From Bilabrum cf. latius (lineage: Eukaryota), in the NCBI GenBank assembly GCA_965178125.1, contig OZ237775.1:62001-126000 (forward strand): a stretch of 64,000 nucleotides of DNA, read 5' to 3'. The notes under the pieces were generated by a model that worked only from the letters and a program-made list of their open reading frames with translations, was not told the origin of the DNA and ran no database searches. Shown piece after piece: positions 1 through 64,000 of the stretch. Each line of letters begins with the position of its first letter. The stretch's first letter is position 1. The position numbers and the translations under genes are program-made.

Positions 1-1528
1 CCGCTCGCTTCCTCGATGGCGAGGTCCTCTGCGGAACCACCGGCGCCGCGCACGGTGTAGCCCAGCACTCCGAGGAGAGGCACCGGCGTCTTGGGGTTGT
101 AGAGCGACTCGAGCGGGACGTAGGCCGTCATGGGCGCGTTGAGGCCGAGGAAGAAGAGGCCCGAGAGGAAGAGGAAGAGCACGCGCGGGATGCGGGTGGG
201 CAGCACGCTGAATGCCGTGCTGGGGTTGTCCAGCCGCTCCACGGAGCCCATGGTGACCGTGTAGGCGGCCTGTCCGTTGAGGTACATGACGGGCTGGAAG
301 GAGGGTCCCACCAGGGCGGTCTGCGGACACAGGCAGTAGCCCATCGTCTCGAGGAAGGAGGGCACCTGGGGCAGGCACGTGGCCAGCCGCTGGTCGGCGA
401 GGCGGGCCGACTTCGAGAGCGCCTTGCTTGCCTTGACCTTCTTCTCGGTCTCCTGCTTCAGGGCCGGGTCCATCTTGTACGTGTCGTGGGCTGCCTTGGC
501 GGCGTGGGCGGAGCCCTTGGCCTCCTTGGCGGCCTTGGAGATGGCCCGCGCGGCTGCCAGCTCGGGCTTAGAACCGTCGTACGCAGCGAATGCGAGTGAC
601 GTAAGCTTGACCACGAGCACCATCTGTGCCGCGCAATCGTCAATAGCATCGGTGGCCGCATCGGGGCGCATGATGTGCCTGTAGAAGAGGAAGAAGAAGG
701 CCACCGAGCAGCCCGCCAAGTGCCACCAGGGCGTCTTGCCCAGCTTGGGCAGATCCGAGTCCGAGTCCTCCTTCTGCTCCTTGCGGTCCTTGAACGTGGG
801 GAGGCTGATCGTGAGGGCCAGCCAGGTTAGGGCAGCGCTGATGGGCACGTAGATCCAAGCCCCGCCGAAGACGAACTGCAGCAGCAGAGACCCGAAGATG
901 GCGTCGCACAGGTGCCTCGTCACACCGCGGGGCAGCATGCAGCCGATCATGGCCAGCGGGTATGTGCCCAGCAGGGCGAGCAGGAATTTGAGGGAACCCT
1001 CAGGGAGGCCAGAGGCGTTCACAGCTGCGGTGGGATCATGGGCGCGGCGAGCAGGCGATGCGGAGGTAGTTTGGGCCGGGCAGGCAAAAGAGGGTCTGGT
1101 GGGTCTCGGGCCCAAAATAATTAAACTTGCCGAGGAGGACGGAACCATACAAATCGATTCGATGATAGAGGTGCCGCATGCCATGGGACCTCATCGCAGG
1201 GCAAGTCGAGAAGTAGCCTGGACACGCGGCCGTTGCTCCCTAGGCCAGTTCCCCCGAAATCCTGCCATTTATTGAGTAACGAGCACGGTGCCAGCTTGCT
1301 CTCACCTTCATCCAAATATGGCTGAACTGGGGCAAAATCCCAAGCAGCATGCTTCAACAGGGGCTGCTCTACAGCAGCGATTTGCGAGAGCACTTCCCCG
1401 AAGGCAGACTGAGCAGTGCCCAGTCCGGCAGGGATGGCCTGACCAACGGCCTTGACCCCCGCCTCGATATGTGTCGAGAAGTCAACCTTCAGCAGCACAT
1501 CCGTCACCGATCGAGTGACGGCCTGCAT
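1..1528 (-). CDS. MBOAT-family lysophospholipid acyltransferase (3' end outside window); exons 1528-1306 and 1024-<1
   Basis: A GTGAG...CCGCAG intron at 1305-1025 joins YLDE|AVNASGLPEGSLKFLLAL. The product has multiple hydrophobic helices plus the motifs AAQMVLVVKLTSLAFAAYDG and PSFLETMGYCLCPQTALVGP, typical of LPCAT/Ale1-type MBOATs. Confidence 0.85.
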
Positions 1529-1740
1529 GGAGAAACGACAGATTGATTGACTGGATCGCGGTCGAGCGGAACCTTTGGACTTGGCCCGGCGCCGCGCACA
1601 ACCTACCAGTCTAGACTAGATGGCCCTGGTTGAGCCTGCAGCGTAGTCTGCATTGCTGTTTGAATCGATACTGTCTCAAATCCACGGTGCAATCGGTCAC
1701 ACACTGCAGCAGGCCACCGCTCCGCCCGTTCGGCCCCGTC

Positions 1741-4521
1741 TCACGCCAGCCCCGCCTTGGCCCTCTTCTTCTCGTGCCCGTTCATGGCCTTGGCCAGCTT
1801 GTTCCTCTGCCCCTTGCTCAGTTCATTGCCCTCCCCGTCATGCGTGGGCACCCCCTTGTCGTCCCACTGCGAGAACTTGCCCCTGTGCTCCGCGAACGCA
1901 TCGCTCGTCCCCTTGAACATCTCCGCACCGGGCACTGCCAGCTTGGCCTGCTTGAGGGCGGCCGCCCGCTCCCTCTCCTCCGCGGCCTTGCGCTTGGCGG
2001 CCGCCCTCTCCTCCTGCGCCGCCCTCTTCGCCTCCAGCTCCTTCATCAACGACTCCGGGTCCTCCAGCTTCCACCGGGAGTCCCCGCTCTCCCCCTTGTC
2101 CTCGAGCCGAACACCGAGCCGGGGCAGAGCCTCGTCGCGCACCGCATCGCACGCGCGCCGCACCGCAGCCTTCACGTCCTCCTCCTTGAGCGCCCCGCGC
2201 ACGCTGGCCCGGAAATCCCGAAGCGCGTCCAGCACGGGCCCCAGGACCGCTTCCCTGTCACCGGCCCCCGCCCCCCCCGCGGCATCGTCATCTTGCCCCA
2301 GCATGAAGCCCAGCCTGGGCCGAGGGTCAATGAGCCCGAAGCACCGCAGAGTCCTGGTCAGGTACTGCACTACGGCTTGCACCAGGGCGGGGACAGCCCC
2401 CTGCCCCTTCTTCTCCTGCTCGCCCATGTACCGGTTGGCCGCGTTCACCAGCCCCATGAGCGCCTTCATCGCAGTGGGAGTGTCAAAGTCGTCTGCCAGG
2501 GCCGCACGCACCGCCTCCTGGGTCTCCAGCAGAGCAGTTGCAACCACCCGCTCCCCCACGCCCCACACCTCGGCCGGCACAGCGCGCAGGGCGCCGGCAG
2601 CCGCTGCGAAGTCAAGGGCCGGTTTGGCCGCCGGTTCGCTCGCCCCCGCGCCGGAGGCCGCCGTCCCCGCCACGGCCGCCTCCATCTCCGCCAGCCTGGC
2701 TGCATCCACCACGGCCGTCCCGATGGCGTCCATGGCCTTGTCGGTGGCGCTCTGAGCGTCCCTGAGCACCGCTTTGGCCGCCCCGAAGAACTGCGCCAGC
2801 TGCCTCTCCTGACCCACGGCCGCCTCCATGGCGTCCTTGGACCACGTCAGGGGGGCGTTGTACTTGTGCGCCAGGAAGAAGAGGCGCACCTGCCTGGCCG
2901 AGTGCTGCCCCGGGCCCGAGCCCACCACGTCCTTGATCTTGAGGAAGTTCTTGAGGCTCTTGCTCATCTTCTGCCCGTCGATGTTCAGGTGCCCGCTGTG
3001 CAGCCAGTAGTTGACCCACTGCCGCACCCCCAGCGCGGCCTGCGACTGCGCCACCTCGTTCTCGTGGTGCGGGAACTTGAGGTCGCACCCTCCGCTGTGG
3101 ATGTCGAAGGGACCAGAGGCAGCCAAGGCGTACCTGGGGTTCGAGGGGTTGCGCGGGTCATCCAGTGGCACGGCAGCACCCTCGGCCCCCGCTGCCTCCT
3201 CCTCACTCTTCCCGTCTCCCTCGGTTGCACCACCCTGCGATGCACCCGCCAACCGCCCGCCCACGGAGAGCCCCGCGCCCCACCCGCTCCCCTCCCCCGA
3301 GGGCAGCCTCTCGGCGGCGGGGCAGTGCGCAGAGGGCCGTGGTGCCCCCAGCACCGCGTCATCCCTCTCAGCTAGCGAGAGACCCCCGAATGCAGAGGCG
3401 CTCATTGCGCTGCACTCAATATGCCAGCCTGGCCTGCCCATGCCCCACGGGCTCGCCCACTCCGGCTCCCCTGGCTTGCTGGCCTTCCACAGCGCAAAGT
3501 CACCGTCGGATTTCTTCTCGGCCACCTTGGGCCCTCCCTCCCCCTCCCCCTCTCCCCCCCCCTGCTGCTGCTGGGAGAGCACCCCCTCGGCCTCGGCCAG
3601 CAGGGCCTTGCCCTCTTGACCCACGTTCTCTGGCACCAACACACCGTAGGGGGCACGAGCACCGGCGCCGCGGGCCCCCGGTGCACCTCCCGCCCCGCCC
3701 TCCTGGGATGACCCTCCCCCTTTGCCCTTGCCCTTGCCCCCCTTCTTGCCCTTGCCCGGGGCGCCTTGCTCCCCTACCGGTGCGGGCTCCCGCTCGTCGT
3801 AGGCCGCCGTGTCGAAGTACACGGACCCGTTGCTTTCGTACGCCATGCCCTTGCGCTGGATCTCCAGGATGAAGGCGATCACCTGGTCCACGTGCTCGCT
3901 CACACGGGTCACCACGTCGGGGCGCTCCACGCCGAGCTTCGCCATGTCGCGGTCGAACTCGAGCTCGTAGTAGCGAGCCAGCGTGCTGAAATCAACGCCC
4001 GTTTCGTTGGATCTCTTGATAATCTTATCTTCGATATCCGTGACATTTTGGCACAGGAGCACGTGGTAGCCGAAAAAGTCTCGCATGATGCGCCGCAAGA
4101 TGTCGAACGACAAGTACGTGCGCGCATGACCCAAATGTGCGCTGTCATACACCGTCGGACCGCACATGTACCACAGCACCTAGTTTCCTCGGATAGGTAC
4201 GAATGGCGTCTGCGAAAGAGGTTTTGAGACGAGCAGCGAAGAGGTGGAGTGCGAGGCCGCGGGAACATGGATGCAAATACAAGTCCAGACACAAGTCTGT
4301 TCGGCGTGGTGAGGGTACCGCCGATTCACTGCCATATTCGAACATCATCTTACCTTCGTTCGAGTCAAAGAGTTCATCATGTTTAGCGGGTACGCAGTAG
4401 CAAAGGTTCCACGGAGCCCCCCCGCTGGCCGCGGCATGATCCATTGCGCCAACCGCCTTTTCTATCGCTTATCCTGATCATCCTGGCCAGCTGCAGCAGA
4501 TGATGCGGCTGTTGACGCCAT
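1741..4521 (-). CDS. CARS1: Cysteinyl-tRNA synthetase; intron 4353-4210; in-frame TAG at 4462-4464 and 4180-4182
   Basis: Motifs NSLTRTK|TPFVP..WYMCGPTVYDSAHLGHAR, DFALWK, GRPGWHIECSAM, DIHSGGCDLKFPHHENE and KMSKSLKNF. Ends in TGA. Carries Gly/Ala-rich insertions. Confidence 0.96.
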
Positions 4522-4665
4522 TTCAGAACTACTTGTCACTGTGGCTGCGCCAGCGCAGGACAGACACGATCCGCAAGAAAAGATGTGCTCCGGATCCCAC
4601 AATCTCGCGCGAGCATTTGGTGCCCAAACGATGATTGTGCTGTTAGCAGTGTACTAATCAAAACT

Positions 4666-5853
4666 ATGTACGAGTATATGTATATCTATGGATTCATTGC
4701 AACGATCGCAGCACTGGCCCTTGCGGCCTTAGCAGCCTTATCTAAGGTTGGCGTTGTGCTTTTTGCACTCCACCCACTTCTTCTTTGCTCGGGGTATGGT
4801 GCCATGATGCTTGCAATTGGTGCATACTACATGCCACCTGGGTGGCTATCAGAATCTCCTCTCATGGGCCGACTCCGCGCTAGAGCCACTCACGCCAGGC
4901 TACAGGTAGCCGCGGCGATTCTCATTGCAACTGGAGTTGCCGGCATTCTAGCGAACAAGATGTACACTGGGAAGAGCCTGTGGTCAGGTTCACTGCACGC
5001 GTGGATTGGTGCCATGGCCTCCGCCACCGCTTTGCTGCAGGCGGGCTGCGGCCTTCTCAAGCGCCCCGCGCGGCTCGCCGCTCCTGCCCGCCCCTAGTCC
5101 TACTAGCCGAGGCGCCCTCTGGACGCGAGCAGCGGCGACTCGATCGGCGCTGCCGCTCCTGCGGGTAGCCATAGCGATGAATCAGATGAGAGGCGCGGCT
5201 TGGTTTCGGGTACCCCCGTGCCCATGGCGGATGGGGCATGCTCTGCACCAGTGGCAGGGGCAGGCAGGATGCCGTTGGGGGATGGGGCATGCTCTGCACC
5301 AGTGGCAGGGGCAGGCAGGATGCCGTTGGGGGATGGGGCATGCTCTGCACCAGTGGCAGGGGCAGGCAGGATGCCGTTGGGGGATGCTGTGTCCGGCGAC
5401 GGGGGTCAGGGGAGAGGTGATATGGGCCCCGCGGGGGACGAAGAGACATACCCTCCTTCACTGCTGGGGGCTTGTACATTAAGGGCAGCTTGCATGGGCG
5501 CAGGCTCGGTGGGGGCTGCTGCCACACATACAGGCATACCGTCCACACAAGCCTGCGCGGGCTCTGGGGCGGCGGCTTGGGGGCCGGTGGCGTGGATGGT
5601 GGCCAAGCACGGGGTCGCGGGGCCATGGGTGGCAGCAGGCGGGCTGCTGGCTGTGTGCTCAGGCACTGCAGCGCTGTGGGGTTCCTGGGATGGGCCGGTT
5701 TCGTCAATCGTGGCGCTACTGGCAGCGTTAGGGGCAGCATGGCTGGCTATGGGCAGAGCGGAATCGATACGGAGGGGGCAAATGAAGGCCGAGCAGAGAG
5801 GCTGGGTAGTGGCAGAACCCCGGCGTGGCGATACAGACAAGTCGCAGCCATAA
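4666..5853 (+). CDS. Cytochrome b561-like membrane protein with a long low-complexity insertion; TAG at 5095-5097 and 5104-5106
   Basis: ORFs 4585-5097 and 5200-5853 share one frame and are separated only by TAGs. Four His residues lie in hydrophobic helices (FALHP, THARLQ, SLHAWIG, KHGVAG). Ends in TAA. Start codon uncertain. Confidence 0.7.
5230..5382 (+). repeat. 3 x 51-bp coding tandem repeat (DGACSAPVAGAGRMPLG)
   Basis: Identical units start at 5230, 5281 and 5332. Confidence 0.95.
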
Positions 5854-6019
5854 TGTACTTCGGGGTTAGGCTGCGTTCGTGCGTTGGCATTGGCGCCGCT
5901 GCTCGGCGCCAATGCGAGGATGAAGATTATCGACCTGATAGCATTGCATAACAGCAAACCGAGGCTACCCGGCATCCTGCTAGCGCTACGAAAATCTCAG
6001 AAAGGTATTTTTTGCCACA

Positions 6020-6776
6020 ATGGGGCGAGACAAAGGGTCAAATCCCGTCGAGGCTCACAGGCGCGCGCAACGAAAAAAACAAGCAGCCAAAGAGAAGAAA
6101 CAGCGCACGTAGGTTCGCGAAGTGGCGTTAAAGCACCGGGATATACAAGACCTGCGCGATGAAGTTTTTAGAGCAAAGATGGGCATCAAACGTGCTCCGT
6201 TGGGGCCCCAACGTGTACAGCTGGAGATGCACGTGGACAAGCTGCAAGCGAAGCTACGGACCGCAGTTCGAGTGCAGCACGGAGACGAAGCTCTTGCTAA
6301 AGAGATAGAGCGCTAGCGAAAAGAGGCGGCAGACGAAGTTGCCGAGCGCGAGTAGGCCGAGGCAGCAGAGGCGCCGGGTGGAGCACTGGAAGACGAGGCG
6401 CAGCGAAGGGCACGAGAGGCCGAGGAGGCACAAGCAAGGCAAGAAGCAGCCGCAGAAGAAGCTGCTTTAAAACGACAAGCCATGGCATTCATGCCATCTA
6501 ACCTTCGACGCAAATAGAAGCGAGCGAGAGCACAGCAGCAACCCAATACTCTCGCCAGCTAGCGAGCAAGTGCTCCCGCCAGCAGTGCCAGTGGCACGCA
6601 AGCAGTGCCTGACGCTACATCGTCTCCCATCATTGCTCCCATAGACAGCAAGTTGCCCGAACAGCCTGCTTCGAAACGCGCTAGGATGGAGGTGGGCAGT
6701 AGTGGGAAGGTAGGCGCAGTCCAGGCACAGGGCAAGGCGCAAGATGCAAGGGGGGGCGATTTACTCACGATCGATT

Positions 6777-6829
<53 letters not shown>

Positions 6830-7336
6830 GTTGGTATTGGGGCGGGATCATCGCTCCAGCCCCGACCTGCAGCTGCCATGGCATCCACAGCATCGTCATC
6901 TTCCACGTCTGCCTCAACTCCGACCCCCATCTAGCTATCTGCTGTCGATTTGCTGGGACTACCCTTGCCCGCTGCTCCCACAAAGACTGATACTGAGCCT
7001 AGGCAGATGCCTCAGTCTCAGGCTGCGTCCCGATCCAAGCCACAGGCCCCTGCCCCTGCCCCTGCCTCCGCCCCCGCCCCCGCCCCCGCCGTGCCCCACC
7101 TGTCAGCATCAACAGCGGTTAAGGCAACTCTGGCCCAGGAAAATTTGACTCGCCATGATGCAGGGACAGCAAAGGGGGGCGAGACCAGCGAAGGCCACCC
7201 AGCCCAAGGTGAGGCTAACGGGGTGCGTGGTGGCATGGGAGGTGCAATAACGAATGGTACTAGTAGCACCGAGGCTGAAGGAGCCAAGGACGCAGATGCA
7301 GCGCTGCAAGACCTGTTCGCCATGGACACGGACTGA
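6020..7336 (+). CDS. WBP11: WW-domain-binding protein 11-like splicing factor; six in-frame TAGs (6110, 6314, 6353, 6515, 6560, 6932)
   Basis: The N-terminus MGRDKGSNPVEAHRRAQRKKQAAKEKKQRT*VREVALKHRD resembles the Wbp11 domain, and AFMPSNLRRK resembles the FVPTALRV motif. One frame runs to TGA. Confidence 0.72.
6779..6829 (+). repeat. (ATGGGC)n microsatellite encoding a Met-Gly run
   Basis: Directly visible hexamer repeat inside the WBP11-like CDS. Confidence 0.95.
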
Positions 7337-7365
7337 AGGAGCCATGCCTGCGGGTATGAGCGGGT

Positions 7366-7515
7366 ATGGAATGGTATAGCCTATTCAAGCAGAGGAGGGA
7401 GGCAGCAGAGAGCTCGGCACCAAGCAGTGGGGGCAGAGACATGGAATGGTATAGCCTATTCAAGCAGAGGAGGGAGGCAGCAGAGAGCTCGGCACCAAGC
7501 AGTGGGGGCAGAGAC
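7366..7515. repeat. 2 x 75-bp exact tandem duplication between convergent genes
   Basis: The unit atggaatggtatagcc...gggggcagagac starts at 7366 and again at 7441. Confidence 0.95.
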
Positions 7516-7939
7516 ATGTGCAGCGGCTACTGCCGCCGCGCCTGTGGCAGCCATTGAGCAAACAGATGCCGGAGTCAACCAACAGGTCGGAGCCAGGGAG
7601 GCGCAGGCGTAGCTGCGAACCCGGTGGGCGCCGATGGACAGGGGGCCGGCACAGGCGACGATAAGTGTGATGTCAATGGGAGAACACAATGGGAGGAAGG
7701 GGGGTCCAGGTGCCAGGCACAAGGGAGACGCGAGTGGCAGCGGGCTGCATCCACAAATGGATGGCTGGCAGCGCGCCGAAGAGGCCAAGAGGCTCTGGTC
7801 GCATATGGTCGCAAATGGGGCGAGCCTTAGGCGATCCGGTTTCTTGACCAATAACTTGTTTTGCTTGCGCTGACTTTTAGTATTAATGCAATGCTCATGG
7901 ATAAAATCAAATCGATAGAATGCTGTCAACCGACTCGAC

Positions 7940-8827
7940 TCACCCCATCGGCTCCTGCCCACTTCCAGAACCTCTCGAACCCAGCCCAGCACCGACGGAG
8001 CCGATCCCTGCCACGGTGTCTCCCCCTTGTCCAGTGCCCCAGCTAGAGCTGGTAGATGCACTGGTATGCTGCTGCTGACCTGGGGGCGGCCCCCACCTTT
8101 GTGCCCCTGTCCCTGCTGCCCCTGCTGCTGCTGGTGGCTTGTGAGTAGATCTAGGCGCGAACGCAGCGCCAACCATAGAAGAGGACGAAGAGGGCGAAAA
8201 GGATCGGGCTGGCGGCGCCGTGCCGGTGCTTTTAGGCCGCTGCTACTCAGCCACACTGGAAGCAGGCACAGCCACTTGGGATGTCGGGCCTGTAGCGCAG
8301 GTTGCAGTGGACCCAGACGGCGCTGCATCATACTGGGGAACCACGCGATGGGGCTAGCTGCCGGAAATCGATGGTGCAGCGTGCTGCAACGATACGGTCG
8401 AATGTGCGGTCTCAGGTAGCTGCTGCTCCTGGTGCTGTCGCTGTCTGCGTTCATTGAGGGCAGAGTCAATCGACCGAATCGCTCCTGCGAACTCATCAGA
8501 GCACAGTACCGAAACAGCAGACACTACATCAGCTGAAGAAATCTCAGATCCACCACGCGCTGCCATGACGGCAGCAGTCTCGCTTGCCAGCAGGTGCCCA
8601 AAAGCGTGGACTAGCGAAGCAACCCCTTCAACGGCACCATCGTCGTGGTAACTGATCACACGACGACTGCCTGCCTGAGAAACTTGCACATGCATTGCAT
8701 GCGAGTGGTTGATAAACCTAAGTGGTTTCTACATAGCCTTCTGGACGTCTTGCGGCCGCAGCATGCCAGTATCTCGAATTGCTCTATCCATTCTTGATCG
8801 TGGCAACTGCTCGCTCCGCCCTCTCAT
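7940..8827 (-). CDS. Histone-fold protein, NC2beta/Dr1- or NF-YB-like, with a low-complexity tail; TAG at 8729, 8354 and 8243
   Basis: EQLPRSRMDRAIRD and AFGHLLASETAAVMAARGGSEISSADVVSAVSVL resemble Dr1 (IPRAAINKMIKE / EFIHLISSEA...TISPEHVIQALESL). The 3' end is uncertain because the TGA overlaps a GTGAGT donor-like site. Confidence 0.55.
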
Positions 8828-9007
8828 GATTACCGCAAGTTGCTGTCCATACTAAGGTGATTCAAGGTGCGGGAGACAGTTCGTGAAGCAGACATTCGAA
8901 TCGGTGGCTGCAGCGTTCGCCGCGCACTAGCCAGGTTGGTTCCGCAATGGCGGGTGACGTGGGCGTTTCCCTTGCTAATACTTGGACGCACGAGAATTTT
9001 TCGCAAG

Positions 9008-10405
9008 ATGCATGCTTGTCGGAAGTTTTTACGCCATACGAACCGTCTGTCTCCTCGGATTAGTTCGCATAGGTTTCTTTCTTCGTAGAGCAAAGCCCCA
9101 ACCGCAGTTCTCATGATGAACATGGGCGGTCCCTCGTCACTGGATGGAGAGCGCGATGGCGTGAAGCCTTTCCTGAGTAGATTGTTTGCTGATGGAGAAA
9201 TAATTCAATTTGGGGCGTTCCAGAACATTCTGGTGAGGCAAGCTGTTGCATCGTCAGCACGATCACTTGCTCCTCGCCCCGCCATCGATCTTGGATGGAA
9301 TTGAAGACTCAATTCGCAGGGACCTCTTATTGTTAGCCGGAGAACAGATAAAGTTAAGAAGCAGTACTCAGAGATTGGGGGCAAGAGTCCCATCGGAGAT
9401 TGGACAAAGCTGCAGGGCGAGGGGATGGTGAAGCTGCTAGATGAAATGCGCCCGGAATCTGCACCGCACAAAGCGTACACGTGCTTTCGCTACGCGCCAC
9501 CTCTTACGGAAGATGTAGTAGAGCAAATGCGAGCGGATGGAGTCAAGCGAGCCATCGCGTTCTCCCAATATCCTTAGTGGAGCTGCACTACTGCAGGGAG
9601 CAGCATGAACCACCTGTGGAGAGAGCTCAAGCGGCTGGGGGCCGAGGAGGAATTCGAGTGGAGCGTCATCGACCGCTGGCCCACACACCCCACGTACATC
9701 GACGCGCTCACCCGCCGCGTGGAGATGGGCCTCGAGCAGCTGCCCGAGGGTCCAGCTAGGGACAATGCCGTGATCATGTTCACCGCGCACTCGCTGCCAA
9801 TGTACGTGGTGGAGAGGGGGGACGCATACCCGCAGGAGGTGGGCGCCACGGTGCAGGCAGTCGTGGACAAGCTCAAGGCATCCGATCGGAGCCGCTCCGT
9901 GAGGCACGTGCTCACATGGCAGAGCAAGGTGGGCCCCCTCCCCTGGCTCGTCCCGCAGACTGGCACTGCCCTCAAGCAGCTGGCGGCCCAGGGACACAAG
10001 AGCGTGTGCCTCGTGCCCGTGGCCTTCACCTCGGACCACATCGAGACCCTGTACGAGCTGGACATCGAGTACAGGGAGGAGGCGGAGGAGGCCGGCATAC
10101 AGCACTTCGCTAGGGCGCCCTCTCTCAACGACGAGCCGCTGCTGCAGCAGGCACAGGCGGAGATCGTCAAGGAGCACCTGGACGCTGGCGAGCTGTGCTC
10201 CCCACTGTACCAGCTCAACTGCGCGGGGTGCACCAACCCGGCCTGCAGGTCGATGCTCAACCCAGTGGGCGGCAAGTACAGCAAGCTGAGGCACAGCACT
10301 GGTGGGGCCTCCTGCGTGGAGCAGTGGCCCCCAGAGGGCGACAAGGGCACGCCGCAGCAGGCGGCACTAACTGGCGAGCGCGGCCTCTCGCACATCAAGG
10401 CGTGA
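9008..10405 (+). CDS. FECH: Ferrochelatase, mitochondrial type with a C-terminal Cys (2Fe-2S) motif; intron 9233-9319; TAG at 9086-9088 and 9575-9577
   Basis: Motifs [67 protein letters not shown] and CAGCTNPAC. The N-terminus looks like an Arg/Ser-rich presequence. Ends in TGA. Confidence 0.96.
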
Positions 10406-11483
10406 ATTCCCCAGTGCTGCTCCAGTTCCCGATGTTGTCCGCATCGACCAGCCGCCTGCTTGGCGGGCAACTGGTTTTTAAGGTGCGTTGTCCATCGATA
10501 AAGAACGAGCGCACAAGAGATGATCCAACAGGGATGGTAGAAATGTTCAGCTAAATTGAATCAGTGTACATGCATATCAGCACATCAAAATCGAATCGAT
10601 TCTCCAACGATGCGGGGTGTCGTCGGCGAAGCACAGCGCGAGAGAGACATGGCCACGCAAGCTAGGTGTATGGTGCGTGTGGGGCAAGAAGGGCCTGTGG
10701 TGCGCACGAGTGCATTGCACTCGTGCTCTGTGTGCGGGAGTCAACGGCGCCGTCCACATGCAGGAGCGGGGGGCAGGCAGCCCAGCAGGCTGCGAGCCTC
10801 ATCCCCGAGTCTCCCTATGGACAGCATACTGCCGGACTTACTTTATACCGGGGCACAGCTTGTGCACGAGATGGGAGAATCCATCCATCCAGCATAAACT
10901 GCCCCGCCGCACTCCACGACCAACCCCACACGCACTCCCAGCGTGCGCACATCCCACCAAGTCAACTCATCCTCGCGTCCTTTGCTCCACCGACTCACTA
11001 CTCCGCATACACTCGCATTAGGCCCCCCACCCAGATATTTCCAAAACAGCAAGACATAGTACCGCACTTGAATGCGAGGGAGGGACGACAGGACGGGGGC
11101 GCAGCCGCAGCCGCACCCCCCTCACCATCAACCCACACCCCGCGACAGACACTGGCACGCGGTCAGGGAACAAGAGACGCCGCGGGCTGTAAGTCACAGA
11201 CCTGAGCGACGGTTCCCTGCGCTGCTCGAGAGGACGGAACGGTGCAGGCTGCACCCGGCGGCAGGACAATCAATTGTCTTGCAGCCGGGGCCACGCACCT
11301 CCCACCGCGATCATCCAGATCGCAATGGCCGCCCACTCGTCAACTGCGCGCCAGCAGAGGCGCCTGCATGCATGCTCCACCTCACGCTGCTTACTGCATG
11401 CAGGCACCCAGACGATATGGTATCTTGCCGGACCAAACTCACCTCCCCTCCCCTCACTGACGTCCAACTGGGCCAAGCTCAGC

Positions 11484-13819
11484 TCAGGGCACAACGCACC
11501 TCGGGAAATCGTCCCCGAAGTCGCCAGTCTCCCCCTCCTCGCCCACAAAGGCATAGGAAGACGAAACCGACCCCTCAGAGGCGCCGTAGGTGGCCAGCGA
11601 AGCCGCTGCCTCGTCCTCCTGGCCCCGCCCCACGGTAGGCCTCCTGCTGCCGGCAAACAGAGCGCGGCCGGGGCTAGAGGCAGCGCTGTGCTGCCGCACC
11701 CAGCCCACTGCTCCCCCGGCCGCTGCACCCGCGCGCCCCGCCTTGCGCATGAACCTTGCCCTTGTCGGGTCCTGGCTCAGCAGCTGGGTGGGGTTGCCCG
11801 TGCCCATGGGCGAGAACCGCGCCGAGGAGGCCCGGGGGGCGGCGGCAGCCACGGCCTCGCCGCCAGAAGCGGCCCCGGCAGAAGGCACGCCTTCGGGTGC
11901 CGCAGCCGCTGCTCCCGCGGGCTTGCGGTTGAGCTTGATGTGAGCGGAGAGCAGGTCATCCGTGGTGAGCGCTGCCATGAGGGAGAGCTCCCCCGCCAGC
12001 ACGGTGCCGCCCACGATGCGGGCCAGCTGCTCGGCGTTGGCGCCCGGCCTCTCGTGGTGGGCCCCCCTGACTCCCAGCATCTCGAGGCAGGCTGCCTGCG
12101 CGGGGAGGGACGTGCCCCCTCCCACGGTGCCCACCTCGATCGAGGGCATGGTCACCGAGGCGATCACGCCGCCCTCCTTGCCCGGGGCCGTGTCGTGCTC
12201 CAGCAGCGTGATGCACTAGGAGGACTCCACGTTCTGGGCGGCGTCCTGTCCAGTGGCCAGGAACACAGCAGTCACCAGGTTAGAGGCGTGCGCGTTGAAG
12301 CCCCCGACAGAGCCGGCCATGGCAGACCCGATGAGGTTCTTCCTCACGTTGAGGTCCACCAGCTTGTCCGCGCTCGTCTTGAGCACGTGGCGGACCACGT
12401 CGGCGGGGATCCGGCACTCGACGGTGACGCTCTTGCCCCTGCCGTCCACCCAGTTGATAGCGGCGGGCTTCTTGTCCGTGCACAGGTTGCCGCTGAGAGC
12501 GAGCAGCTCCGCGTGCGGGAAGCGCCCCCCCTTCATGCGCTCGAGGGCCGCGTGCACGCCCTTGGTGATCATGTTCATGCCCATGGCATCGCCAGTGGCG
12601 CACTTGAACCGGATCCACACGTTGCGGCCCGCGGTGGTGACTTGCACGCTCTGCAGCCTCCCGAACCTCGAGGTCGAGTCGAACGCCTCCTTGAGCTCGC
12701 CAAAGCCCTCGTCGCTCTCCGCCCACTGCTTGAGCTCGGCTGCCTGCAGGGCGCTGTTTACGCGCAGCAAGGGGGCGCGGGTCATGCCGTTCCCCACCAC
12801 CACACTCGTGGCCCCGCCTGCGTCTGCCATGGCCCGGAAGCCCCGGTTGGTGGAGGCGACCAGAGCGCCCTCCGTGGTGGCCATGGGCACGCGGTACTGC
12901 ATGCCGTCCAGCAGCAAGGGACCGGCCACACCCACAGGGATGGGCATGTACCTGCAACGCAAGCGCGGGAAATGGGGTCGTGAGTAGAGGGGCGTGGGTG
13001 GCATCGCGGGTGGGAGGCAAGGAAGGGTGGAGGCAGGCGCACAGCAACGTCGCGACCCTCGCACAGCAGGCCGCAACTAAAGATGCAAGGCACGCGATTT
13101 ACCAATCATAATGCAGCAATGCAGGGCATCGAAAGCAATTGCACTTGCGCGTGCCGGCAAGAAGCCAGCGCCGGGCACCGGCTCAAAAACCGGACAGTCT
13201 CGAAAAAGCGTCTCACCCAACAACATTCTCGCAGTTGGAACCCTGGATCGACGAATAGAACTCGTTGATATCAAATGCTGCTGAAGGCAAGCCGTTCACA
13301 GCGGACTGTGCGTCCGTCCCGACTGGGGACAGCGGGCTGGCGAGGTTCCTCTCGAGAAGCAACCGGCGCAACTGGACGGCGCGCACCGGATCGCCCAACA
13401 GCTGCTCCAGCTTGTGGTCGGGCAACTCTCGTTTTACCAAGCGATCCATGATTTCGTCGTTGCTCAAATCTGCCACGGACGTCGGGGACTGCGAAACAGA
13501 ATGAATCACTCCGATACTGGATGGAAGGAATGGTCTTGGCCAACGGATGCAAGTCCGGCATAGTCTGCCAGCAGGGGACCAATGACTGATTCAGGCACGA
13601 GATATTACCAAATATTGTAACTTATACAATATCAACGCTAAAGGCCCGTCTCACGCTTGCTTGCTGGGACGGAGTTTCCGACTTCTCGGAGGTCGACGCA
13701 GCAGCCGCTTGTGGCTGCATTCCGGCAGTCGGGGTAGTTGCTCTCCACCTTCGAGCAGCAGAAATGCCAACAGCGCTCCTATATTTAGAAGCCAAGCCAC
13801 GGATCGTGCGCCCAAGCAT
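11484..13819 (-). CDS. HMGCR: Class I HMG-CoA reductase lacking the membrane anchor; introns 13654-13489 (tentative) and 13216-12952; TAG at 12216-12218
   Basis: Motifs [69 protein letters not shown] and GELSLMAAL. Ends in TGA. Confidence 0.95.
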
Positions 13820-14010
13820 GGCTACAAGCGATGGAAAGTGCTTTTCGGAGCCGGGCTGCAGGTGAACAGGACAAGTCTCGGCTTTTGTTGCGTGGGGTAT
13901 TAGATATATTGCAATTGTTTTTCAGTGAACGTTCGCTGATGCGGGATTTTTGTTGATCGTGCGTAAACTCACATTTTTACCCACCAGAAAGGACCTATCC
14001 TCGTTCAAAA

Positions 14011-15355
14011 TTATGTACCGGCCTTTGCATCATCAGACACAACCCTGTCTTCCAATCCCGCTCCGTGAGCATACCCACACAGCGCATCCAGCACTCCCTG
14101 CAGGTCCGCCCTGCCCTTGCCCCCCGTGTACACGCACTGCATCTGCCGAATCGTCGCGCTGTCGCCCCCCCTCTCGCTGGGAGGCCGTGCTGACGGGCAC
14201 CTCTCTCCAGAGGGCAGCCGGGCCGAGCACAGAAACCCAATGGAGGCGTCCTGCGGCTCCCCTCCCTTGCACCCCCGCAGGCAGACCACCCTCACCCTCG
14301 TCAGGTCCGTCCACGGCTGCGGAGCGCTGCCCTTGCGCGGGAGAGACACAGAGCCGGGGGCCAGCATCACCTCCTCCGTCATGCACTCCGGACAGAGTGG
14401 CCTGGCCTTGAAGCGCGCCCCCGCAGTGTGGCACACTGGGCAGTGGGCCTCCAGCCCCTCCCAGGTGAGTCGGCATGCGTCCAGGTCCACGGCCTTGAGC
14501 ACCACGTGGATGATGGACCCCTCCTGCAGGCCCAGGGCGCGGGGGGCGAGCCCCGGGTCGATGACTTCCTGCCTGTGGATGAGTCGCAGGGCCGTGGGGG
14601 GCCTCCCCGCCGCGGGTGCCACGTGTGTCTCGCACACAGAGGCGAGGGGTGCACCGTAGGGTGCCTCTGCGCGGATGCGGCCCCCGCTAAGCATCTGGAA
14701 CACAAGACCTACACTCTCGGGTTCTGCCTATTCGGCTGCTGGTGTCGAGGATGACGGGGCTGCCGATTCTCCGCTGGCACCTGAGGTGCTTGGGCCACCG
14801 GCACTGGTCGAGGCGGCTGGGGCGGCGGCAGCCAGAGGCGCAGATGGCACAGTCGGTGTCAACACTCCGTACCCAATGGTTGCCACTGCTGCTTGATCGC
14901 TGCCACCTCCACCATCGCTCCCAGTAGCACCAGTTGCCTCAGAATCTTCTCCTGCTCGCTCCTCGGCAGCATCCAGGCCAGGCCATCGCTTCGGTGGGCC
15001 TGATGCAGGGTCATACACTAACTTTTGGTCGGTTCGTATTATCATCATTGCACTTTCTCGTTGAATTCCAAGATCTTCGAGAACGTCGTCTCTGCCCAGC
15101 AACTTCCTGTTGAAAATAATACGTACAAGGCCTGGACCCAGCCCATACGTCTCAGCAAGCGCATCGTACAATTCACCAGATGTCTTCTTTACATCAAAAT
15201 CAAAATGGAACGCAGTTCCTGCGAAATTGTCGACATATCAGGGTGATTGGGCAATTGCCAGCGTCCAAGAATGAGACACGAACGGACGAGACCCTGCAAG
15301 GCTCACCATTGCTTTGCTTGAACGGCAGTGACTGAATTGAACCAACCGATGCCAT
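14011..15355 (-). CDS. Protein with two ubiquitin-like domains and a Parkin RING0-like Cys-rich domain; intron 15306-15219; TAG at 14728-14730
   Basis: Ubl1 is LVRIIFNRKLLGRDDVLEDLGIQRESAMMII and Ubl2 is LRLIHRQEVIDPGLAPRALGLQEGSIIHVV. These are followed by CPVC..KARPLCPEC..PWTDL..CLRGC..GFLC. Ends in TAA. Confidence 0.7.
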
Positions 15356-15392
15356 TCCTGTCCGCCAATAGGCTAGTCTGACTTATATTCGT

Positions 15393-15947
15393 ATGCTGGT
15401 AGCATCGGAATTTTACTCGTCATCTGAGCAAGCTTTCACAGGCAGGATGCGCTGCTCTTGCTACAGCTCTAGCACCATGATGAAAGCAGAAGATAGTTTG
15501 TACGCTGAAGATGGACAGGGAAGGAGTGCACCCATCCAGAGGCACGCCGTCAAGGTAGCGAAAGACGAAGCTCTTCAGAAGGCTGCCAGGTTGCGGAAAG
15601 AGCGGGCTTTGGCGAAGTAGCAGAAGCGAATCGGTCAGCAAAGACTCACGCTACTGATTGTAGGGTGCATTGCAATTGCCGTCTGTGCAGTCTGCTACTG
15701 GCTTTTGCCGTGGCTGCGCAAGGCAGTGGTCATCCTGGGGCTGGCCTCCGTTGTGCTCCTGGCTCGCGTGGGGCTGGTCACGGCGTTCGAAGGGGTGGAT
15801 GATGACGAGGAGGACGAAGAAATACGGTCAATTTTGAAAGATGCGGGGGGTTCTACTTTTCCCACCCCGCTGCGCCACACGCGCAAGGCGATAAGCTCCC
15901 TTGTCTCGGGGCAGAGCTCGAGTCGGCACAAGGCAAAGACTGGGTGA
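15393..15947 (+). CDS. Small hypothetical protein with two predicted TM helices; TAG at 15618-15620
   Basis: ORFs 15393-15620 and 15705-15947 are in one frame, joined across K*QKR. Two hydrophobic stretches are followed by an acidic patch. The start could be 15393, 15447 or 15477. Confidence 0.55.
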
Positions 15948-16183
15948 TGATGCGGTTGGCACCGGTTCCACGAACGATGGGAACTGTGCATAGGTGATCT
16001 CGTACGCTGTTGCGTGTGTATGGGAATCAACACGAGCTCAGGCGGGTTGCCCGGACCACTGGCAGGCCACGAGCGCGCAGACAGCCAGATCCACCCCAGA
16101 ACAAGTCCCGCGGCATGGGACCGCACAGACGCAGGGCCCCGCAACAACTTGACGCAAGCCGCCGCCGCTACCCCCGCTGCTAC

Positions 16184-17995
16184 TCACGGGAAGATGCGCT
16201 TGGGGTCCCTGGGGAACATGCCAGCCTTGCGGATGTTGTCGAGGCCCAGGTAGAGCATGACCACCCGCTCGAGGCCGACCCCCCCGCCCGCGTGCGGGTG
16301 CGCGCCCTCTTTGAAGGAATCGATGTACCACTGGATCGTGTCCAGCGGGATGTCCTTGGCCGCCGCCCGCTCCGCCAGCAGCCCGGGCTCGTGGATGCGC
16401 TGGGCCCCGGATAGAATCTCCTCCCCGCGCATGAAGAAATCGTACGAGTTGCTCAGCTTTGGGTCCTTGGGGTCGGGCATCGTGTAGAAGGGGCGGATGG
16501 CCAGCGGGAACTTGTCCAGCATGAAGAAATCCGTGTCGTACTTTGCTTTCACCAGCTTGCCCAGCTCCCTCTCCTGCTCTGTGCTCAGATCGCCGTGCTC
16601 GTCCTCCACCTCCACCCCCGCCTCCTTGAGCATCGCGATGCCCTCGGCGAACGTCAGTCGCAGCGCGGGCTTGCAGTTCTTGAATGGCTCGAAGGGGTAC
16701 TGCATGGACACGGCCTGCAGCTCGTCCTTGTACCTCGTCTCCAGGCCCTCGAAGATGAACGAGAACAGGTCGGAGAACACGTCCAGCACCTCGTAGTAGT
16801 GCTCGTTGAAGGCCATCTCCATGTCCAGCCCATGGAACTCGCACAGGTGTCTGTGAGTGAAGGACAGCTCAGCGCGGAACACTGGCCCGATCTCGAACAC
16901 GCGCTCGAGGTCCGAGCACGCGGCGGCCATCTGCTTGTACAGCTGCGGGGACTGTGCAAGGCAGGCCTCCTTGCCGAAGTAGTCGATCCTGAAGACCTCA
17001 CTGCCTCCCTCCGAGGTGCCCCCGATCAGCTTGGGGGTCTAGATCTCGACGAACCTTCGCTTGAGAAGGAACTCGCGGAAGAGCGCGCACACCGCGCTGT
17101 TCACGCGCATAATGGCCTGGTTCGCCGGGGTCCGCAGGTCAATCCACCGGTGGTTCAGCCGCAGGTGCTGCCCCACTGCTCCCTTAGTGGCCTTGACCTT
17201 GCCGCCCTCGCCCGCGCCAGACTCGGCGGGTGCTGCTTCTGCTGCTGCAGCCTCGGCTTCGGCCGCGCCGCCCGCCGCCGCCTCGTCGTCCCCGTCGTCC
17301 TCCTTTGCGTCCGCTGGCACGGGAGCGGATGCCTCCTCCACCGAGAAAGGCGCTGTCCCGAGCGCCTCCGAGACCACGAACACTCGCTCCACCTGGATCT
17401 CCACCTGTCCCTGCGTGACTGACGTGATCTCCTCCGGGGGCTCTGTCAGCAAGCCCTCCACGTCGACGATGCTCTCCTTCTTGATGCTCCCTGCGAACTT
17501 GATCATGTCCTTGGGCTTGCTCACGATGGCCTGCACCGTGAACATGCCCCTGCGCAGCACCAGGAACACGCCTCCTCGGGACTGAGACCGGTGCACGCGG
17601 GCACGGACAAGGACCTTGCGGCCAGACAAAGCCGGTGAAAGGTCACGCACCTCGGTCCAAACGCGGGATGTCACCTCCTGGGACTGCACCCGAGGCATCA
17701 CGCCGAAGGTGCCTTTGTTGGCCTCGGCCTTCTTCGCAGCCTTCTCAGCTGCCTCCGCAGCCTTCTTTGCCATGCGCTCGGCCTTACTGAGTTTCTTTGG
17801 CTTCTCTTTCTTCTTCTTCTTCTTCTTCTTGCCTTCTCCATCCACAGGTGCGCCTTCCGTGGCAGCGGCCGCAGCAGGTGCCGCGGTCGCGGGAACAGCC
17901 TCAGGAGCCCCAGAAGCGGCGGCTTGCGCCGGATCCCCGGATACAGCCTCCGCAGGTGGTCGTGTAGAATCACCGGCTCCTTCTGTACTAGCCAT
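16184..17995 (-). CDS. DARS1: Cytosolic aspartyl-tRNA synthetase; TAG at 17039-17041
   Basis: Motifs [72 protein letters not shown] and GGGVGLERV. Ends [13 protein letters not shown]. Confidence 0.97.
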
Positions 17996-18353
17996 TATCA
18001 GCTAGAATCGCTCTGATTGCAACATTTCTCGCCCTCGAATCATGCATTTTGTTACGTGCAATATGAATCGGCCGTCGAGGAAATTCGGATCCAGCTTCAT
18101 CGGCCATCGGAGGTCCCTCGATTCAAAACGAGCATCTCCAGAGGACACTCTGGTGATTTGAGGGAAGGCCGCCTGCTCCTAAGGCTTTCTTTCTTTACTT
18201 TCTGAAGGCTGGGCTTGCCTGGTCATCGATTAGGCTTGCACACGTTGCACTGACCGCATCGAGAACGTGGCGTGCGTTGTTGTGCACAGAAACAAGGTGG
18301 TGAACTATCCATATCGCTGACCTTAGCGAACGAAGTCGCTAATTGTGATTAAT

Positions 18354-20813
18354 ATGTCATCAAAAGTAACTCCTAGCGGTGGCTCGAGCTCAGGAGGCGC
18401 TGGCAGTAGCGTCGCAGCTGCAGCTTTGGCTGCCGCGAAATCCGGGGATGGATCCCAGCCGGCAGGAGCTTCGGGATCGGCTGGAGGCGGCCAGAAGGGA
18501 CCAGCAGGCGGCTCTCCATCAAAAGGGCGCAGGGGTGGCGGTGAAGGTTCTAAAGATTAGGCAAAGGGAGGCTCGGCTCCGCCCAGCTCCGACGCTCTGC
18601 CAAAGCGGCAGGGCGGCAGGAAGGGCCGCGGGAAGGGAGCAGCCACAAGTGGTGCCGCCAAAGGTGGATCCGATGTTACGACCGGAGGAGCTGCAGCCAG
18701 GTAGGCGGGGAACGGAAAGGCCCAGGCCCAGGGGGGCGGGAGCAAGCAGAAGGGTGGACGCGGACGGGGAGGTGGTGCCGCGGCGCCTGCTCCTGCTGCG
18801 GCCACGGGAGGTGCTGCCAAAGCAGGAGGCAAGGGCAAGGGACAAGGCAAAGGGTAGGGCAAGGGAAAGGGGGGTGGGGAGGTCGTGCCGTTTGCGGCTG
18901 CCAAAGCGGAGGCGAGTGGCAGTGGCAAGGGTCAGCAGGGGAGGGGAAAGGGAAAGGGAAAGGGAAAGGGCTAGGGAGCCAAAAGTGGTTCCGGGGGAGC
19001 CGAGACCGGTGGGGCAGCGGGCCGACAGGGGGGTGCGGCTGGGTCTGGGCCTGGGAAGATCAAGGGGCAGGGGCAGGGGCAGGGCAGCAAGACCGGGGGC
19101 AAGAGCGGCCGTGGCGGCTAGCAGCAGGGGCAGGGGCAGGGGCAGGGAACCAAGGGAGCCAGGGGTGGCAGCAGCGACAGGGGCTCGGGCTCGGGCTCGG
19201 GTGGCCATGGGGGGCAGCGCCAAGGTGGACCCGGGGGCAGGGACGGAGGCAGGGGCAGGGGGGGAGGCCGGGGCAGGGGCGGTGCACCGAGCTCCAGCGG
19301 GCACGGCGGTCGCCCGCGCGGCCCCACGATGCCCATGGGGGCTCCTTTGGGGGCTCCGAGGAGGGTGGGTCCTCCCGTCCGCAAGGCTGACGAGCTCAAG
19401 GCCGAGCGTCAGCACCAGGAAAACCGGAAGCGAGAGGCTGCCGCAGCCGCGCCCAAGCGTGTGAGCGGCGGGCGAGGAGGCAGGGGAGGCGCGGGGCCGG
19501 GGATAGCACCCCCGGCCGAGTCCGACCCAGTGCCCGACGCGGCCGAGCCCGCCTATGAGCTGAGCGTGCCTGTGTCGGGGGAGCTGATCGGCTGGGTGCG
19601 CGGGGGTGGCTTGGAGGATCTGCAGGGTCAGGTGTCCCGGCTGGGTGCCGTGGAGCTCTTCCTGGACGCATACAGGCGCACCGCCGCCAACGTGATCGTC
19701 AGGGCATCAACCTCATCGGCTGCTCGCAGCGCCGCGGGGCTGGTGCGAGTGCATCTCGACTGTCAGAGCCAGCTGCTCGCGGCGCAGGTGGACGCCAGCC
19801 GGTACGAAGAGGACCTGGAGGGCGTGTAGAGGGAGCTGCAGGACGGCTTGAGGGCGGAGTTCCAGGTGCCTGTCGAGCTCATCGGGCTGGTGATCGGCAA
19901 GAAGGGCGCGCACATCGACCGGGTCAAGACAGAGACGGGCGTGGAGCGGATCCACGTGGAGGACGATGGGTTCGTGCGGCTCAGGGGCTCTGACGCTCTG
20001 TCGGTGCAGGAGGCGAGGGAGAGGCTCGAGTTCACGGTGCGAGAGAGGGAGGTGACCAAGGCAGACATCCGGGTGCTGCTGGATAACCGCAGGGTGGAGC
20101 AGCTGGAGAGGGACAGCGAGGTGACCCACATCAACATCCACCAGCCCGGCAGCGGATTGGCGGAGGGCAGCACCAGCGGCGTGCTGGAGATCATCGGCCG
20201 GGTGAGCGCGGTGGAGGCTGCTGCGGCCATGGTGGACGCCACTCTGGACGCGGCTCGCGCCCTGCAGGCCACCTTGGCAGAGAAGGAGCGCCTCAAGCGT
20301 GACCTCGAGGACGTGGACCGCAAGTTCGGGGACAGGGCGCCCCCGGGGCGGCGGTTCGGCGAGGGAGGCGGGTTCCGCGGCGGGGGCGGGGGCGGGGCCG
20401 GGTACGGCAGGGGCCGGGAGGGGGACGGGCGCGAGGGGCGCGACGGGCGGTACGGCGGGGGCGGCCGGGGCGGCGCGGGGGGAAGTCGCGCGGATCCGGG
20501 CAGTGCTGGGGGGCGGTCCCGCGGGGCCTCTCAGTCGTACAAGGAGGGTGACTTCCCGGCCCTGGGGGAGGCCGGCTCGGGCTCGGGTGGCCGGGGCGGC
20601 CGCGGTAGGGGCCGTGGCCGTGGCCGTGGTGGCGGTACGGGTGCGGGCGCGGGCGCGGGTACAGGCGCGCGCTCCAACGGGGGCAGTGCGCGGACTGGTG
20701 GTCGCTCTGGCGGCGGCAGCGGGGGTCGCAGTGGCGGTGGTGGCGGTGGCGGTGGCAACGGCGGCGGCGGTGGTGGAGGAGGTCGTCGGGGCCGCGGCCG
20801 TGGCGGGCAGTGA
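18354..20813 (+). CDS. KH-domain / RGG-box RNA-binding protein, FMR1/FXR-like; TAG at 18558, 18855, 18972, 19119 and 19827
   Basis: One frame runs from ATG 18354 to TGA. It has a Gly/Lys-rich N-terminus, the KH motif EFQVPVELIGLVIGKKGAHI...VQEARERLEF and an RGG-rich C-terminus. Confidence 0.8.
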
Positions 20814-21837
20814 GCTGCCTGTCGCCTGTGAATGGGCCACCGTGTGATGTGTTGCGGCGGGTCATTGACTGTAAGCATGTGGGAGGCTTTGGGTATGGTG
20901 CAAGCAGTTCGTGCGCGTGCCGCACTTTGATGATGGGCTTGGGGTTGAAGGGCAGGGTGACGGGCTAGCGGCGTGAGGGGCGGCGTGTGAGCGAGCGCTT
21001 GGTCTGCGGCGGTTCACAGCGAGGGACATGAGGTGTGGGGCTGTGAATTGTCGGGTCCATGCGATCGCACGCTGTTCCTCGGCAGCCGCGTGATGATGAG
21101 AAGTGTAGCGGCGGTGGTGCAGTGCAGTGTGGCTGGATCGGTGTGCCGGCTGGGTGGTGTGGGATCACTGCGAGATTCAAGGACTTGGCAGCCAGAGCTT
21201 GCTAAACCGTTCGTGGGAGCCGCAGGGCTGCTGAGGAACGGGTGGGCAAGGTCTGGCCGTTTGGGACTGGGGGCGCGGGTGGTGGGCTGGGCAGGGCGAG
21301 GGATGGCACACGGTGCTGTTCCCCGTCTCATGTCCGGCCGGTCCATCTGTAGGCGAGGGGTGTCGGGCTGGGCGGCACCCCCGGGAGGAAATACCACTGG
21401 TCGCAAGTTGTGAGTGCGATTCGGTTGAGACGACTCAGGCGCGGGGGTTGCGGGTGCGTGGTGCAGTGGATGCGTCACGCAGCCCAAGGCTACGGCTGGG
21501 AGCAGTGCGGATGTACTGGTTGATTGTGCATACCAGACCCTGCATGCACGCCTGTACGGGCTGCATGTTTGGCATTTGGTGGCTCAAACCAACTTTGAGT
21601 GGATCCATAGGTTGCTTCTTGCTGCTGATTGTCGCGAGAGGAGGGCCCAGTATGCTGGATGGCGGGCATAAGGCGGCAGAGCTGGCGCCCTCTTGCAGCG
21701 GCAGGCGTGGTTGATCGTTTCAAACCTAGGTTTCATTAGCAAAACTTAAATGGACTCTGCAATTCGTTGGTGGCGCTGCCTGGCACACATTAGCATTGAT
21801 CAATACCCCCATCCGGATACAGCCTTTGCGGAAGCGT

Positions 21838-22974
21838 TCAATCGTCGGCAGCGAAACCTTCTAGCAGGGCGGGTGTGGCAATCCATTCCTTGTCCCACAG
21901 TCCCGTGAGCCCCGCCCCCGACCCATTCACCCACTCTGTGCCCCACCACGAGACCCCTCTGGCCCTGGCACCAAGCCTCCGAGTGTCCCTCAGGATCGCC
22001 CTCGCGTAGTCCAGCTGGCCCTGCTTCGTGTACGGGAACTGCGCCCCCGGGTCTGCCTGGCCAGCATACGGGTACGCGGTCTCTGCGACGAACAGTCCGA
22101 TTCTTTCGGGCAATGCCTCCAGGATCTTGCTAGCCAGCATCACGTTCGACGTGTTCCCCGCCCCCCAGTGCGGGTAGAAAGACAGGCCCACCATGTCGAA
22201 GAGCACCGGGGGATCCATGGCACTCAGCGCGGTACTCACGTTCTTGTACCACTCCGCGGCGTAGTCGGCGCCCCCAGGCTTGGCCAGATTAGAGCCCAGT
22301 GACGTGTGCAGCATCACGACGGCCCCTGGTGTGGTGGTCCTCACCGCTCGGATGCCAGCCGCCACAAGCCTAGCAAATGCCGGGAGGTTGCGGTCTGGGC
22401 CGCATACGGATCCCAAGAACCCGCCTTTGGAGCATGGCTGTCCCTTGAGAGCCCAAAGCATGCCCACGTTTATCTCGTTGCCTACCTGTACCATGCTCGG
22501 CGGAGTGCCCTGGGCTGAGAGTGCCTGCAGCGCGTGCTCCGTAAACTAAAACACGGCGTCCGCGAGTGAATCTGGCGCAAGCTGAGACCACGTAGCTGGC
22601 TTTGACTGGTCGCCAGGATCAGTCCAAGTATCGCTGTACTCGATGTCAAGCCAAGTTGCCTGCCCCGCTGCGCTAGCGCGGCGTGCAATGTCTAGCACTC
22701 CGGTCAAGTTGCCGTAGGACAGATCCTTGTCCGGATGCACCCACAGGCGCAACCTGGCCAGATTGAACCCATGTTTCTGCAATGTTACAAACGGATCTTC
22801 TGCGGGACACGCTGCGCATGGCTTGTATCTTTCACACGCTCCACCGCAATCGAATTGAGAGGTACGCTGCATCGCTGCGCCCACTGAAAACAGCGGAAGC
22901 GGCACTGGCGATGCAAGGGCTGCTTGGCACGTTGCAATCACGTGTAGAATGGGTACGATGTGGCAGTTTCTCAT
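21838..22974 (-). CDS. GH53 arabinogalactan endo-1,4-beta-galactanase with a signal-peptide-like start; TAG at 22546-22548
   Basis: Motifs RLRLWVHP, LDIEYSDTWTDPGDQSKPATW, MVQVGNEINVGMLW, GLSFYPHW and AETAYP. Ends in TGA. Confidence 0.9.
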
Positions 22975-23145
22975 CTCTAGTAAGTGTGCGACATTGAGCT
23001 CAATGTCTCACACGGTGACAAGTGCAACTGCAGGATCCGAGCATTCGAGTTGCACATCAGAAATCGTGACATCATGGCAGCCTCAGCGACGACACATATG
23101 AGCGGAGCAACAGCCAGTGAAGCGGCGTTTATTCACCATTCCACC

Positions 23146-26100
23146 TCAACCGGTCACGAAAGCATAGGTCCCCTTGCCTCCTTCCACCATGCTCCTCGCC
23201 CGCTCGCTCCCTACCACGCGGCCCAGCGCAGCCTCCTCTTGCGGGCAGAACCCCACAACGGCGCTCGCGGGCTGCCTGGATGCAGCCACCTCCTCCTCTG
23301 CCGCCCGCAGCGCGCCCTGAGAGGGCCCCTTAGCCCCTTGTTCCTTGGCCGCCTTCGCCCTCGCCCTCAGCCTCGCCAGCCGCCGTGCCGCCGCCGCCTC
23401 CCACTCGGCCGATGCGTTGACCATTTCCGGGAGCAGCCCCGCGTGCTGGGGCACACCGAGGAACACCCAGTGCCGCACCCCCGGGATGCTCTCCCTCCTC
23501 AGCGCGTGGAACCTCTCAGTCATGAGCACCAGAGGGGTGCGGCCCTCGGGCAACAGCTGCTTCGTCCTAGCAGCATCCTGGTCGTCTGCGTACTCGGACA
23601 GCTGCGCGTAATCCAGCTCCGATGCGCCCTCCCCCTCCATGCCCATGCCGCCTGCACTCCCGTCGCCCCCCTGCCCGTCCAGAAGGTTCCTCGCCCTCAC
23701 GTAGTCGAAGTAGTGGGGCACAACGATGCCCACGTGCCGACGCACGTCCTCGCCCTCGGGGGCCTGCGCCCGCAGCCGAGGCAGCAGCACGTCACGCAGG
23801 AAGGCCAGCCGGGCATCCGTGACCTCCCCTGCCTTGCGGGCGGGCAGCCGCTGGAACACCACCCTGAGCCCGAGCGAGGGCGAGATCCGCTCCAGCACGC
23901 CGGGGTAGTCCGCCGCCCAGTGGGACCGGCCCGCCACGCACCTGGCGTGCTGCCTGAACAGAGCGCTCAGCTCCGGTTCCTCCCTCCCGCACGTGACGAT
24001 CAGCTGCCTGAAGTGCCTCGATAGGCCGTCCAGGTCCCTCCGCCTCACTCGCGTGAAGTCCACCCCCGCTGGGTGGGAAGGCCTCTGGTTCAGCGCGCCC
24101 AGCACTGCCTGCAGATTCTCGGGGTTCTGCGCCACCAAAGCGTCCCCTCGATCCATCCACACCACCTCAATGGAGGAAAGGGCGTCTTTGGCTGCTGTGG
24201 CGGCCGATACGGCTGCTTTCTTTGCCAGCGCCCGCTTGCGAGCCAGTGCCGCCCGCTTGCTACCCCCCATGTCCTCGTCCTCGTCCTCCTACTTGCCCCC
24301 GTCCCTGCCACTCCCCCCTGGCCCGCTGGAAGTCTGTCCCTCCAGCACGAGCCTCAGTCCCAGCGGACTGGCCACCACGATGTCAGCCCTCTCCAGGCCC
24401 ACGAAGAACCGAAGCCCCTTCCTGGCCACCTGCACGCCCAGCTTGAAGTCCTCGTCGCGATTGCCCTGGAACTCCTCCCGCGCGTCTCGAGGCGGCAGCT
24501 GAGGGGTCTGCTGCCCCCGGCGCTTGCCTTTGCTCTTGGCAAGCGCCCTCAGTCTCTCCTCCTCCCTCTGGAGGGCCCCCATGGCCACTTGCTCCTCCTC
24601 TTCCGCCGCCTCCAGCACAGCCCCGGGGTCCTGAGGGGCCCAGTCGTCAGCGCACCTCCGGGACAGGCGGTGGTGCGGCATGCCCTCCACGGGGCAATCC
24701 GAGTCGGAGAACCTGTCCATCACCGCAGCCATCGAGTGCACCACCCGGCCGCACCCATGCCCCAGCAGATCTGCCAGCTGCCGCAGCACCCTCAGCGCCC
24801 TTGCCCTCGATGGGCACAGCAGCAGCACTCGAGGTCGAGAGAAGCCTTGGTCTTGCAGGTCTTCGGCGTCATCTGCCGTGGCGCTGTCACCGGAGAGGCC
24901 GGTAGAGCCAGCGGTCGATTCTAGCCTTCGAGCCGCCTCGGCTGCCTCTAACAGCGACTTGGGCTGGTGCTGTGCAGCGGATGAGGAGGAAGAAGAGGAT
25001 GACGACGAAGATGATCCGCCCTCGGGTCTGCGAGTGGAAGCTGCCTCCTTACCGTCTGCTTCAGGCACAGGCTGATCGGTTCCTTGGCCTGCCTCTGCCT
25101 CTGCCTAAGCCTAGGCCTCCTGCTCGAGCCGCATCAGCAATGGTACTTCTCCTGCTTTAACCCCGGCTTCTCCGTCCGATCCATCCCTCGCCGCTTTAGC
25201 CACCTCGGCGGATTTGGCCATTCTAGCCTGCGCCGCTGCTCTTCTCCTCCTCCCGTTCTCCAGCACCAGCGCCCTCGCCCTCTCCACGTGCTGGGCCACG
25301 TGCAGCAGGACGGTCGCTCGCACGGCTCGATCCGTGTCCCAATCCCACATGGGGAACAGCGTGTCTCGGTACTGCGCCAGCTCGGGGAGAAGTCTCTGCT
25401 GCAGGGGCAGCAGGGGGGCCACGGGTCCATCCCTTTCCCCACCCTGTTCCTGTCCCTGTTCCTCCCTGCCTCTCTTGCGCCCCGGGCCGCCCTCGCCAAC
25501 TTCCTGTCCACGCGTGTCCTGCCCCTCCCGCTCCTGCTTTCTGCCCCCTCTCTTCTTCTTCTTCTTCTTTCTAGCAGCGCTCACGCCGGCCGCCACCTCC
25601 GCCTCGATCGGGTCCTGCCCCACGCACCGAGCCCACGCGCTGGCCACCCGGGGGGGACACCCGAAGGTCTGCTGCAGGTCCACCTGCACCACCCCGCGGG
25701 CTCGCCGCAGCTTCCCGTCCCTGGGGGCGTGTGACGAGTTCGTATTAGTTCCCTCGGACCCCTCCACCCTGGCCCTTTTCTTGGATCCATTCCCCGCTCG
25801 GCCCCCGTCCTCCCTGCCCTGGGAGCTGCCCGCCCCCGCGCCATGCTCGATCGCAGCCGCCCACGCACCCATGTCCCAGGCCCCCGAGTGCGCCACACGG
25901 AGCTTCGAGGGAACACCGGCCCCGCAAGCGCCCGAGGGACCCACCACGTCCTCCCCACTTATCTTCAGCCTGGACACCTTCTCCTTTCGCAGCGCCCGCA
26001 TGCGCCCGAGCACTTGCTCCGCGCTCGCCCCCGCCGTGTCGCGAGAGGCGAACAACCGGTGGAAGCCGTCCACCTCGCCGCGCCACTCGGCCAGGGACCC

Positions 26101-26634
26101 GGGGGGCAGAAGCCCGCTGCCGAGCACTGCATCGTGCTTTGTACCTGGCTAAGCGCCCGACCCCGCTCCACTGCTGGCACCCGCCCCGCTGGCTTCCTCC
26201 CCCTCGTCTCCGCTGCTGCGTCCACCCTCTGCGTCCTCGTCCTCGTCCTCGTCGCTATGGCTCTCTGAACCCGAAGTCTCGGCACTATCGTATTGCATCT
26301 CGTCTTCATCGCTGCTCGCCTCTTCCCACATAACTTCCTCTTCGGCCATCCGTTCCTAGTCGTCCTCCGCTATACCGTCGCGAGCCCCTAGCACATCCAG
26401 AAGCGCCTGGTACGCAGCTGGTGACTCTTCCGACTCACCCAAGGAATCTACCACCGCTGCGCCCCCTCTTGCTTTGATTACCGTGCCCTACGCAAGAGAT
26501 GCTGCCGAGCTACGGACTTTACCTGCAACACCCTCATCAACCCGACCCATCTGGGCCCGCGCAGCCTCCATCGAAGGGATGAGGCGCGCCTATTCTCTAA
26601 CTCTTTGCCTAGACCTGCTACCTCGTTTTGGCAT
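23146..26634 (-). CDS. UTP25: U3 snoRNA-associated protein 25 (DIEXF/DUF1253); seven in-frame TAGs (26590, 26488, 26356, 26149, 25111, 25105, 24289)
   Basis: Motifs AYQALL, DQGFSRPRVLLLCP, FQGNRDEDFKLG, ADIVVASPLGLR, VPHYFDYVRARN, SEY and LMTERFH. One frame runs to TGA. Confidence 0.88.
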
Positions 26635-26801
26635 GGCGCAAATATTCCAGGATTTGGTGTAAGTACCCCCTTGAGGCACATGAGCTGGAACGGCTCCGAA
26701 TCTCGGGAAAATAAAAAACCAACTTGACCCTGTTTACACGAATCGTACGCATTTGGATTATTTTAACGCAATGATTGTTAGAGCAAAACTATAAATAGGA
26801 C

Positions 26802-28903
26802 ATGAAGCGGGAACGGGATACTTCAAATCCGTACTTGAAGCACAGGTCAGGCTCGTCAAAGAAGTCTGAATTTCGATTTGATTCGGGCGACGGGTCCTTT
26901 CCTCATCTAAAGAAGGCTCGCGTAGTAGCATCGTCACAAGTAGCATATGAACTACCACTTTCCAGTGCCGCTGGTAGGGACGACCTTGAAGGCGTGCAAG
27001 CATCGCAAGCGGAGCTACTGCAATTCAGAGACGAACCTATTGCGCTTTCGTTGCTTTGTGGCGCTCGAGAAGTAGCATCTATACGTGTTCCCCACGGAAA
27101 AGAAAGGTTTGCTTCGCTACCACCAATCCACCGGGTCGGATCAGCTGAGAGTGCTTCATCTCGACCGGCTCGAACCGTTCGAGACCGGGCCGCTGCTCTG
27201 CTCGCTGCACGGCAGGAGGCAGCGGGACTCGAGCAGCTTCCAGAACAAGAATTCAGAGGCCTTCGCATCATAGGCCACCGCGCCAAGGTGCTTCCGTGGG
27301 GCCCGGACGGCGCTGACCAGGAGCAGGGCGATGGCCTGGTCCCTCTGTCGCTGTCATCAGGTGCAGCTGCCAGTGCTGACTCTGTTGGTGCTGCAGAGGG
27401 TCAGGCGCTAGCAGGGGCACAAAGGGGAACGCATACATCTATTCTTAGCAGTGCAAGCTCTGCATCTACTAGTGGGGGAGATTTGATGGAGCAGTCATTC
27501 AGGGTTGGCGCCGCAGTAGGCCGAGTGCGTTAGGGTGCAGTGCACGGTGGTGCACGGCGGGGCAAAGGGCAGGAAAGATCCGGCACACCAGGAAGAGAAA
27601 CGCACTCGTAGTGGGTGAGCAGGTTTGACGTTCGGCTGGCACTGGCCGAGGGCACTATGCGGTGGGGGTGGGAGGAGGAGGAGGAGGAGGAGGAGGAGGA
27701 TAGTGGCCGTGGTGCTTCTGCCGCTGCCTTGGATGTGCATGCGCAGGGAGGTCCAGACGAGAACCAAGGCGTCCATGATACCCTTCTATAGGCAGCAAGG
27801 TCAGTGGGGCCTGGAACGAGTCCAAGCAGGCTGTTGTGGGAAGAGCGGTACGGTGCGAGGGCAGTGCACAGAGTGATGGTGCAGGAGGACGAGGAGGATG
27901 AGGCTGGGGGGCACAGCAGCAGCAACGCGCTAGATGGAAGAGATGTCCCGTAGCCAATCGCTGTCGAGCAGAAGGGGCAGTTGGGTGCACCCGCTGGGGC
28001 GCAGGGGGGCGCGATAGAGCGGAGCATCGCGCTCGCACTCCAGGCGGCCGCGACGCGGCAGCAGGTGCGGGACATGGCGGACGCCAAGGGAAAGGGACAA
28101 GGCGTGGGCTTCGTGAGTCGGGTGCAAGCCTCACTCGATCGGAGCATGGCCGGATGGGTGCTTGGGGCCGGCTGGCACGAGATCGAAGGGGACGGCTGTG
28201 GAGATGCAGATGGAAATGGGACCGCGGCATTTGGGTGCAGTCGTGGTGACACTGCGTCTCCTGGATGGAGGTGGGTGGCGGCAGATTCACCAGAGGTCAT
28301 ACAGGGGGACTCGGGCGGATCGCCTTTCAATGGATCCGGCTCTGTACCCAGGCTGGCGGCTCGGATGGAGCAGGAGGCATTGGGACTGCTGGGGCTTGAA
28401 TAGAGTGGGAAAGGGGGGGATGGCCCTGTGTCAATTGCGGGCGAAGAGCCGGGTGGTGAGCTGGTGCCTGTGCTGGGAGGTGGCAGCAGTGCTCTTTCAG
28501 CCATAGGGGGCACTAAGGGGGCAAGGAGACCCATGGTGAGCGTGACTGCAGGTGGCAGACAGAGTGGTACCGGTGACCTAGGCAAGGAAGTGGATACAAC
28601 TGAAGAGGCTGGACTGAATGCTTCAAATGAAGCAGGAAAGACGGCCATCGGCCTCGAAGGCGGCTCAGCCCTGCCCATGGCGGATGCTCGACAGCCGGGT
28701 GCTAGCCGCATATCGCTGCTGCAGTATGGCAGTGACTCATCGAGTGACGAAGATGAAGACGAAGAGGCGAATGAGTAGGAAGCGGGTCGCGAGGAGTGTA
28801 AAGGAAGCCTACGGACGGGAGCCGTCGCAGCTAGAGCGACACAGGCAAGCAGCAGTGATGGCAGCAATGATGCAATGACACCCCCCAGCCATGCAGCAAT
28901 CGC

Positions 28904-28935
<32 letters not shown>

Positions 28936-30260
28936 AGAGGGCACCAAGTCTGCTGACCGATGTGCCACCTGTGTCCCCAGCTGGAATGCGCCCCACACCC
29001 CTGCAGCTGGATGCAATGCTCAAGGTGCTGCAGGCGGCGAGTGGGGCTGCGGCGGCAGAGGCGGTGCGGCAGGTGCATGGTGCCGCGGTGCAAGGCGGGC
29101 AGATGCAGGGGATCCGGGCCGCGCAAGAGGCAGCGGATGAGGCAACCCGGCGGCTGCTTGTGAGCCAGCTGGCTTTGAATTCGAACCAGGGAGGGTCAAA
29201 TCCTGGCCCGCAGGACGCATTGCCAGGATCCACAGGCAATGGGTTGCACCTTGATGGCGGTGATCTGGCCCACAATCTGGTGCTTGCCCAGCTGCGTTCA
29301 AAGCATGCCAGCGATCCATCCCCCGCCCTGGGTTTCCTGCAGGGGTGGCATCCGCTGGCAGGCTACTTCGAGTGGGTGCTGCGTACGGCGAGGTGGGTGC
29401 AGAGGACAGCCAGGGCTAGAGCAAGAGCGAAGGCAAGGGGAAAGGGAGAAGGAGAAGGAGTGGCTGGACTCGAGCAGCAGCGGTCGGAGGGGAGCAGTAG
29501 CGGCAGAGGTAGGGAGGGGCAGCACTCGTCCCGCACCAGCACAGATCTACTATCGTCTGCTCGCTCGCCGTCGAGTGGCACACGCACTGGTCCATTGACC
29601 GCTCGCCCAGCTGGTCCTCAGGTGCGGTGGCCGGGAGGGCAGCCTTACTTCACTCAGACCCAGACCCAGACCCAGACCCAGATCCAGACCCAGACCCAGA
29701 CCCAGACCCAGACCCAGACCCAGACGGCCTCTTCGCCTACTCTTTAGAGCGGGGCCAGCAGCCTCAGTCGACTTGGGGAAGACGCGCTGGGTGACGATGG
29801 ACCTGCACTTGCGGCTCGCATCCGGGCGAGGAGGCGGTCGAGGGGCCTGCCAGTGGGTGCATTGCAAGGTGGTGTAGGCAGGACAGCTGCGGGACGTGGC
29901 AATGCCTTGCCTCGGCCGCGGGCTGGGGCTGGATCGGTCGTTGGTCGAGGGGCAGAGGCACCGGGGGGGCAAGGAATGAAACAGGGCGTCATTGGCAGTG
30001 CCAGTTGCAATCTCGATGCTCCAAGTGCAGGCTGCAGCGACAACAGAAGCAGCAGAAGCAGCAGAAGCAGCAGCGTGCAGGCCCAGTCCCATGCCCCAGC
30101 GAGGGCGGGGCCCAGCGAGGCGGCGCGGGCGCAGGCAGAGCGAGCGCGCCGGGGACCCTCAAAGCAGGTGCTTGAGCGGGCGAGGGCCAGGGCGAAGATG
30201 GCCACAATGGACTGGAAGCAGAGCGCTAGCCTAGAGGCCTTTAGGAAGAGCACCATGTGA
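26802..30260 (+). CDS. SFSWAP (suppressor of white-apricot)-like splicing factor with DRY_EERY and SURP-like motifs; seven TAGs (27531, 27609, 27789, 27951, 28401, 28776, 29745)
   Basis: Five track ORFs share one frame, broken only by TAG. LRIIGHRAKV..DQEQGDGLVP, SRFDVRL and WEERY are DRY_EERY-like, and LGFLQGWHPLAGYFEWV is SURP-like. Ends in TGA. Confidence 0.68.
29655..29724 (+). repeat. (CAGACC)n microsatellite encoding a Gln-Thr run
   Basis: Directly visible. Confidence 0.95.
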
Positions 30261-30545
30261 AGCAACCACGTTTCCGGGTTGGTCGGGGGGCGAGGCGTGC
30301 TGACCAGCGCATTCTCTCCAACTTGGCCAGGTACTTTGACGAAGCCTCCGCAAACTATCACCAGGAAAGTTATCGGACATATATTTGCTGAGATATTTCA
30401 ATCGCATTGCGTGGAAACCGATAGCAGATCCGTGTATTGCGCAGATTGCATTGCTGCGAAACGCCGACGTGGTGAAACTGCGTCTCTTCTCGCTTCGCTT
30501 TACAAGTATCGGACACGGCCAGTGCTTTTATTTTAACTTAACATA

Positions 30546-31943
30546 ATGTTTAGGTTTAGAAATAGTCTTTCAGGGGCGCTGAACCTGTCCCGGGGCCATT
30601 CCTCACGCGCTGACGTACGCGGGCTTGCCTCTGCTGCAGCCGCTAGCCGAGCAACGAGGCTGTCTTCTTTGCACTACATGTGTCCCACGTAGGACAGTAT
30701 GCGAGATGGAAGCAGGTACCTGGGTGACGTTTTGGGTTTGCGATAGCTGTGGGGCCCGTCCGAGGTGAGCCCAGGCGCAAAATTTGCCGAGGCTGGGTGC
30801 AGCACGGCAGAATCTGCCGCGTTCTTAGCTGAGGATGGTACAAAAATCGAGCTTGCTCATATACCGGGCGTAAATGCAGCATCGCGAAACAAGTCGATCA
30901 AGAGACCGGTGCGACTGGTGGCCCTAGGGCTCGGCCCCTCGGGTGAGCAGCACGCCGCCAGCCCTCCCACGCTGGGCTCCCGCCGAGTGCTGGAGGCATG
31001 GCTGCCGGAGGGCTGGATGGCTTGGGCCACCAGACGCATTGCATTGCAGCGGCTGGCAGGCGGCATCGGCTGCCACCCCGCCCTGGTGCCAGAGTCCTGG
31101 CTGGCAGCGCCCGGGGGCTTGACCGAGCAGGAGCGGGAGCAGATCATGGCCGCTGGCTGCCTGCAGGGATACCCATGTGACGAGTGGGACCCATCTCAGG
31201 TCTAGAAGGGCGGTGCATTCCACGAAAATGAAGGCTGCCACACCTCTGGGATAGCTAGCGGCGTGAAGGAGGTGGTGCTTGGGCAGGAGGGCGAGGCGCT
31301 GGGGGGGGCACTGAGGGTGCTGCAGGCACAGGGGGGCGCGCGGGTCAAGCGGTCCCCGAACGTGTGGGAGATGCCCGGGGGTGGGCCTGCCCTGCGGGTG
31401 CACCCGTCCAGGTACAGCGCACTGGTGATGAGGGCGAGGACAGGGGCTGAAGCAGGCACGAGAGAAGAGCAGGAGGATGAGGAGGAGGAGCAAGTGCAGT
31501 GGCGCGGGCCCGAGGATTGGGCCCGTGTGGTGGGAGAGAGAGCGAGGGGGGCAGGAGGATCGCTGGGGGAAGGATCGATCGCGAAGGTGTATGGGGCCAG
31601 GGCGGGTGTGGCTGGGATGCACAGGGGGGGCGCCGCTGCTGCTAGTGCCAGGGGGCGGGGGAGGGGGGGGCATGCGCGGGACTCACTGACGGCCGCAGCG
31701 GAGGGTCACGTGCAGCTGCAGACGGAGGCGCTGCCCGGGCTGGACATGAGGCTGTGCGGGAGGGACGCGTATGATCCAGGTTTCTGCGAGTGTGCCGAGG
31801 CGTTCGATGCTGACGTGGATCCGGAGCTGAATCCCAGCGCAGATGACCCGATCAAGAACTACTCCCTGTCGTGCGAGTCCGTGGTGGGGATGCAGATCAA
31901 GGCGGCCATCAGGGGGAGGCTTAGGTTCTTGCAGTTGTTGTAA
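30546..31943 (+). CDS. Hypothetical protein, possibly VOC/glyoxalase-like, with a presequence-like N-terminus; TAG at 30690, 30744 and 31203
   Basis: The frame is open from MFRFRNSLSGALNLSRG to TAA. YLGDVLGL...DGTKIEL resembles a VOC beta-alpha-beta-beta-beta module, but only weakly. Confidence 0.5.
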
Positions 31944-32503
31944 CCAAACTTAGAGTGAAGTGCAAGCGCTGTGGTTTACTATTTGCTTGTACAGCAGGCT
32001 ATGGTTGCGCTGCTGACGTGTTGCCGGGGACGATACCAGAACCTTGGCCGAACTGATATGGCCGTGCGCCACATGGAGTATAAAGACAATCGCTTGCATC
32101 ACTCAGAGTGAATGAAAAATATATAAACTCCGATGCATGGCTTCCTGATCCTTGCGGACCTGCGGGTGGGTCCCATGGTGGGGAATGGGAAATGTCAGGA
32201 AAGCATGCAGAATTACAAGCAACCGACAATCCAAATTCCTACGCCTATGTGGTTCTGTATTGGACGGGTCGGACGAAAGGCGTACCCCTTTTCAGCACAA
32301 CTGAAAACTGAGCTGGCTGTCACTTGCGCCGGAGCACGGATCCGATCGGATCAGCCAAGATCACTGGACAAAACCCGCTAGGGTCAAGAATCCGTCATTC
32401 ACAGTCAACGCTAGGAAACAGTGGGCGCCTTGTAGTTATATTGCTTCCCTTTCTATCCTGCTGCGAATACCAAAAAGGAAAACCACAAGTGCCCTTGAGT
32501 TCG

Positions 32504-35500
32504 ATGCAGAAGCCTGCACTGTTTGGAGCTACTCCAGACTCCTACTCAGATCAAGCGGGCAGGGTCCTTGAAGCTTGGTAGGAGGGACCATGGGAGGGCA
32601 ACATAGATATTCCGAGCAAAGGAACGGCTGGATTTGACCTGTGCGGGGTGTGTGGTCGCGATGGGTGCTGCAAGTGTTGCTGGAACAGTCGAGTCCCCTG
32701 CTGCGGCTCGTTCTCGTTTGGAAGATGCTTTCGAGGCTGCAGGTCTTGCGTAGTGCTTGATTTCGTCTTCAACGGGCACGAGTCGAGGGCGCTTGCCGTG
32801 GCTGTCTGCTTTCACTACATGTTCATGCAGCTACTACTTCTTGTGGCGCTTCGGAATGAGGGATTATTCTGCAGCGAGGCAATCGGACAACAGCCCTCCA
32901 TTGCTTTGCACCTAGTGGCCGCAGCATTCTTCGCTCTCATCGTGCAAGCCACTAGCAATTCCCTCTGGGCCCACCCACGCCTGCTGTGGAGCGGCGTGGG
33001 GCTGCTGTTCGCCTACCTCGGTGTGCACGAATGGATCCGCATCGAGGCCAGCTACTGCTACGGTGGCCCGCTGGTGATGAAGAAACACCCCGTCCAGGTG
33101 ACGTTGGGTACCCTGACTCTGTGCTCCTGGCTGGCAGTGGGCCTCCTCACCCTCACAGCAGCTGTGAGGACTCTCGTGATGGCCCTGGACGACTCGTGCA
33201 TGGGTGGAAAAGGACTGCTGGCATCGCGGAGGTACCACGCAGCGGTTGCGGGGGAGCGGCTCCGCAGCTGGAGGCGCGGGTATGTGCCCACGCTGTGCTG
33301 CGACTGCAACTGCGGGTGTCCGGGCGGCGACGCCATCACTGAGGGACCAAGGGAGCGCGAGGACGAGGACAAGAACAAGTCGGGGAGCGGCGGGCCGCGG
33401 GTGCTGGCAGATGTGGGTTCCTCTCTTTCCATCAACAGCGAGGGCGGCAGCATGGATATCCCCAGCGGCCTGGTGAATGTGAGCGTGCCCATGTCATGCT
33501 GGGAGCGGACCGTCACCGTGGTGGACAGCGAGGGCTGGAGGTGCGCTCGGCCCGGGCCGCTGGACCGCTGTCTCCCCGCCCGGCTCGGTGTGGCCGTAGG
33601 CGCAACGATTTTCGCGGCCGTGCTGCTGGGCGTGCTTCCGCTTGTGTACGAGTTCGCCATCATGGAGGGACTGGACGAGAAACTCGAGCAGATCGCCGAT
33701 GCCGTGGCCAGCCAGTTTCTTCCCGTGGGCATGGATGATTCCGGGTCCATAATGGGACAGACGGGATATGACGATGATAGCGACGACACTAGCGCAGGGG
33801 GGGGAGGAAATGCCGATTTGTTGGAACTGGTACACGTGATCTTTCTAGAGGTCCGTAAAATCAACAGGGGGCTGGCCACCAGCCTGTCGGTGGGCGGGAT
33901 CATGGGCATGGTGGTGGGCATCGGGCTGCAGGTGTGGGCGTGCATGCGGTGGGCAGATGCTGTGCGTGGCCTGCTGCTCCGTGGGTATTGCGATGAGAGC
34001 CACAAGGCTGTGCTGAAGGAGCGGGATGCCCTGGAGCTTGGGCACTACAGGGCTGAGAGGGTGCCTGGTGGCTCTGCAGGCCAAGGTGGCTGCTAGTCCG
34101 ATGGATCGAGCCATAGGGTCCATGGGACCATGAAGGAGCGGCCCGGTGCATCGGCTGCTGTCCCGGCCCCGGTGCCAGGTCCTCGCCCTCCCTCCAGCGT
34201 CAGTGTGGTGGGGCACGATGCCAAGAGTGCAGCCTCACAAGAGAGCGGGGATCCTCCCAGGGAACACAGCGAGGTGGACCTGGAGATGGGCCCGCGCACG
34301 AATATGCAGGACCCACACGGACTCAATAGAGCGCGTCGGGTGGCAGCGGCAGGGGTAGTGGCCGAGGCAGCGGCATCAGAAGAACGCGCTGCTTCGCTGC
34401 GGCAGAGACAGGGTCTGCGTGACGATCGTGCCAGTGGACCAGGGAGTGAGGTGGGGGTGGGGCGGCTGGCACGCGGTCTGGCTGATGATAATGACGATGA
34501 CGATCAAGTAGACAGCGAGGGGTTCTGGGCGGCAATCCAGCCGTGGTGCAAGGGGGCCGGTGACTGTGTGCTGGGCGCGGGGCAGGGTGTGCTTGGGTCA
34601 TGTGGCGCGGGGTGCTACAGGTGCCTGTGGGGCTGCTGCTGCTGCTTCGTGTGCTGCCGACTGCTGCTGCCCCCGGTGGACGAGGACTATGTGTCTTGGG
34701 GCAAGGCGGACGAGGCCTCGCGGGCGTGGGTGCGGTGGAGGGGGAAGGTGCTGGAGGGCAGGGCCAGTATTCAGCAGATGACGAGAGAGGAGGACCAAGG
34801 AGATGGAGGGGACGATGGGGAGGTGCGCGTGCGGTCCTGGCTGGGCACAGAGGAGGAGAGGAGGGCGAGGCTGCTGGTGGGGCAGTAGTAGGATCTTGAG
34901 GAGGATGCTGATACCGTACAAGATGCAGTGGGGGCTGGTGCGGGGGGAGGCAAAGGAAGCACTGGTGGGGCAGCTGCTCGTGCCGCTGGATCGGACAGTC
35001 ATGTAACCTTTGTGGTACCTCGCGCGTGGGACAGGGACCATCTGCTGCTGCTGTGCGGGTGCTGCTGCTGCGTGGACTACGCGCGCCGGGACTGCGTGGA
35101 GCTCGGGTGCACCTGCGTGGACAGGCCAAGGAACAGCGAGGGGGCAATGACCAGGGAACACGCCGAGATCGGGAGCAGGAAGCAGGTGCTCGAAGCAGCT
35201 GGTCGCATGGGACAGCACACTCTTCCGTGGGAGTCCTCGAGTGGCGAGTGCAGTGGTGGGCAGGTGTCCGGCACTGCGGGATTGAGCTGGATGCCGCTGC
35301 TGTCAGGAAGCAGCAAGGCCAAGCAGAGGCAGGAGAACGGCAAAGGAAACATGGACGGAGGGACCAAGGAAGGGGCCGCGGAGCCAGACGTCGGGGCCGA
35401 CGTGGAGGTGGCGGTGAAGCGCGTGGTGTTGCCTTCTGGTCTACTGGGGGATGTGCCTCTTGACGCGTACGACTACCACCTGGCCACGTCACTGGTGTCC

Positions 35501-35947
35501 GCTCACGTGGCGTCCAACCTGATTGCCATGGGTGCGGTGATGATCGTGGTGGCAGCTCTCGTGTTCCCCTTCGTGTATGTGAGGACGCGTGCGTCAACGT
35601 TCCGGTGGCTGTTCGGGGTGATCGTTGTGGGAGTGACAAACTGGATCGTGAAGAAGTGCATCTTCCGGGCATGGCTCGTGATGCCCCTGCGACTGAGGAA
35701 CACAAGGGCATTCCTGCTCCTGGAGGGGATGTACTCAATCACTGCGGGCGTACTGGCGGGTCTCGTGAGCGGGTGCCTGCGGATGGCTCAGGTGGTGATG
35801 TGGAGGATCATATAGAGTGCGAGGCTGGACGTGCCGCAGCTGCCGGGGCCACTTCGCACAGCGGATGGGGGTTTCTCAGCATATGCCGCTGCTATGCGTC
35901 TACGCATGTACCGTAATGTGCACCTGCTCGACCACGGGCTTGGTTGA
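32504..35947 (+). CDS. STRA6/RBP-receptor-like multipass membrane protein, copy 1; TAG at 32579, 34094, 34886, 34889 and 35813
   Basis: One frame runs from ATG 32504 to TGA, with many TM helices and Cys-rich tracts. The C-terminal RNTRAFLLL...GLVSGCLRM...RLDVPQLPGPLRTADGGFSAY resembles the STRA6 segment NRRVL...GAMVATWRV...MDLSLLP...LDPGYYTY. Confidence 0.65.
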
Positions 35948-36473
35948 TGGCAACTTGAGGTCGTTGCCTTGCCGTTTGCTCGTTCCTGGTTGATTGACAT
36001 GTACTGATGCATAGTGACAAGTTAAAACTGTAACCTTGGAGAAGTTTAGCAGAATCAGAGTGCGCCACCTCGCTCTCTTGTCGCGTACAGCTGTATAGCA
36101 GCGTCCGAGTTTTATGTGATTGCCGATCCTTTCGATGACGGCATCCGAGCAACATCTTGTGGATAGGCGCACCCGAGGTGCACCACCCTGTGGCATTGTC
36201 CACCGCTGGCGTGTGCAGATGCCAGTGGGCGTCACGCCGGCGGTGTGACTCCGAGGACTCGGCGAGGAGTCCGAAATTCGCCGAACGTTCTCTTTGCACC
36301 ACAGAATTGCACGGATCGGCATTCAAAGCAAAGATCGCTGGACAAAACCCGCCAGGGTCAAGAATCCGTCATTCACAGTCAGTACTAGAATACAGTGGGC
36401 GCTTCATCTAGCTTTCTATTCTACCCTACTGCGAATGCCAAAAGGGAAAACTGCAACTGACCTGCTGAATTCG

Positions 36474-39400
36474 ATGCAGAAGCCTGCACTGTTTGGAGCT
36501 ACCCCTGGCTTCTTCTCGGAGCAAGCGGGTATTGTGCCTGACACTTGGTAGGAAGGACCATGGGAGGCTAACGTGGAGATACCAGAAAACGGTAGAGCTG
36601 GCGTTGACTTGTGTGGGGTGTGTGGCCGCGATGGGTGCTGCAATTTCTGCTGGAACACTCGAGTCCCCTGCTGCGGCTCGTTCTCGTTTGGAAGATGCTT
36701 TCGAGGCTGCAGGTCTTGCGTAGTGCTTGATTTCGTCTTCAACGGGCACGAGTCGAGGGCGCTTGCCGTGGCTGTCTGCTTCCATTTCGTGTTCATGCAG
36801 CTGCTGGATATCGTCGCAGACCAGGGTCTCTTCTGCCGGGAGGCAATTGGCCACCTACCATTAACGACCTTCCACCTGCAAACAGCAGCATTCTTCGCTC
36901 TCATCGTGCAAGCCACTAGCAATTCCCTCTGGGCCCACCCACGCCTGCTGTGGAGCGGCGTGGGGCTGCTGTTCGCCTACCTCGGTGTGCGCGAATGGAT
37001 CCGCATCGAGGCCAGCTACTGCTACGGTGGCCCGCTGGTGATGAAGAAACACCCCGTCCAGGTGACGTTGGGTACCCTGACTCTGTGCTCCTGGCTGGCA
37101 GTGGGCCTCCTCACCCTCACAGCAGCTGTGAGGACTCTCGTGATGGCCCTGGACGACTCGTGCATGGGTAGAACCGGGCTGCTGGCATCGCGGAGGTACC
37201 ACGCAGCGGTTGCGGGGGAGCGGCTCCGCAGCTGGAGGCGCGGGTATGTGCCCACGCTGTGCTGCGACTGCAACTGCGGGTGTCCGGGCGGCGACGCCAT
37301 CACTGAGGGACCAAGGGAGCGCGAGGACGAGGACAAGAACAAGTCGGGGAGCGGCGGGCCGCGGGTGCCGGCAGATGTCGGTTCTTGTCTTTCCATCAAC
37401 AGCGAGGGTGGCAGCATGGATATCCCCAGCGGCCTGGTGAATGTGAGCGTGCCCATGTCATGCTGGGAGCGGACCGTCACCGTGGTGGACAGCGAGGGGT
37501 GGAGGTGCGCTCGGCCCGGGCCGCTGGACCGCTGTCTCCCCGCCCGGCTCGGTGTGGCCGTAGGCGCAACGATTTTCGCGGCCGTGCTGCTGGGCGTGCT
37601 TCCGCTTGTGTACGAGTTCGCCATCATGGAGGGACTGAACAAGAGACTCGAGCAGATCGCCGATGCCGTGGCCAGCCAGTTTCTTCCCGTGGGCATGGAT
37701 GATTCCGGGTCCATGATGGGACAGACGGGATATGACAATGACGCCGGATCGGGAGATGGAGGGGGAGGGAACGACGTGTTGCTGCAGCTGGTGCACATGG
37801 CCATCCTGGAGCTCCAGGGCATCAATAGGGGGCTGGCCACCAGCCTGTCGGTGGGCGGGATCATGGGCATGGTGGTGGGCATCGGGCTGCAGGTGTGGGC
37901 GTGCATGCGGTGGGCAGATGCTGTGCGTGGCCTGCTGCTCCGTGGGTATTGCGATGAGAGCCACAAGGCTGTGCTGAAGGAGAGGAATGCCCTGGAGCTT
38001 GGGCACTACAGGGCCGAGAGGGTGCCTGGTGGCTCTGCAGGCCAAGGTGGCTGCTAGTCCGAAGGATCGAGCCATAGGGTCCATGGGACCATGAAGGAGC
38101 GGCCAGGTGCATCGGCTGCTATCCCTGCCCCGGTGCCAGGTCCTCGCCCTCCCTCCAGCGTCAGTGTGGTGGGGCACGATGCCAAGAGTGCAGCCTCACA
38201 AGAGAGCGGGGATCCTCCCAGGGAACACAGCGAGGTGGACCTGGAGATGGGCCCGCGCACGAATATGCAGGACCCACACGAGCTCAACAGAGCGCACCGG
38301 GTGGCAGCGGCAGGGGTAGTGGCCGAGGCAGCGGCATCAGAAGAACGCGCTGCTTCGCTGCGGCAGAGACAGGGCCCGGGTGACGATCGTGCCAGTGGAC
38401 CAGGGAGTGAGGTGGGGGTGGGGCGGCTGGCACGCGGTCTGGCTGATGATAATGACGATGACGATCAAGTAGACAGCGAGGGGTTCTGGGCGGCAATCCA
38501 GCCGTGGTGCAAGGGGGCCGGTGACTGTGTGCTGGGCGCGGGGCAGGGTGTGCTTGGGTCATGTGGCGCGGGGTGCTACAGGTGCCTGTGGGGCTGCTGC
38601 TGCTGCTTCGTGTGCTGCCGACTGCTGCTGCCCCCGGTGGACGAGGACTATGTGTCTTGGGGCAAGGCGGACGAGGCCTCGCGGACGTGGGTGCGGTGGA
38701 GGGGGAAGGTGCTGGAGGGCAGGGCCAGCATTCAGCAGATGACGAGAGAGGAGGACCAAGGAGATGGTGGGGACGATGGGGAGGTGCGCGTGCGGTCCTG
38801 GCTGGGCACAGAGGAGGAGAGGAGGGCGAGGCTGCTGGTGGGGCAGTAGTAGGATCTTGAGGAGGATGCTGATACCGTACAAGATGCAGTGGGGGCTGGT
38901 GCGGGGGGAGGCAAAGGAAGCACTGGTGGGGCAGCTGCTCGTGCCGCTGAGTCGGACAGTCATGTGACCTTTGTGGTACCTCGCGCGTGGGACAGGGACC
39001 ATCTGCTGCTGCTGTGCGGGTGCTGCTGCTGCGTGGACTACGCGCGCCGGGACTGCGTGGAGCTCGGGTGCACCTGCGTGGACAGGCCAAGGAACAGCGA
39101 GGGGGCAATGACCAGGGAACACGCCGAGATCGGGAGCAGGAAGCAGGTGCTCGAAGCAGCTGGTCGCATGGGACAGCACGCTCTTCCGTGGGAGTCCTCG
39201 AGTGGCGAGTGCAGTGGTGGGCAGGTGTCCGGCACTGCGGGAAGGAGCTGGATGCCGCTGCTGTCAGGAAGCAGCAAGGCCAAGCAGAGGCGGGAGAACG
39301 GCAAAGGAAGCGTGGACGGAGGGACCAAGGAAGGGGCCGCGAGGCCAGACGTCGGGGTCGACGTGGAGGTGGCGGTGAAGCGCGTGGTGCTGCCTTCTGG

Positions 39401-39908
39401 CCTACTGGGGGATGTGCCTCTTGACGCGTACGACTACCACCTGGCCACGTCACTGGTGTCCGCTCACGTGGCGTCCAACCTGATTGCCATGGGTGCGGTG
39501 ATGATCGTGGTAGCAGCTCTCGTGTTCCCCTTCGTGTATGTGAGGACGCGCGCGTCAACGTTCCGGTGGCTGTTCGGGGTAATCGTGGTGGGGGTGACAA
39601 ACTGGATCGTGAGGAAGTGCATCTTCCGGGCATGGCTCGTGATGCCCCTGCGACTGAGGAACACAAGGGCATTCCTGCTCCTGGAGGGGATGTACTCAAT
39701 CACTGCGGGCGTACTGGCGGGTCTCGTGAGCGGGTGCCTGCGGATGGCTCAGGTGGTGATGTGGAGGATCATATAGAGTGCGAGGCTGGACGTGCCGCAG
39801 CTGCCGGGGCCACTTCGCACAGCAGATGGAGGTTTCTCAGCATATGCCGCTGCTATGCGTCTACGCATGTACCGTAATGTGCACCTGCTCGACCACGGGC
39901 TGGGCTGA
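36474..39908 (+). CDS. STRA6-like multipass membrane protein, copy 2; TAG at 36549, 38055, 38847, 38850 and 39774
   Basis: Near-identical paralog of copy 1 with TAGs at the same positions. Ends in TGA. An alternative ATG lies at 36435. Confidence 0.65.
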
Positions 39909-40332
39909 TGGACCACCAGTGATGGCAGCTGGCGTTCTTTGCTTGACGGCGCAGTTTGTGTTTGATTGGTCCATCCGGTCAATTATGCCCACTCGTTGCC
40001 GATGAGGCCAGCGGTTTTAATCTCCTGAAGTTCAACAGGCCAGCGGTTTTAATCTTCTTCTTGAAATTCAACAAGGAATTGTGGCCAGCTGCCGAAAGTA
40101 AGATTTTTTGAGGGGTTAAAATGGCACGTTTCAGAGCAGCCTGGCGGTGGCAACAGGTAAGGGGGCGCGGTGCAGCTGGGAGCAGCGAGTTTCCATCAGT
40201 GCCGTATGTCAGAGCGAGTTGACGGCCGATAATATCGCAAATACAAGATGAAGAAATCGTACCCCTCCAGCTGCAGCAACTCAATTAAACCAGTATCGCC
40301 ACGCTACTACCGCCGGCGAACTGGCTTTTAGG

Positions 40333-40348
40333 CTAACCCTAACCCTAA
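40333..40348. repeat. Short interstitial telomere-like repeat CTAACCCTAACCCTAA
   Basis: About 2.7 units of CCCTAA, immediately preceded by TTTTAGG in the opposite orientation. Confidence 0.5.
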
Positions 40349-40864
40349 GGCTGGAGGGGCACTCCGTGGTGGGTCTGGACCGCGCATTATGCCGGGCCCA
40401 CGCAGTATGCCTGTGTGTCTACGGATATCCGAAATAAAGGCTCCGGGACTGCTGCGAAGGAGGGCTTGAAGGCGACAAAGGGAGGTCCCAACATCAGGGC
40501 CGGTATATGGGGGGCCTTTGGTCTGAAAGGGTCGGGGGTCTTGTAGTCCTCTTATGAGGGCTCCTACCGCTGCAGGTGATCACCTGAGATATGGTGCATC
40601 TGTGGCGGGTTCGGTAACTTAACCCAACAATGTATTTCTGTTTTTCTGTATTTCTGGCTCTCGTCATCATTGACCTAAACTACCGGAAACGAGTGTCACG
40701 TGGACCTTGCTCGTTTGGCAATGAATTGAAAAGATCGCTGGACAAAACCCGCCAGGGTCAAGAATCCGTCATTCACAATCAACACTAGAGCGCCTCATCT
40801 AGCTTTCTATTCTACCCTACTGCGAATACCAAAAAGGAAAACTGCAACTGACCTGCTGAATTCG

Positions 40865-43800
40865 ATGCAGAAGCCTGCACTGTTTGGAGCGACTCCTGGA
40901 TTCTTCTCGGAGCAAGCGGGTATTGTGCCTGACACTTGGTAGGAAGGACCATGGGAGGCTAACGTGGAGATACCAGAAAACGGTAGAGCTGGCGTTGACT
41001 TGTGCGGAGTATGTGGCCGCGATGGGTGCTGCAATTGCTGCTGGAACACTCGAGTCCCCTGCTGCGGCTCGTTCTCGTTTGGAAGATGCTTTCGAGGCTG
41101 CAGGTCTTGCGTAGTGCTTGATTTCGTCTTCAACGGGCACGAGTCGAGGGCGCTTGCCGTGGCTGTCTGCTTCCATTTCGTGTTCATGCAGCTGCTGGAT
41201 ATCGTCGCAGACCAGGGTCTCTTCTGCCGGGAGGCAATTGGCCACCTACCATTAACGACCTTCCACCTGCAAACAGCAGCATTCTTCGCTCTCATCGTGC
41301 AAGCCACTAGCAATTCCCTCTGGGCCCACCCACGCCTGCTGTGGAGCGGCGTGGGGCTGCTGTTCGCCTACCTCGGTGTGCGCGAATGGATCCGCATCGA
41401 GGCCAGCTACTGCTACGGTGGCCCGCTGGTGATGAAGAAACACCCCGTCCAGGTGACGTTGGGTACCCTGACTCTGTGCTCCTGGCTGGCAGTGGGCCTC
41501 CTCACCCTCACAGCAGCTGTGAGGACTCTCGTGATGGCCCTGGACGACTCGTGCATGGGTGGAAAAGGACTGCTGGCATCGCGGAGGTACCACGCAGCGG
41601 TTGCGGGGGAGCGGCTCCGCAGCTGGAGGCGCGGGTATGTGCCCACGCTGTGCTGCGACTGCAACTGCGGGTGTCCGGGCGGCGACGCCATCACTGAGGG
41701 ACCAAGGGAGCGCGAGGACGAGGACAAGAACAAGTCGGGGAGCGGCGCCGTGGGTGCCGGCCGATGTCGGTTCCTCTCTTTCCATCAACAGCGAGGGCGG
41801 CAGCATGGATATCCCCAGCGGCCTGGTGAATGTGAGCGTGCCCATGTCATGCTGGGAGCGGACCGTCACTGTGGTGGACAGCGAGGGGTGGAGGTGCGCT
41901 CGGCCAGGGCCGCTGGACCGCTGTATCCCCGCCCGGCTCGGTGTGGCCGTAGGCGCAACGATTTTCGCGGCCGTGCTGCTGGGCGTGCTTCCGCTTGTGT
42001 ACGAGTTCGCCATCATGGAGGGACTGAACAAGAGACTCGAGCAGATCGCCGATGCCGTGGCCAGCCAGTTTCTTCCTGTGGCCAACCAGATTCTTCCTGT
42101 AGCTAGCCAGTTTCTTCCCGTGGGCATGGATGATTCCGGGTCCATAATGGGACAGACGGAATATGACGTTGATATAGGAAGAGGGCCCGACGTGTTGCTG
42201 CAGCTGGTGCACATGGCCATCCTGGAGCTCCAGGGCATCAACAGAGGGCTGGCCACCAGCCTGTCGGTGGGCGGGATCATGGGCATGGTGGTGGGCATCG
42301 GGCTGCAGGTGTGGGCGTGCATGCGGTGGGCAGATGCTGTGCGTGGCCTACTGCTCCGTGGGTATTGCGATGAGAGCCACAAGGCTGTGCTGAAAGAGCG
42401 GGATGCCCTGGAGCTTGGGCACTACCGGGCTGAGAGGGTGCCTGGTGGCTCTGCAGGCCAAGGTGGCTGCTAGTCCGAAGGATCGAGCCATAGGGTCCAT
42501 GGGACAGCGATGGAGCGGCATGGTGCATCGGCTGCTGTCCCTGCCCCGGTGCCAGGTCCTCGCCCTCCCTCCAGCGTCAGTGTGGTGGGGCACGATGCCA
42601 AGAGTGCAGCCTCACAAGAGAGCGGGGATCCTCCCAGGGAACACAGCGAGGTAGACCTGGAGATGGGCGCGCGCACAAATATGCAGGACCCACACGAGCT
42701 CAACAGAGCGCACCGGGTGGCAGCAGAAGGGGAAGCCGTAGGGGCAGCGGCATCAGAAGAACGCGCTGCTTCGCTGCGGCAGAGACAGGGTCCGGGTGAC
42801 GATCGTGCCAGTGGACCAGGGAGTGAGGTGGGGGTGGGGCGGCTGGCACGCGGTCTGGCTGGTGACGGTGATGAAGACGATCAAGTAGACAGCGAGGGGT
42901 TCTGGGCGGCAATCCAGCCGTGGTGCAAGGGGGCCGGTGACTGTGTGCTGGGCGCGGGGCAGGGTGTGCTTGGGTCATGTGGCGCGGGGTGCTACAGGTG
43001 CCTGTGGGGCTGCTGCTGCTGCTTCGTGTGCTGCCGACTGCTGCTGCCCCCGGTGGACGAGGACTATGTGTCTTGGGGCAAGGCGGACGAGGCCTCGCGG
43101 GCGTGGGTGCGGTGGAGGGGGAAGGTGCTGGAGGGCAGGGCCAGCATGCGAGAGGTGGTTGGTGCGGAGGGAGGCAAAGGAAGCACTGGTGGGGCAGCTG
43201 CTCCTGCAGTCGCTACTGCTCGTACAGCCGCTGAGTCGGACAGTCATGTGACCTTTGTGGTGCCTCGCGCGTGGGACAGGGACCATCCGCTGCTGCTGTG
43301 CGGGTGCTGCTGCTGCGTGGACTACGCGCGCCGGGACTGCGTGGAGCTCGGGTGCACCTGCGTGGACAGGCCAAGGAACAGCGAGGGGGCAATGACCAGG
43401 GAACACGCCGAGATCGGGAGCAGGAAGCAGGTGCTCGAAGCAGCTGGTCGCATGGGACAGCACGCTCTTCCGTGGGAGTCCTCGAGTGACGACGAGTGCA
43501 GTGGTGGGCAGGTGTCCGGCACTGCGGGAAGGAGCTGGATGCCGCTGCTGTCAGGAAGCAGCAAGGCCAAGCAGAGGCGGGAGAACGGCAAAGGAAACAT
43601 GGACGGAGGGACCAAGGAAGGGGCCGCGGGGCCAGACGTCGGGGTCGACGTGGAGGTGGCGGTGAAGCGCGTGGTGCTGCCTTCTGGCCTACTGGGGGAT
43701 GTGCCTCTTGACGCGTACGACTACCACCTGGCCACGTCACTGGTGTCCGCTCACGTGGCGTCCAACCTGATTGCCATGGGTGCGGTGATGATCGTGGTGG

Positions 43801-44195
43801 CAGCTCTCGTGTTCCCCTTCGTGTATGTGAGGACGCGCGCGTCAACGTTCCGGTGGCTGTTCGGGGTGATCGTTGTGGGAGTGACAAACTGGATCGTGAG
43901 GAAGTGCATCTTCCGGGCATGGCTCGTGATGCCCCTGCGACTGAGGAACACAAGGGCATTCCTGCTCCTGGAGGGGATGTACTCAATCACTGCGGGCGTA
44001 CTGGCGGGTCTCGTGAGCGGGTGCCTGCGGATGGCTCAGGTGGTGATGTGGAGGATCATATAGAGTGCGAGGTTGGACGTGCCGCAGCTGCCGGGGCCAC
44101 TTCGCAGAGCTGACAGGGGTTTCTCAGCATATGCCGCTGCTATGCGTCTGCGCATGTACCGTAATGTGCACCTGCTCGACCACGGGCTTGGTTGA
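40865..44195 (+). pseudogene. STRA6-like copy 3 with a 2-nt deletion near 41747 (frameshift), a 3 x 21-bp expansion and an internal deletion
   Basis: Copy 3 reads agcggcg-ccgtgggtg where copies 1 and 2 read agcggcgggccgcgggtg, so the reading frame switches. It has ASQFLPV/ANQILPV/ASQFLPV at about 42060-42122 and lacks the IQQMTREED...DAVGA segment near 43146. An assembly indel cannot be excluded. Confidence 0.6.
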
Positions 44196-44402
44196 TAGCC
44201 GTGAGCTAGTGATGGGTCCTGCCTAAAGTCCGGGCAGCCGGTACGAGCTGGCGGTTTTAATCTTCTTCTTGAAAGTTCAACACGCTGGACTAGACCTCTA
44301 GTGTAGTTAGGCCAAGGCGAGCTGGCGGTCGCAACCACCTTGACCTTCGTCCGGCGCTTCTACCAACCAAGTTGCAGACCCTCAGGGATATACCCTGGTG
44401 AT

Positions 44403-47099
44403 ATGTTTGTCCATGCAGTAGTTGCTATAAGTGTGTGCGTTGCTGGTGCATCCGCGCTCCTACCTTGGTACAATACATCAATCCCAGTCCGAGATCGAGT
44501 TTAGCTGCTTGTGAACGCGTCAACATCCGAAGAGTAGATCCAAATGATCACCTCTCGATCCCCAGCAATAACAAGATTGAATGTGAGCAGGTTCACGTGG
44601 AATTCGGAGTGCATGCACGGCCTGTGGGCGGACGGAAGGCCGGGATATCCGCAGGCGACCGTGTTTCCAGTCGCGCTCTCAACCGCTGCAACTTTTGACC
44701 GCGATCTCGTGAGCAACATATCGCACGCGGTTGCGATGGAGGGCAGAGCGCTCTGGAACAACGGGAGCCAGCAGTTCACGAGCTGCTACGCGCCCAACAT
44801 CAATCTAGTGCGTTCACCGCGTTGGGGCCGCAGCCTCGAGACCTACGGGGAGGACCCGGTGCTGACCGGCAGCATGGGCGCATCGTGGATCCAGGGCGAG
44901 CAGAACCTTGCCCAGCTCCCACCATTCACCGTGCCCTCCTCCAGCGAGGCCGACGATGGCACTGGTTTCATCGTCTCTGCCTCTGTGCTCAAGCACTGGG
45001 CGGGCTACTCGTTCGAGCAGGCAGACGGGGTCAACAGGTACGACTTCAACGCGGAGATATCGGCGTACGACTGGGAGCACACGTATCAGGCCGCTTGGGT
45101 TCCGGCGGTGCAGGACGGCAGGCCCGCAGGTGTCATGTGCGCCTATGTCGCGGTCAACGGGACACCATCGTGCATGAGCAGCGTACTGCTGGACGAGCAG
45201 CTGAGAGGGGACAAGGACCAGGGAGGATCAGGTGCACTGCACGCAGGTGCAGATGCAACGGGGAATGGCCTGGGTCACGATGGCTTCGTGATTTCGGACG
45301 GGGATGCGGTGGAGCTCAACCTGCTGGGCCACGGGGCCGGCACTGACCTGGCTGACGTGGTGGGCAAGGGCATCGCGGCTGGGTGCGACATGAATTCGGG
45401 CTACTCGTACTTGCAGCAAGCGGGAGAGGCCCTCAGGAGGGGCCTCTTCACGCAAGACAGGCTCAGGCAAGCAGCATTCAGGGCCACGCTGCCTCGGTTC
45501 AGGCTAGGAGAGTTCGATCCCCCCGCCAGTCTGCCCACCGCCAACATCACCACGGACGTGATCGGCAGCCCTGCGCACCTGCAGCTGGCGAGGGAAGCAG
45601 CCATGAGGGGGGCAGTGCTGCTCAAGAACCAGCCCCCTTCTGCCCCTGTGGTCGATTCCACTGGGGCGAGTGGAGCGGGCGCCCACTCAGCTGCGTCTCC
45701 GTTGCTGCCACTGACGTCATTCGCGGACATGCGGCGGGTCGTGATTGCGGGCCCTCTGGCCGACAATGCCAAGGCCACGCTGGGGAGCTACTACACTGAG
45801 CCCGTGGGTGGCTTCGAGGGCGTGCAGACTGTCAAGAAGGCGCTGGAGGCAGCGGCAGCAGCGGCGGCAGAACGTGCTGGGAAACAAGGAGATTCCAGGG
45901 CACAAGGAAACGGTCCGTCGATCACGTACATCGAGACCGGCTCCGTGGTTGCCACCGAGGTCCGCGGCGTGGAGCAGGCCGTGTGGGCCGCCAACGGCAA
46001 CGACACGGGAGTCCCTGCCGACCTGATCGTGATGGTGCTAGGCACGTCCTCGGTGCAACCGAACCAGTCCGCGTCTAATCCCGAGCTGGTGGCTCCTATG
46101 ACGGAGCAGGAGAAGCTGGACAGGGAGCCATGGGAGATGGGCCTCCCCGGGCGGCAGATGCACCTGCTCAAGGCGATGGCCCGCAGGACGACCGCCCCGA
46201 TCGCGATTGTACTCGTGCACGGTTCCTCCCTGGACCTGTCCTGGGCCATGGACTCGCCCAGAGTCAGTGCCATTCTCGCGGGCTGGTACCCGGGGCAAGA
46301 AGGAGGTGCAGCACTCGTGGACCTGCTGCTGGGCAAGGGGGGGGCCTCCCCACAGGGCAAGCTGCCCGTGAGCTTCCTATACCAGAACTACACGCTACTG
46401 GAAGACTACTTCTCCATGGACATGCGGGCCTATCCCGGGCGCACACACCGGTATCTGCAGGTGAAGCCGCTGTTCCCCTTCGGGTTTGGGCTCTCATACG
46501 GCTCTCCCATCCAGTACGCGAGCCCCCTGCGAATTGAGAGTGATGCCGCCGATGGTGATGGGGCGGCGGGGACGCAGCTGGTGCTAGCGGGGGCAACGGA
46601 CTCACCGAGAGTGATACTGTCCGTCCGGAATCAGAATCAGGGGCCCAGCCGAGACGAGTCCGTGCTGGTGTTTGCTAGGTGTGTTGTGCAGCAGCAGCAG
46701 CTAGGCGGCGGGGTGCAGGCCCCCCGTGCGCTGGTTGGCTTCGACGTGGCGCGGGGGCTGGGGCCGGGGGAGGAGAGGGAGATATCCGTTGGGCTCGATG
46801 GGCGAGCGGTGCGTCGGTTGGTGCGGGAGTGCAGTGCAGCTGCAGCCCTGGGTAGAGGTGGGGGCAGTGCAGCAGCGGTTGCGGGAGGTGTGCGCGGGTC
46901 CGGTGTGGATGCAATGCACGGCAATGGGCGGCTTGTATTTTGGACGCGGCGGGGTGACTGCGACTCGGAGTGCGTTTGGAGGGTGGATCGAGGGGTCGGG
47001 GAGGGGTAGGGGCAGGGTGGGGTGAGTTCTGGGTGGGAGGTGGACGTGCAGGCGGGGAGAGCGCTTGCGATAGGTCCATTGGAGGTGCGTGCGCTCTAA
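44403..47099 (+). CDS. GH3 beta-xylosidase/beta-glucosidase with a signal-peptide-like start; TAG at 44502, 44535 and 47007
   Basis: Begins MFVHAVVAISVCVAGASA, then PWYNTS..DRV*LL. Motifs WNSECMHG, ATVFP, APNINLVRSPRWGRSLETYGEDP, KHW, VMCAY, GFVISDGDA, WYPGQEGG and PLFPFGFGLSY. Ends in TAA at 47097-47099. Confidence 0.93.
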
Positions 47100-47330
47100 G
47101 TTACTATGGTCAGTGGGCTCGGCTGGCATTGTGCTTGTGTTGTGCCCAAGGCACGAAGGTGCACGACATTGTCCTGTCGTTGCGATTTTGTGCTGGTTTG
47201 GTACTGTTCACGCAAGGATATCCCAAGCGTTCGATACAACTTCAAAAGGTACTCAGCATTTATTTCTGGTTCTGGATCAGTGCAGCCTGAGTTAGCTTTG
47301 CTTTGACCTGAGGTACTCGAAGGTGCAGTG

Positions 47331-50300
47331 ATGCGTCGAGCGTGCAGGTCGGCTGCCACGAGGCTGTCTTGGCGCTTCAAAACGCAGCCTGTAAATGGAT
47401 GCATAACGACAGCTCGTGACTTCAAGGTACGACCAGCTTCGTTACAAACGGTGCTTCGAGCAGCGGCAAGAGCGTCCAGCTCGTCGCCGGTTGCGTCGGC
47501 CCAACAATAGCAACCGAGGAAGGCGGAACCCAGCACGCAGGCAAGCCAGTCCAAGGAGGCCGACCTGATTCGTATGGAAGAACAAGCCGCTGCGTTGCGA
47601 TTGGCGTCTCTATTTGCAGAGAGCGAAGCCGGTCCAGAAGGTTGGGAGGGCGGTGCTCCGGCTGACGCGTTCGGCGGCTCTCCAGCCGACCAAATGCTAT
47701 CAGAGGCAAATGGCACCGCCTCAAATATGACATTATCATCGGGGCAAATTCAGGCTCCTAGCTCCGAGGCGAACCACCCACTGGCCGCCGCTGGCACGCT
47801 GGGTGCTCCTGCCGCTGCTGCTGCTCAAGGACACGAGCTGCCGCACGCCGCTCCCGGCACAGCCTCTGGCAGCAATGACCCCGCCCCCATGTACGACGTG
47901 GACGCTCAGGAGTACAACTTCATCAACCGGCAGTCAGGGGAGAGCGCGACCTTCCGGCTGAGCCCCCGGTTCGTGGGGACCTACCGCGAGAGGACCCCCC
48001 CCTTCGGCTTCAACGGTCTGGGGGAGCTCGTCTACCAGAGGTCCTACGCCCGGGTGAGGCCGGACCTCGGGGGCAGACGAGAGAAATGGTTCGAAACGGT
48101 GGAGCGGGTGGTCAACGGGACGTACAACATGCAGAAGCGCTGGATCGAGCAGCACGACCTGGGGTGGAACCCGTGGAGGGCGCAGAGGAGCGCACAGGAA
48201 ATGTTCAGGAGGATCTTCGAGATGAAGTTCCTGCCGCCGGGGCGCGGGTTGTGGGCCATGGGCAGTCCCATCACCGAGAAGAAGATGCTGTACGCCGCCC
48301 TCAACAACTGCGCCTTTGTGTCCACGGAGAAACTGAAGCAGCAGCCCGCGCGTCCATTTGTGTTCCTCATGGACGCCGCCATGCTGGGCGTGGGTGTGGG
48401 CTTCGACACCAAGGGGGCCACCGTGGACGACCCCATGGTGGTGAGGGGGGTCAACGAGAGCAAGAAGCCAGTGCCCTGCGTGGTGCCAGACACGAGGGAG
48501 GGATGGGTGGACTCTGTCAGGACGCTGCTGGACGCGCATTTCCTGGGGAGGGCGCCCGTGGAATTCGACTACTCGCGCATCCGGGCCGCGGGGGCACCGA
48601 TCGAGGGATTCGGCGGCATAAGCAGCGGACCGGATGCCCTGAGTGACCTGCACGCGGACATCGTCAATGTGCTGGAGCCTCTTGCCGGGAAGCGCATCAC
48701 CGTGAGGGCCATCACGGACATCATGAACCTCATCGGGAGATGCGTGGTGAGCGGGAACGTGCGCCGAACCGCCGAGATCGCCTTTGGCGCCCCCGAATCG
48801 AGCGAGTTCCTTGACCTCAAGGACTTTGACAAGAACCCAGACAGGGCAGCCTACGGCTGGACCTCCAACAACAGCATCTTCGCCCCTCTTGGCATGCAAT
48901 ACGAAGAGGCATGCGAGCGAGTGGTGAGGAACGGGGAGCCGGGGTTCGCCTGGCTGGACAACATGCGGAGGTACTCTAGGATGGGCCAGCCCCCTGACGA
49001 CAAGGACTCGAGGGCGATGGGAGGCAACCCCTGCCTCGAGCAGACTCTCGAGTCGTACGAGCTATGCTGCCTCGTGGAGACCTTCCCCGCCAACCACGAC
49101 GACATCGAGGACTACAAGAAGACGCTCAAGTACGCTTATCTATACGCCAAGACGGTCACTCTGGGACGGACGCACTGGCCCATGGCAAACCGCGTGCTGC
49201 TCCGCAACCGGCGGATCGGTTGCTCCATGAGCGGCATCGCGCAGTTCGTGGCCCAGCGAGGCCTCTCTGAGCTCAGGGAGTGGTGCGAGGACGGGTACAG
49301 TGCCATCGAGCAGTACGACAAGCGGTACAGCGACTGGCTGGCCATCCCCAGGTCCATCAAGACGACGTGCATCAAGCCAAGCGGCACAGTGTCCCTGCTG
49401 GCGGGCGCCACGCCCGGCATGCACTACCCCGAGAGCCGCTTCTACATGAGGAGGGTGCGCCTGCCCAAGGGATCTGACCTTGTAGGTGCCCTGGAGAGAG
49501 CAGGGTACCACTTGGAGGAGGCGGAGCAGGAGAAGGACACGGTGGTGGTGACCTTCCCGGTCGACGTGGGAGAGGGGGTGCGGACCCAGGACGAGCTGAG
49601 CATGTGGGAGCAGCTGTCCCTGGCTGCCTTCCTGCAGAGGCACTGGGCGGACAACCAGGTATCGTGCACAGTGACCTTCGACCCAGAGACGGAGGGGCCC
49701 CAGCTGCCCCACGCCTTGCAGTACTTCCAGTACCAGCTCAAGGGGGTCAGCTTTTTGCCCAAGATGACGCACTCGTACGCGCAGATGCCCTACGAGGCCA
49801 TCGGCGAGGACGAGTACAGGTCGATGCTCGGTGGGATCGGGGCGTTGCAGTTCCATGCACCCGATGAAGCGGACCCCGCGGGGGGTGGCACCCAGGGGAG
49901 CAGCAGGGCGGGGAAAGGGGGGCCCGCCAGCGCGTACGGGTGGGCTGTGGGACCGCCGTCTGCATCCGGGACGGCGTCGGGAACGGGAACATGGCAGGGA
50001 CAGTGGCAGGGGCAGGCGGGTGGTGGGGAAGACGTGAGCCTTGCTGGGATGCCCGACCTGTTCTGCGATGCGGACGGGTGCGTGGTGCCGGCACAAAGCG
50101 GGGGATCTGTGGGTGGGAATGATGCGAGTGCGGGGGTGGGGGCGGAGGCGCGGTCGGTGGGTGCGAGACTGGAGGGGGTGCTTGGCGGTGGCGCTGCGGG
50201 CGAGGGGGCTGCAGGTGAGGGGGCCCCTGAGGACGAAAGGGAACTGTTTGGGGGCGTGCTGCCTTCGGACGAGGCAGGTGACGCGAGGGCGATGGGGGGC

Positions 50301-50387
50301 AGGGACGGGGCTGAGGGTGTGATGGGCGGTAGCGGGGGTGGGGGTGGGGAGGGGGAGAGGGGAGGGGGCCAGGGCGGGAGGCAGTGA
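47331..50387 (+). CDS. nrdJ: Class II adenosylcobalamin-dependent ribonucleoside-triphosphate reductase (monomeric type) with an N-terminal presequence-like extension; TAG at 47508-47510
   Basis: Motifs FLPPGRGLW, ALNNCAF, LGVGVGFD, VVSGNVRRTAEI, GGNPCLEQTLESYELCCLVE, RNRRIG, TCIKPSGTVSLLAG, WADNQVSCTVTF and the C-terminal FCDADGC. Ends in TGA. Confidence 0.95.
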
Positions 50388-50615
50388 GACTGCACGTGAG
50401 GGCGGTGGGCCGAATGCGATGTACAGACACACGGGCTGAAAGAAATGCTAGTATTGTATGCACTGCTGAATGACCCGATTTTTGCTGCACAAAGACACCA
50501 AAAGCGAAGTGGTGCCAGTTGCATTGATGATCGCCGCAACTGCTGTGACTCCGAGTCGTACTCAAGAACGAAACGCGAATCGATGCATGGTGAAGTCATC
50601 TGGGTTGTTGTGGGC

Positions 50616-52931
50616 ATGGCAGATGGGGATAATATTTCGCGAAAGTATCCTCCTGATGCCGATTACCTGCATGCAGAGCTTGTTGAGCGCATTGATGTAA
50701 ATGGCGGTACGGATCTTCGATTGCCGTCGTCGCTCACAGAGGGTCAGATGGAGATGCTGATGGATTTCTTGCAAAAGAGACCGCAGCTGAAGCATTTAAG
50801 TCTGCAATATGGCCTGAGGCTCGAAACTGCAGTGATTCTGGCGGCAGGGCTCCAGCGAAGTCGACACCTGTAGGTCTTGACAATCTCCTGGAATCCAGGC
50901 CTTGGTGATCAAGGTCTCACCGCAGTCCTGTAGGCGCTTGAAATGCATCCTAGTATAAATTAGCTGCATTTGGCCGGTCTCCACTGGAGCCATGCCGGTA
51001 TTGAGGCGCTTTCAGTGTTGATTCGAACTTGTCGGGAGCTGGAGCTTGTAGATGCTCGGTTGATGAAAGTTGCAGACGACAGGGAGCCACTGAAAGACGG
51101 ATACTTGGAAGCAATAACCTTGTTTGCACGGGCACTTGCTCAGCGGGGACAGAACAAAATGCAGCCTGTCGATCTTGATGTGGGCGGCTGCTCATCAGAT
51201 ATCTTGCACCCTAGCATAGGCAACTTGCTTGGAGCCTTTGCGAAGCACGGAAGCCAGGCTGGGATAGGTCATCTTTCGTTAAATGAGTCCAAATTGACTG
51301 CAGCACACATGTGCCATATCGCTCGTATGGTGGCACCTGGTTTCAGCTGTCATGACCTGCCTGTCGAGGGTGACTTTCTGGGTCCGGATGGGCAGGTGCA
51401 GCATGATCAAGTCCGCGGCTTTGTAGAAGCCAGATCCAAAGACGACCCCTTGGAGGTATCGCAGTTGCCCCCAAAGAGCGCTCTGAAACGGCTGTCTCTC
51501 GACAAGAACTCCCTGAATGGTCCCAGCTGCCTCTTGCTCGCTCGGGCACTCTCCCAGAACGACACGCTCGAGCGGCTGAGAATGAACGACAACCCGGTAG
51601 GCGCGCTGGGAGCAGCCGCAATCGCCGTTGCACTGGAACATTCCGCGCGACTCAATGCTCTCCACCTGAGTTCGGGCACTGTTCCTGCGGCATCTGCCGG
51701 ACAGGTGTTTGATGCGGTGGGCCTGAACTGTGCGCTGCATGAGCTTCGGATAGAGACAGCAAGGCCACCCGAGGGAGACGCGGTCGATAGCTTGTGCCAG
51801 GCGCTTGTAAAGCACCCCTCAATGCGTGGGATCAGATGGGACGGCTTTGCCTCCAGGGAGGACCCCGGGGTGGGTGGCTTCCTGCGAGCGATCGCAACGG
51901 CCCCAGTTTTAGAGAGGTGCATCATACCCATGCCCAGGCACCCCAACTTTACGCGAATCGGTAGAATCGTCGGTAAGGCCAAGCTTCATGAGAGATTCCA
52001 GCCAATCCTGGCGGCATGCGCGACACTGCCAAGTGCACCCGGCGCATCAGCCGCCGAGACTAGAGTCGCGTCTCAATTCCAGGGCAAGCCCGCTACCGAG
52101 AGTCCTCTGGGCCGCTGGATGGGGATTGAGTATGCCACCTCAGTGCTGCGAGCCTCGTTCAATGAGGAGCAAAAGGCTGCGTTCGACGCTGCGGAGGCCG
52201 CGAGAAGGTGTGCTGCGGGCCCGTGCAAGGAATAGACAGGCCCCGTAGTGCCGCAACCACTTTTGTGCCCATGCCCTGACGCGGCCGCCTTTTTGGCCCG
52301 CGCTTTAGACCCAGTGTGGCGACATGTGTGCAATGATGCTGCATCGGGGGCAGGGGCGGGCGCTAGCTCGGGGGCAGACGATACAGCTGCGCCTGACATG
52401 CGGATGATGCGTGGGTGCCTGCAGCTGGCATTGGCACTCGAGGCCATGGGCAGGGGCACGGGCGATTTTGCGGCATACACGAGAATGGATCTAGATCCAG
52501 ATGTAGCAGCTGGATGTGCCCGTGTGGCACGATCACGCATGTGGACTGCGTTGCGCTCGAGCGGGTGCATCCGCATGCTTCGCGCCATCTCAGTCGAGGG
52601 AAGGAGGGGTAGGGGCGCGGTGTGGGCCAGGTTGTTCCCTCTGTGGTGTGGGGTGGAAGAGGTGCTGAGTGCGGAGAGGGCGAGGGGCTTGGTGCGATGG
52701 AGGCATGGACTGGAGGCCAAGAGGGACGCTGGGATGGTGTTCCAGGCGGCGAATGAGGGCAGGCCTTTAGAGCTGGCCAGGAGGCTGAGGCTGGGCAAGC
52801 TGGCGGGCGGGCTGGAGATGGAGGGAGAGGTGGAGGACGGGGCGGGCGGGACGAAGCTTGTTGGTCCGCTGGAGGCAGCTCGATTGGGAGGACACGACGA
52901 TTGCGTTAGGGTGTTGGAGGGCATGCATTGA
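50616..52931 (+). CDS. RI-type LRR protein with a C-terminal ankyrin-like motif; TAG at 50871, 50931, 50961 and 52233
   Basis: Three track ORFs share one frame. Repeats include LKRLSLDKNSLNG and LERLRMNDNPVGALGA, and PLEAARLGGHDDCVRVL is ankyrin-like. Ends in TGA. Start uncertain (50445, 50583 or 50616). Confidence 0.72.
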
Positions 52932-53195
52932 TGCATCGCAGCGGTGCGCTGGGCCTTCTGGACTGCCACCAATGGGCTTGGCCCGGATCAGTTGAATTGC
53001 AATCATTGAGCATATACTTTGCTTTGAGCTACTGGACAAGCCTATGGGGGGTATATGCATTAGATACTTGCAGTCTGCCATACGTAGATCTAATATCGTT
53101 GAAGCCTGCCAGCAGCATCCTGAGCTTCACTCGTCACATCTGCAATCACGAACGGAAACCTCCCGAAATGCATACCGTTCAATAGCAGGGATACA

Positions 53196-54364
53196 ATGGA
53201 GACATCAGCGCCCGTCGCTACGGGGATGAAGCGAGCGACGCACCCTTTGGAGCTTTCCTTCCGCGGGATCACTTGCGTTGAGGGTAAGGAGATTGTTTGC
53301 CTGTTTCTTCACTTGCAGTTGGTGCTGTTTGGCAAGGCTGTCGAGTCCTATCATAGCTTGAATGCACCGCAGATATTGTAAGAAGAGTTGTAGAAGAGTA
53401 GAGAGAAAAAGGAATACTCGCAAAAGAAGACGAAACCGCAGCAGCCATTGTTGCCGCCGAGAAGGGAGCTGCAGGGCTAGGTGCCGTGTCCGGAGCCGAT
53501 GAGCTCACCGACGACGAAATCTTGGAACGATTGGGTCTTGCTGGAGACGGATTGGGCGCAGGTGGCATTGCAGCTGGAGTGGATGGACCGGATGGAAGCG
53601 GCATGCCGGGCGAAGGTGGCGAGGGCTCGTTGGGCGATTTGCTGCTGAGCCCGTCGGGCAAGAAGGGAGGCAGCGGAGGGGAGGGCGCATCGATCGAGTC
53701 TATTCTGGAGGCATCCGGTGGAGTCATGCCCGTCAGGAGGTCCTACTCAGCGGTGAGGCTGGACAACAACGGCCTGCGGTCGCTCGGAGGACTCGTAGAG
53801 GCTCTCGCCATCGTGTGCTCGGACGTGGCGGAGATCCGATGGCTGGATCTCAGCCACAACTCCATCGACAGCGATGGACTCAGGGCAGCGGGACTGGACG
53901 CCTTGCCCGCCCTCAGGACGCTGCATCTGCATGGGAATAAGATCCACGGACACAGGGCGGTCCGCGCAGCATTCGGAACCCTCGTGGAGGGCGGCTGCAG
54001 GCGGTCCGCGCACGGGCCCATGACCCCGGCGCACGGGCATCTGCTTGCCCTGTCCCTGCACGCGAACCCGATCAAGGAAGCCCCCGCCTACCGTGAATGG
54101 GTGCTGGGCAGTTTCCCGGGTCTGGATCGACTGGATGGCGTCCCAGTGACGAGGAGGGAGAGAGACTATGCATCGGCTTGGCTCGAGATACACGGGAGAG
54201 GGGGGCCGGGGGCAGTACCTGCGCACGTGATGGCAACCTTTGGGCTGGATGTGGAGGGGAAGGAGCTGGCCAAGGCGAGGAGGAGGAAGCCGCTGGGGCT
54301 GGCGGGGGAGGCTGTGGATGACGACGATGATGACGACGGGGGGGGGGGGGCCGAGGGGACTTGA
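53196..54364 (+). CDS. LRRC51-like protein; intron 53284-53372; TAG at 53399-53401
   Basis: Motifs PLELSFRGI, VRLDNNGL, WLDLSHN, LHLHGNKI and LSLHANPI..YREWV..LDRLDGVPVTRRER (LRRcap). Ends in TGA. Confidence 0.75.
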
Positions 54365-54485
54365 TGATTGATCCGGATCGATGCGAACACACATGCATAT
54401 CGGCGGATGATCTGTGGCTCGCATGCCTCCCACTGATGATCGGATACTTCCAAAGCTCACTATCTGCCCTCCTGCATCGCACTCG

Positions 54486-56347
54486 TCACACCAAATGCCC
54501 CCGCACCTCTACGCATCCACGCCAGCGCCCCGTTGCCCCGACTCACCGCCGCCCACCACTTGCCCAGCTTCTCCCCAGCATACACCACGCTCCTGGACAC
54601 CCCCGCCGAGCACACGCCCTTGATCGTCTATCCAGCCGCCGCCCGCCCCACCGCCCCCGCCAGCGTTGGTCGCAGTGCGGCCGCCAGCCGGTGCCTAGCA
54701 GCAGCTCCCACTGCCGCCAGAGAGCCGGCCACAGCCCTTTGGCCCGGGCTGCCCCTCAGGCGATGCAGGCCCCCTACCAGGCCCCTCGAGGTCGCCCCCA
54801 GCAGCCTTGCGCGCAGAGCGCCCAGCCCCGTGCCCACGGGTGCGTGCGCCAGCTGTGCACTCCCATGGGATGCACCGTGCTACCCGCCATCGCCCCCATG
54901 CGCCTCATGCCCCCTTCTCTCTCTTGCTCTGGCCACCGCCCTCCTCGCCCTCGCCCTAGCCACCCGGGCTTCGGCCCAGCCTCGCCGCCCCAAGGCCAGC
55001 CCCACACGAGCGACGGCGGCGCTTCCGGCCCGGCCCGCGCCGCCTCTCACATTCGCACTCGTCACAGCAGCCTACCCAGCCTCGGCCAGCAGCTCCGCCG
55101 GCTCGAACGCCCGCCCCACGGCCCCCTCCGTCAGCGACTCCGAGTCCCTCCAGGCGACCTCCTGCTGCACCCACTGGGGCAGCCCCCCCAGCAGAGACAG
55201 CCCAGCCTCCGGCCCGTCCGCCTGGAACAACACCTCTTGCCCCGTGACCCGGGAGAGGAAACCACGCTCGGCAAACCACGGCGAACCTTCGCCCTCCAGT
55301 GCAGCGGGACCGCCCTTCTCCTGCTCTTCCGCCCCCTCACTCTACCCCTACTTGTCCGTGTCTCTGTACTCATCCACCAGCTCCCCCTGCAGCAGCCCCT
55401 TGCCCTAGCCATCTCCCCCCGAGCCCCATTCCGACTGCCCTCCCCCCTGTGCTATGCCGAGATACACGCTAGCAATCGCCGCCCTGTTCTTCCTCACGAT
55501 GTTCATCACCTTGTCTGGGTGCTCCCCCAGCAGCATCCGCCAGTCGCCCGCATACGACAGCCCGCACACAGAGGCACACAGCTCGTCCAAGGTGAAGCGG
55601 GGAGGCAGGAGGAGCAACGCCGCGCGGAGAGCTGCCTGTCTGTTCCTCAGCACCGCTCGGTCCAAGTCGGGTCTGGTGCGGAGGACCCGCACCGGCTTGT
55701 GGAGCCTCCCCGCGGCGTACAGGGAGGTCCAGGAGGAGCAGTCCGCCGCGAGGTCCGTCGTGGAGATGACGCCGTACTTAATGCGGGGCCACGGGCTAGA
55801 AGAGGAGGAGGAGGAAAATGATGATGATGATGATGATGATGAAGGGTGCTCGTTTCGCTTTACGGCTGCGGTGGGTGCAGGGACCTGCGAGCATTCGAAA
55901 GAGGCGAATAGGATTCATTTGCGGTGGCGCACTATGCAGAAGGGTTTGCTAGAGTGAGTGGGTGCATCTAAGTGTACTTACCAACGCATTGTACCACATT
56001 CCAGCGCCAAACCCAGTTTGCATCATTGAAACAGCCTTAGGACCGAGGTGGCCAGCGCCTGCGTAGTGATCTCGGTGCCTCCTAAAATTTTCTTCATGCC
56101 ACGCAAGGGGATCATCCACGGCAAAAATCATATCAACCATAGGTGGTGGTCCAGAGAAATCTGCGAAAGTACCAGAGTAGATTCTATTGCGATCCGAAAT
56201 GGTGGCCCCGAAGAATAGTAGGTGCAACTGCCTGCTGCATCGCTCACTGGCATATCCATCCTATTCAAATACGCCGCTACCGTATGCTATACCAAATGAA
56301 ACACTCGGGAAGCACGATAGAATATTATCAAATTTTATAGACGGCAT
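54486..56347 (-). CDS. TAM41: Mitochondrial phosphatidate cytidylyltransferase Tam41; introns 56247-56161 and 55981-55885; seven TAGs (56261, 55405, 55348, 55342, 55072, 54880, 54628)
   Basis: Motifs AYGSGVFE*DG, MVDMIFAVDDP..WH, KYGVIS, LYAAGRLHKPV, LSYAGDWRMLLGEHPDKVMNIV and *TIKGVCSAG..YAGEKL. Ends in TGA. Confidence 0.92.
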
Positions 56348-56709
56348 GGAATTCTCTACGAACGAAAGTGCGAGATGGACTGGTGCAGAGAACGTTCGTG
56401 AACCCGATTCGATTTTATTGTGGAATCCACACGTAACCACTTCGAAGACAAGAACGAGTAGGAGGCAAATTACACCAATTCGACGAGTATTCTGTGTGAG
56501 GGAAGCTTGAAGAATGTGGTATGTTTGATTTATAAGGCATTATGCCGATTATCCGCGTACATACGCCTTCGTAGATTCAGTTGTCTGCAAGAAAGATTTG
56601 AGTGATTCATAATGTCCGAGGTTCTATGTGGAACGGGCTAAGGGTTTCCTCGCTTGGGCATCGTAGGCTTTACCCACTTATGTGTCTGGTTGGCATGAGG
56701 TGCCCGTAA

Positions 56710-57216
<507 letters not shown>

Positions 57217-57428
57217 GCGCCGTGAGCGCTGTGAGAGAGTGGCAGGTATGAATTGATGATTTACCGACAGATTGTGACCAGCTGTGTTTTAAATCTAGAT
57301 ATACCTGGTACAGCAACCTTCGCTCTTGCGGTGGTTGCTGGCGGCCTCACTGATGTTGTCATCTGCTGGTCTGCCCGGGCTTACGTATCTTACGTCTCGA
57401 GCCGGGTCGACCACGACGATAGGTCGCG

Positions 57429-60400
57429 ATGCGCGACGAGTCGGCGACGACGAGCCCAGCAGCGAATCTGCACGGTACTACAAGCGAATCTTGTTTGCGT
57501 AGATTCGTCGATCCGTTGAAAGGCCTGACAGAAGATTATCGCCCAATTCTCACTCGTACTGATAAGTCGAGAACATACACCGAGATAAAGAAGGCTCCAT
57601 TCTATACGTTACCTCTGAACGTAAACATGTCAGGCTCACAAGACGGCTCATCAGCATCATGGGATGAGGAAGATCCTCGCACGTGGATCGTGACGGCAGT
57701 CACTGCCGCCCTATCGGTCATTGTATCTCACCTTGCGTGGTGGATTTGGTATCGATGCGTTATATCGTCCTTAAACAGGTCAAGTCCCGCCGCTGGAGGG
57801 CTATACGAGGGTGCCGCCCTTGCCTGGGAAATGTACGGCGATTTCTCTGGCGAAGCTGCTGACCCTGTCAAGGCTTTTGTCTGTGATATAGCGCACGCAA
57901 TCGCCGTAAAACGGACTAATGAGACGGTTGAAGGCATCGCAGATGGTGAACAAGCGTTGCGGTCGCCGAGACCGTTCAATTCCAAGGAGTCAGCGCGTCC
58001 AGCTCCATCTCCCGTTCCATCCAGTCGGTCAGGGGCAAGTTCAGAGCGACTTTCTAAAGGAGGTTCGGGAAAGCCAAAGTTTCTGTTTGACTCCCTTGCG
58101 AGCATGGAAGAAGAAGTCCAGTCTGGCCTGACCAAGTCCGAGGCTCGCGAGGTCATGGTTCGCCTTGGTCGCATCATGAAGAAGGTGACCAGCCCGGTGC
58201 GATCGTGGCTCGGGTGGATTCTATGCGACTGCCTGGAAGACTACCGCTACAATGTGGACAGCTTAACTCCGGAGAACAAGCGCAAAGTTGTCTTCGGCAT
58301 GATCGACGAAGATTTCAAGCTCGATGACTCCGACGAGGACACGAGCTGCATGGGCGAGCTGCGCCACATGCTCTGTTGCTATCGATGCGGACCATGCGTG
58401 CCGTCCTGCAGGGATGCGTGCTGCTGTTGGTCGTCTTGTGCTGACTGCTGGGACGGCTGCACCTCAGACAAGGGCGCGTGCGGATGCTGCTGCACCTGGC
58501 TTCCCGAGACCTACTGCTGCCGCTCCCCCACACCAATGGCCCCCGCGAGCAAAACGTACAAGCTGGTCCTTGCGAGGCCCCTTCTGGAGCCAATGAAGCC
58601 GCCGCTGCGTGGAACTATCCCCGAAGTGCAAGCCATCCGCGAGTGGACAGAGGTATCGAGCGACGCGCTGGCACCATCCCACCCGCGCCGCCCGGACAAA
58701 GTGTGGAACCACGGCCCCTGGCGGGCTATGGAAGAGCTCACGCAGGAACACCGGCCCGCGCTGCAGACGCACATGGGCGTGTGGGAGCTCAGCCAGATAA
58801 GGCTGGTGCCGTCCATGTCCTCGAGCATGACCTTGGGCCTGCGAGTACAGCATGAGGCCGGTATGGGCGAGGTGCAGCCCCTCACACCGGGACATGCCCT
58901 GAGTTTCTCGGACTTTAAGGAGGGACGCGTGGTTGTGAAGGTGGACAAGGCGTGGGGCACAGATGATTGGGACGCTGACGGCAGCTGGAGCCTGCACCTA
59001 TCGCCGCGTTTCGATTTCCGTGGCAATGCCCGGCGGGGTGCAAGTCCGACGGACGGTATAGCGGGCAGAGGCCATTTTACAGATGGCGTTGTAGTTGATG
59101 CCGTGCCCTTGACTGGCCTCCACCTAAAGATCCCGGTGGATCCTGGCATGAAGCTGCTGCAGGAGCTGGTCATGAAGAACCGAAAAACGTTCGCAGAGTC
59201 CATGCTGGACTTTCAGTTCCTTCAGCAAGACCGTCACTCTGGAGCCGCAGCAGGCAGACATGCCCGCAGTCAGTAGCGCCCAACATCTGCTCCATTGTAG
59301 GAAATGTACCGGGAACTCATCCTCACAGAGGCAGTACTAGTAGGTCACGAGGCGCACGCAGGCCTCCGCCGGCTAGGATCGGACGGGCGCGGAGGCAGGA
59401 GAAGGTTGACGAGCGGCACTGGTGTGTCGCGTGTCGCCTCGGTGAAGCGAGCGGCAAGCAGAAAGACACACCCGAGAGAACAAGGTCAGCACTCAAACGG
59501 TGCTGCTGCGGTGAGCTCCATCGCAGCAGGCCGTGCGGCCCGCGCGCCCATGGGCATGCTGCCACCCGCGTCGGGAGCAGGTGAGACCAGGCCCGCACCA
59601 TTTGTGCCACACAGTGGAGGAAGCAAGAGCATTGGGGGCGGCTATGGGATGCACGCTGGTACCGGGGGCATGATGGAAGCAGCATGTCGTGGAAGCTGCG
59701 AAGACCCAGCGATCGCACCGGATGCAGCTAGCCCGAGCGCTGTCGTGCCACTGGTTGCGCCCAGTGGTCAAGCCAAAGCCAGCAAACATGATCAGAACGC
59801 CAAAGGTTCAATCAAGGTGCGTGAGCTTACCCCGGAGGAGAGGGCAGCCGATCGTGAGCTGTCCGAGACCATCCAGTCGATGGACTGGTCACCGATGTGG
59901 GAGGAGCTGCTGATGCTCAGGGGCGGGTCTCACTAGTACTCGGCGCTCTACGAGGAGAACCTTGAGCAGGCAAGGAAGACGGCACGGGAAAAGTTCGGGC
60001 GCAGCATCGAATGGGCCTCCGCCTTTGAGGACAGGGACCTGTTGTCTCTTCCAGGGGGTGGATCCGGGACCGAGATGCTGGCTCACCATGGAGGTGCTTC
60101 ACGTCAAGGGCTAGGGCCTGTTGTCCACCGCCGGCAGTCCTCTGTAGACTTTACCGGCGGGAACTTTGCTGTGGGTGCCGTGCAATTGGAGCAGCTGATC
60201 CCTTCGTCCGACTCTGCTCGAGTGGTGGTGCAGGGGGCTGCCGGGACGGGCAAGACTACGCTGCTGAAGCGCCTTGGATACCTATGGGCGACAGGGCCTG
60301 GATATGACGTGCCAGTGGAGGCTGATACACGTGACGTGGCTTGCTGGCAGCAATTTGACCTGGTGATGCGGGTGGATCTGTCATCCATTGTGTTCGAAAG

Positions 60401-63400
60401 CGCAAGTACCTTCAGTGATGTGCTTGCGATGGTGCTAGGTCGGTCAGCGGACTCTGCAAGCGTCGGTAAGATGGTGCGTATGGGAGAGGTACGACTGCTG
60501 TTGCTGCTGGATTCTCTCGATAGCTGCTCGCACACTGAGAGCGACAGCTACAAGTGCGCAAGGCAGCTATTGCAGGGTATTGCGCCACCTAGCGTCTCGA
60601 TGGTCGTGTCTTCCCGACCTGTGAATCAGCCCCTGCTACAAGGTGATCAGTGGGCGTTTAGCCGGTGCGTGTAGGTGAAGGGGCTGCCAAGCTCCGAGGT
60701 GGAGGCATTCGTGCGCATTGCAGCAAGTAAGATATCAATGGAAGACTAGGTGGATGCAGTGCTGCAGCAGCTGCAGGCATCGGCTGATATGTGGCGGCAT
60801 GCCCGTGTCCCTGGCCAGCTCGAAATGATGTGTAACATCCTGCTGCGACTGCAGCTGACACAGCAAGACGGTAGCCCAATCAGCACGGCAAGGCCAAGGA
60901 GCGGGACTGCCGCTAGCACCAGCTCCGCGTCGCCCCCCGATAGCCCTCTCAGGGCAAGCTCCGCCACGGTCTCGACTGGAAACTTCACCGCCATGTTCGA
61001 CCTTCACCTGGGCCTGAATCTAGTGCGCATGGACAGCGCCAGGGTGGCAGGGCGGGAGGGACGCAGACAATTGCAGGTCGGTGGATGCAGCCGGCTGCTG
61101 GAGGAGCGGTATTTTTCCAATGCGACCAGTGGCCGAGACGTGCTGCTCGCGGGGCTCGAGTCAACTAGCCGGTTCGCTGAAGTGGCTTCCAAGGCAACGG
61201 TGCGAGCCACGAGATGGCAAATGATCGAAAAAGAGCTGGTAGAGCATGTGGAGAGGGCATAGAAGCTCGGCATGGTCGAGTTCGAGGGCGAGGCGCATCT
61301 CCTGGAAAACTTCCGATTCCCCCATCCTCAGTTCGCTGACCTCACGCTAGCGTGGGTCACGGTGAAGCGTATGCTGGAGGCGTCGGATGGAGTGGATCCA
61401 AAGGTGAGCATTCGGCCTATGCAGCCGTTCCTGGACTTGGTGGAGCGGCGGCAGCATTCTGGCGTGGCTGTCCTAGATGACACTAGTGACGAGGCAGCAA
61501 GCAAGGATCCGGGTAGAAACTCTGTTGAGGTGCCGGCGCTGATCTCCGAGTTGGCAAAGCAAGCAGTTTCTGATCATGGAGATTCTGACAAACCGGGGCG
61601 TCAGCTCAAGTGGCGATTCGTGACCGGGCTGCTCTGCAGGTACTGCTCTCGCCCCGTTGATTCGCGCGGCATGGTCAAGTCTGACAGGCTGGCACTCGAT
61701 ACTCAAATTCTGAGGCTTTGGGTACTTGCACTGGCGATCGAAACATGCACGGTGCTGTAGGAGCCAGCGGATGCGCTGGCAGTGCTCCTGCCACACGTGG
61801 ACGAAATTGCCGGGAGTGCAATGGTCAATGGTGCTTCTCAGGGCCTTGCGCTCGCCGATGTCGTTGGTTCGTCCATTGTGCCCGATATGTACTGCGCTGC
61901 CGTCGCCACCGCTAACCTTGATCTTGCGGCGGCCCTAGCCATTTATCTGGAGGCATAGAGTGGTGCTGCTGGTGACACAGGCGGAACTGACGTGCTATTG
62001 CAGCCGTGTCTGTTGCATAAAGGGTAGCCCGCTGCGGTGGTGCTGTTTGGGCTACTGGATGCGGATCAACTGCTCGAGCTCGAGTAGCTAAAAGCTATTG
62101 TTTTGCGCGGTCTCGCTGTTCAAACTCCTGTGGATGATGGATCGGGCCGACTAGATCTAGATACAAGGGGTGGTGAAGCTTCAGCCGATGCAAAAACTGC
62201 CGATGTGGGAGCTGCTGATGCGACAGCTGCCGATGTGGGAGCTGCTGATGCAACAGCTGCCGATGTGGGAGCTGCCGATGTGGGAGCTGCTGATGCAACA
62301 GCTGCCGATGTGGGAGCTGCCGATGTGGGAGCTGCTGATGCGACAACTGCCGATGTGGGAGCTGCCGATGTGAAAACTGCTGATGTGACAGCTGCCGATG
62401 TGGGAGCTTCCGATGTGGGAGCTTCCGATGTGGGAGCTTCCGATGTGAAAGCCGCCGATGGCAGTGAGGGCACTGGTGATGGTGGGACTGCAGTCGGATG
62501 CTCGTCTGTAGACCAGGCTTTGGCTTTGCCACTGCAGGATGTGCTTGCATCGGTGGTCTCTAATCGCGATTCGAATGTGACCAGAGTCGCGCTTTCGTGG
62601 ATTGCAGAGTCTGAGGCTGATGCGGCCGCGTCAAGAGTTGACTTGCCCGCTCTGATCAAAGTAGCAATAACTCATGGGCGCTGCATGAATGCAGCCATGT
62701 TGCTTGCAGCAGCGTGTCGGTCGTTCCCTGAAGGTAGGTGGCTGGACGCATGCTCCTGTCTGGTTGACGCAGCTACCTCAACAAGCAATGCATTTGCCCT
62801 ACAATCAATCGCGCTTTCTGTGGCGGATCCGGATGTTTGGAAGGCTCTGTGCAGCACCCCGTTCGCTCTGGTGCTCCTCGGCCGCTGCGTCCAGAGGGGC
62901 GATAACGACCGCGGTGGTGACTCGCACGAAGAGAACGAAGCTGCGCGGGGTCGCATTGCAGAAGCACTCATGCAGCAGAGGATCCATCCTGACATGGTAC
63001 CATGGAGACTTACGGACAAAACGCTACGGACCGTAATCGTCCGTCAATCAATTCTGAATACCTGTGGAGTCCTGACTCGTGATGATGAGTCCGCTGTGTC
63101 TGATGGGGATGTGCAGTTGGCCTCTAAAATTGTTGCCTGGACTGCAGTGGCCAGCGAGACAAAGATCTAGCCCGATACCGATGCACCGCTTCAGCGGAAA
63201 CTTCTAGCCGATGCACTGACAAGCCAGGGACCAGTAGAGATCCATCGCGGCCTCATTAGCACTGGATTATTGCTGCACGGGGCAGACGATATGACCTGGC
63301 GATGGCTAGCTGAAGGAATTGTCCGCAAGCAGCGCTCTTGTTCGTGCCTCCTAGAGAAAAGTGCTCCGCCTGTCTGGCAGTTGCAAGCGTACCCTCAGCT

Positions 63401-64000
63401 TGCGGCTCGTGCCCTTAAGGCTGCTTTGCAATGGATGCAAAATCGCGACAACGATAGAGCCGCGGCACCGCGGAGCATCGGATGGCTCGATTTTACCACC
63501 ATTAGTACAGTGAGCCGGGGCGGCGGTGGCACAGCACTCAAGGCGAGCGAGGATGCAACAGGGAGTCTGCGTGAATCCGACTCTTCTTTGAACAAAGTTC
63601 CGCCTCGACCAAAACAAGTGTCGCGCGAGCCTCCCGTGCTCGAGCTCAATATGGCCAATAGTGACCTTGGATCGGGTGGACTTGCACCCGTTGTAGCTAC
63701 CCTTAGGAAGCTATCGTAGCTGGAGACTCTGAACCTGCCCTCCTGCAACCTTCATGACAAGGAGGCGACTGCCTTAGTGGATTGCATGGAGGCCATGACT
63801 AAACTGCTTCGCCTAGATTTGTCAGGTAACTTTATCACAGGGAAGGGCAGTCGTGCAATTGCCGGAGTTTTGTCTAGAATGCCAAACCTGCAACGACTGG
63901 ACCTGTGTGGCATTCAGATAGACTCAGAAGGCGCCTGGGCTCTAGCGTAGTCCTTGACCGTCCATACAAGTCTGAAATACCTTAATGTGTCCTCTACAGG
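57429..64000 (+). CDS. Giant NLR-like protein: N-terminal TM helix, Cys-rich region, NACHT NTPase, pentapeptide repeat and RI-type LRRs (3' end outside window); 13 in-frame TAGs
   Basis: Seven track ORFs are all in one frame, with no TAA or TGA across about 6.6 kb. Walker A GAAGTGKT (about 60234), Walker B LLLLDSLD, VVSSRP, FPHPQF, and LRRs from about 63640 (LRLDLSGNFITGKG, LQRLDLCGIQIDSEGA). The start may be 57429 or 57627. Confidence 0.85.
62197..62460 (+). repeat. 15-bp-unit coding minisatellite (ADVGA/ADATA/SDVGA pentapeptides)
   Basis: Repeated gctgccgatgtggga and gctgctgatgcaaca units. Confidence 0.93.

Follow-up and report, generated by a model that had tools for sequence, protein, structure and literature searches.

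How is TAG read in genes whose frames run through it? The question is raised by a 64-kb stretch of DNA, here called the window, which has a G+C content of 62.0% and carries about 23 eukaryotic genes. A preliminary description of this DNA had counted about 80 in-frame TAGs in about 23 genes and had proposed that TAG encodes Gln and that UAA still terminates. Our count of 79 in 21 ORF units bears out the first figure within error, and the five TAGs singled out there as diagnostic (9575, 12216, 17039, 56261 and 54628) all lie where they had been placed.

Stop triplets inside and at the ends of reading frames

The genes were counted from ORFs and from homology; a stop-blind coding-potential scan was dropped as too noisy for counting, its segments running past true stops and including off-frame repeats. 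Pfam support was obtained in the window for CysRS, cytochrome b561, Wbp11, ferrochelatase, HMG-CoA reductase (HMGR), a ubiquitin-like protein (Ubl), AspRS, KH, GH53, UTP25, GH3, class II RNR, two LRR proteins, Tam41 and NACHT-LRR. Four introns with GT..AG borders and lengths of 87-265 nt are present, and no tRNA genes or RNA families were found within the 64 kb; eRF1 is not among the genes of the window either. The coordinates of the features are collected in Table 1.

Table 1. Genes, introns and TAG codons discussed in the text, in window coordinates.
Feature	Position	Strand	Remarks
CysRS gene	1741..4344	-	Pfam PF01406, E 5e-103; 1 TAG, ends TGA
CysRS TAG, IRGN[TAG]VLWY	4180..4182	-	variable column; PDB chains K, E, E, K
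Wbp11-domain gene	5939..7336	+	Pfam PF09429; 6 TAGs after first ATG, ends TGA
Ferrochelatase gene	9014..10405	+	exon 1 to 9231, exon 2 9320-10405; 2 TAGs, ends TGA
Ferrochelatase intron	9232-9318	+	joint 9231>9319, GT..AG, in X6 contig
Ferrochelatase TAG, SQYP[TAG]WSC	9575..9577	+	column Q 105, H 15 of 120 homologues; X6 record 13 keeps TAG
HMG-CoA reductase gene	11484..13828	-	Pfam PF00368, E 1e-127; ends TGA
HMGR TAG, NVESS[TAG]CIT	12216..12218	-	L001 has CAG; kept in X6 record 13, X8 record 19
HMG-CoA reductase introns	12950-13214, 13489-13654	-	CT..AC joints in X6 and X8 contigs
Ubiquitin-like gene	14011..15306	-	intron 15218-15305; 1 TAG, ends TAA
AspRS gene	16184..17995	-	1 coding TAG; TGA exactly at homologues' C-terminus
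AspRS TAG, FVEI[TAG]TPK	17039..17041	-	L001 has CAG; kept in X6 record 15, X8 record 21
KH-domain gene	18321..20813	+	6 TAGs after first ATG, ends TGA
KH TAGs kept in transcript-like contigs	18558, 18702, 18855, 19827	+	X8 records 22, 23
GH53 galactanase TAG, AVF[TAG]FTEH	22546..22548	-	variable column; PDB chains N, R, N, Q; kept in X6 record 16
UTP25 gene	23146..26733	-	7 TAGs, ends TGA
UTP25 TAGs	25105-25107, 25111-25113	-	kept in X6 record 18, X8 record 24
Lineage-specific ORF 1	26775-30260	+	7 TAGs, ends TGA; no Pfam family
Lineage-specific ORF 2	30537-31943	+	3 TAGs, ends TAA; no Pfam family
Three tandem paralogues	32312..44195	+	94-97% identical DNA; in-frame TAGs at same alignment columns
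GH3 / class II RNR / LRR genes	44205..52931	+	3 TAGs, TAA end / 1 TAG, TGA end / 4 TAGs, TGA end
Tam41 gene	54457..56347	-	at least 2 exons; terminal TGA preceded directly by TAG codon
Tam41 C-terminal motif TAG, G[TAG]TIKG	54628..54630	-	homologue column
Tam41 exon 1 TAG, YGSGVFE[TAG]DGY	56261..56263	-	PDB 6ig4_A, 7ecd_A have Q
NACHT-LRR gene	57429..63998	+	13 TAGs after first ATG; leaves window
NACHT-LRR TAGs	60672-60674, 60747-60749, 61260-61262	+	Q at all three in relative's P0246, P0247 (84-91% identical)

The 21 ORF units comprise 16,408 codons, among which TAG occurs 79 times in frame and internal TAA and TGA do not occur at all. With 478 CAG and 129 CAA codons in the same units, TAG makes up 79 of 686 codons of the Gln family (~ 11.5%). 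All six frames together hold about 128,000 triplets, with shares of 0.26% for TAA (336), 0.64% for TAG (813) and 1.19% for TGA (1527), which for 16,408 codons gives a random expectation of about 43 TAA, 104 TAG and 196 TGA. Both TGA and TAA are wholly kept out of the frames of the ORF units, whereas TAG is tolerated. The frames end in TGA in 16 cases and in TAA in four, and one is open at the window edge, so that TGA, absent in frame against the ~ 196 expected from triplet frequency, closes 16 of the 20 ended ORFs.

Frames taken simply from stop to stop overcount the codon, as some of their TAGs are non-coding and belong to an intron or a leader. In the frame of HMGR, the TAG farther upstream (13077-13079) is intronic and is removed in transcripts together with 12950-13214, and a pair of TAGs ahead of the AspRS start at 17995 belongs to the leader. 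Of three TAGs in the frame of Tam41 exon 1, those at 55951 and 55798 lie beyond the homology and are probably situated in an intron.

Alignments with Pfam families and PDB chains pass through the TAG positions. The mean relative position of TAG along genes is 0.36, compared with 0.37 for CAA, with no enrichment toward the 3' end and a depletion in the last quarter of genes (4/53). Gln codons are not enriched beside TAG (4/53 vs a background of 7.4%). The excess of TAG on the 5' side may partly come from start codons set too far upstream.

The amino acid at TAG in homologues and relatives

Alignment columns can offer information on the amino acid itself. Gln is nearly invariant in the columns of Tam41, where the preliminary description had placed two conserved Gln residues: the exon 1 site is Q in 138 of 139 motif-bearing representatives (out of 150) and P in the remaining one, and the C-terminal site is Q in 34 and L in one of the 35 motif-bearing sequences among the 67/150 with a length of 280 aa or more. 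The ferrochelatase column is Q in the 99%-identical relative P0125 and H in the 74%-identical P0126. For HMGR, PDB chain 8ecg_A has Q at the column and 1dq8_A, 2q1l_A and 8pkn_A have N. The AspRS column, with H in 87, Q in 29 and other residues in 4 of 120 homologues, would not single out Gln if taken alone; the 98%-identical relative P0011 has Q at this site.

Close relatives carry Q at all five window TAGs that they cover (AspRS in P0011, ferrochelatase in P0125 and three sites of the NACHT gene). Conversely, where the ORFs of relatives in Logan end, the end falls immediately ahead of a window CAG in four of four cases. The proteins of these relatives have evidently been called with standard stops, because their frames break inside continuous genes, and the ORF ends are most readily taken as TAG.

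A more distant comparison is provided by the metagenome contig L001, which is syntenic with the window (protein identity of 80% for AspRS, 53% for Ubl and 77% for HMGR), has a G+C content of 56.5% and yielded no tRNA genes or other RNA families. Within the aligned segments (HSPs) of these three genes, L001 has nine in-frame TAGs and neither TAA nor TGA. Opposite these nine the window has CAG in six cases; the other three face GCC, AGG and GAA, each in a variable region. L001 covers two of the window's own TAG sites and has CAG at both. In all, 8 of the 11 codon pairs containing TAG are TAG/CAG pairs and none involves CAC or CAT, and the TAG/CAG pairs are as numerous as the CAG/CAA pairs (8 each). 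TAG accounts for 22% of the Gln codons in L001. The three orthologues end identically in both species, in TGA, TAA (Ubl) and TGA. The related species behind L001 has the UAG trait too, and the carriers make up a small clade and not a single genome.

The nearest named matches of AspRS and ferrochelatase, at 55-62% identity, come from stramenopiles (oomycetes and Cafeteria among them) and from one Symbiodinium entry. They give at most a weak hint at a SAR affinity, and the word-based search biases which named sequences appear. No ciliate sequences occur among the close named matches of these two proteins.

The TAG columns of the tandem paralogues are unchanged at 3-6% divergence and no TAG/CAG swap occurs among the three copies, so that the paralogues do not identify the amino acid.

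UAG in spliced contigs and the weighing of other readings

Four stretches with GT..AG borders, present in the X1 and X5 contigs, are skipped by joints in the contigs of X6 and X8, two runs that belong to two studies. As these joints are absent from X1 and X5, we take X6 and X8, which are not recorded as RNA, to be cDNA. The spliced contigs carry 12 TAG codons with zero differing letters, and contigs from four runs of four studies match a 20-kb stretch letter for letter. For these 12 sites, editing and splicing are excluded at the level of contigs, which hide minority variants, so that some partial editing may occur. The expectation that the mRNA keeps UAG agrees with the unchanged codons, to the extent that the spliced joints mark these contigs as RNA-derived.

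Stop codons with two meanings have been reported in other eukaryotes, and UAG might accordingly be Gln internally yet also end some genes by context. Five of 19 genes indeed have their last TAG only 0-43 codons ahead of the assigned stop (43 in each of the three paralogues, 29 in GH3 and 0 in Tam41), so that TAG may have some terminal use, and the 43-codon tails have a GC3 of 0.60-0.63 compared with 0.71-0.73 across the whole paralogue genes. We nevertheless consider such an ambiguous code unlikely, since in the other 14 genes another 133-958 codons come after the last TAG, with a GC3 no lower than that of the gene itself, and the codon is depleted toward gene ends. Moreover, conservation of AspRS and HMGR between the two species extends through the C-terminus to a TGA; both Ubl orthologues close with TAA, and their final residues do not align. 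A different ambiguity concerns UAA, which might be Gln as well (UAR = Gln, NCBI table 6) and too rare to show in GC-rich DNA. TAA is the rarest of the three stop triplets in every frame, and two of the four ORFs closed by TAA meet another in-frame stop only 1 and 4 codons on, so that read-through would hardly alter the protein. However, with 79 TAGs and a CAA:CAG ratio of 129:478, about 21 in-frame TAAs would be expected in the 16,408 codons and none is seen. Past the TAA of b561 the frame stays open for 102 codons while GC3 drops from 0.62 to 0.50, and past that of GH3 it stays open for 68 codons with a drop from 0.74 to 0.47. L001 also lacks in-frame TAA in its three genes despite its lower G+C content. 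Sense reading of UAA is therefore very unlikely in our judgment. That UAA remains a stop, as proposed earlier, is supported, less directly than the reading of UAG, by the missing in-frame TAAs, the four TAA ends and the fall of GC3 after two of them. The sample for UAA as a stop is one window.

Reading of UAG as an amino acid other than Gln (His, Glu or Lys, for instance) could appeal to the predominance of H in the AspRS column, to the H found in 15 of 120 ferrochelatases, P0126 included, and to the K or E of CysRS homologues. It is hardly credible in view of the nearly invariant Q of both Tam41 columns, the Q or CAG present at every covered site in close relatives and in L001, and the prevalence of CAG among TAG-bearing pairs, with His codons absent from them. 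An equally slight chance is left for artefact or decay, that is, sequencing or assembly error, pseudogenes, UAG to CAG editing of the RNA, or TAGs that are intronic. A few TAGs in stop-to-stop frames are truly intronic or leader, and the window may itself derive from X1, the best DNA run. Against this stand the identity of four runs from four studies over the 20-kb stretch, the TAGs kept in spliced contigs, the freedom of the same frames from TGA and TAA, the TAG positions shared by the paralogues and the separate set of in-frame TAGs in a second species.

We thus hold it highly probable that cytoplasmic translation in this organism reads UAG as Gln and uses UGA as the main stop and UAA as a minor one. 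The assignment of UAG to Gln, put forward in the preliminary description, is supported by three independent lines of evidence: the conserved columns, the swapping of TAG and CAG between the window and relatives of two kinds, and the retention of UAG in spliced transcripts.

Proposed decoding and comparison with known systems

By analogy with other recoded eukaryotes, UAG would be read by a tRNA-Gln(CUA) that probably arose from tRNA-Gln(CUG), and eRF1 would have lost or weakened its recognition of UAG while keeping that of UAA and UGA. TAG behaves as a third, minority Gln codon and swaps freely with CAG via single C/T transitions in related genomes.

The code as such, UAG as Gln with UAA and UGA as stops, is a known one and is already catalogued as NCBI table 15, but the carrier matches no known table 15 organism (Iotanema, a few ciliates). 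A literature search found no paper describing the code of this organism. We see even chances that the window represents a new eukaryotic lineage, neither ciliate nor fornicate, with its own UAG to Gln change, UGA and UAA stops, 62% G+C, at least three taxa and material that is apparently available. The taxa in question are the window organism, the relative in public assemblies (~ 84-99% protein identity) and the L001 organism (77-80%). The apparent availability of material rests on runs of four studies, DNA-like and cDNA-like, that contain the sequence.

The nuclear genetic code rarely changes, and it is rarer yet for a change to separate UAG from UAA. A carrier that is non-ciliate, GC-rich and TGA-dominant tests the view that capture of a stop codon needs an AT-rich genome and heavy use of UAA. 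The TAG/CAG turnover visible between related genomes makes it possible to study how old the reassignment is and how it proceeds. If the lineage is indeed new, for which the chances are no better than balanced, it might offer a workable model of how eRF1 distinguishes UAG from UAA, because the organism is apparently available as material. There is also a practical side: gene callers using the standard code fragment these genes, as the public proteins of the relatives show, and both the genome and its relatives need annotation with table 15 if fragmentary proteomes are to be avoided.

Separations of UAG from UAA are listed in the available part of PMC11687900 for Iotanema, Protocruzia, two phyllopharyngean ciliates, one rhizarian and Scotinosphaera; the same source agrees with the earlier statement that the known carriers of UAG as Gln are Iotanema and a few ciliates. 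Iotanema spirale (Fornicata), an anaerobic flagellate with UAG as Gln and UAA as primary stop according to the part of PMC5304391 at hand, shares the codon table with the window organism, and both are non-ciliate. It differs in stopping mainly at UAA, whereas TGA closes most ORFs here, and in its anaerobic life; the window has aerobic mitochondrial genes (ferrochelatase, Tam41) and a GC-rich composition.

The ciliates in which UAG only is Gln (Hartmannula sinica, Trochilia petrani and Protocruzia tuzeti, in the portion of PMC11687900 available) have the table 15 code as well. The share of UAG among Gln codons, given there as 18.5% and 31.8%, compares with the lower value of the window and the intermediate one of L001, and in those ciliates (PMC11687900), as here, the distribution of UAG within genes resembles that of its synonymous Gln codons. 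They stop overwhelmingly at UAA (PMC11687900), however, and TGA dominates here. Unlike them, the window is a GC-rich multi-gene contig of 64 kb with GT..AG introns of 87-265 nt. Together with the lack of a close ciliate match, these features make the earlier description of the organism as non-ciliate a reasonable one.

Carriers of UAR as Gln named in the accessible parts of PMC11687900, PMC5304391 and PMC6299283 are many ciliates, Hexamita, Streblomastix, ulvophytes and Amoeboaphelidium protococcarum. Their codes likewise turn a stop into Gln, presumably through an anticodon mutation in a tRNA-Gln, but make UAA a sense codon too, which the window, with its missing TAAs, does not match. Amoeboaphelidium, whose genomes have ~ 40% G+C (PMC10608142, as far as available), was ruled out as the carrier by this value compared with 62%, by a code that includes TAA and by its absence among the matches listed.

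Other changes restricted to UAG, in the parts of PMC5304391 and PMC11687900 available, are those of the rhizarian exLh (Leu), of phyllopharyngean MAGs from TARA (Leu) and of Scotinosphaera (Ser). As in the window organism, UAG is there decoupled from a UAA that still stops, but the amino acid differs: the conserved columns and the exchange with CAG point here to Gln and away from Leu or Ser.

TAG codons in the window and in spliced contigs

With TAG as a sense codon, the window (62.0% G+C) resolves into ~23 eukaryotic genes, which are broken into shorter ORFs under standard stops. The Pfam-backed products comprise the enzymes CysRS, ferrochelatase, HMG-CoA reductase (HMGR), AspRS, GH53, GH3, class II ribonucleotide reductase and Tam41, together with cytochrome b561, Wbp11, a ubiquitin-like protein (Ubl), a KH protein, UTP25, two LRR proteins and a NACHT-LRR protein. 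No tRNA genes and no Rfam matches were found in the 64-kb window.

Codons were counted in 21 ORF units, each starting at its first ATG if possible. These 16,408 codons contain 79 TAG, 478 CAG and 129 CAA, with neither TAA nor TGA internally; six-frame triplet frequencies predict ~43 TAA, 104 TAG and 196 TGA in as many random codons. TAA and TGA are strictly excluded from these frames, whereas TAG is not. The "about 80" in-frame TAGs of the preliminary description stand within a few, and the five it singled out as diagnostic were all found where it had placed them. Non-coding TAGs in the stop-to-stop frames lie inside an HMGR intron (one), upstream of the AspRS start (two) and past the homologous part of the Tam41 exon-1 frame (two).

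To follow these codons into transcripts, we compared the contigs of four sequencing runs from four studies over window 9000-28999, where no letters differing from the window were reported. The X1 and X5 contigs run through the region, including four stretches that the X6 and X8 contigs leave out by joining across them: 9232-9318, bounded by GT..AG, and 12950-13214, 13489-13654 and 15218-15305, bounded by CT..AC, which is GT..AG on the minus strand; the orientation of the joints agrees with the genes. Neither X6 nor X8 is on record as RNA, and we take both as cDNA because their contigs are spliced. Twelve TAG codons fall within the listed X6/X8 contig pieces and are unchanged, indicating that mature mRNA retains UAG at all twelve, although minority edited molecules would be invisible in contigs.

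In-frame TAG codons in window coordinates, and residues in the corresponding homologue columns
Gene	Diagnostic TAG	TAG in spliced contigs	Residues in column
Ferrochelatase	9575-9577	9086, 9575	Q 105, H 15 (120 homologues)
HMGR	12216-12218	12216	N (three chains, one protein) or Q (8ecg_A), PDB chains
Ubl		14728
AspRS	17039-17041	17039	H 87, Q 29, other 4 (120 homologues)
KH		18558, 18702, 18855, 19827
GH53		22546
UTP25		25105, 25111
Tam41, site 1	56261-56263		Q 138, P 1 (YGSxxFx motif in 139/150 representatives)
Tam41, site 2	54628-54630		Q 34, L 1 (C-terminal motif in 35/67 long sequences)

The same contigs display further features. At the Ubl gene, the X6 and X8 transcript contigs stop 12-29 nt past the TAA (window 13982-14013, minus strand), reflecting either a very short 3' UTR or an assembly break. 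One X6 contig covers both ferrochelatase (plus) and HMGR (minus) over 9000-13488 with introns of both strands removed; these convergent transcripts apparently overlap at their 3' ends. Eight runs (X1-X8, four studies), carrying four different coded organism labels, contain 73-100% of the sampled words of 9000-18999, and further runs, some labelled protist or algae metagenome, contain about a tenth. Possible reasons are that the organism is carried along in other cultures or that it is inconsistently labelled.

Elsewhere in the window, three tandem copies (32312-44195, plus strand; DNA 94-97% identical) encode a large, Cys-rich, apparently membrane-spanning product of no Pfam family. The third copy consists of two overlapping frames (40730-42133 and 41535-44195), pointing to a frameshift or an intron. 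The ribonucleotide reductase (47307-50387, plus strand; RNR_Alpha, RNR-II insertion and barrel domains) is of the class II, B12-dependent type, here in a eukaryotic nuclear contig. A coding-like frame at 3-1190 (minus strand) has no TAG, runs off the window start and gives a weak MBOAT match (E 8e-5, under Pfam's cut-off).

The residue at TAG

The observation of in-frame TAGs is confirmed, and their proposed reading as glutamine is supported by conserved Q columns (table), by Q in close relatives and by TAG/CAG pairs with a related species. At two other TAG columns, homologues have K, E, E and K (CysRS) and N, R, N and Q (GH53).

The proteins that public assemblies list for close relatives evidently come from standard-stop gene calls, since their frames break inside continuous genes. 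Opposite the window TAG, both AspRS (P0011, 98% identical) and ferrochelatase (P0125, 99% identical) have Q, as do three NACHT fragments from one 6.7-kb contig (84-91% identity) at all three window TAGs covered. Four of the relatives' frames end within the alignment, each directly before a window CAG.

The metagenome-derived contig L001 (6,939 nt, 56.5% G+C) shares the window's gene order of AspRS, Ubl and HMGR, with protein identities of 80%, 53% and 77%. In-frame stops in its alignments are nine TAG, no TAA and no TGA. Six of the nine face a window CAG, among them PAN[TAG]AIM (column Q in 108/120 homologues) and CLA[TAG]SPQ (Q 65, M 55), and both window TAG sites covered are CAG in L001. TAG occurs in 11 of the 1,394 aligned codon pairs, eight being TAG/CAG; the other three (GCC, AGG, GAA) all lie within variable stretches. 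CAG/CAA pairs likewise number eight, against 15 CAG/CAG, indicating that TAG and CAG turn over at the rate of synonymous change. Beyond the preliminary description, this shows the trait to be shared within a small clade whose members exhibit TAG/CAG turnover.

In a control set of 80 metagenome AspRS loci, 56 lack in-frame stops. Only L001 exceeds 60% best-segment identity to the window AspRS, and its in-frame stops there are three TAGs, all facing Q. The 24 loci with in-frame stops in the alignment include L027, L050, L054, L058, L069, L070, L079, L059 and L043. Many combine TAA with TAG, the pattern of UAR-recoded organisms, and a few have almost TAG alone (L079 has ten TAGs opposite various residues and a single TAA); none of them is a near relative of the window's organism.

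UGA, UAA and UAG as terminators

The 21 frames end in TGA (16) or TAA (4), with one running off the window edge. UGA is clearly a stop: in-frame TGA is absent and 16 of 20 ORFs terminate in it, AspRS exactly at the homologues' C-terminus. For UAA, also held to be still a stop, the evidence agrees indirectly. Some 21 in-frame TAAs would be expected (79 TAG times the CAA:CAG ratio) and none is seen; past the TAA the reading frame continues without a stop for 102 codons in b561 and 68 in GH3, but third-position G+C there drops to about 0.5; and Ubl ends in TAA in both the window and L001.

UAG may still end some genes. In 14 of 19 genes the last TAG is followed by 133 or more coding-like codons; in the other five the tail has 0-43. 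Mean relative positions along genes are 0.36 for TAG, 0.37 for CAA and 0.54 for CAG, and quartile counts from 5' to 3' (15 genes) are 22/17/10/4, 42/17/24/10 and 57/105/99/107, respectively. This 5' bias of TAG, shared by CAA but not by CAG, is the reverse of what a leaky terminator would show. Part of it may stem from start codons set too far upstream, and third-position G+C seems to follow a gradient from 5' to 3'.

Decoding machinery and known carriers

The outcome of decoding is shown here. For the machinery, recoded eukaryotes elsewhere lead us to expect a tRNA-Gln(CUA) and an eRF1 without efficient UAG recognition.

The best named matches are stramenopiles and a Symbiodinium entry (55-62% identity), a weak hint of affinity from sequence. 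Amoeboaphelidium, a non-ciliate with UAR = Gln, was considered as carrier and rejected; its genomes have ~40% G+C (PMC10608142), and no such name is among the listed matches. Searches of open-access article text turned up no account of a lineage like the window's.

According to two sources, UAG alone is Gln in Iotanema spirale, Protocruzia tuzeti, Hartmannula sinica and Trochilia petrani, and Leu or Ser in a rhizarian, some TARA ciliate MAGs and Scotinosphaera (PMC11687900, PMC5304391). The code itself is therefore already catalogued (table 15). The window's organism differs from all these carriers in being GC-rich, in stopping mainly at TGA, in having genes with ordinary introns that lie together on a long multi-gene contig, and in its aerobic mitochondrial functions.

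What the first reader, a model, noticed from the sequence alone, without database searches (positions are those of the whole stretch)
57429..64000. Hidden giant membrane-anchored NLR-like (TM-NACHT-LRR) gene
Seen: a frame of more than 2,190 codons interrupted only by 13 TAGs (59274, 59298, 59934, 60672, 60747, 61260, 61758, 61956, 62025, 62085, 63168, 63717, 63948). It has one TM helix (WIVTAVTAALSVIVSHLAWWIWY), a Cys-dense tract, about 700 aa with no domain I recognise, NACHT motifs and RI-type LRRs. Known: NACHT-LRR is the NLR immune receptor architecture, normally soluble with a DD, CARD, TIR or HeLo effector. Inference: this is a candidate protist immune or cell-death sensor with an uncharacterised, membrane-tethered and possibly palmitoylated N-terminal effector. 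Standard-code gene callers would not see it.
Basis: partly seen in the sequence, partly recalled or inferred. Interest (0 to 1): 0.72.

Follow-up and report, generated by a model that had tools for sequence, protein, structure and literature searches.

The report
Membrane-anchored NACHT-LRR gene with TAG codons
This is one real, conserved gene of an unidentified GC-rich protist that reads TAG as an amino acid; it encodes an NLR-type molecular switch (NACHT plus leucine-rich repeats) tied to a membrane by a lineage-specific, cysteine-rich front end of unknown function.

Summary
Frame 57429-64000(+) is open for 2,190 codons. It has 13 TAG at exactly the listed positions and no TAA or TGA; the other five frames carry 30-80. 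TAG is a sense codon across the window, most likely Gln.

Pfam finds a full NACHT domain at aa 931-1096 (E 4.5e-14, above cut-off). The last 120 aa are ribonuclease-inhibitor-type LRRs, cut by the window end. The hydrophobic helix (aa 86-108) and the 18-Cys tract (aa 307-364) are real. Both are conserved in the few relatives found.

Those relatives are all short fragments. Five lie on a contig of one length and cover aa 67-2064 colinearly at 65-91% identity. Standard-code gene callers broke this relative at in-frame stops. A second contig length holds both the Cys module and the P-loop.

This supports one conserved gene. The immune or cell-death role, palmitoylation and membrane insertion remain inference. 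Both AlphaFold jobs failed (pLDDT 33 and 35), and no transcript evidence was obtained. TM-bearing NACHT proteins are already known, so this is a new variant of a known kind.

The parts
57429..64000 (+). Whole open frame, at least 2,190 codons, 3' end cut by the window; no stop codon reached
57627..57629 (+). Alternative, possibly true, start codon (Met67)
   Evidence: The ortholog fragment P0003 and the relatives P0007 and P0008 start here or 12-25 aa before the helix. GC3 of codons 1-66 (0.52) does not discriminate.
57684..57752 (+). Hydrophobic helix, aa 86-108: predicted single-pass signal anchor, N-terminus outside, rest cytosolic
   Evidence: KD 1.73. Relatives give 1.59, 3.03 and 1.62. 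Flanks are acidic before (-4) and basic after (+2) in this gene and its ortholog. This is the only stretch of the AF2 model with pLDDT above 50.
57795..57914 (+). Conserved block 1 of the N-terminal module (aa 123-162)
   Evidence: Conserved in P0003, P0007 and P0008
58080..58304 (+). Conserved block 2 of the N-terminal module (aa 218-292)
   Evidence: Conserved in P0003, P0006 and P0007
58347..58523 (+). Cys tract, 18 Cys in aa 307-364
   Evidence: 17 of 18 Cys columns are kept in P0003, 17 of 18 in the 48%-identical P0006, and 9 of 18 in P0007.
58773..59273 (+). aa 449-615, no known family, strand-rich in a low-confidence model
   Evidence: 70% identical to ortholog fragment P0005
59286..59873 (+). 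aa 620-815, Gly/Ala/Ser/Arg-rich linker
   Evidence: 77% identical to ortholog fragment P0004
59880..60014 (+). Helical segment just before the NACHT domain (aa 818-862), conserved in paralogs
   Evidence: P0009 and P0010 align here and continue into the P-loop
60219..60716 (+). NACHT NTPase domain (aa 931-1096). Walker A at aa 936-943, Walker B at aa 1023-1031, sensor-1-like motif at aa 1059-1064. Holds one TAG (aa 1082).
   Evidence: motif positions counted by hand on the print
60789..61328 (+). aa 1121-1300, best-conserved stretch, helical, no known family
   Evidence: 91% identical to ortholog fragment P0012
62197..62460 (+). In-frame 15-nt tandem repeat, 17.6 copies (a pentapeptide repeat)
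   Evidence: absent from ortholog fragment P0011
62496..63620 (+). aa 1690-2064, conserved region with no known family between the repeat and the LRRs
   Evidence: Covered by the 65%-identical ortholog fragment P0011
63636..63998 (+). RI-type leucine-rich repeats, about four, cut by the window end
   Evidence: weak Pfam LRR hits
59274..63950 (+). Span of the 13 in-frame TAG codons, read as sense and most likely Gln

Best explanation
A single, intact, protein-coding gene of a gene-dense, about 60% GC eukaryote in which UAG is a sense codon, most likely Gln. It encodes a STAND-class molecular switch of more than 2,190 residues. In order, it has a short acidic N-terminus, one hydrophobic signal-anchor helix, and a lineage-specific cytosolic module (two conserved blocks plus an 18-Cys tract). 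About 450 residues of conserved but unclassifiable sequence follow. Then come a NACHT NTPase, about 950 residues of helical or unclassified sequence with a variable pentapeptide repeat, and C-terminal RI-type LRRs. Inferred mechanism, by analogy with NACHT-LRR proteins: the LRR end keeps the NTPase off until a ligand or perturbation is sensed. Nucleotide exchange then drives oligomerisation of the NACHT module, which brings the membrane-embedded N-terminal modules together at a membrane surface. The output is either local signalling from that membrane or disturbance of the membrane itself. Shown: the frame, the code, the domains, their order, and their conservation in relatives. Inferred: membrane insertion and topology, the switch mechanism, and any defence or cell-death role.
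For: Frame and code. In-frame TAG occurs in all 15 other long ORFs examined, and these end with TGA (13) or TAA (2). The TGA of the Asp-tRNA synthetase gene falls at the homologous C-terminus: the alignment reaches the last residue of both query and chain. A TAG in that enzyme's catalytic core aligns with Gln in two human chains and His in a third chain.

Domains: NACHT lies above Pfam's cut-off over nearly the whole profile. A profile of this gene plus its relatives hits 34 solved chains at E<=1. The best 15 are all NLR chains by name, or 5irl/5irm, which I recall as NOD2. The best is NAIP at E 3.2e-5, and the alignment extends past the P-loop. RI-type LRRs.

One gene, under selection: five fragments (P0003, P0005, P0004, P0012, P0011) are each recorded on a contig of 6,723 bases. 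They cover aa 67-445, 449-613, 620-815, 1121-1300 and about 1537-2064 in order, at 84, 70, 77, 91 and 65% identity. A second pair, each on a contig of 6,402 bases, comprises P0006 (Cys module, 48-49% identity) and P0010 (pre-NACHT helices plus P-loop, 42% identity). The fusion is therefore shared by a paralog.

The helix, its charge asymmetry and the Cys columns are conserved.
Against: Placing fragments on one contig rests on equal contig lengths, not on seeing the contigs. The ortholog's NACHT core (aa 816-1120) and aa 1301-1536 were not recovered as fragments. Both structure predictions are unusable (pLDDT 33.2 and 35.1), so neither the NACHT fold nor any fold of the N-terminal module was confirmed. 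No dedicated TM predictor was available, and the hydropathy of the helix is only moderate (1.73; 1.59 in the ortholog). No winged-helix or helical NLR accessory family was detected after the NACHT domain. Nothing in the neighbourhood (histone H3, Tam41, class II ribonucleotide reductase, an LRR protein) points to defence. The gene's 3' end is outside the window.
Confidence: 0.6

Rival explanations
1. The protein is a membrane-anchored NACHT-LRR switch with a housekeeping or regulatory role, such as a trafficking, organelle or flagellar signalling scaffold. It is not an immune or cell-death sensor.
For: RI-type LRRs of this kind match many flagellar and axonemal LRR proteins as well as NLRs: radial spoke protein 15, LRRC34 and dynein regulatory complex subunits are among the best 25 hits. 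There is one ortholog at 65-91% identity and no local tandem expansion: no paralog in the window at E<=1e-3. Neighbouring genes are housekeeping. No known death or effector domain was found.
Against: Several diverged paralogs of the N-terminal module exist (P0006, P0007, P0008 at 31-48% identity), as expected of an expanding sensor family. An in-frame repeat differs between orthologs. The NACHT-plus-LRR architecture is used for sensing wherever it has been studied; this is general knowledge and was not tested here.
Confidence: 0.3
2. The Cys tract is a folded metal-thiolate (Zn, Cu or Fe-S) mini-domain, not a palmitoylated cysteine string.
For: The spacing of 17 of 18 Cys, and of intervening non-Cys residues, is kept in a paralog that is only 48% identical overall. 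This suggests a structural constraint. The tract starts about 200 residues after the helix, so it is not juxtamembrane.
Against: The tract contains no His, and no match to any metal-binding family was found. Runs of three or four consecutive Cys are typical of acylated cysteine strings (recalled, not tested). The neighbouring multi-TM proteins at 32312-39908 also carry Cys runs next to hydrophobic segments.
Confidence: 0.35
3. The frame holds two or more separately expressed genes: an N-terminal membrane protein and a NACHT-LRR protein with its own internal start.
For: There is no transcript evidence either way. aa 620-815 is a low-complexity linker.
Against: No TGA or TAA occurs in 6.57 kb, while every other long ORF examined ends with one. 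The same order of parts is seen in the ortholog fragments, and the Cys module and P-loop co-occur for a paralog. The linker itself is 77% identical in the ortholog.
Confidence: 0.07
4. It is a pseudogene or non-coding stretch, with TAG acting as a stop.
For: The frame has 13 stops under the standard code.
Against: TAG lies in conserved positions of essential enzymes in the same window. The frame has 0 TAA or TGA against 30-80 in the other frames. Protein-level conservation is 65-91% along the frame.
Confidence: 0.02

Closest known systems
Metazoan NOD-like receptors (NAIP, NLRC4, NOD2, NLRP family)
   Same: A central NACHT NTPase is followed, after helical sequence, by C-terminal RI-type LRRs. 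The best solved-structure matches of both the NACHT part and the LRR part are these proteins. NOD1 and NOD2 are recruited to membranes by S-palmitoylation (recalled, not checked in a paper here).
   Different: No CARD, PYD, BIR or Death domain was found. Sequence similarity to solved NLRs is confined to about 50-80 residues around the P-loop. No NLR winged-helix or HD2 family was detected. The protein has an integral hydrophobic anchor and an orphan N-terminal module. The NACHT-to-LRR spacer is about 950 residues, far longer than I recall for animal NLRs (not measured here).
Membrane-localised TM-NACHT proteins of the sea cucumber Apostichopus japonicus (AjNLRC4, AjNLR-new; PMC13133943, passages read) and bacterial NACHT proteins with TM segments (bioRxiv 10.1101/2022.07.19.500537, passages read)
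   Same: A NACHT module in the same polypeptide as transmembrane segment(s). These show that a membrane-bound NLR-like protein is not without precedent.
   Different: Those proteins combine TM with Ig domains or lack LRRs, and some are argued to expose the NACHT domain outside the cell. Here there is one N-terminal anchor, a Cys-rich module and C-terminal LRRs, and the charge distribution puts the NACHT domain in the cytosol. No sequence relationship of the N-terminal parts was found.
NACHT+LRR proteins of choanoflagellates (PMC6040629, passages read) and TM-signature NB-type NLR-like proteins of algae (PMC7145615, passages read)
   Same: NLR-like architectures in unicellular eukaryotes without animal death-fold effectors. 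Some have predicted TM segments.
   Different: The algal proteins carry NB-ARC-type domains with TPR, WD40 or LRR. None is described with this N-terminal module, and none is from an organism with a UAG sense codon. I did not compare sequences, and the supplements of these papers were not opened.
UAG-only nuclear code of Iotanema spirale (PMC5304391, abstract read)
   Same: UAG is read as Gln while UAA and UGA stay stops, which is what this window shows.
   Different: The organism here is not identified. It has a Tam41-type mitochondrial enzyme and a cytochrome b561. Whether it is related to Iotanema was not tested.

Membership tests
NACHT NTPase (Pfam PF05729, STAND class) | Match to the family profile above the curated cut-off over most of its length | tested here: met
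   E 4.5e-14, 53.1 bits against 26.7, profile positions 2-161 of 167, aa 931-1096. Other P-loop families listed are all below their cut-offs, and NB-ARC is not listed.
NACHT NTPase (Pfam PF05729, STAND class) | Walker A, Walker B with a second acidic residue, and a sensor-1-like motif in the expected order | tested here: met
   Read directly at aa 936-943, 1023-1031 and 1059-1064 on the print. The NACHT consensus for these motifs is recalled.
NACHT NTPase (Pfam PF05729, STAND class) | Closest solved relatives are NACHT proteins, not other P-loop NTPases | tested here: met
   Single sequence: 9 of 14 chains at E<=1 are named NLRs and 2 more are 5irl/5irm. Family profile: the best 15 of 34 are NLRs or 5irl/5irm, best E 3.2e-5.
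NACHT NTPase (Pfam PF05729, STAND class) | STAND three-dimensional fold (NBD, helical domain, winged helix) | tested here: inconclusive
   The AF2 model of aa 800-1560 has mean pLDDT 33.2. No fold search was run on it.
NACHT NTPase (Pfam PF05729, STAND class) | Nucleotide-dependent oligomerisation | not testable with these tools
   Needs the purified protein.
Animal-type NLR (NOD-like receptor) | NACHT followed by C-terminal RI-type LRRs | tested here: met
   The number of repeats is unknown because the window ends.
Animal-type NLR (NOD-like receptor) | N-terminal death-fold or BIR effector domain | tested here: not met
   No such family at E<=0.1. The N-terminal 900 aa have only 7 relatives among 1.84 billion representatives, all unnamed fragments.
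Animal-type NLR (NOD-like receptor) | Common descent with the metazoan NLR clade | not tested
   No NACHT phylogeny was built. Word-indexed searches with the NACHT region returned nothing usable.
Single-pass membrane protein (signal anchor) | A conserved hydrophobic stretch of about 20 residues with charge asymmetry | tested here: met
   Best 19-residue KD means are 1.73, 1.59, 3.03 and 1.62 in 4 of 4 family members that cover the N-terminus. The flank charge is more negative before the stretch than after it in 3 of 4.
Single-pass membrane protein (signal anchor) | Actual membrane insertion and topology | not testable with these tools
   No TM predictor was available and no experiment was possible.
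Palmitoylated cysteine-string proteins | A dense Cys cluster that is S-acylated | not testable with these tools
   The cluster exists and is conserved. Acylation cannot be read from sequence.

The most novel reading that the evidence does not exclude
The conserved TM helix plus Cys-rich module is a previously undescribed membrane-resident executioner or channel-forming effector. NACHT oligomerisation would cluster pre-inserted helices into a pore or lesion. That would make a built-in-membrane counterpart of plant resistosomes and fungal HeLo systems, evolved in a protist lineage that reads UAG as Gln and so far invisible to annotation.
Probability: 0.15. Interest if true: 0.8.

Novelty: new variant of a known kind. 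Interest (0 to 1): 0.5.

Why it matters
If this protein is a sensor, it adds a non-animal, non-plant, non-fungal lineage to the organisms that use NACHT-LRR switches. Its output module has no known relative and is fixed in a membrane from the start. That bears on how often NLR-like architectures were assembled independently, and on what their ancestral outputs were. It also gives a concrete case of a large conserved gene family that public protein collections hold only as fragments, because the organism's UAG sense codon was read as a stop. The code itself matters too: UAG is sense while UAA and UGA remain stops. That type is documented for very few eukaryotes (PMC5304391, abstract).

Tried and rejected
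Structure:
- AF2 on aa 800-1560 with a 4-row alignment gave pLDDT 33.2.
- AF2 on aa 67-615 with a 6-row alignment gave pLDDT 35.1.
- Both models are unusable, so no Foldseek or VIA search was run.

Homolog searches that found nothing useful:
- Word-indexed search, NACHT region against proteins of 1,204-3,833 aa: none of 8,000 candidates scored.
- aa 816-1120 against proteins of 167-534 aa: none of 6,247 candidates scored.
- In the 'shorter' search, 2 of the 4 hits (P0013, P0014) match only the pentapeptide repeat and were dropped as low-complexity matches.
- ESM Atlas with aa 67-400: no usable hit (one search was a length slip).
- PADLOC: one hit at E 0.0093 on the P-loop only.
- NCBIfam: only an LRR-region match far below cut-off.

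DNA of relatives:
- The alignment query was rejected as too variable.
- Two metagenome scans, with aa 67-400 and aa 1121-1301, gave no relative.
- No whole genome is held for this window, so paralogs could not be counted and no suppressor tRNA could be sought. There is no tRNA in the window.

Expression:
- No RNA holder is listed among the sequencing runs.
Transcript structure, 5' end and expression remain open.

Meaning of TAG:
- Utp25 had no solved relative.
- The aligned part of Tam41 holds no TAG.
- The GH3 TAGs lie in poorly conserved positions aligned to K and L.

Other negatives:
- The neighbouring Cys-rich multi-TM proteins are not significantly similar to the N-terminal module (E 0.24).
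- Amoebophrya sp. ex K. veneficum was considered as the source and rejected. Passages say its genome is AT-rich and reads all three stops (PMC12005148).
- Earlier findings of this scan: three look-ups, nothing returned.
- One script meant to locate motifs was not run. Motif coordinates were instead counted by hand on the print and could be off by a residue.
Full report
THE OBSERVATION

Translating 57429-64000(+) with TAG read as Gln gives 2,190 residues without a stop. The frame has no TAA and no TGA. The other five frames of the same 6.57 kb carry 30 to 80 of them, so this is a coding frame and not chance.

The frame opens after a TGA at 57351-57353 and runs off the window's end. The first in-frame ATG is at 57429. 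The gene upstream is a canonical histone H3 at 56807-57217, read directly. It ends with TGA and leaves a 211-base spacer (57218-57428).

THE GENETIC CODE OF THE WINDOW

The window is about 60% GC and gene-dense. Of 24 long table-15 ORFs scanned, 11 match Pfam families typical of a cellular eukaryote. These include Cys- and Asp-tRNA synthetases, HMG-CoA reductase, Utp25, Wbp11, Tam41, cytochrome b561, a GH3 hydrolase and a class II ribonucleotide reductase. All 15 other long ORFs I tabulated carry in-frame TAG; 13 end with TGA and 2 with TAA.

That table is partly circular, because the ORFs were delimited by TAA and TGA. Independent support comes from the Asp-tRNA synthetase alignment. It reaches the last residue of both the query and the human chain, so its TGA is a true stop.

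Evidence that TAG means Gln:
- The one TAG inside the synthetase's catalytic core aligns with Gln in two human chains and His in a third chain.
- A TAG in HMG-CoA reductase aligns with Asn in the human enzyme.
- Fragments of an ortholog of the gene under study end where this gene has CAG (aa 446, 816, 1301) or TAG (aa 616). That is 4 of 5 fragment ends; the fifth, P0011, ends opposite Ser or at a contig end.
- This gene's TAG at aa 1278 faces Gln in the ortholog.

Evidence against, or neutral:
- TAG at aa 624, 1553 and 1914 faces Lys, Tyr and Leu in the ortholog.
- Two GH3 TAGs face Lys and Leu in weakly conserved positions.
- The residues facing TAG (Gln, Lys, Tyr, Leu) each have a codon one base change from TAG (standard-code reasoning; the ortholog's DNA was not seen), so these cases say little.

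I put Gln at about 0.8. UAG as sense with UAA and UGA kept as stops is the code type reported for Iotanema spirale (PMC5304391, abstract). Amoebophrya sp. ex K. veneficum does not fit: passages say it is AT-rich and reads all three stops (PMC12005148). I did not identify the organism, and no whole genome is held.

DOMAINS

Pfam finds NACHT at aa 931-1096 with E 4.5e-14 and 53.1 bits against a cut-off of 26.7, covering profile positions 2-161 of 167. Walker A, Walker B and a sensor-1-like motif sit at aa 936-943, 1023-1031 and 1059-1064 (hand count).

Against solved structures, the single sequence gives only weak P-loop-centred hits. Of the 14 at E<=1, 9 are named NLRs and 2 are 5irl/5irm. A profile built from this gene and its relatives raises NAIP to E 3.2e-5. 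The best 15 of its 34 hits are all such chains, and the alignment runs into the NACHT-specific stretch after the P-loop.

The last 120 residues match ribonuclease inhibitor (E 7.9e-12), 5irl (E 1.6e-10), NLRP1, NLRC4 and many flagellar RI-type LRR proteins. Only about four repeats lie inside the window. Nothing is detected between aa 1 and 925, or between the NACHT domain and the LRRs, apart from a spurious repeat match.

THE N-TERMINAL PART AND ITS RELATIVES

An exhaustive phmmer search of aa 1-900 against 1.84 billion representatives found 7 proteins, all short (103-379 aa) and all from run assemblies. A word-indexed search of aa 816-2190 among shorter proteins added two more real relatives. 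It also gave two low-complexity matches to the pentapeptide repeat, which I dropped.

Five fragments are each recorded on a contig of 6,723 bases. In order, they cover:
- aa 67-445 at 84% identity
- aa 449-613 at 70%
- aa 620-815 at 77%
- aa 1121-1300 at 91%
- aa about 1537-2064 at 65%

This is an ortholog from a close relative, chopped at in-frame stops by a standard-code gene caller. It also shows protein-level conservation along the frame, including the parts with no known domain.

Two further fragments are each on a contig of 6,402 bases. P0006 holds the Cys module at 48-49% identity, and P0010 holds the pre-NACHT helices plus P-loop at 42%. The fusion of the orphan module to a NACHT domain is therefore shared by a paralog. 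P0007 and P0008, at 31% and 39% identity, carry the helix and the conserved blocks. Placing fragments on the same contig is inferred from equal contig lengths; I could not see the contigs.

THE HELIX AND THE CYS TRACT

The helix at aa 86-108 has the highest hydropathy in the protein (1.73). A hydrophobic stretch at the same place is present in all 4 family members that cover it (1.73, 1.59, 3.03, 1.62). In this gene and its ortholog the flank is acidic before (-4) and basic after (+2). By the positive-inside rule (established knowledge), the short N-terminus would face outside and the remaining roughly 2,080 residues, including the NTPase, would lie in the cytosol.

All four relatives begin 12-25 residues before the helix, so Met67 at 57627 may be the true start. 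GC3 does not decide this.

The Cys tract has 18 Cys in 58 residues. Of these columns, 17 of 18 are kept in the ortholog and 17 of 18 in the 48%-identical paralog, together with several intervening residues. Such strict spacing fits a metal-thiolate mini-domain at least as well as a palmitoylated cysteine string. The tract is also about 200 residues from the helix. I leave both readings open. A single Cys two residues after the helix (aa 110) is the better juxtamembrane acylation candidate; this is inference.

WHAT IT MOST LIKELY DOES

The architecture has an orphan N-terminal output module, a NACHT switch and a repeat sensor. This is the tripartite plan described for eukaryotic and bacterial NACHT proteins (10.1101/2022.07.19.500537, passages). 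The most likely mechanism follows that plan: ligand-dependent release of the LRR lock, nucleotide exchange, oligomerisation, and induced proximity of the N-terminal modules. Here those modules are already in a membrane. Whether the output is signalling from that membrane or damage to it cannot be told.

The case for a defence role is indirect. Several diverged paralogs of the N-terminal module exist. A 15-nt in-frame repeat of 17.6 copies at 62197-62460 is absent from the ortholog.

Against a defence role: there is no local expansion, the neighbours are housekeeping genes, no known effector domain was found, and the LRR type is shared with axonemal proteins.

COMPARISON WITH WHAT IS KNOWN

By its profile and motifs the protein is a member of the NACHT family. 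It works like an NLR. However, it fails one defining feature of animal NLRs, a death-fold or BIR N-terminus, and its descent was not tested.

Membrane-bound NACHT proteins are in print. Examples are Ig-TM-NACHT proteins of a sea cucumber (PMC13133943, passages) and bacterial NACHT proteins with TM segments. NB-type NLR-like proteins of algae have TM signatures (PMC7145615, passages). NACHT+LRR proteins without death domains were seen in choanoflagellates (PMC6040629, passages).

My searches listed no paper whose title or abstract describes a TM plus Cys module plus NACHT plus LRR protein in a protist. My code searches listed none that fits a GC-rich organism with this code. These are searches of one library. 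The supplements of these papers, which may list architectures, were not opened.

WHAT FAILED

No run is on record as RNA, and the single read-laying run returned nothing, so the transcript test also remains undone. Two metagenome scans found no DNA of relatives.

VERDICT

The gene, its code and its architecture are real and conserved. The functional reading is plausible but unproven. The finding is a new variant of a known kind, of moderate interest. The UAG-only code of the organism is a notable by-product.

Noticed in passing
whole window; e.g. 16184-18229(-), 11484-13295(-), 23146-26733(-): UAG is a sense codon, most likely Gln, in every long gene examined. TGA (13 of 15) and TAA (2 of 15) end the ORFs. 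This is a UAG-only reassignment in a GC-rich, gene-dense eukaryote that I could not identify. The code type is documented for very few eukaryotes (PMC5304391 abstract).
   Followed up: partly
32312-35947(+), 36249-39908(+), 40730-44195(+): Tandem copies of an orphan protein of about 1,200 aa, with several hydrophobic segments and runs of consecutive Cys. Copies 1 and 2 are 91% identical over 1,188 aa. The third copy is split over two frames, which suggests a frameshift, an intron or an assembly error. There is no Pfam family and no significant similarity to the N-terminal module of the NACHT gene.
   Followed up: partly
56807-57217(+): A canonical histone H3 gene lies 211 bases upstream of the NACHT gene's first ATG, on the same strand, and ends with TGA.
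   Followed up: no
47307-50387(+): A class II (B12-dependent type) ribonucleotide reductase (Pfam RNR_Alpha and RNR-II insertion domain). This is uncommon in eukaryotes, with a long Gly-rich C-terminal tail.
   Followed up: no
50400-52931(+): An 843-aa ORF with an RI-type LRR (LRR_6, E 6.1e-06), three genes upstream of the NACHT gene. It is not similar to it at E<=1e-3.
   Followed up: no
54457-55914(-): The Tam41 match starts at profile position 95 and at residue 149 of the solved chain. The N-terminal part of the enzyme is missing from this ORF, so there may be an intron or a separate exon. The 3' part of the ORF looks non-coding.
   Followed up: no
62197-62460(+): An in-frame 15-nt tandem repeat of 17.6 copies encodes a pentapeptide repeat. 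It is absent from the ortholog fragment and draws spurious hits to bacterial low-complexity proteins.
   Followed up: yes
5939-7336(+) and 26775-30260(+): Dipeptide microsatellites lie inside coding frames: a Gly-Met run in the Wbp11-like ORF and a Thr-Gln run in an orphan 1,161-aa ORF.
   Followed up: no
window 57200-64000: Near-identical sequence (0.94-1.00 of sampled words) is held by runs filed under three different coded organism labels and three studies. Small shares occur in a fourth. The organism may live with, or in, other sequenced organisms.
   Followed up: no
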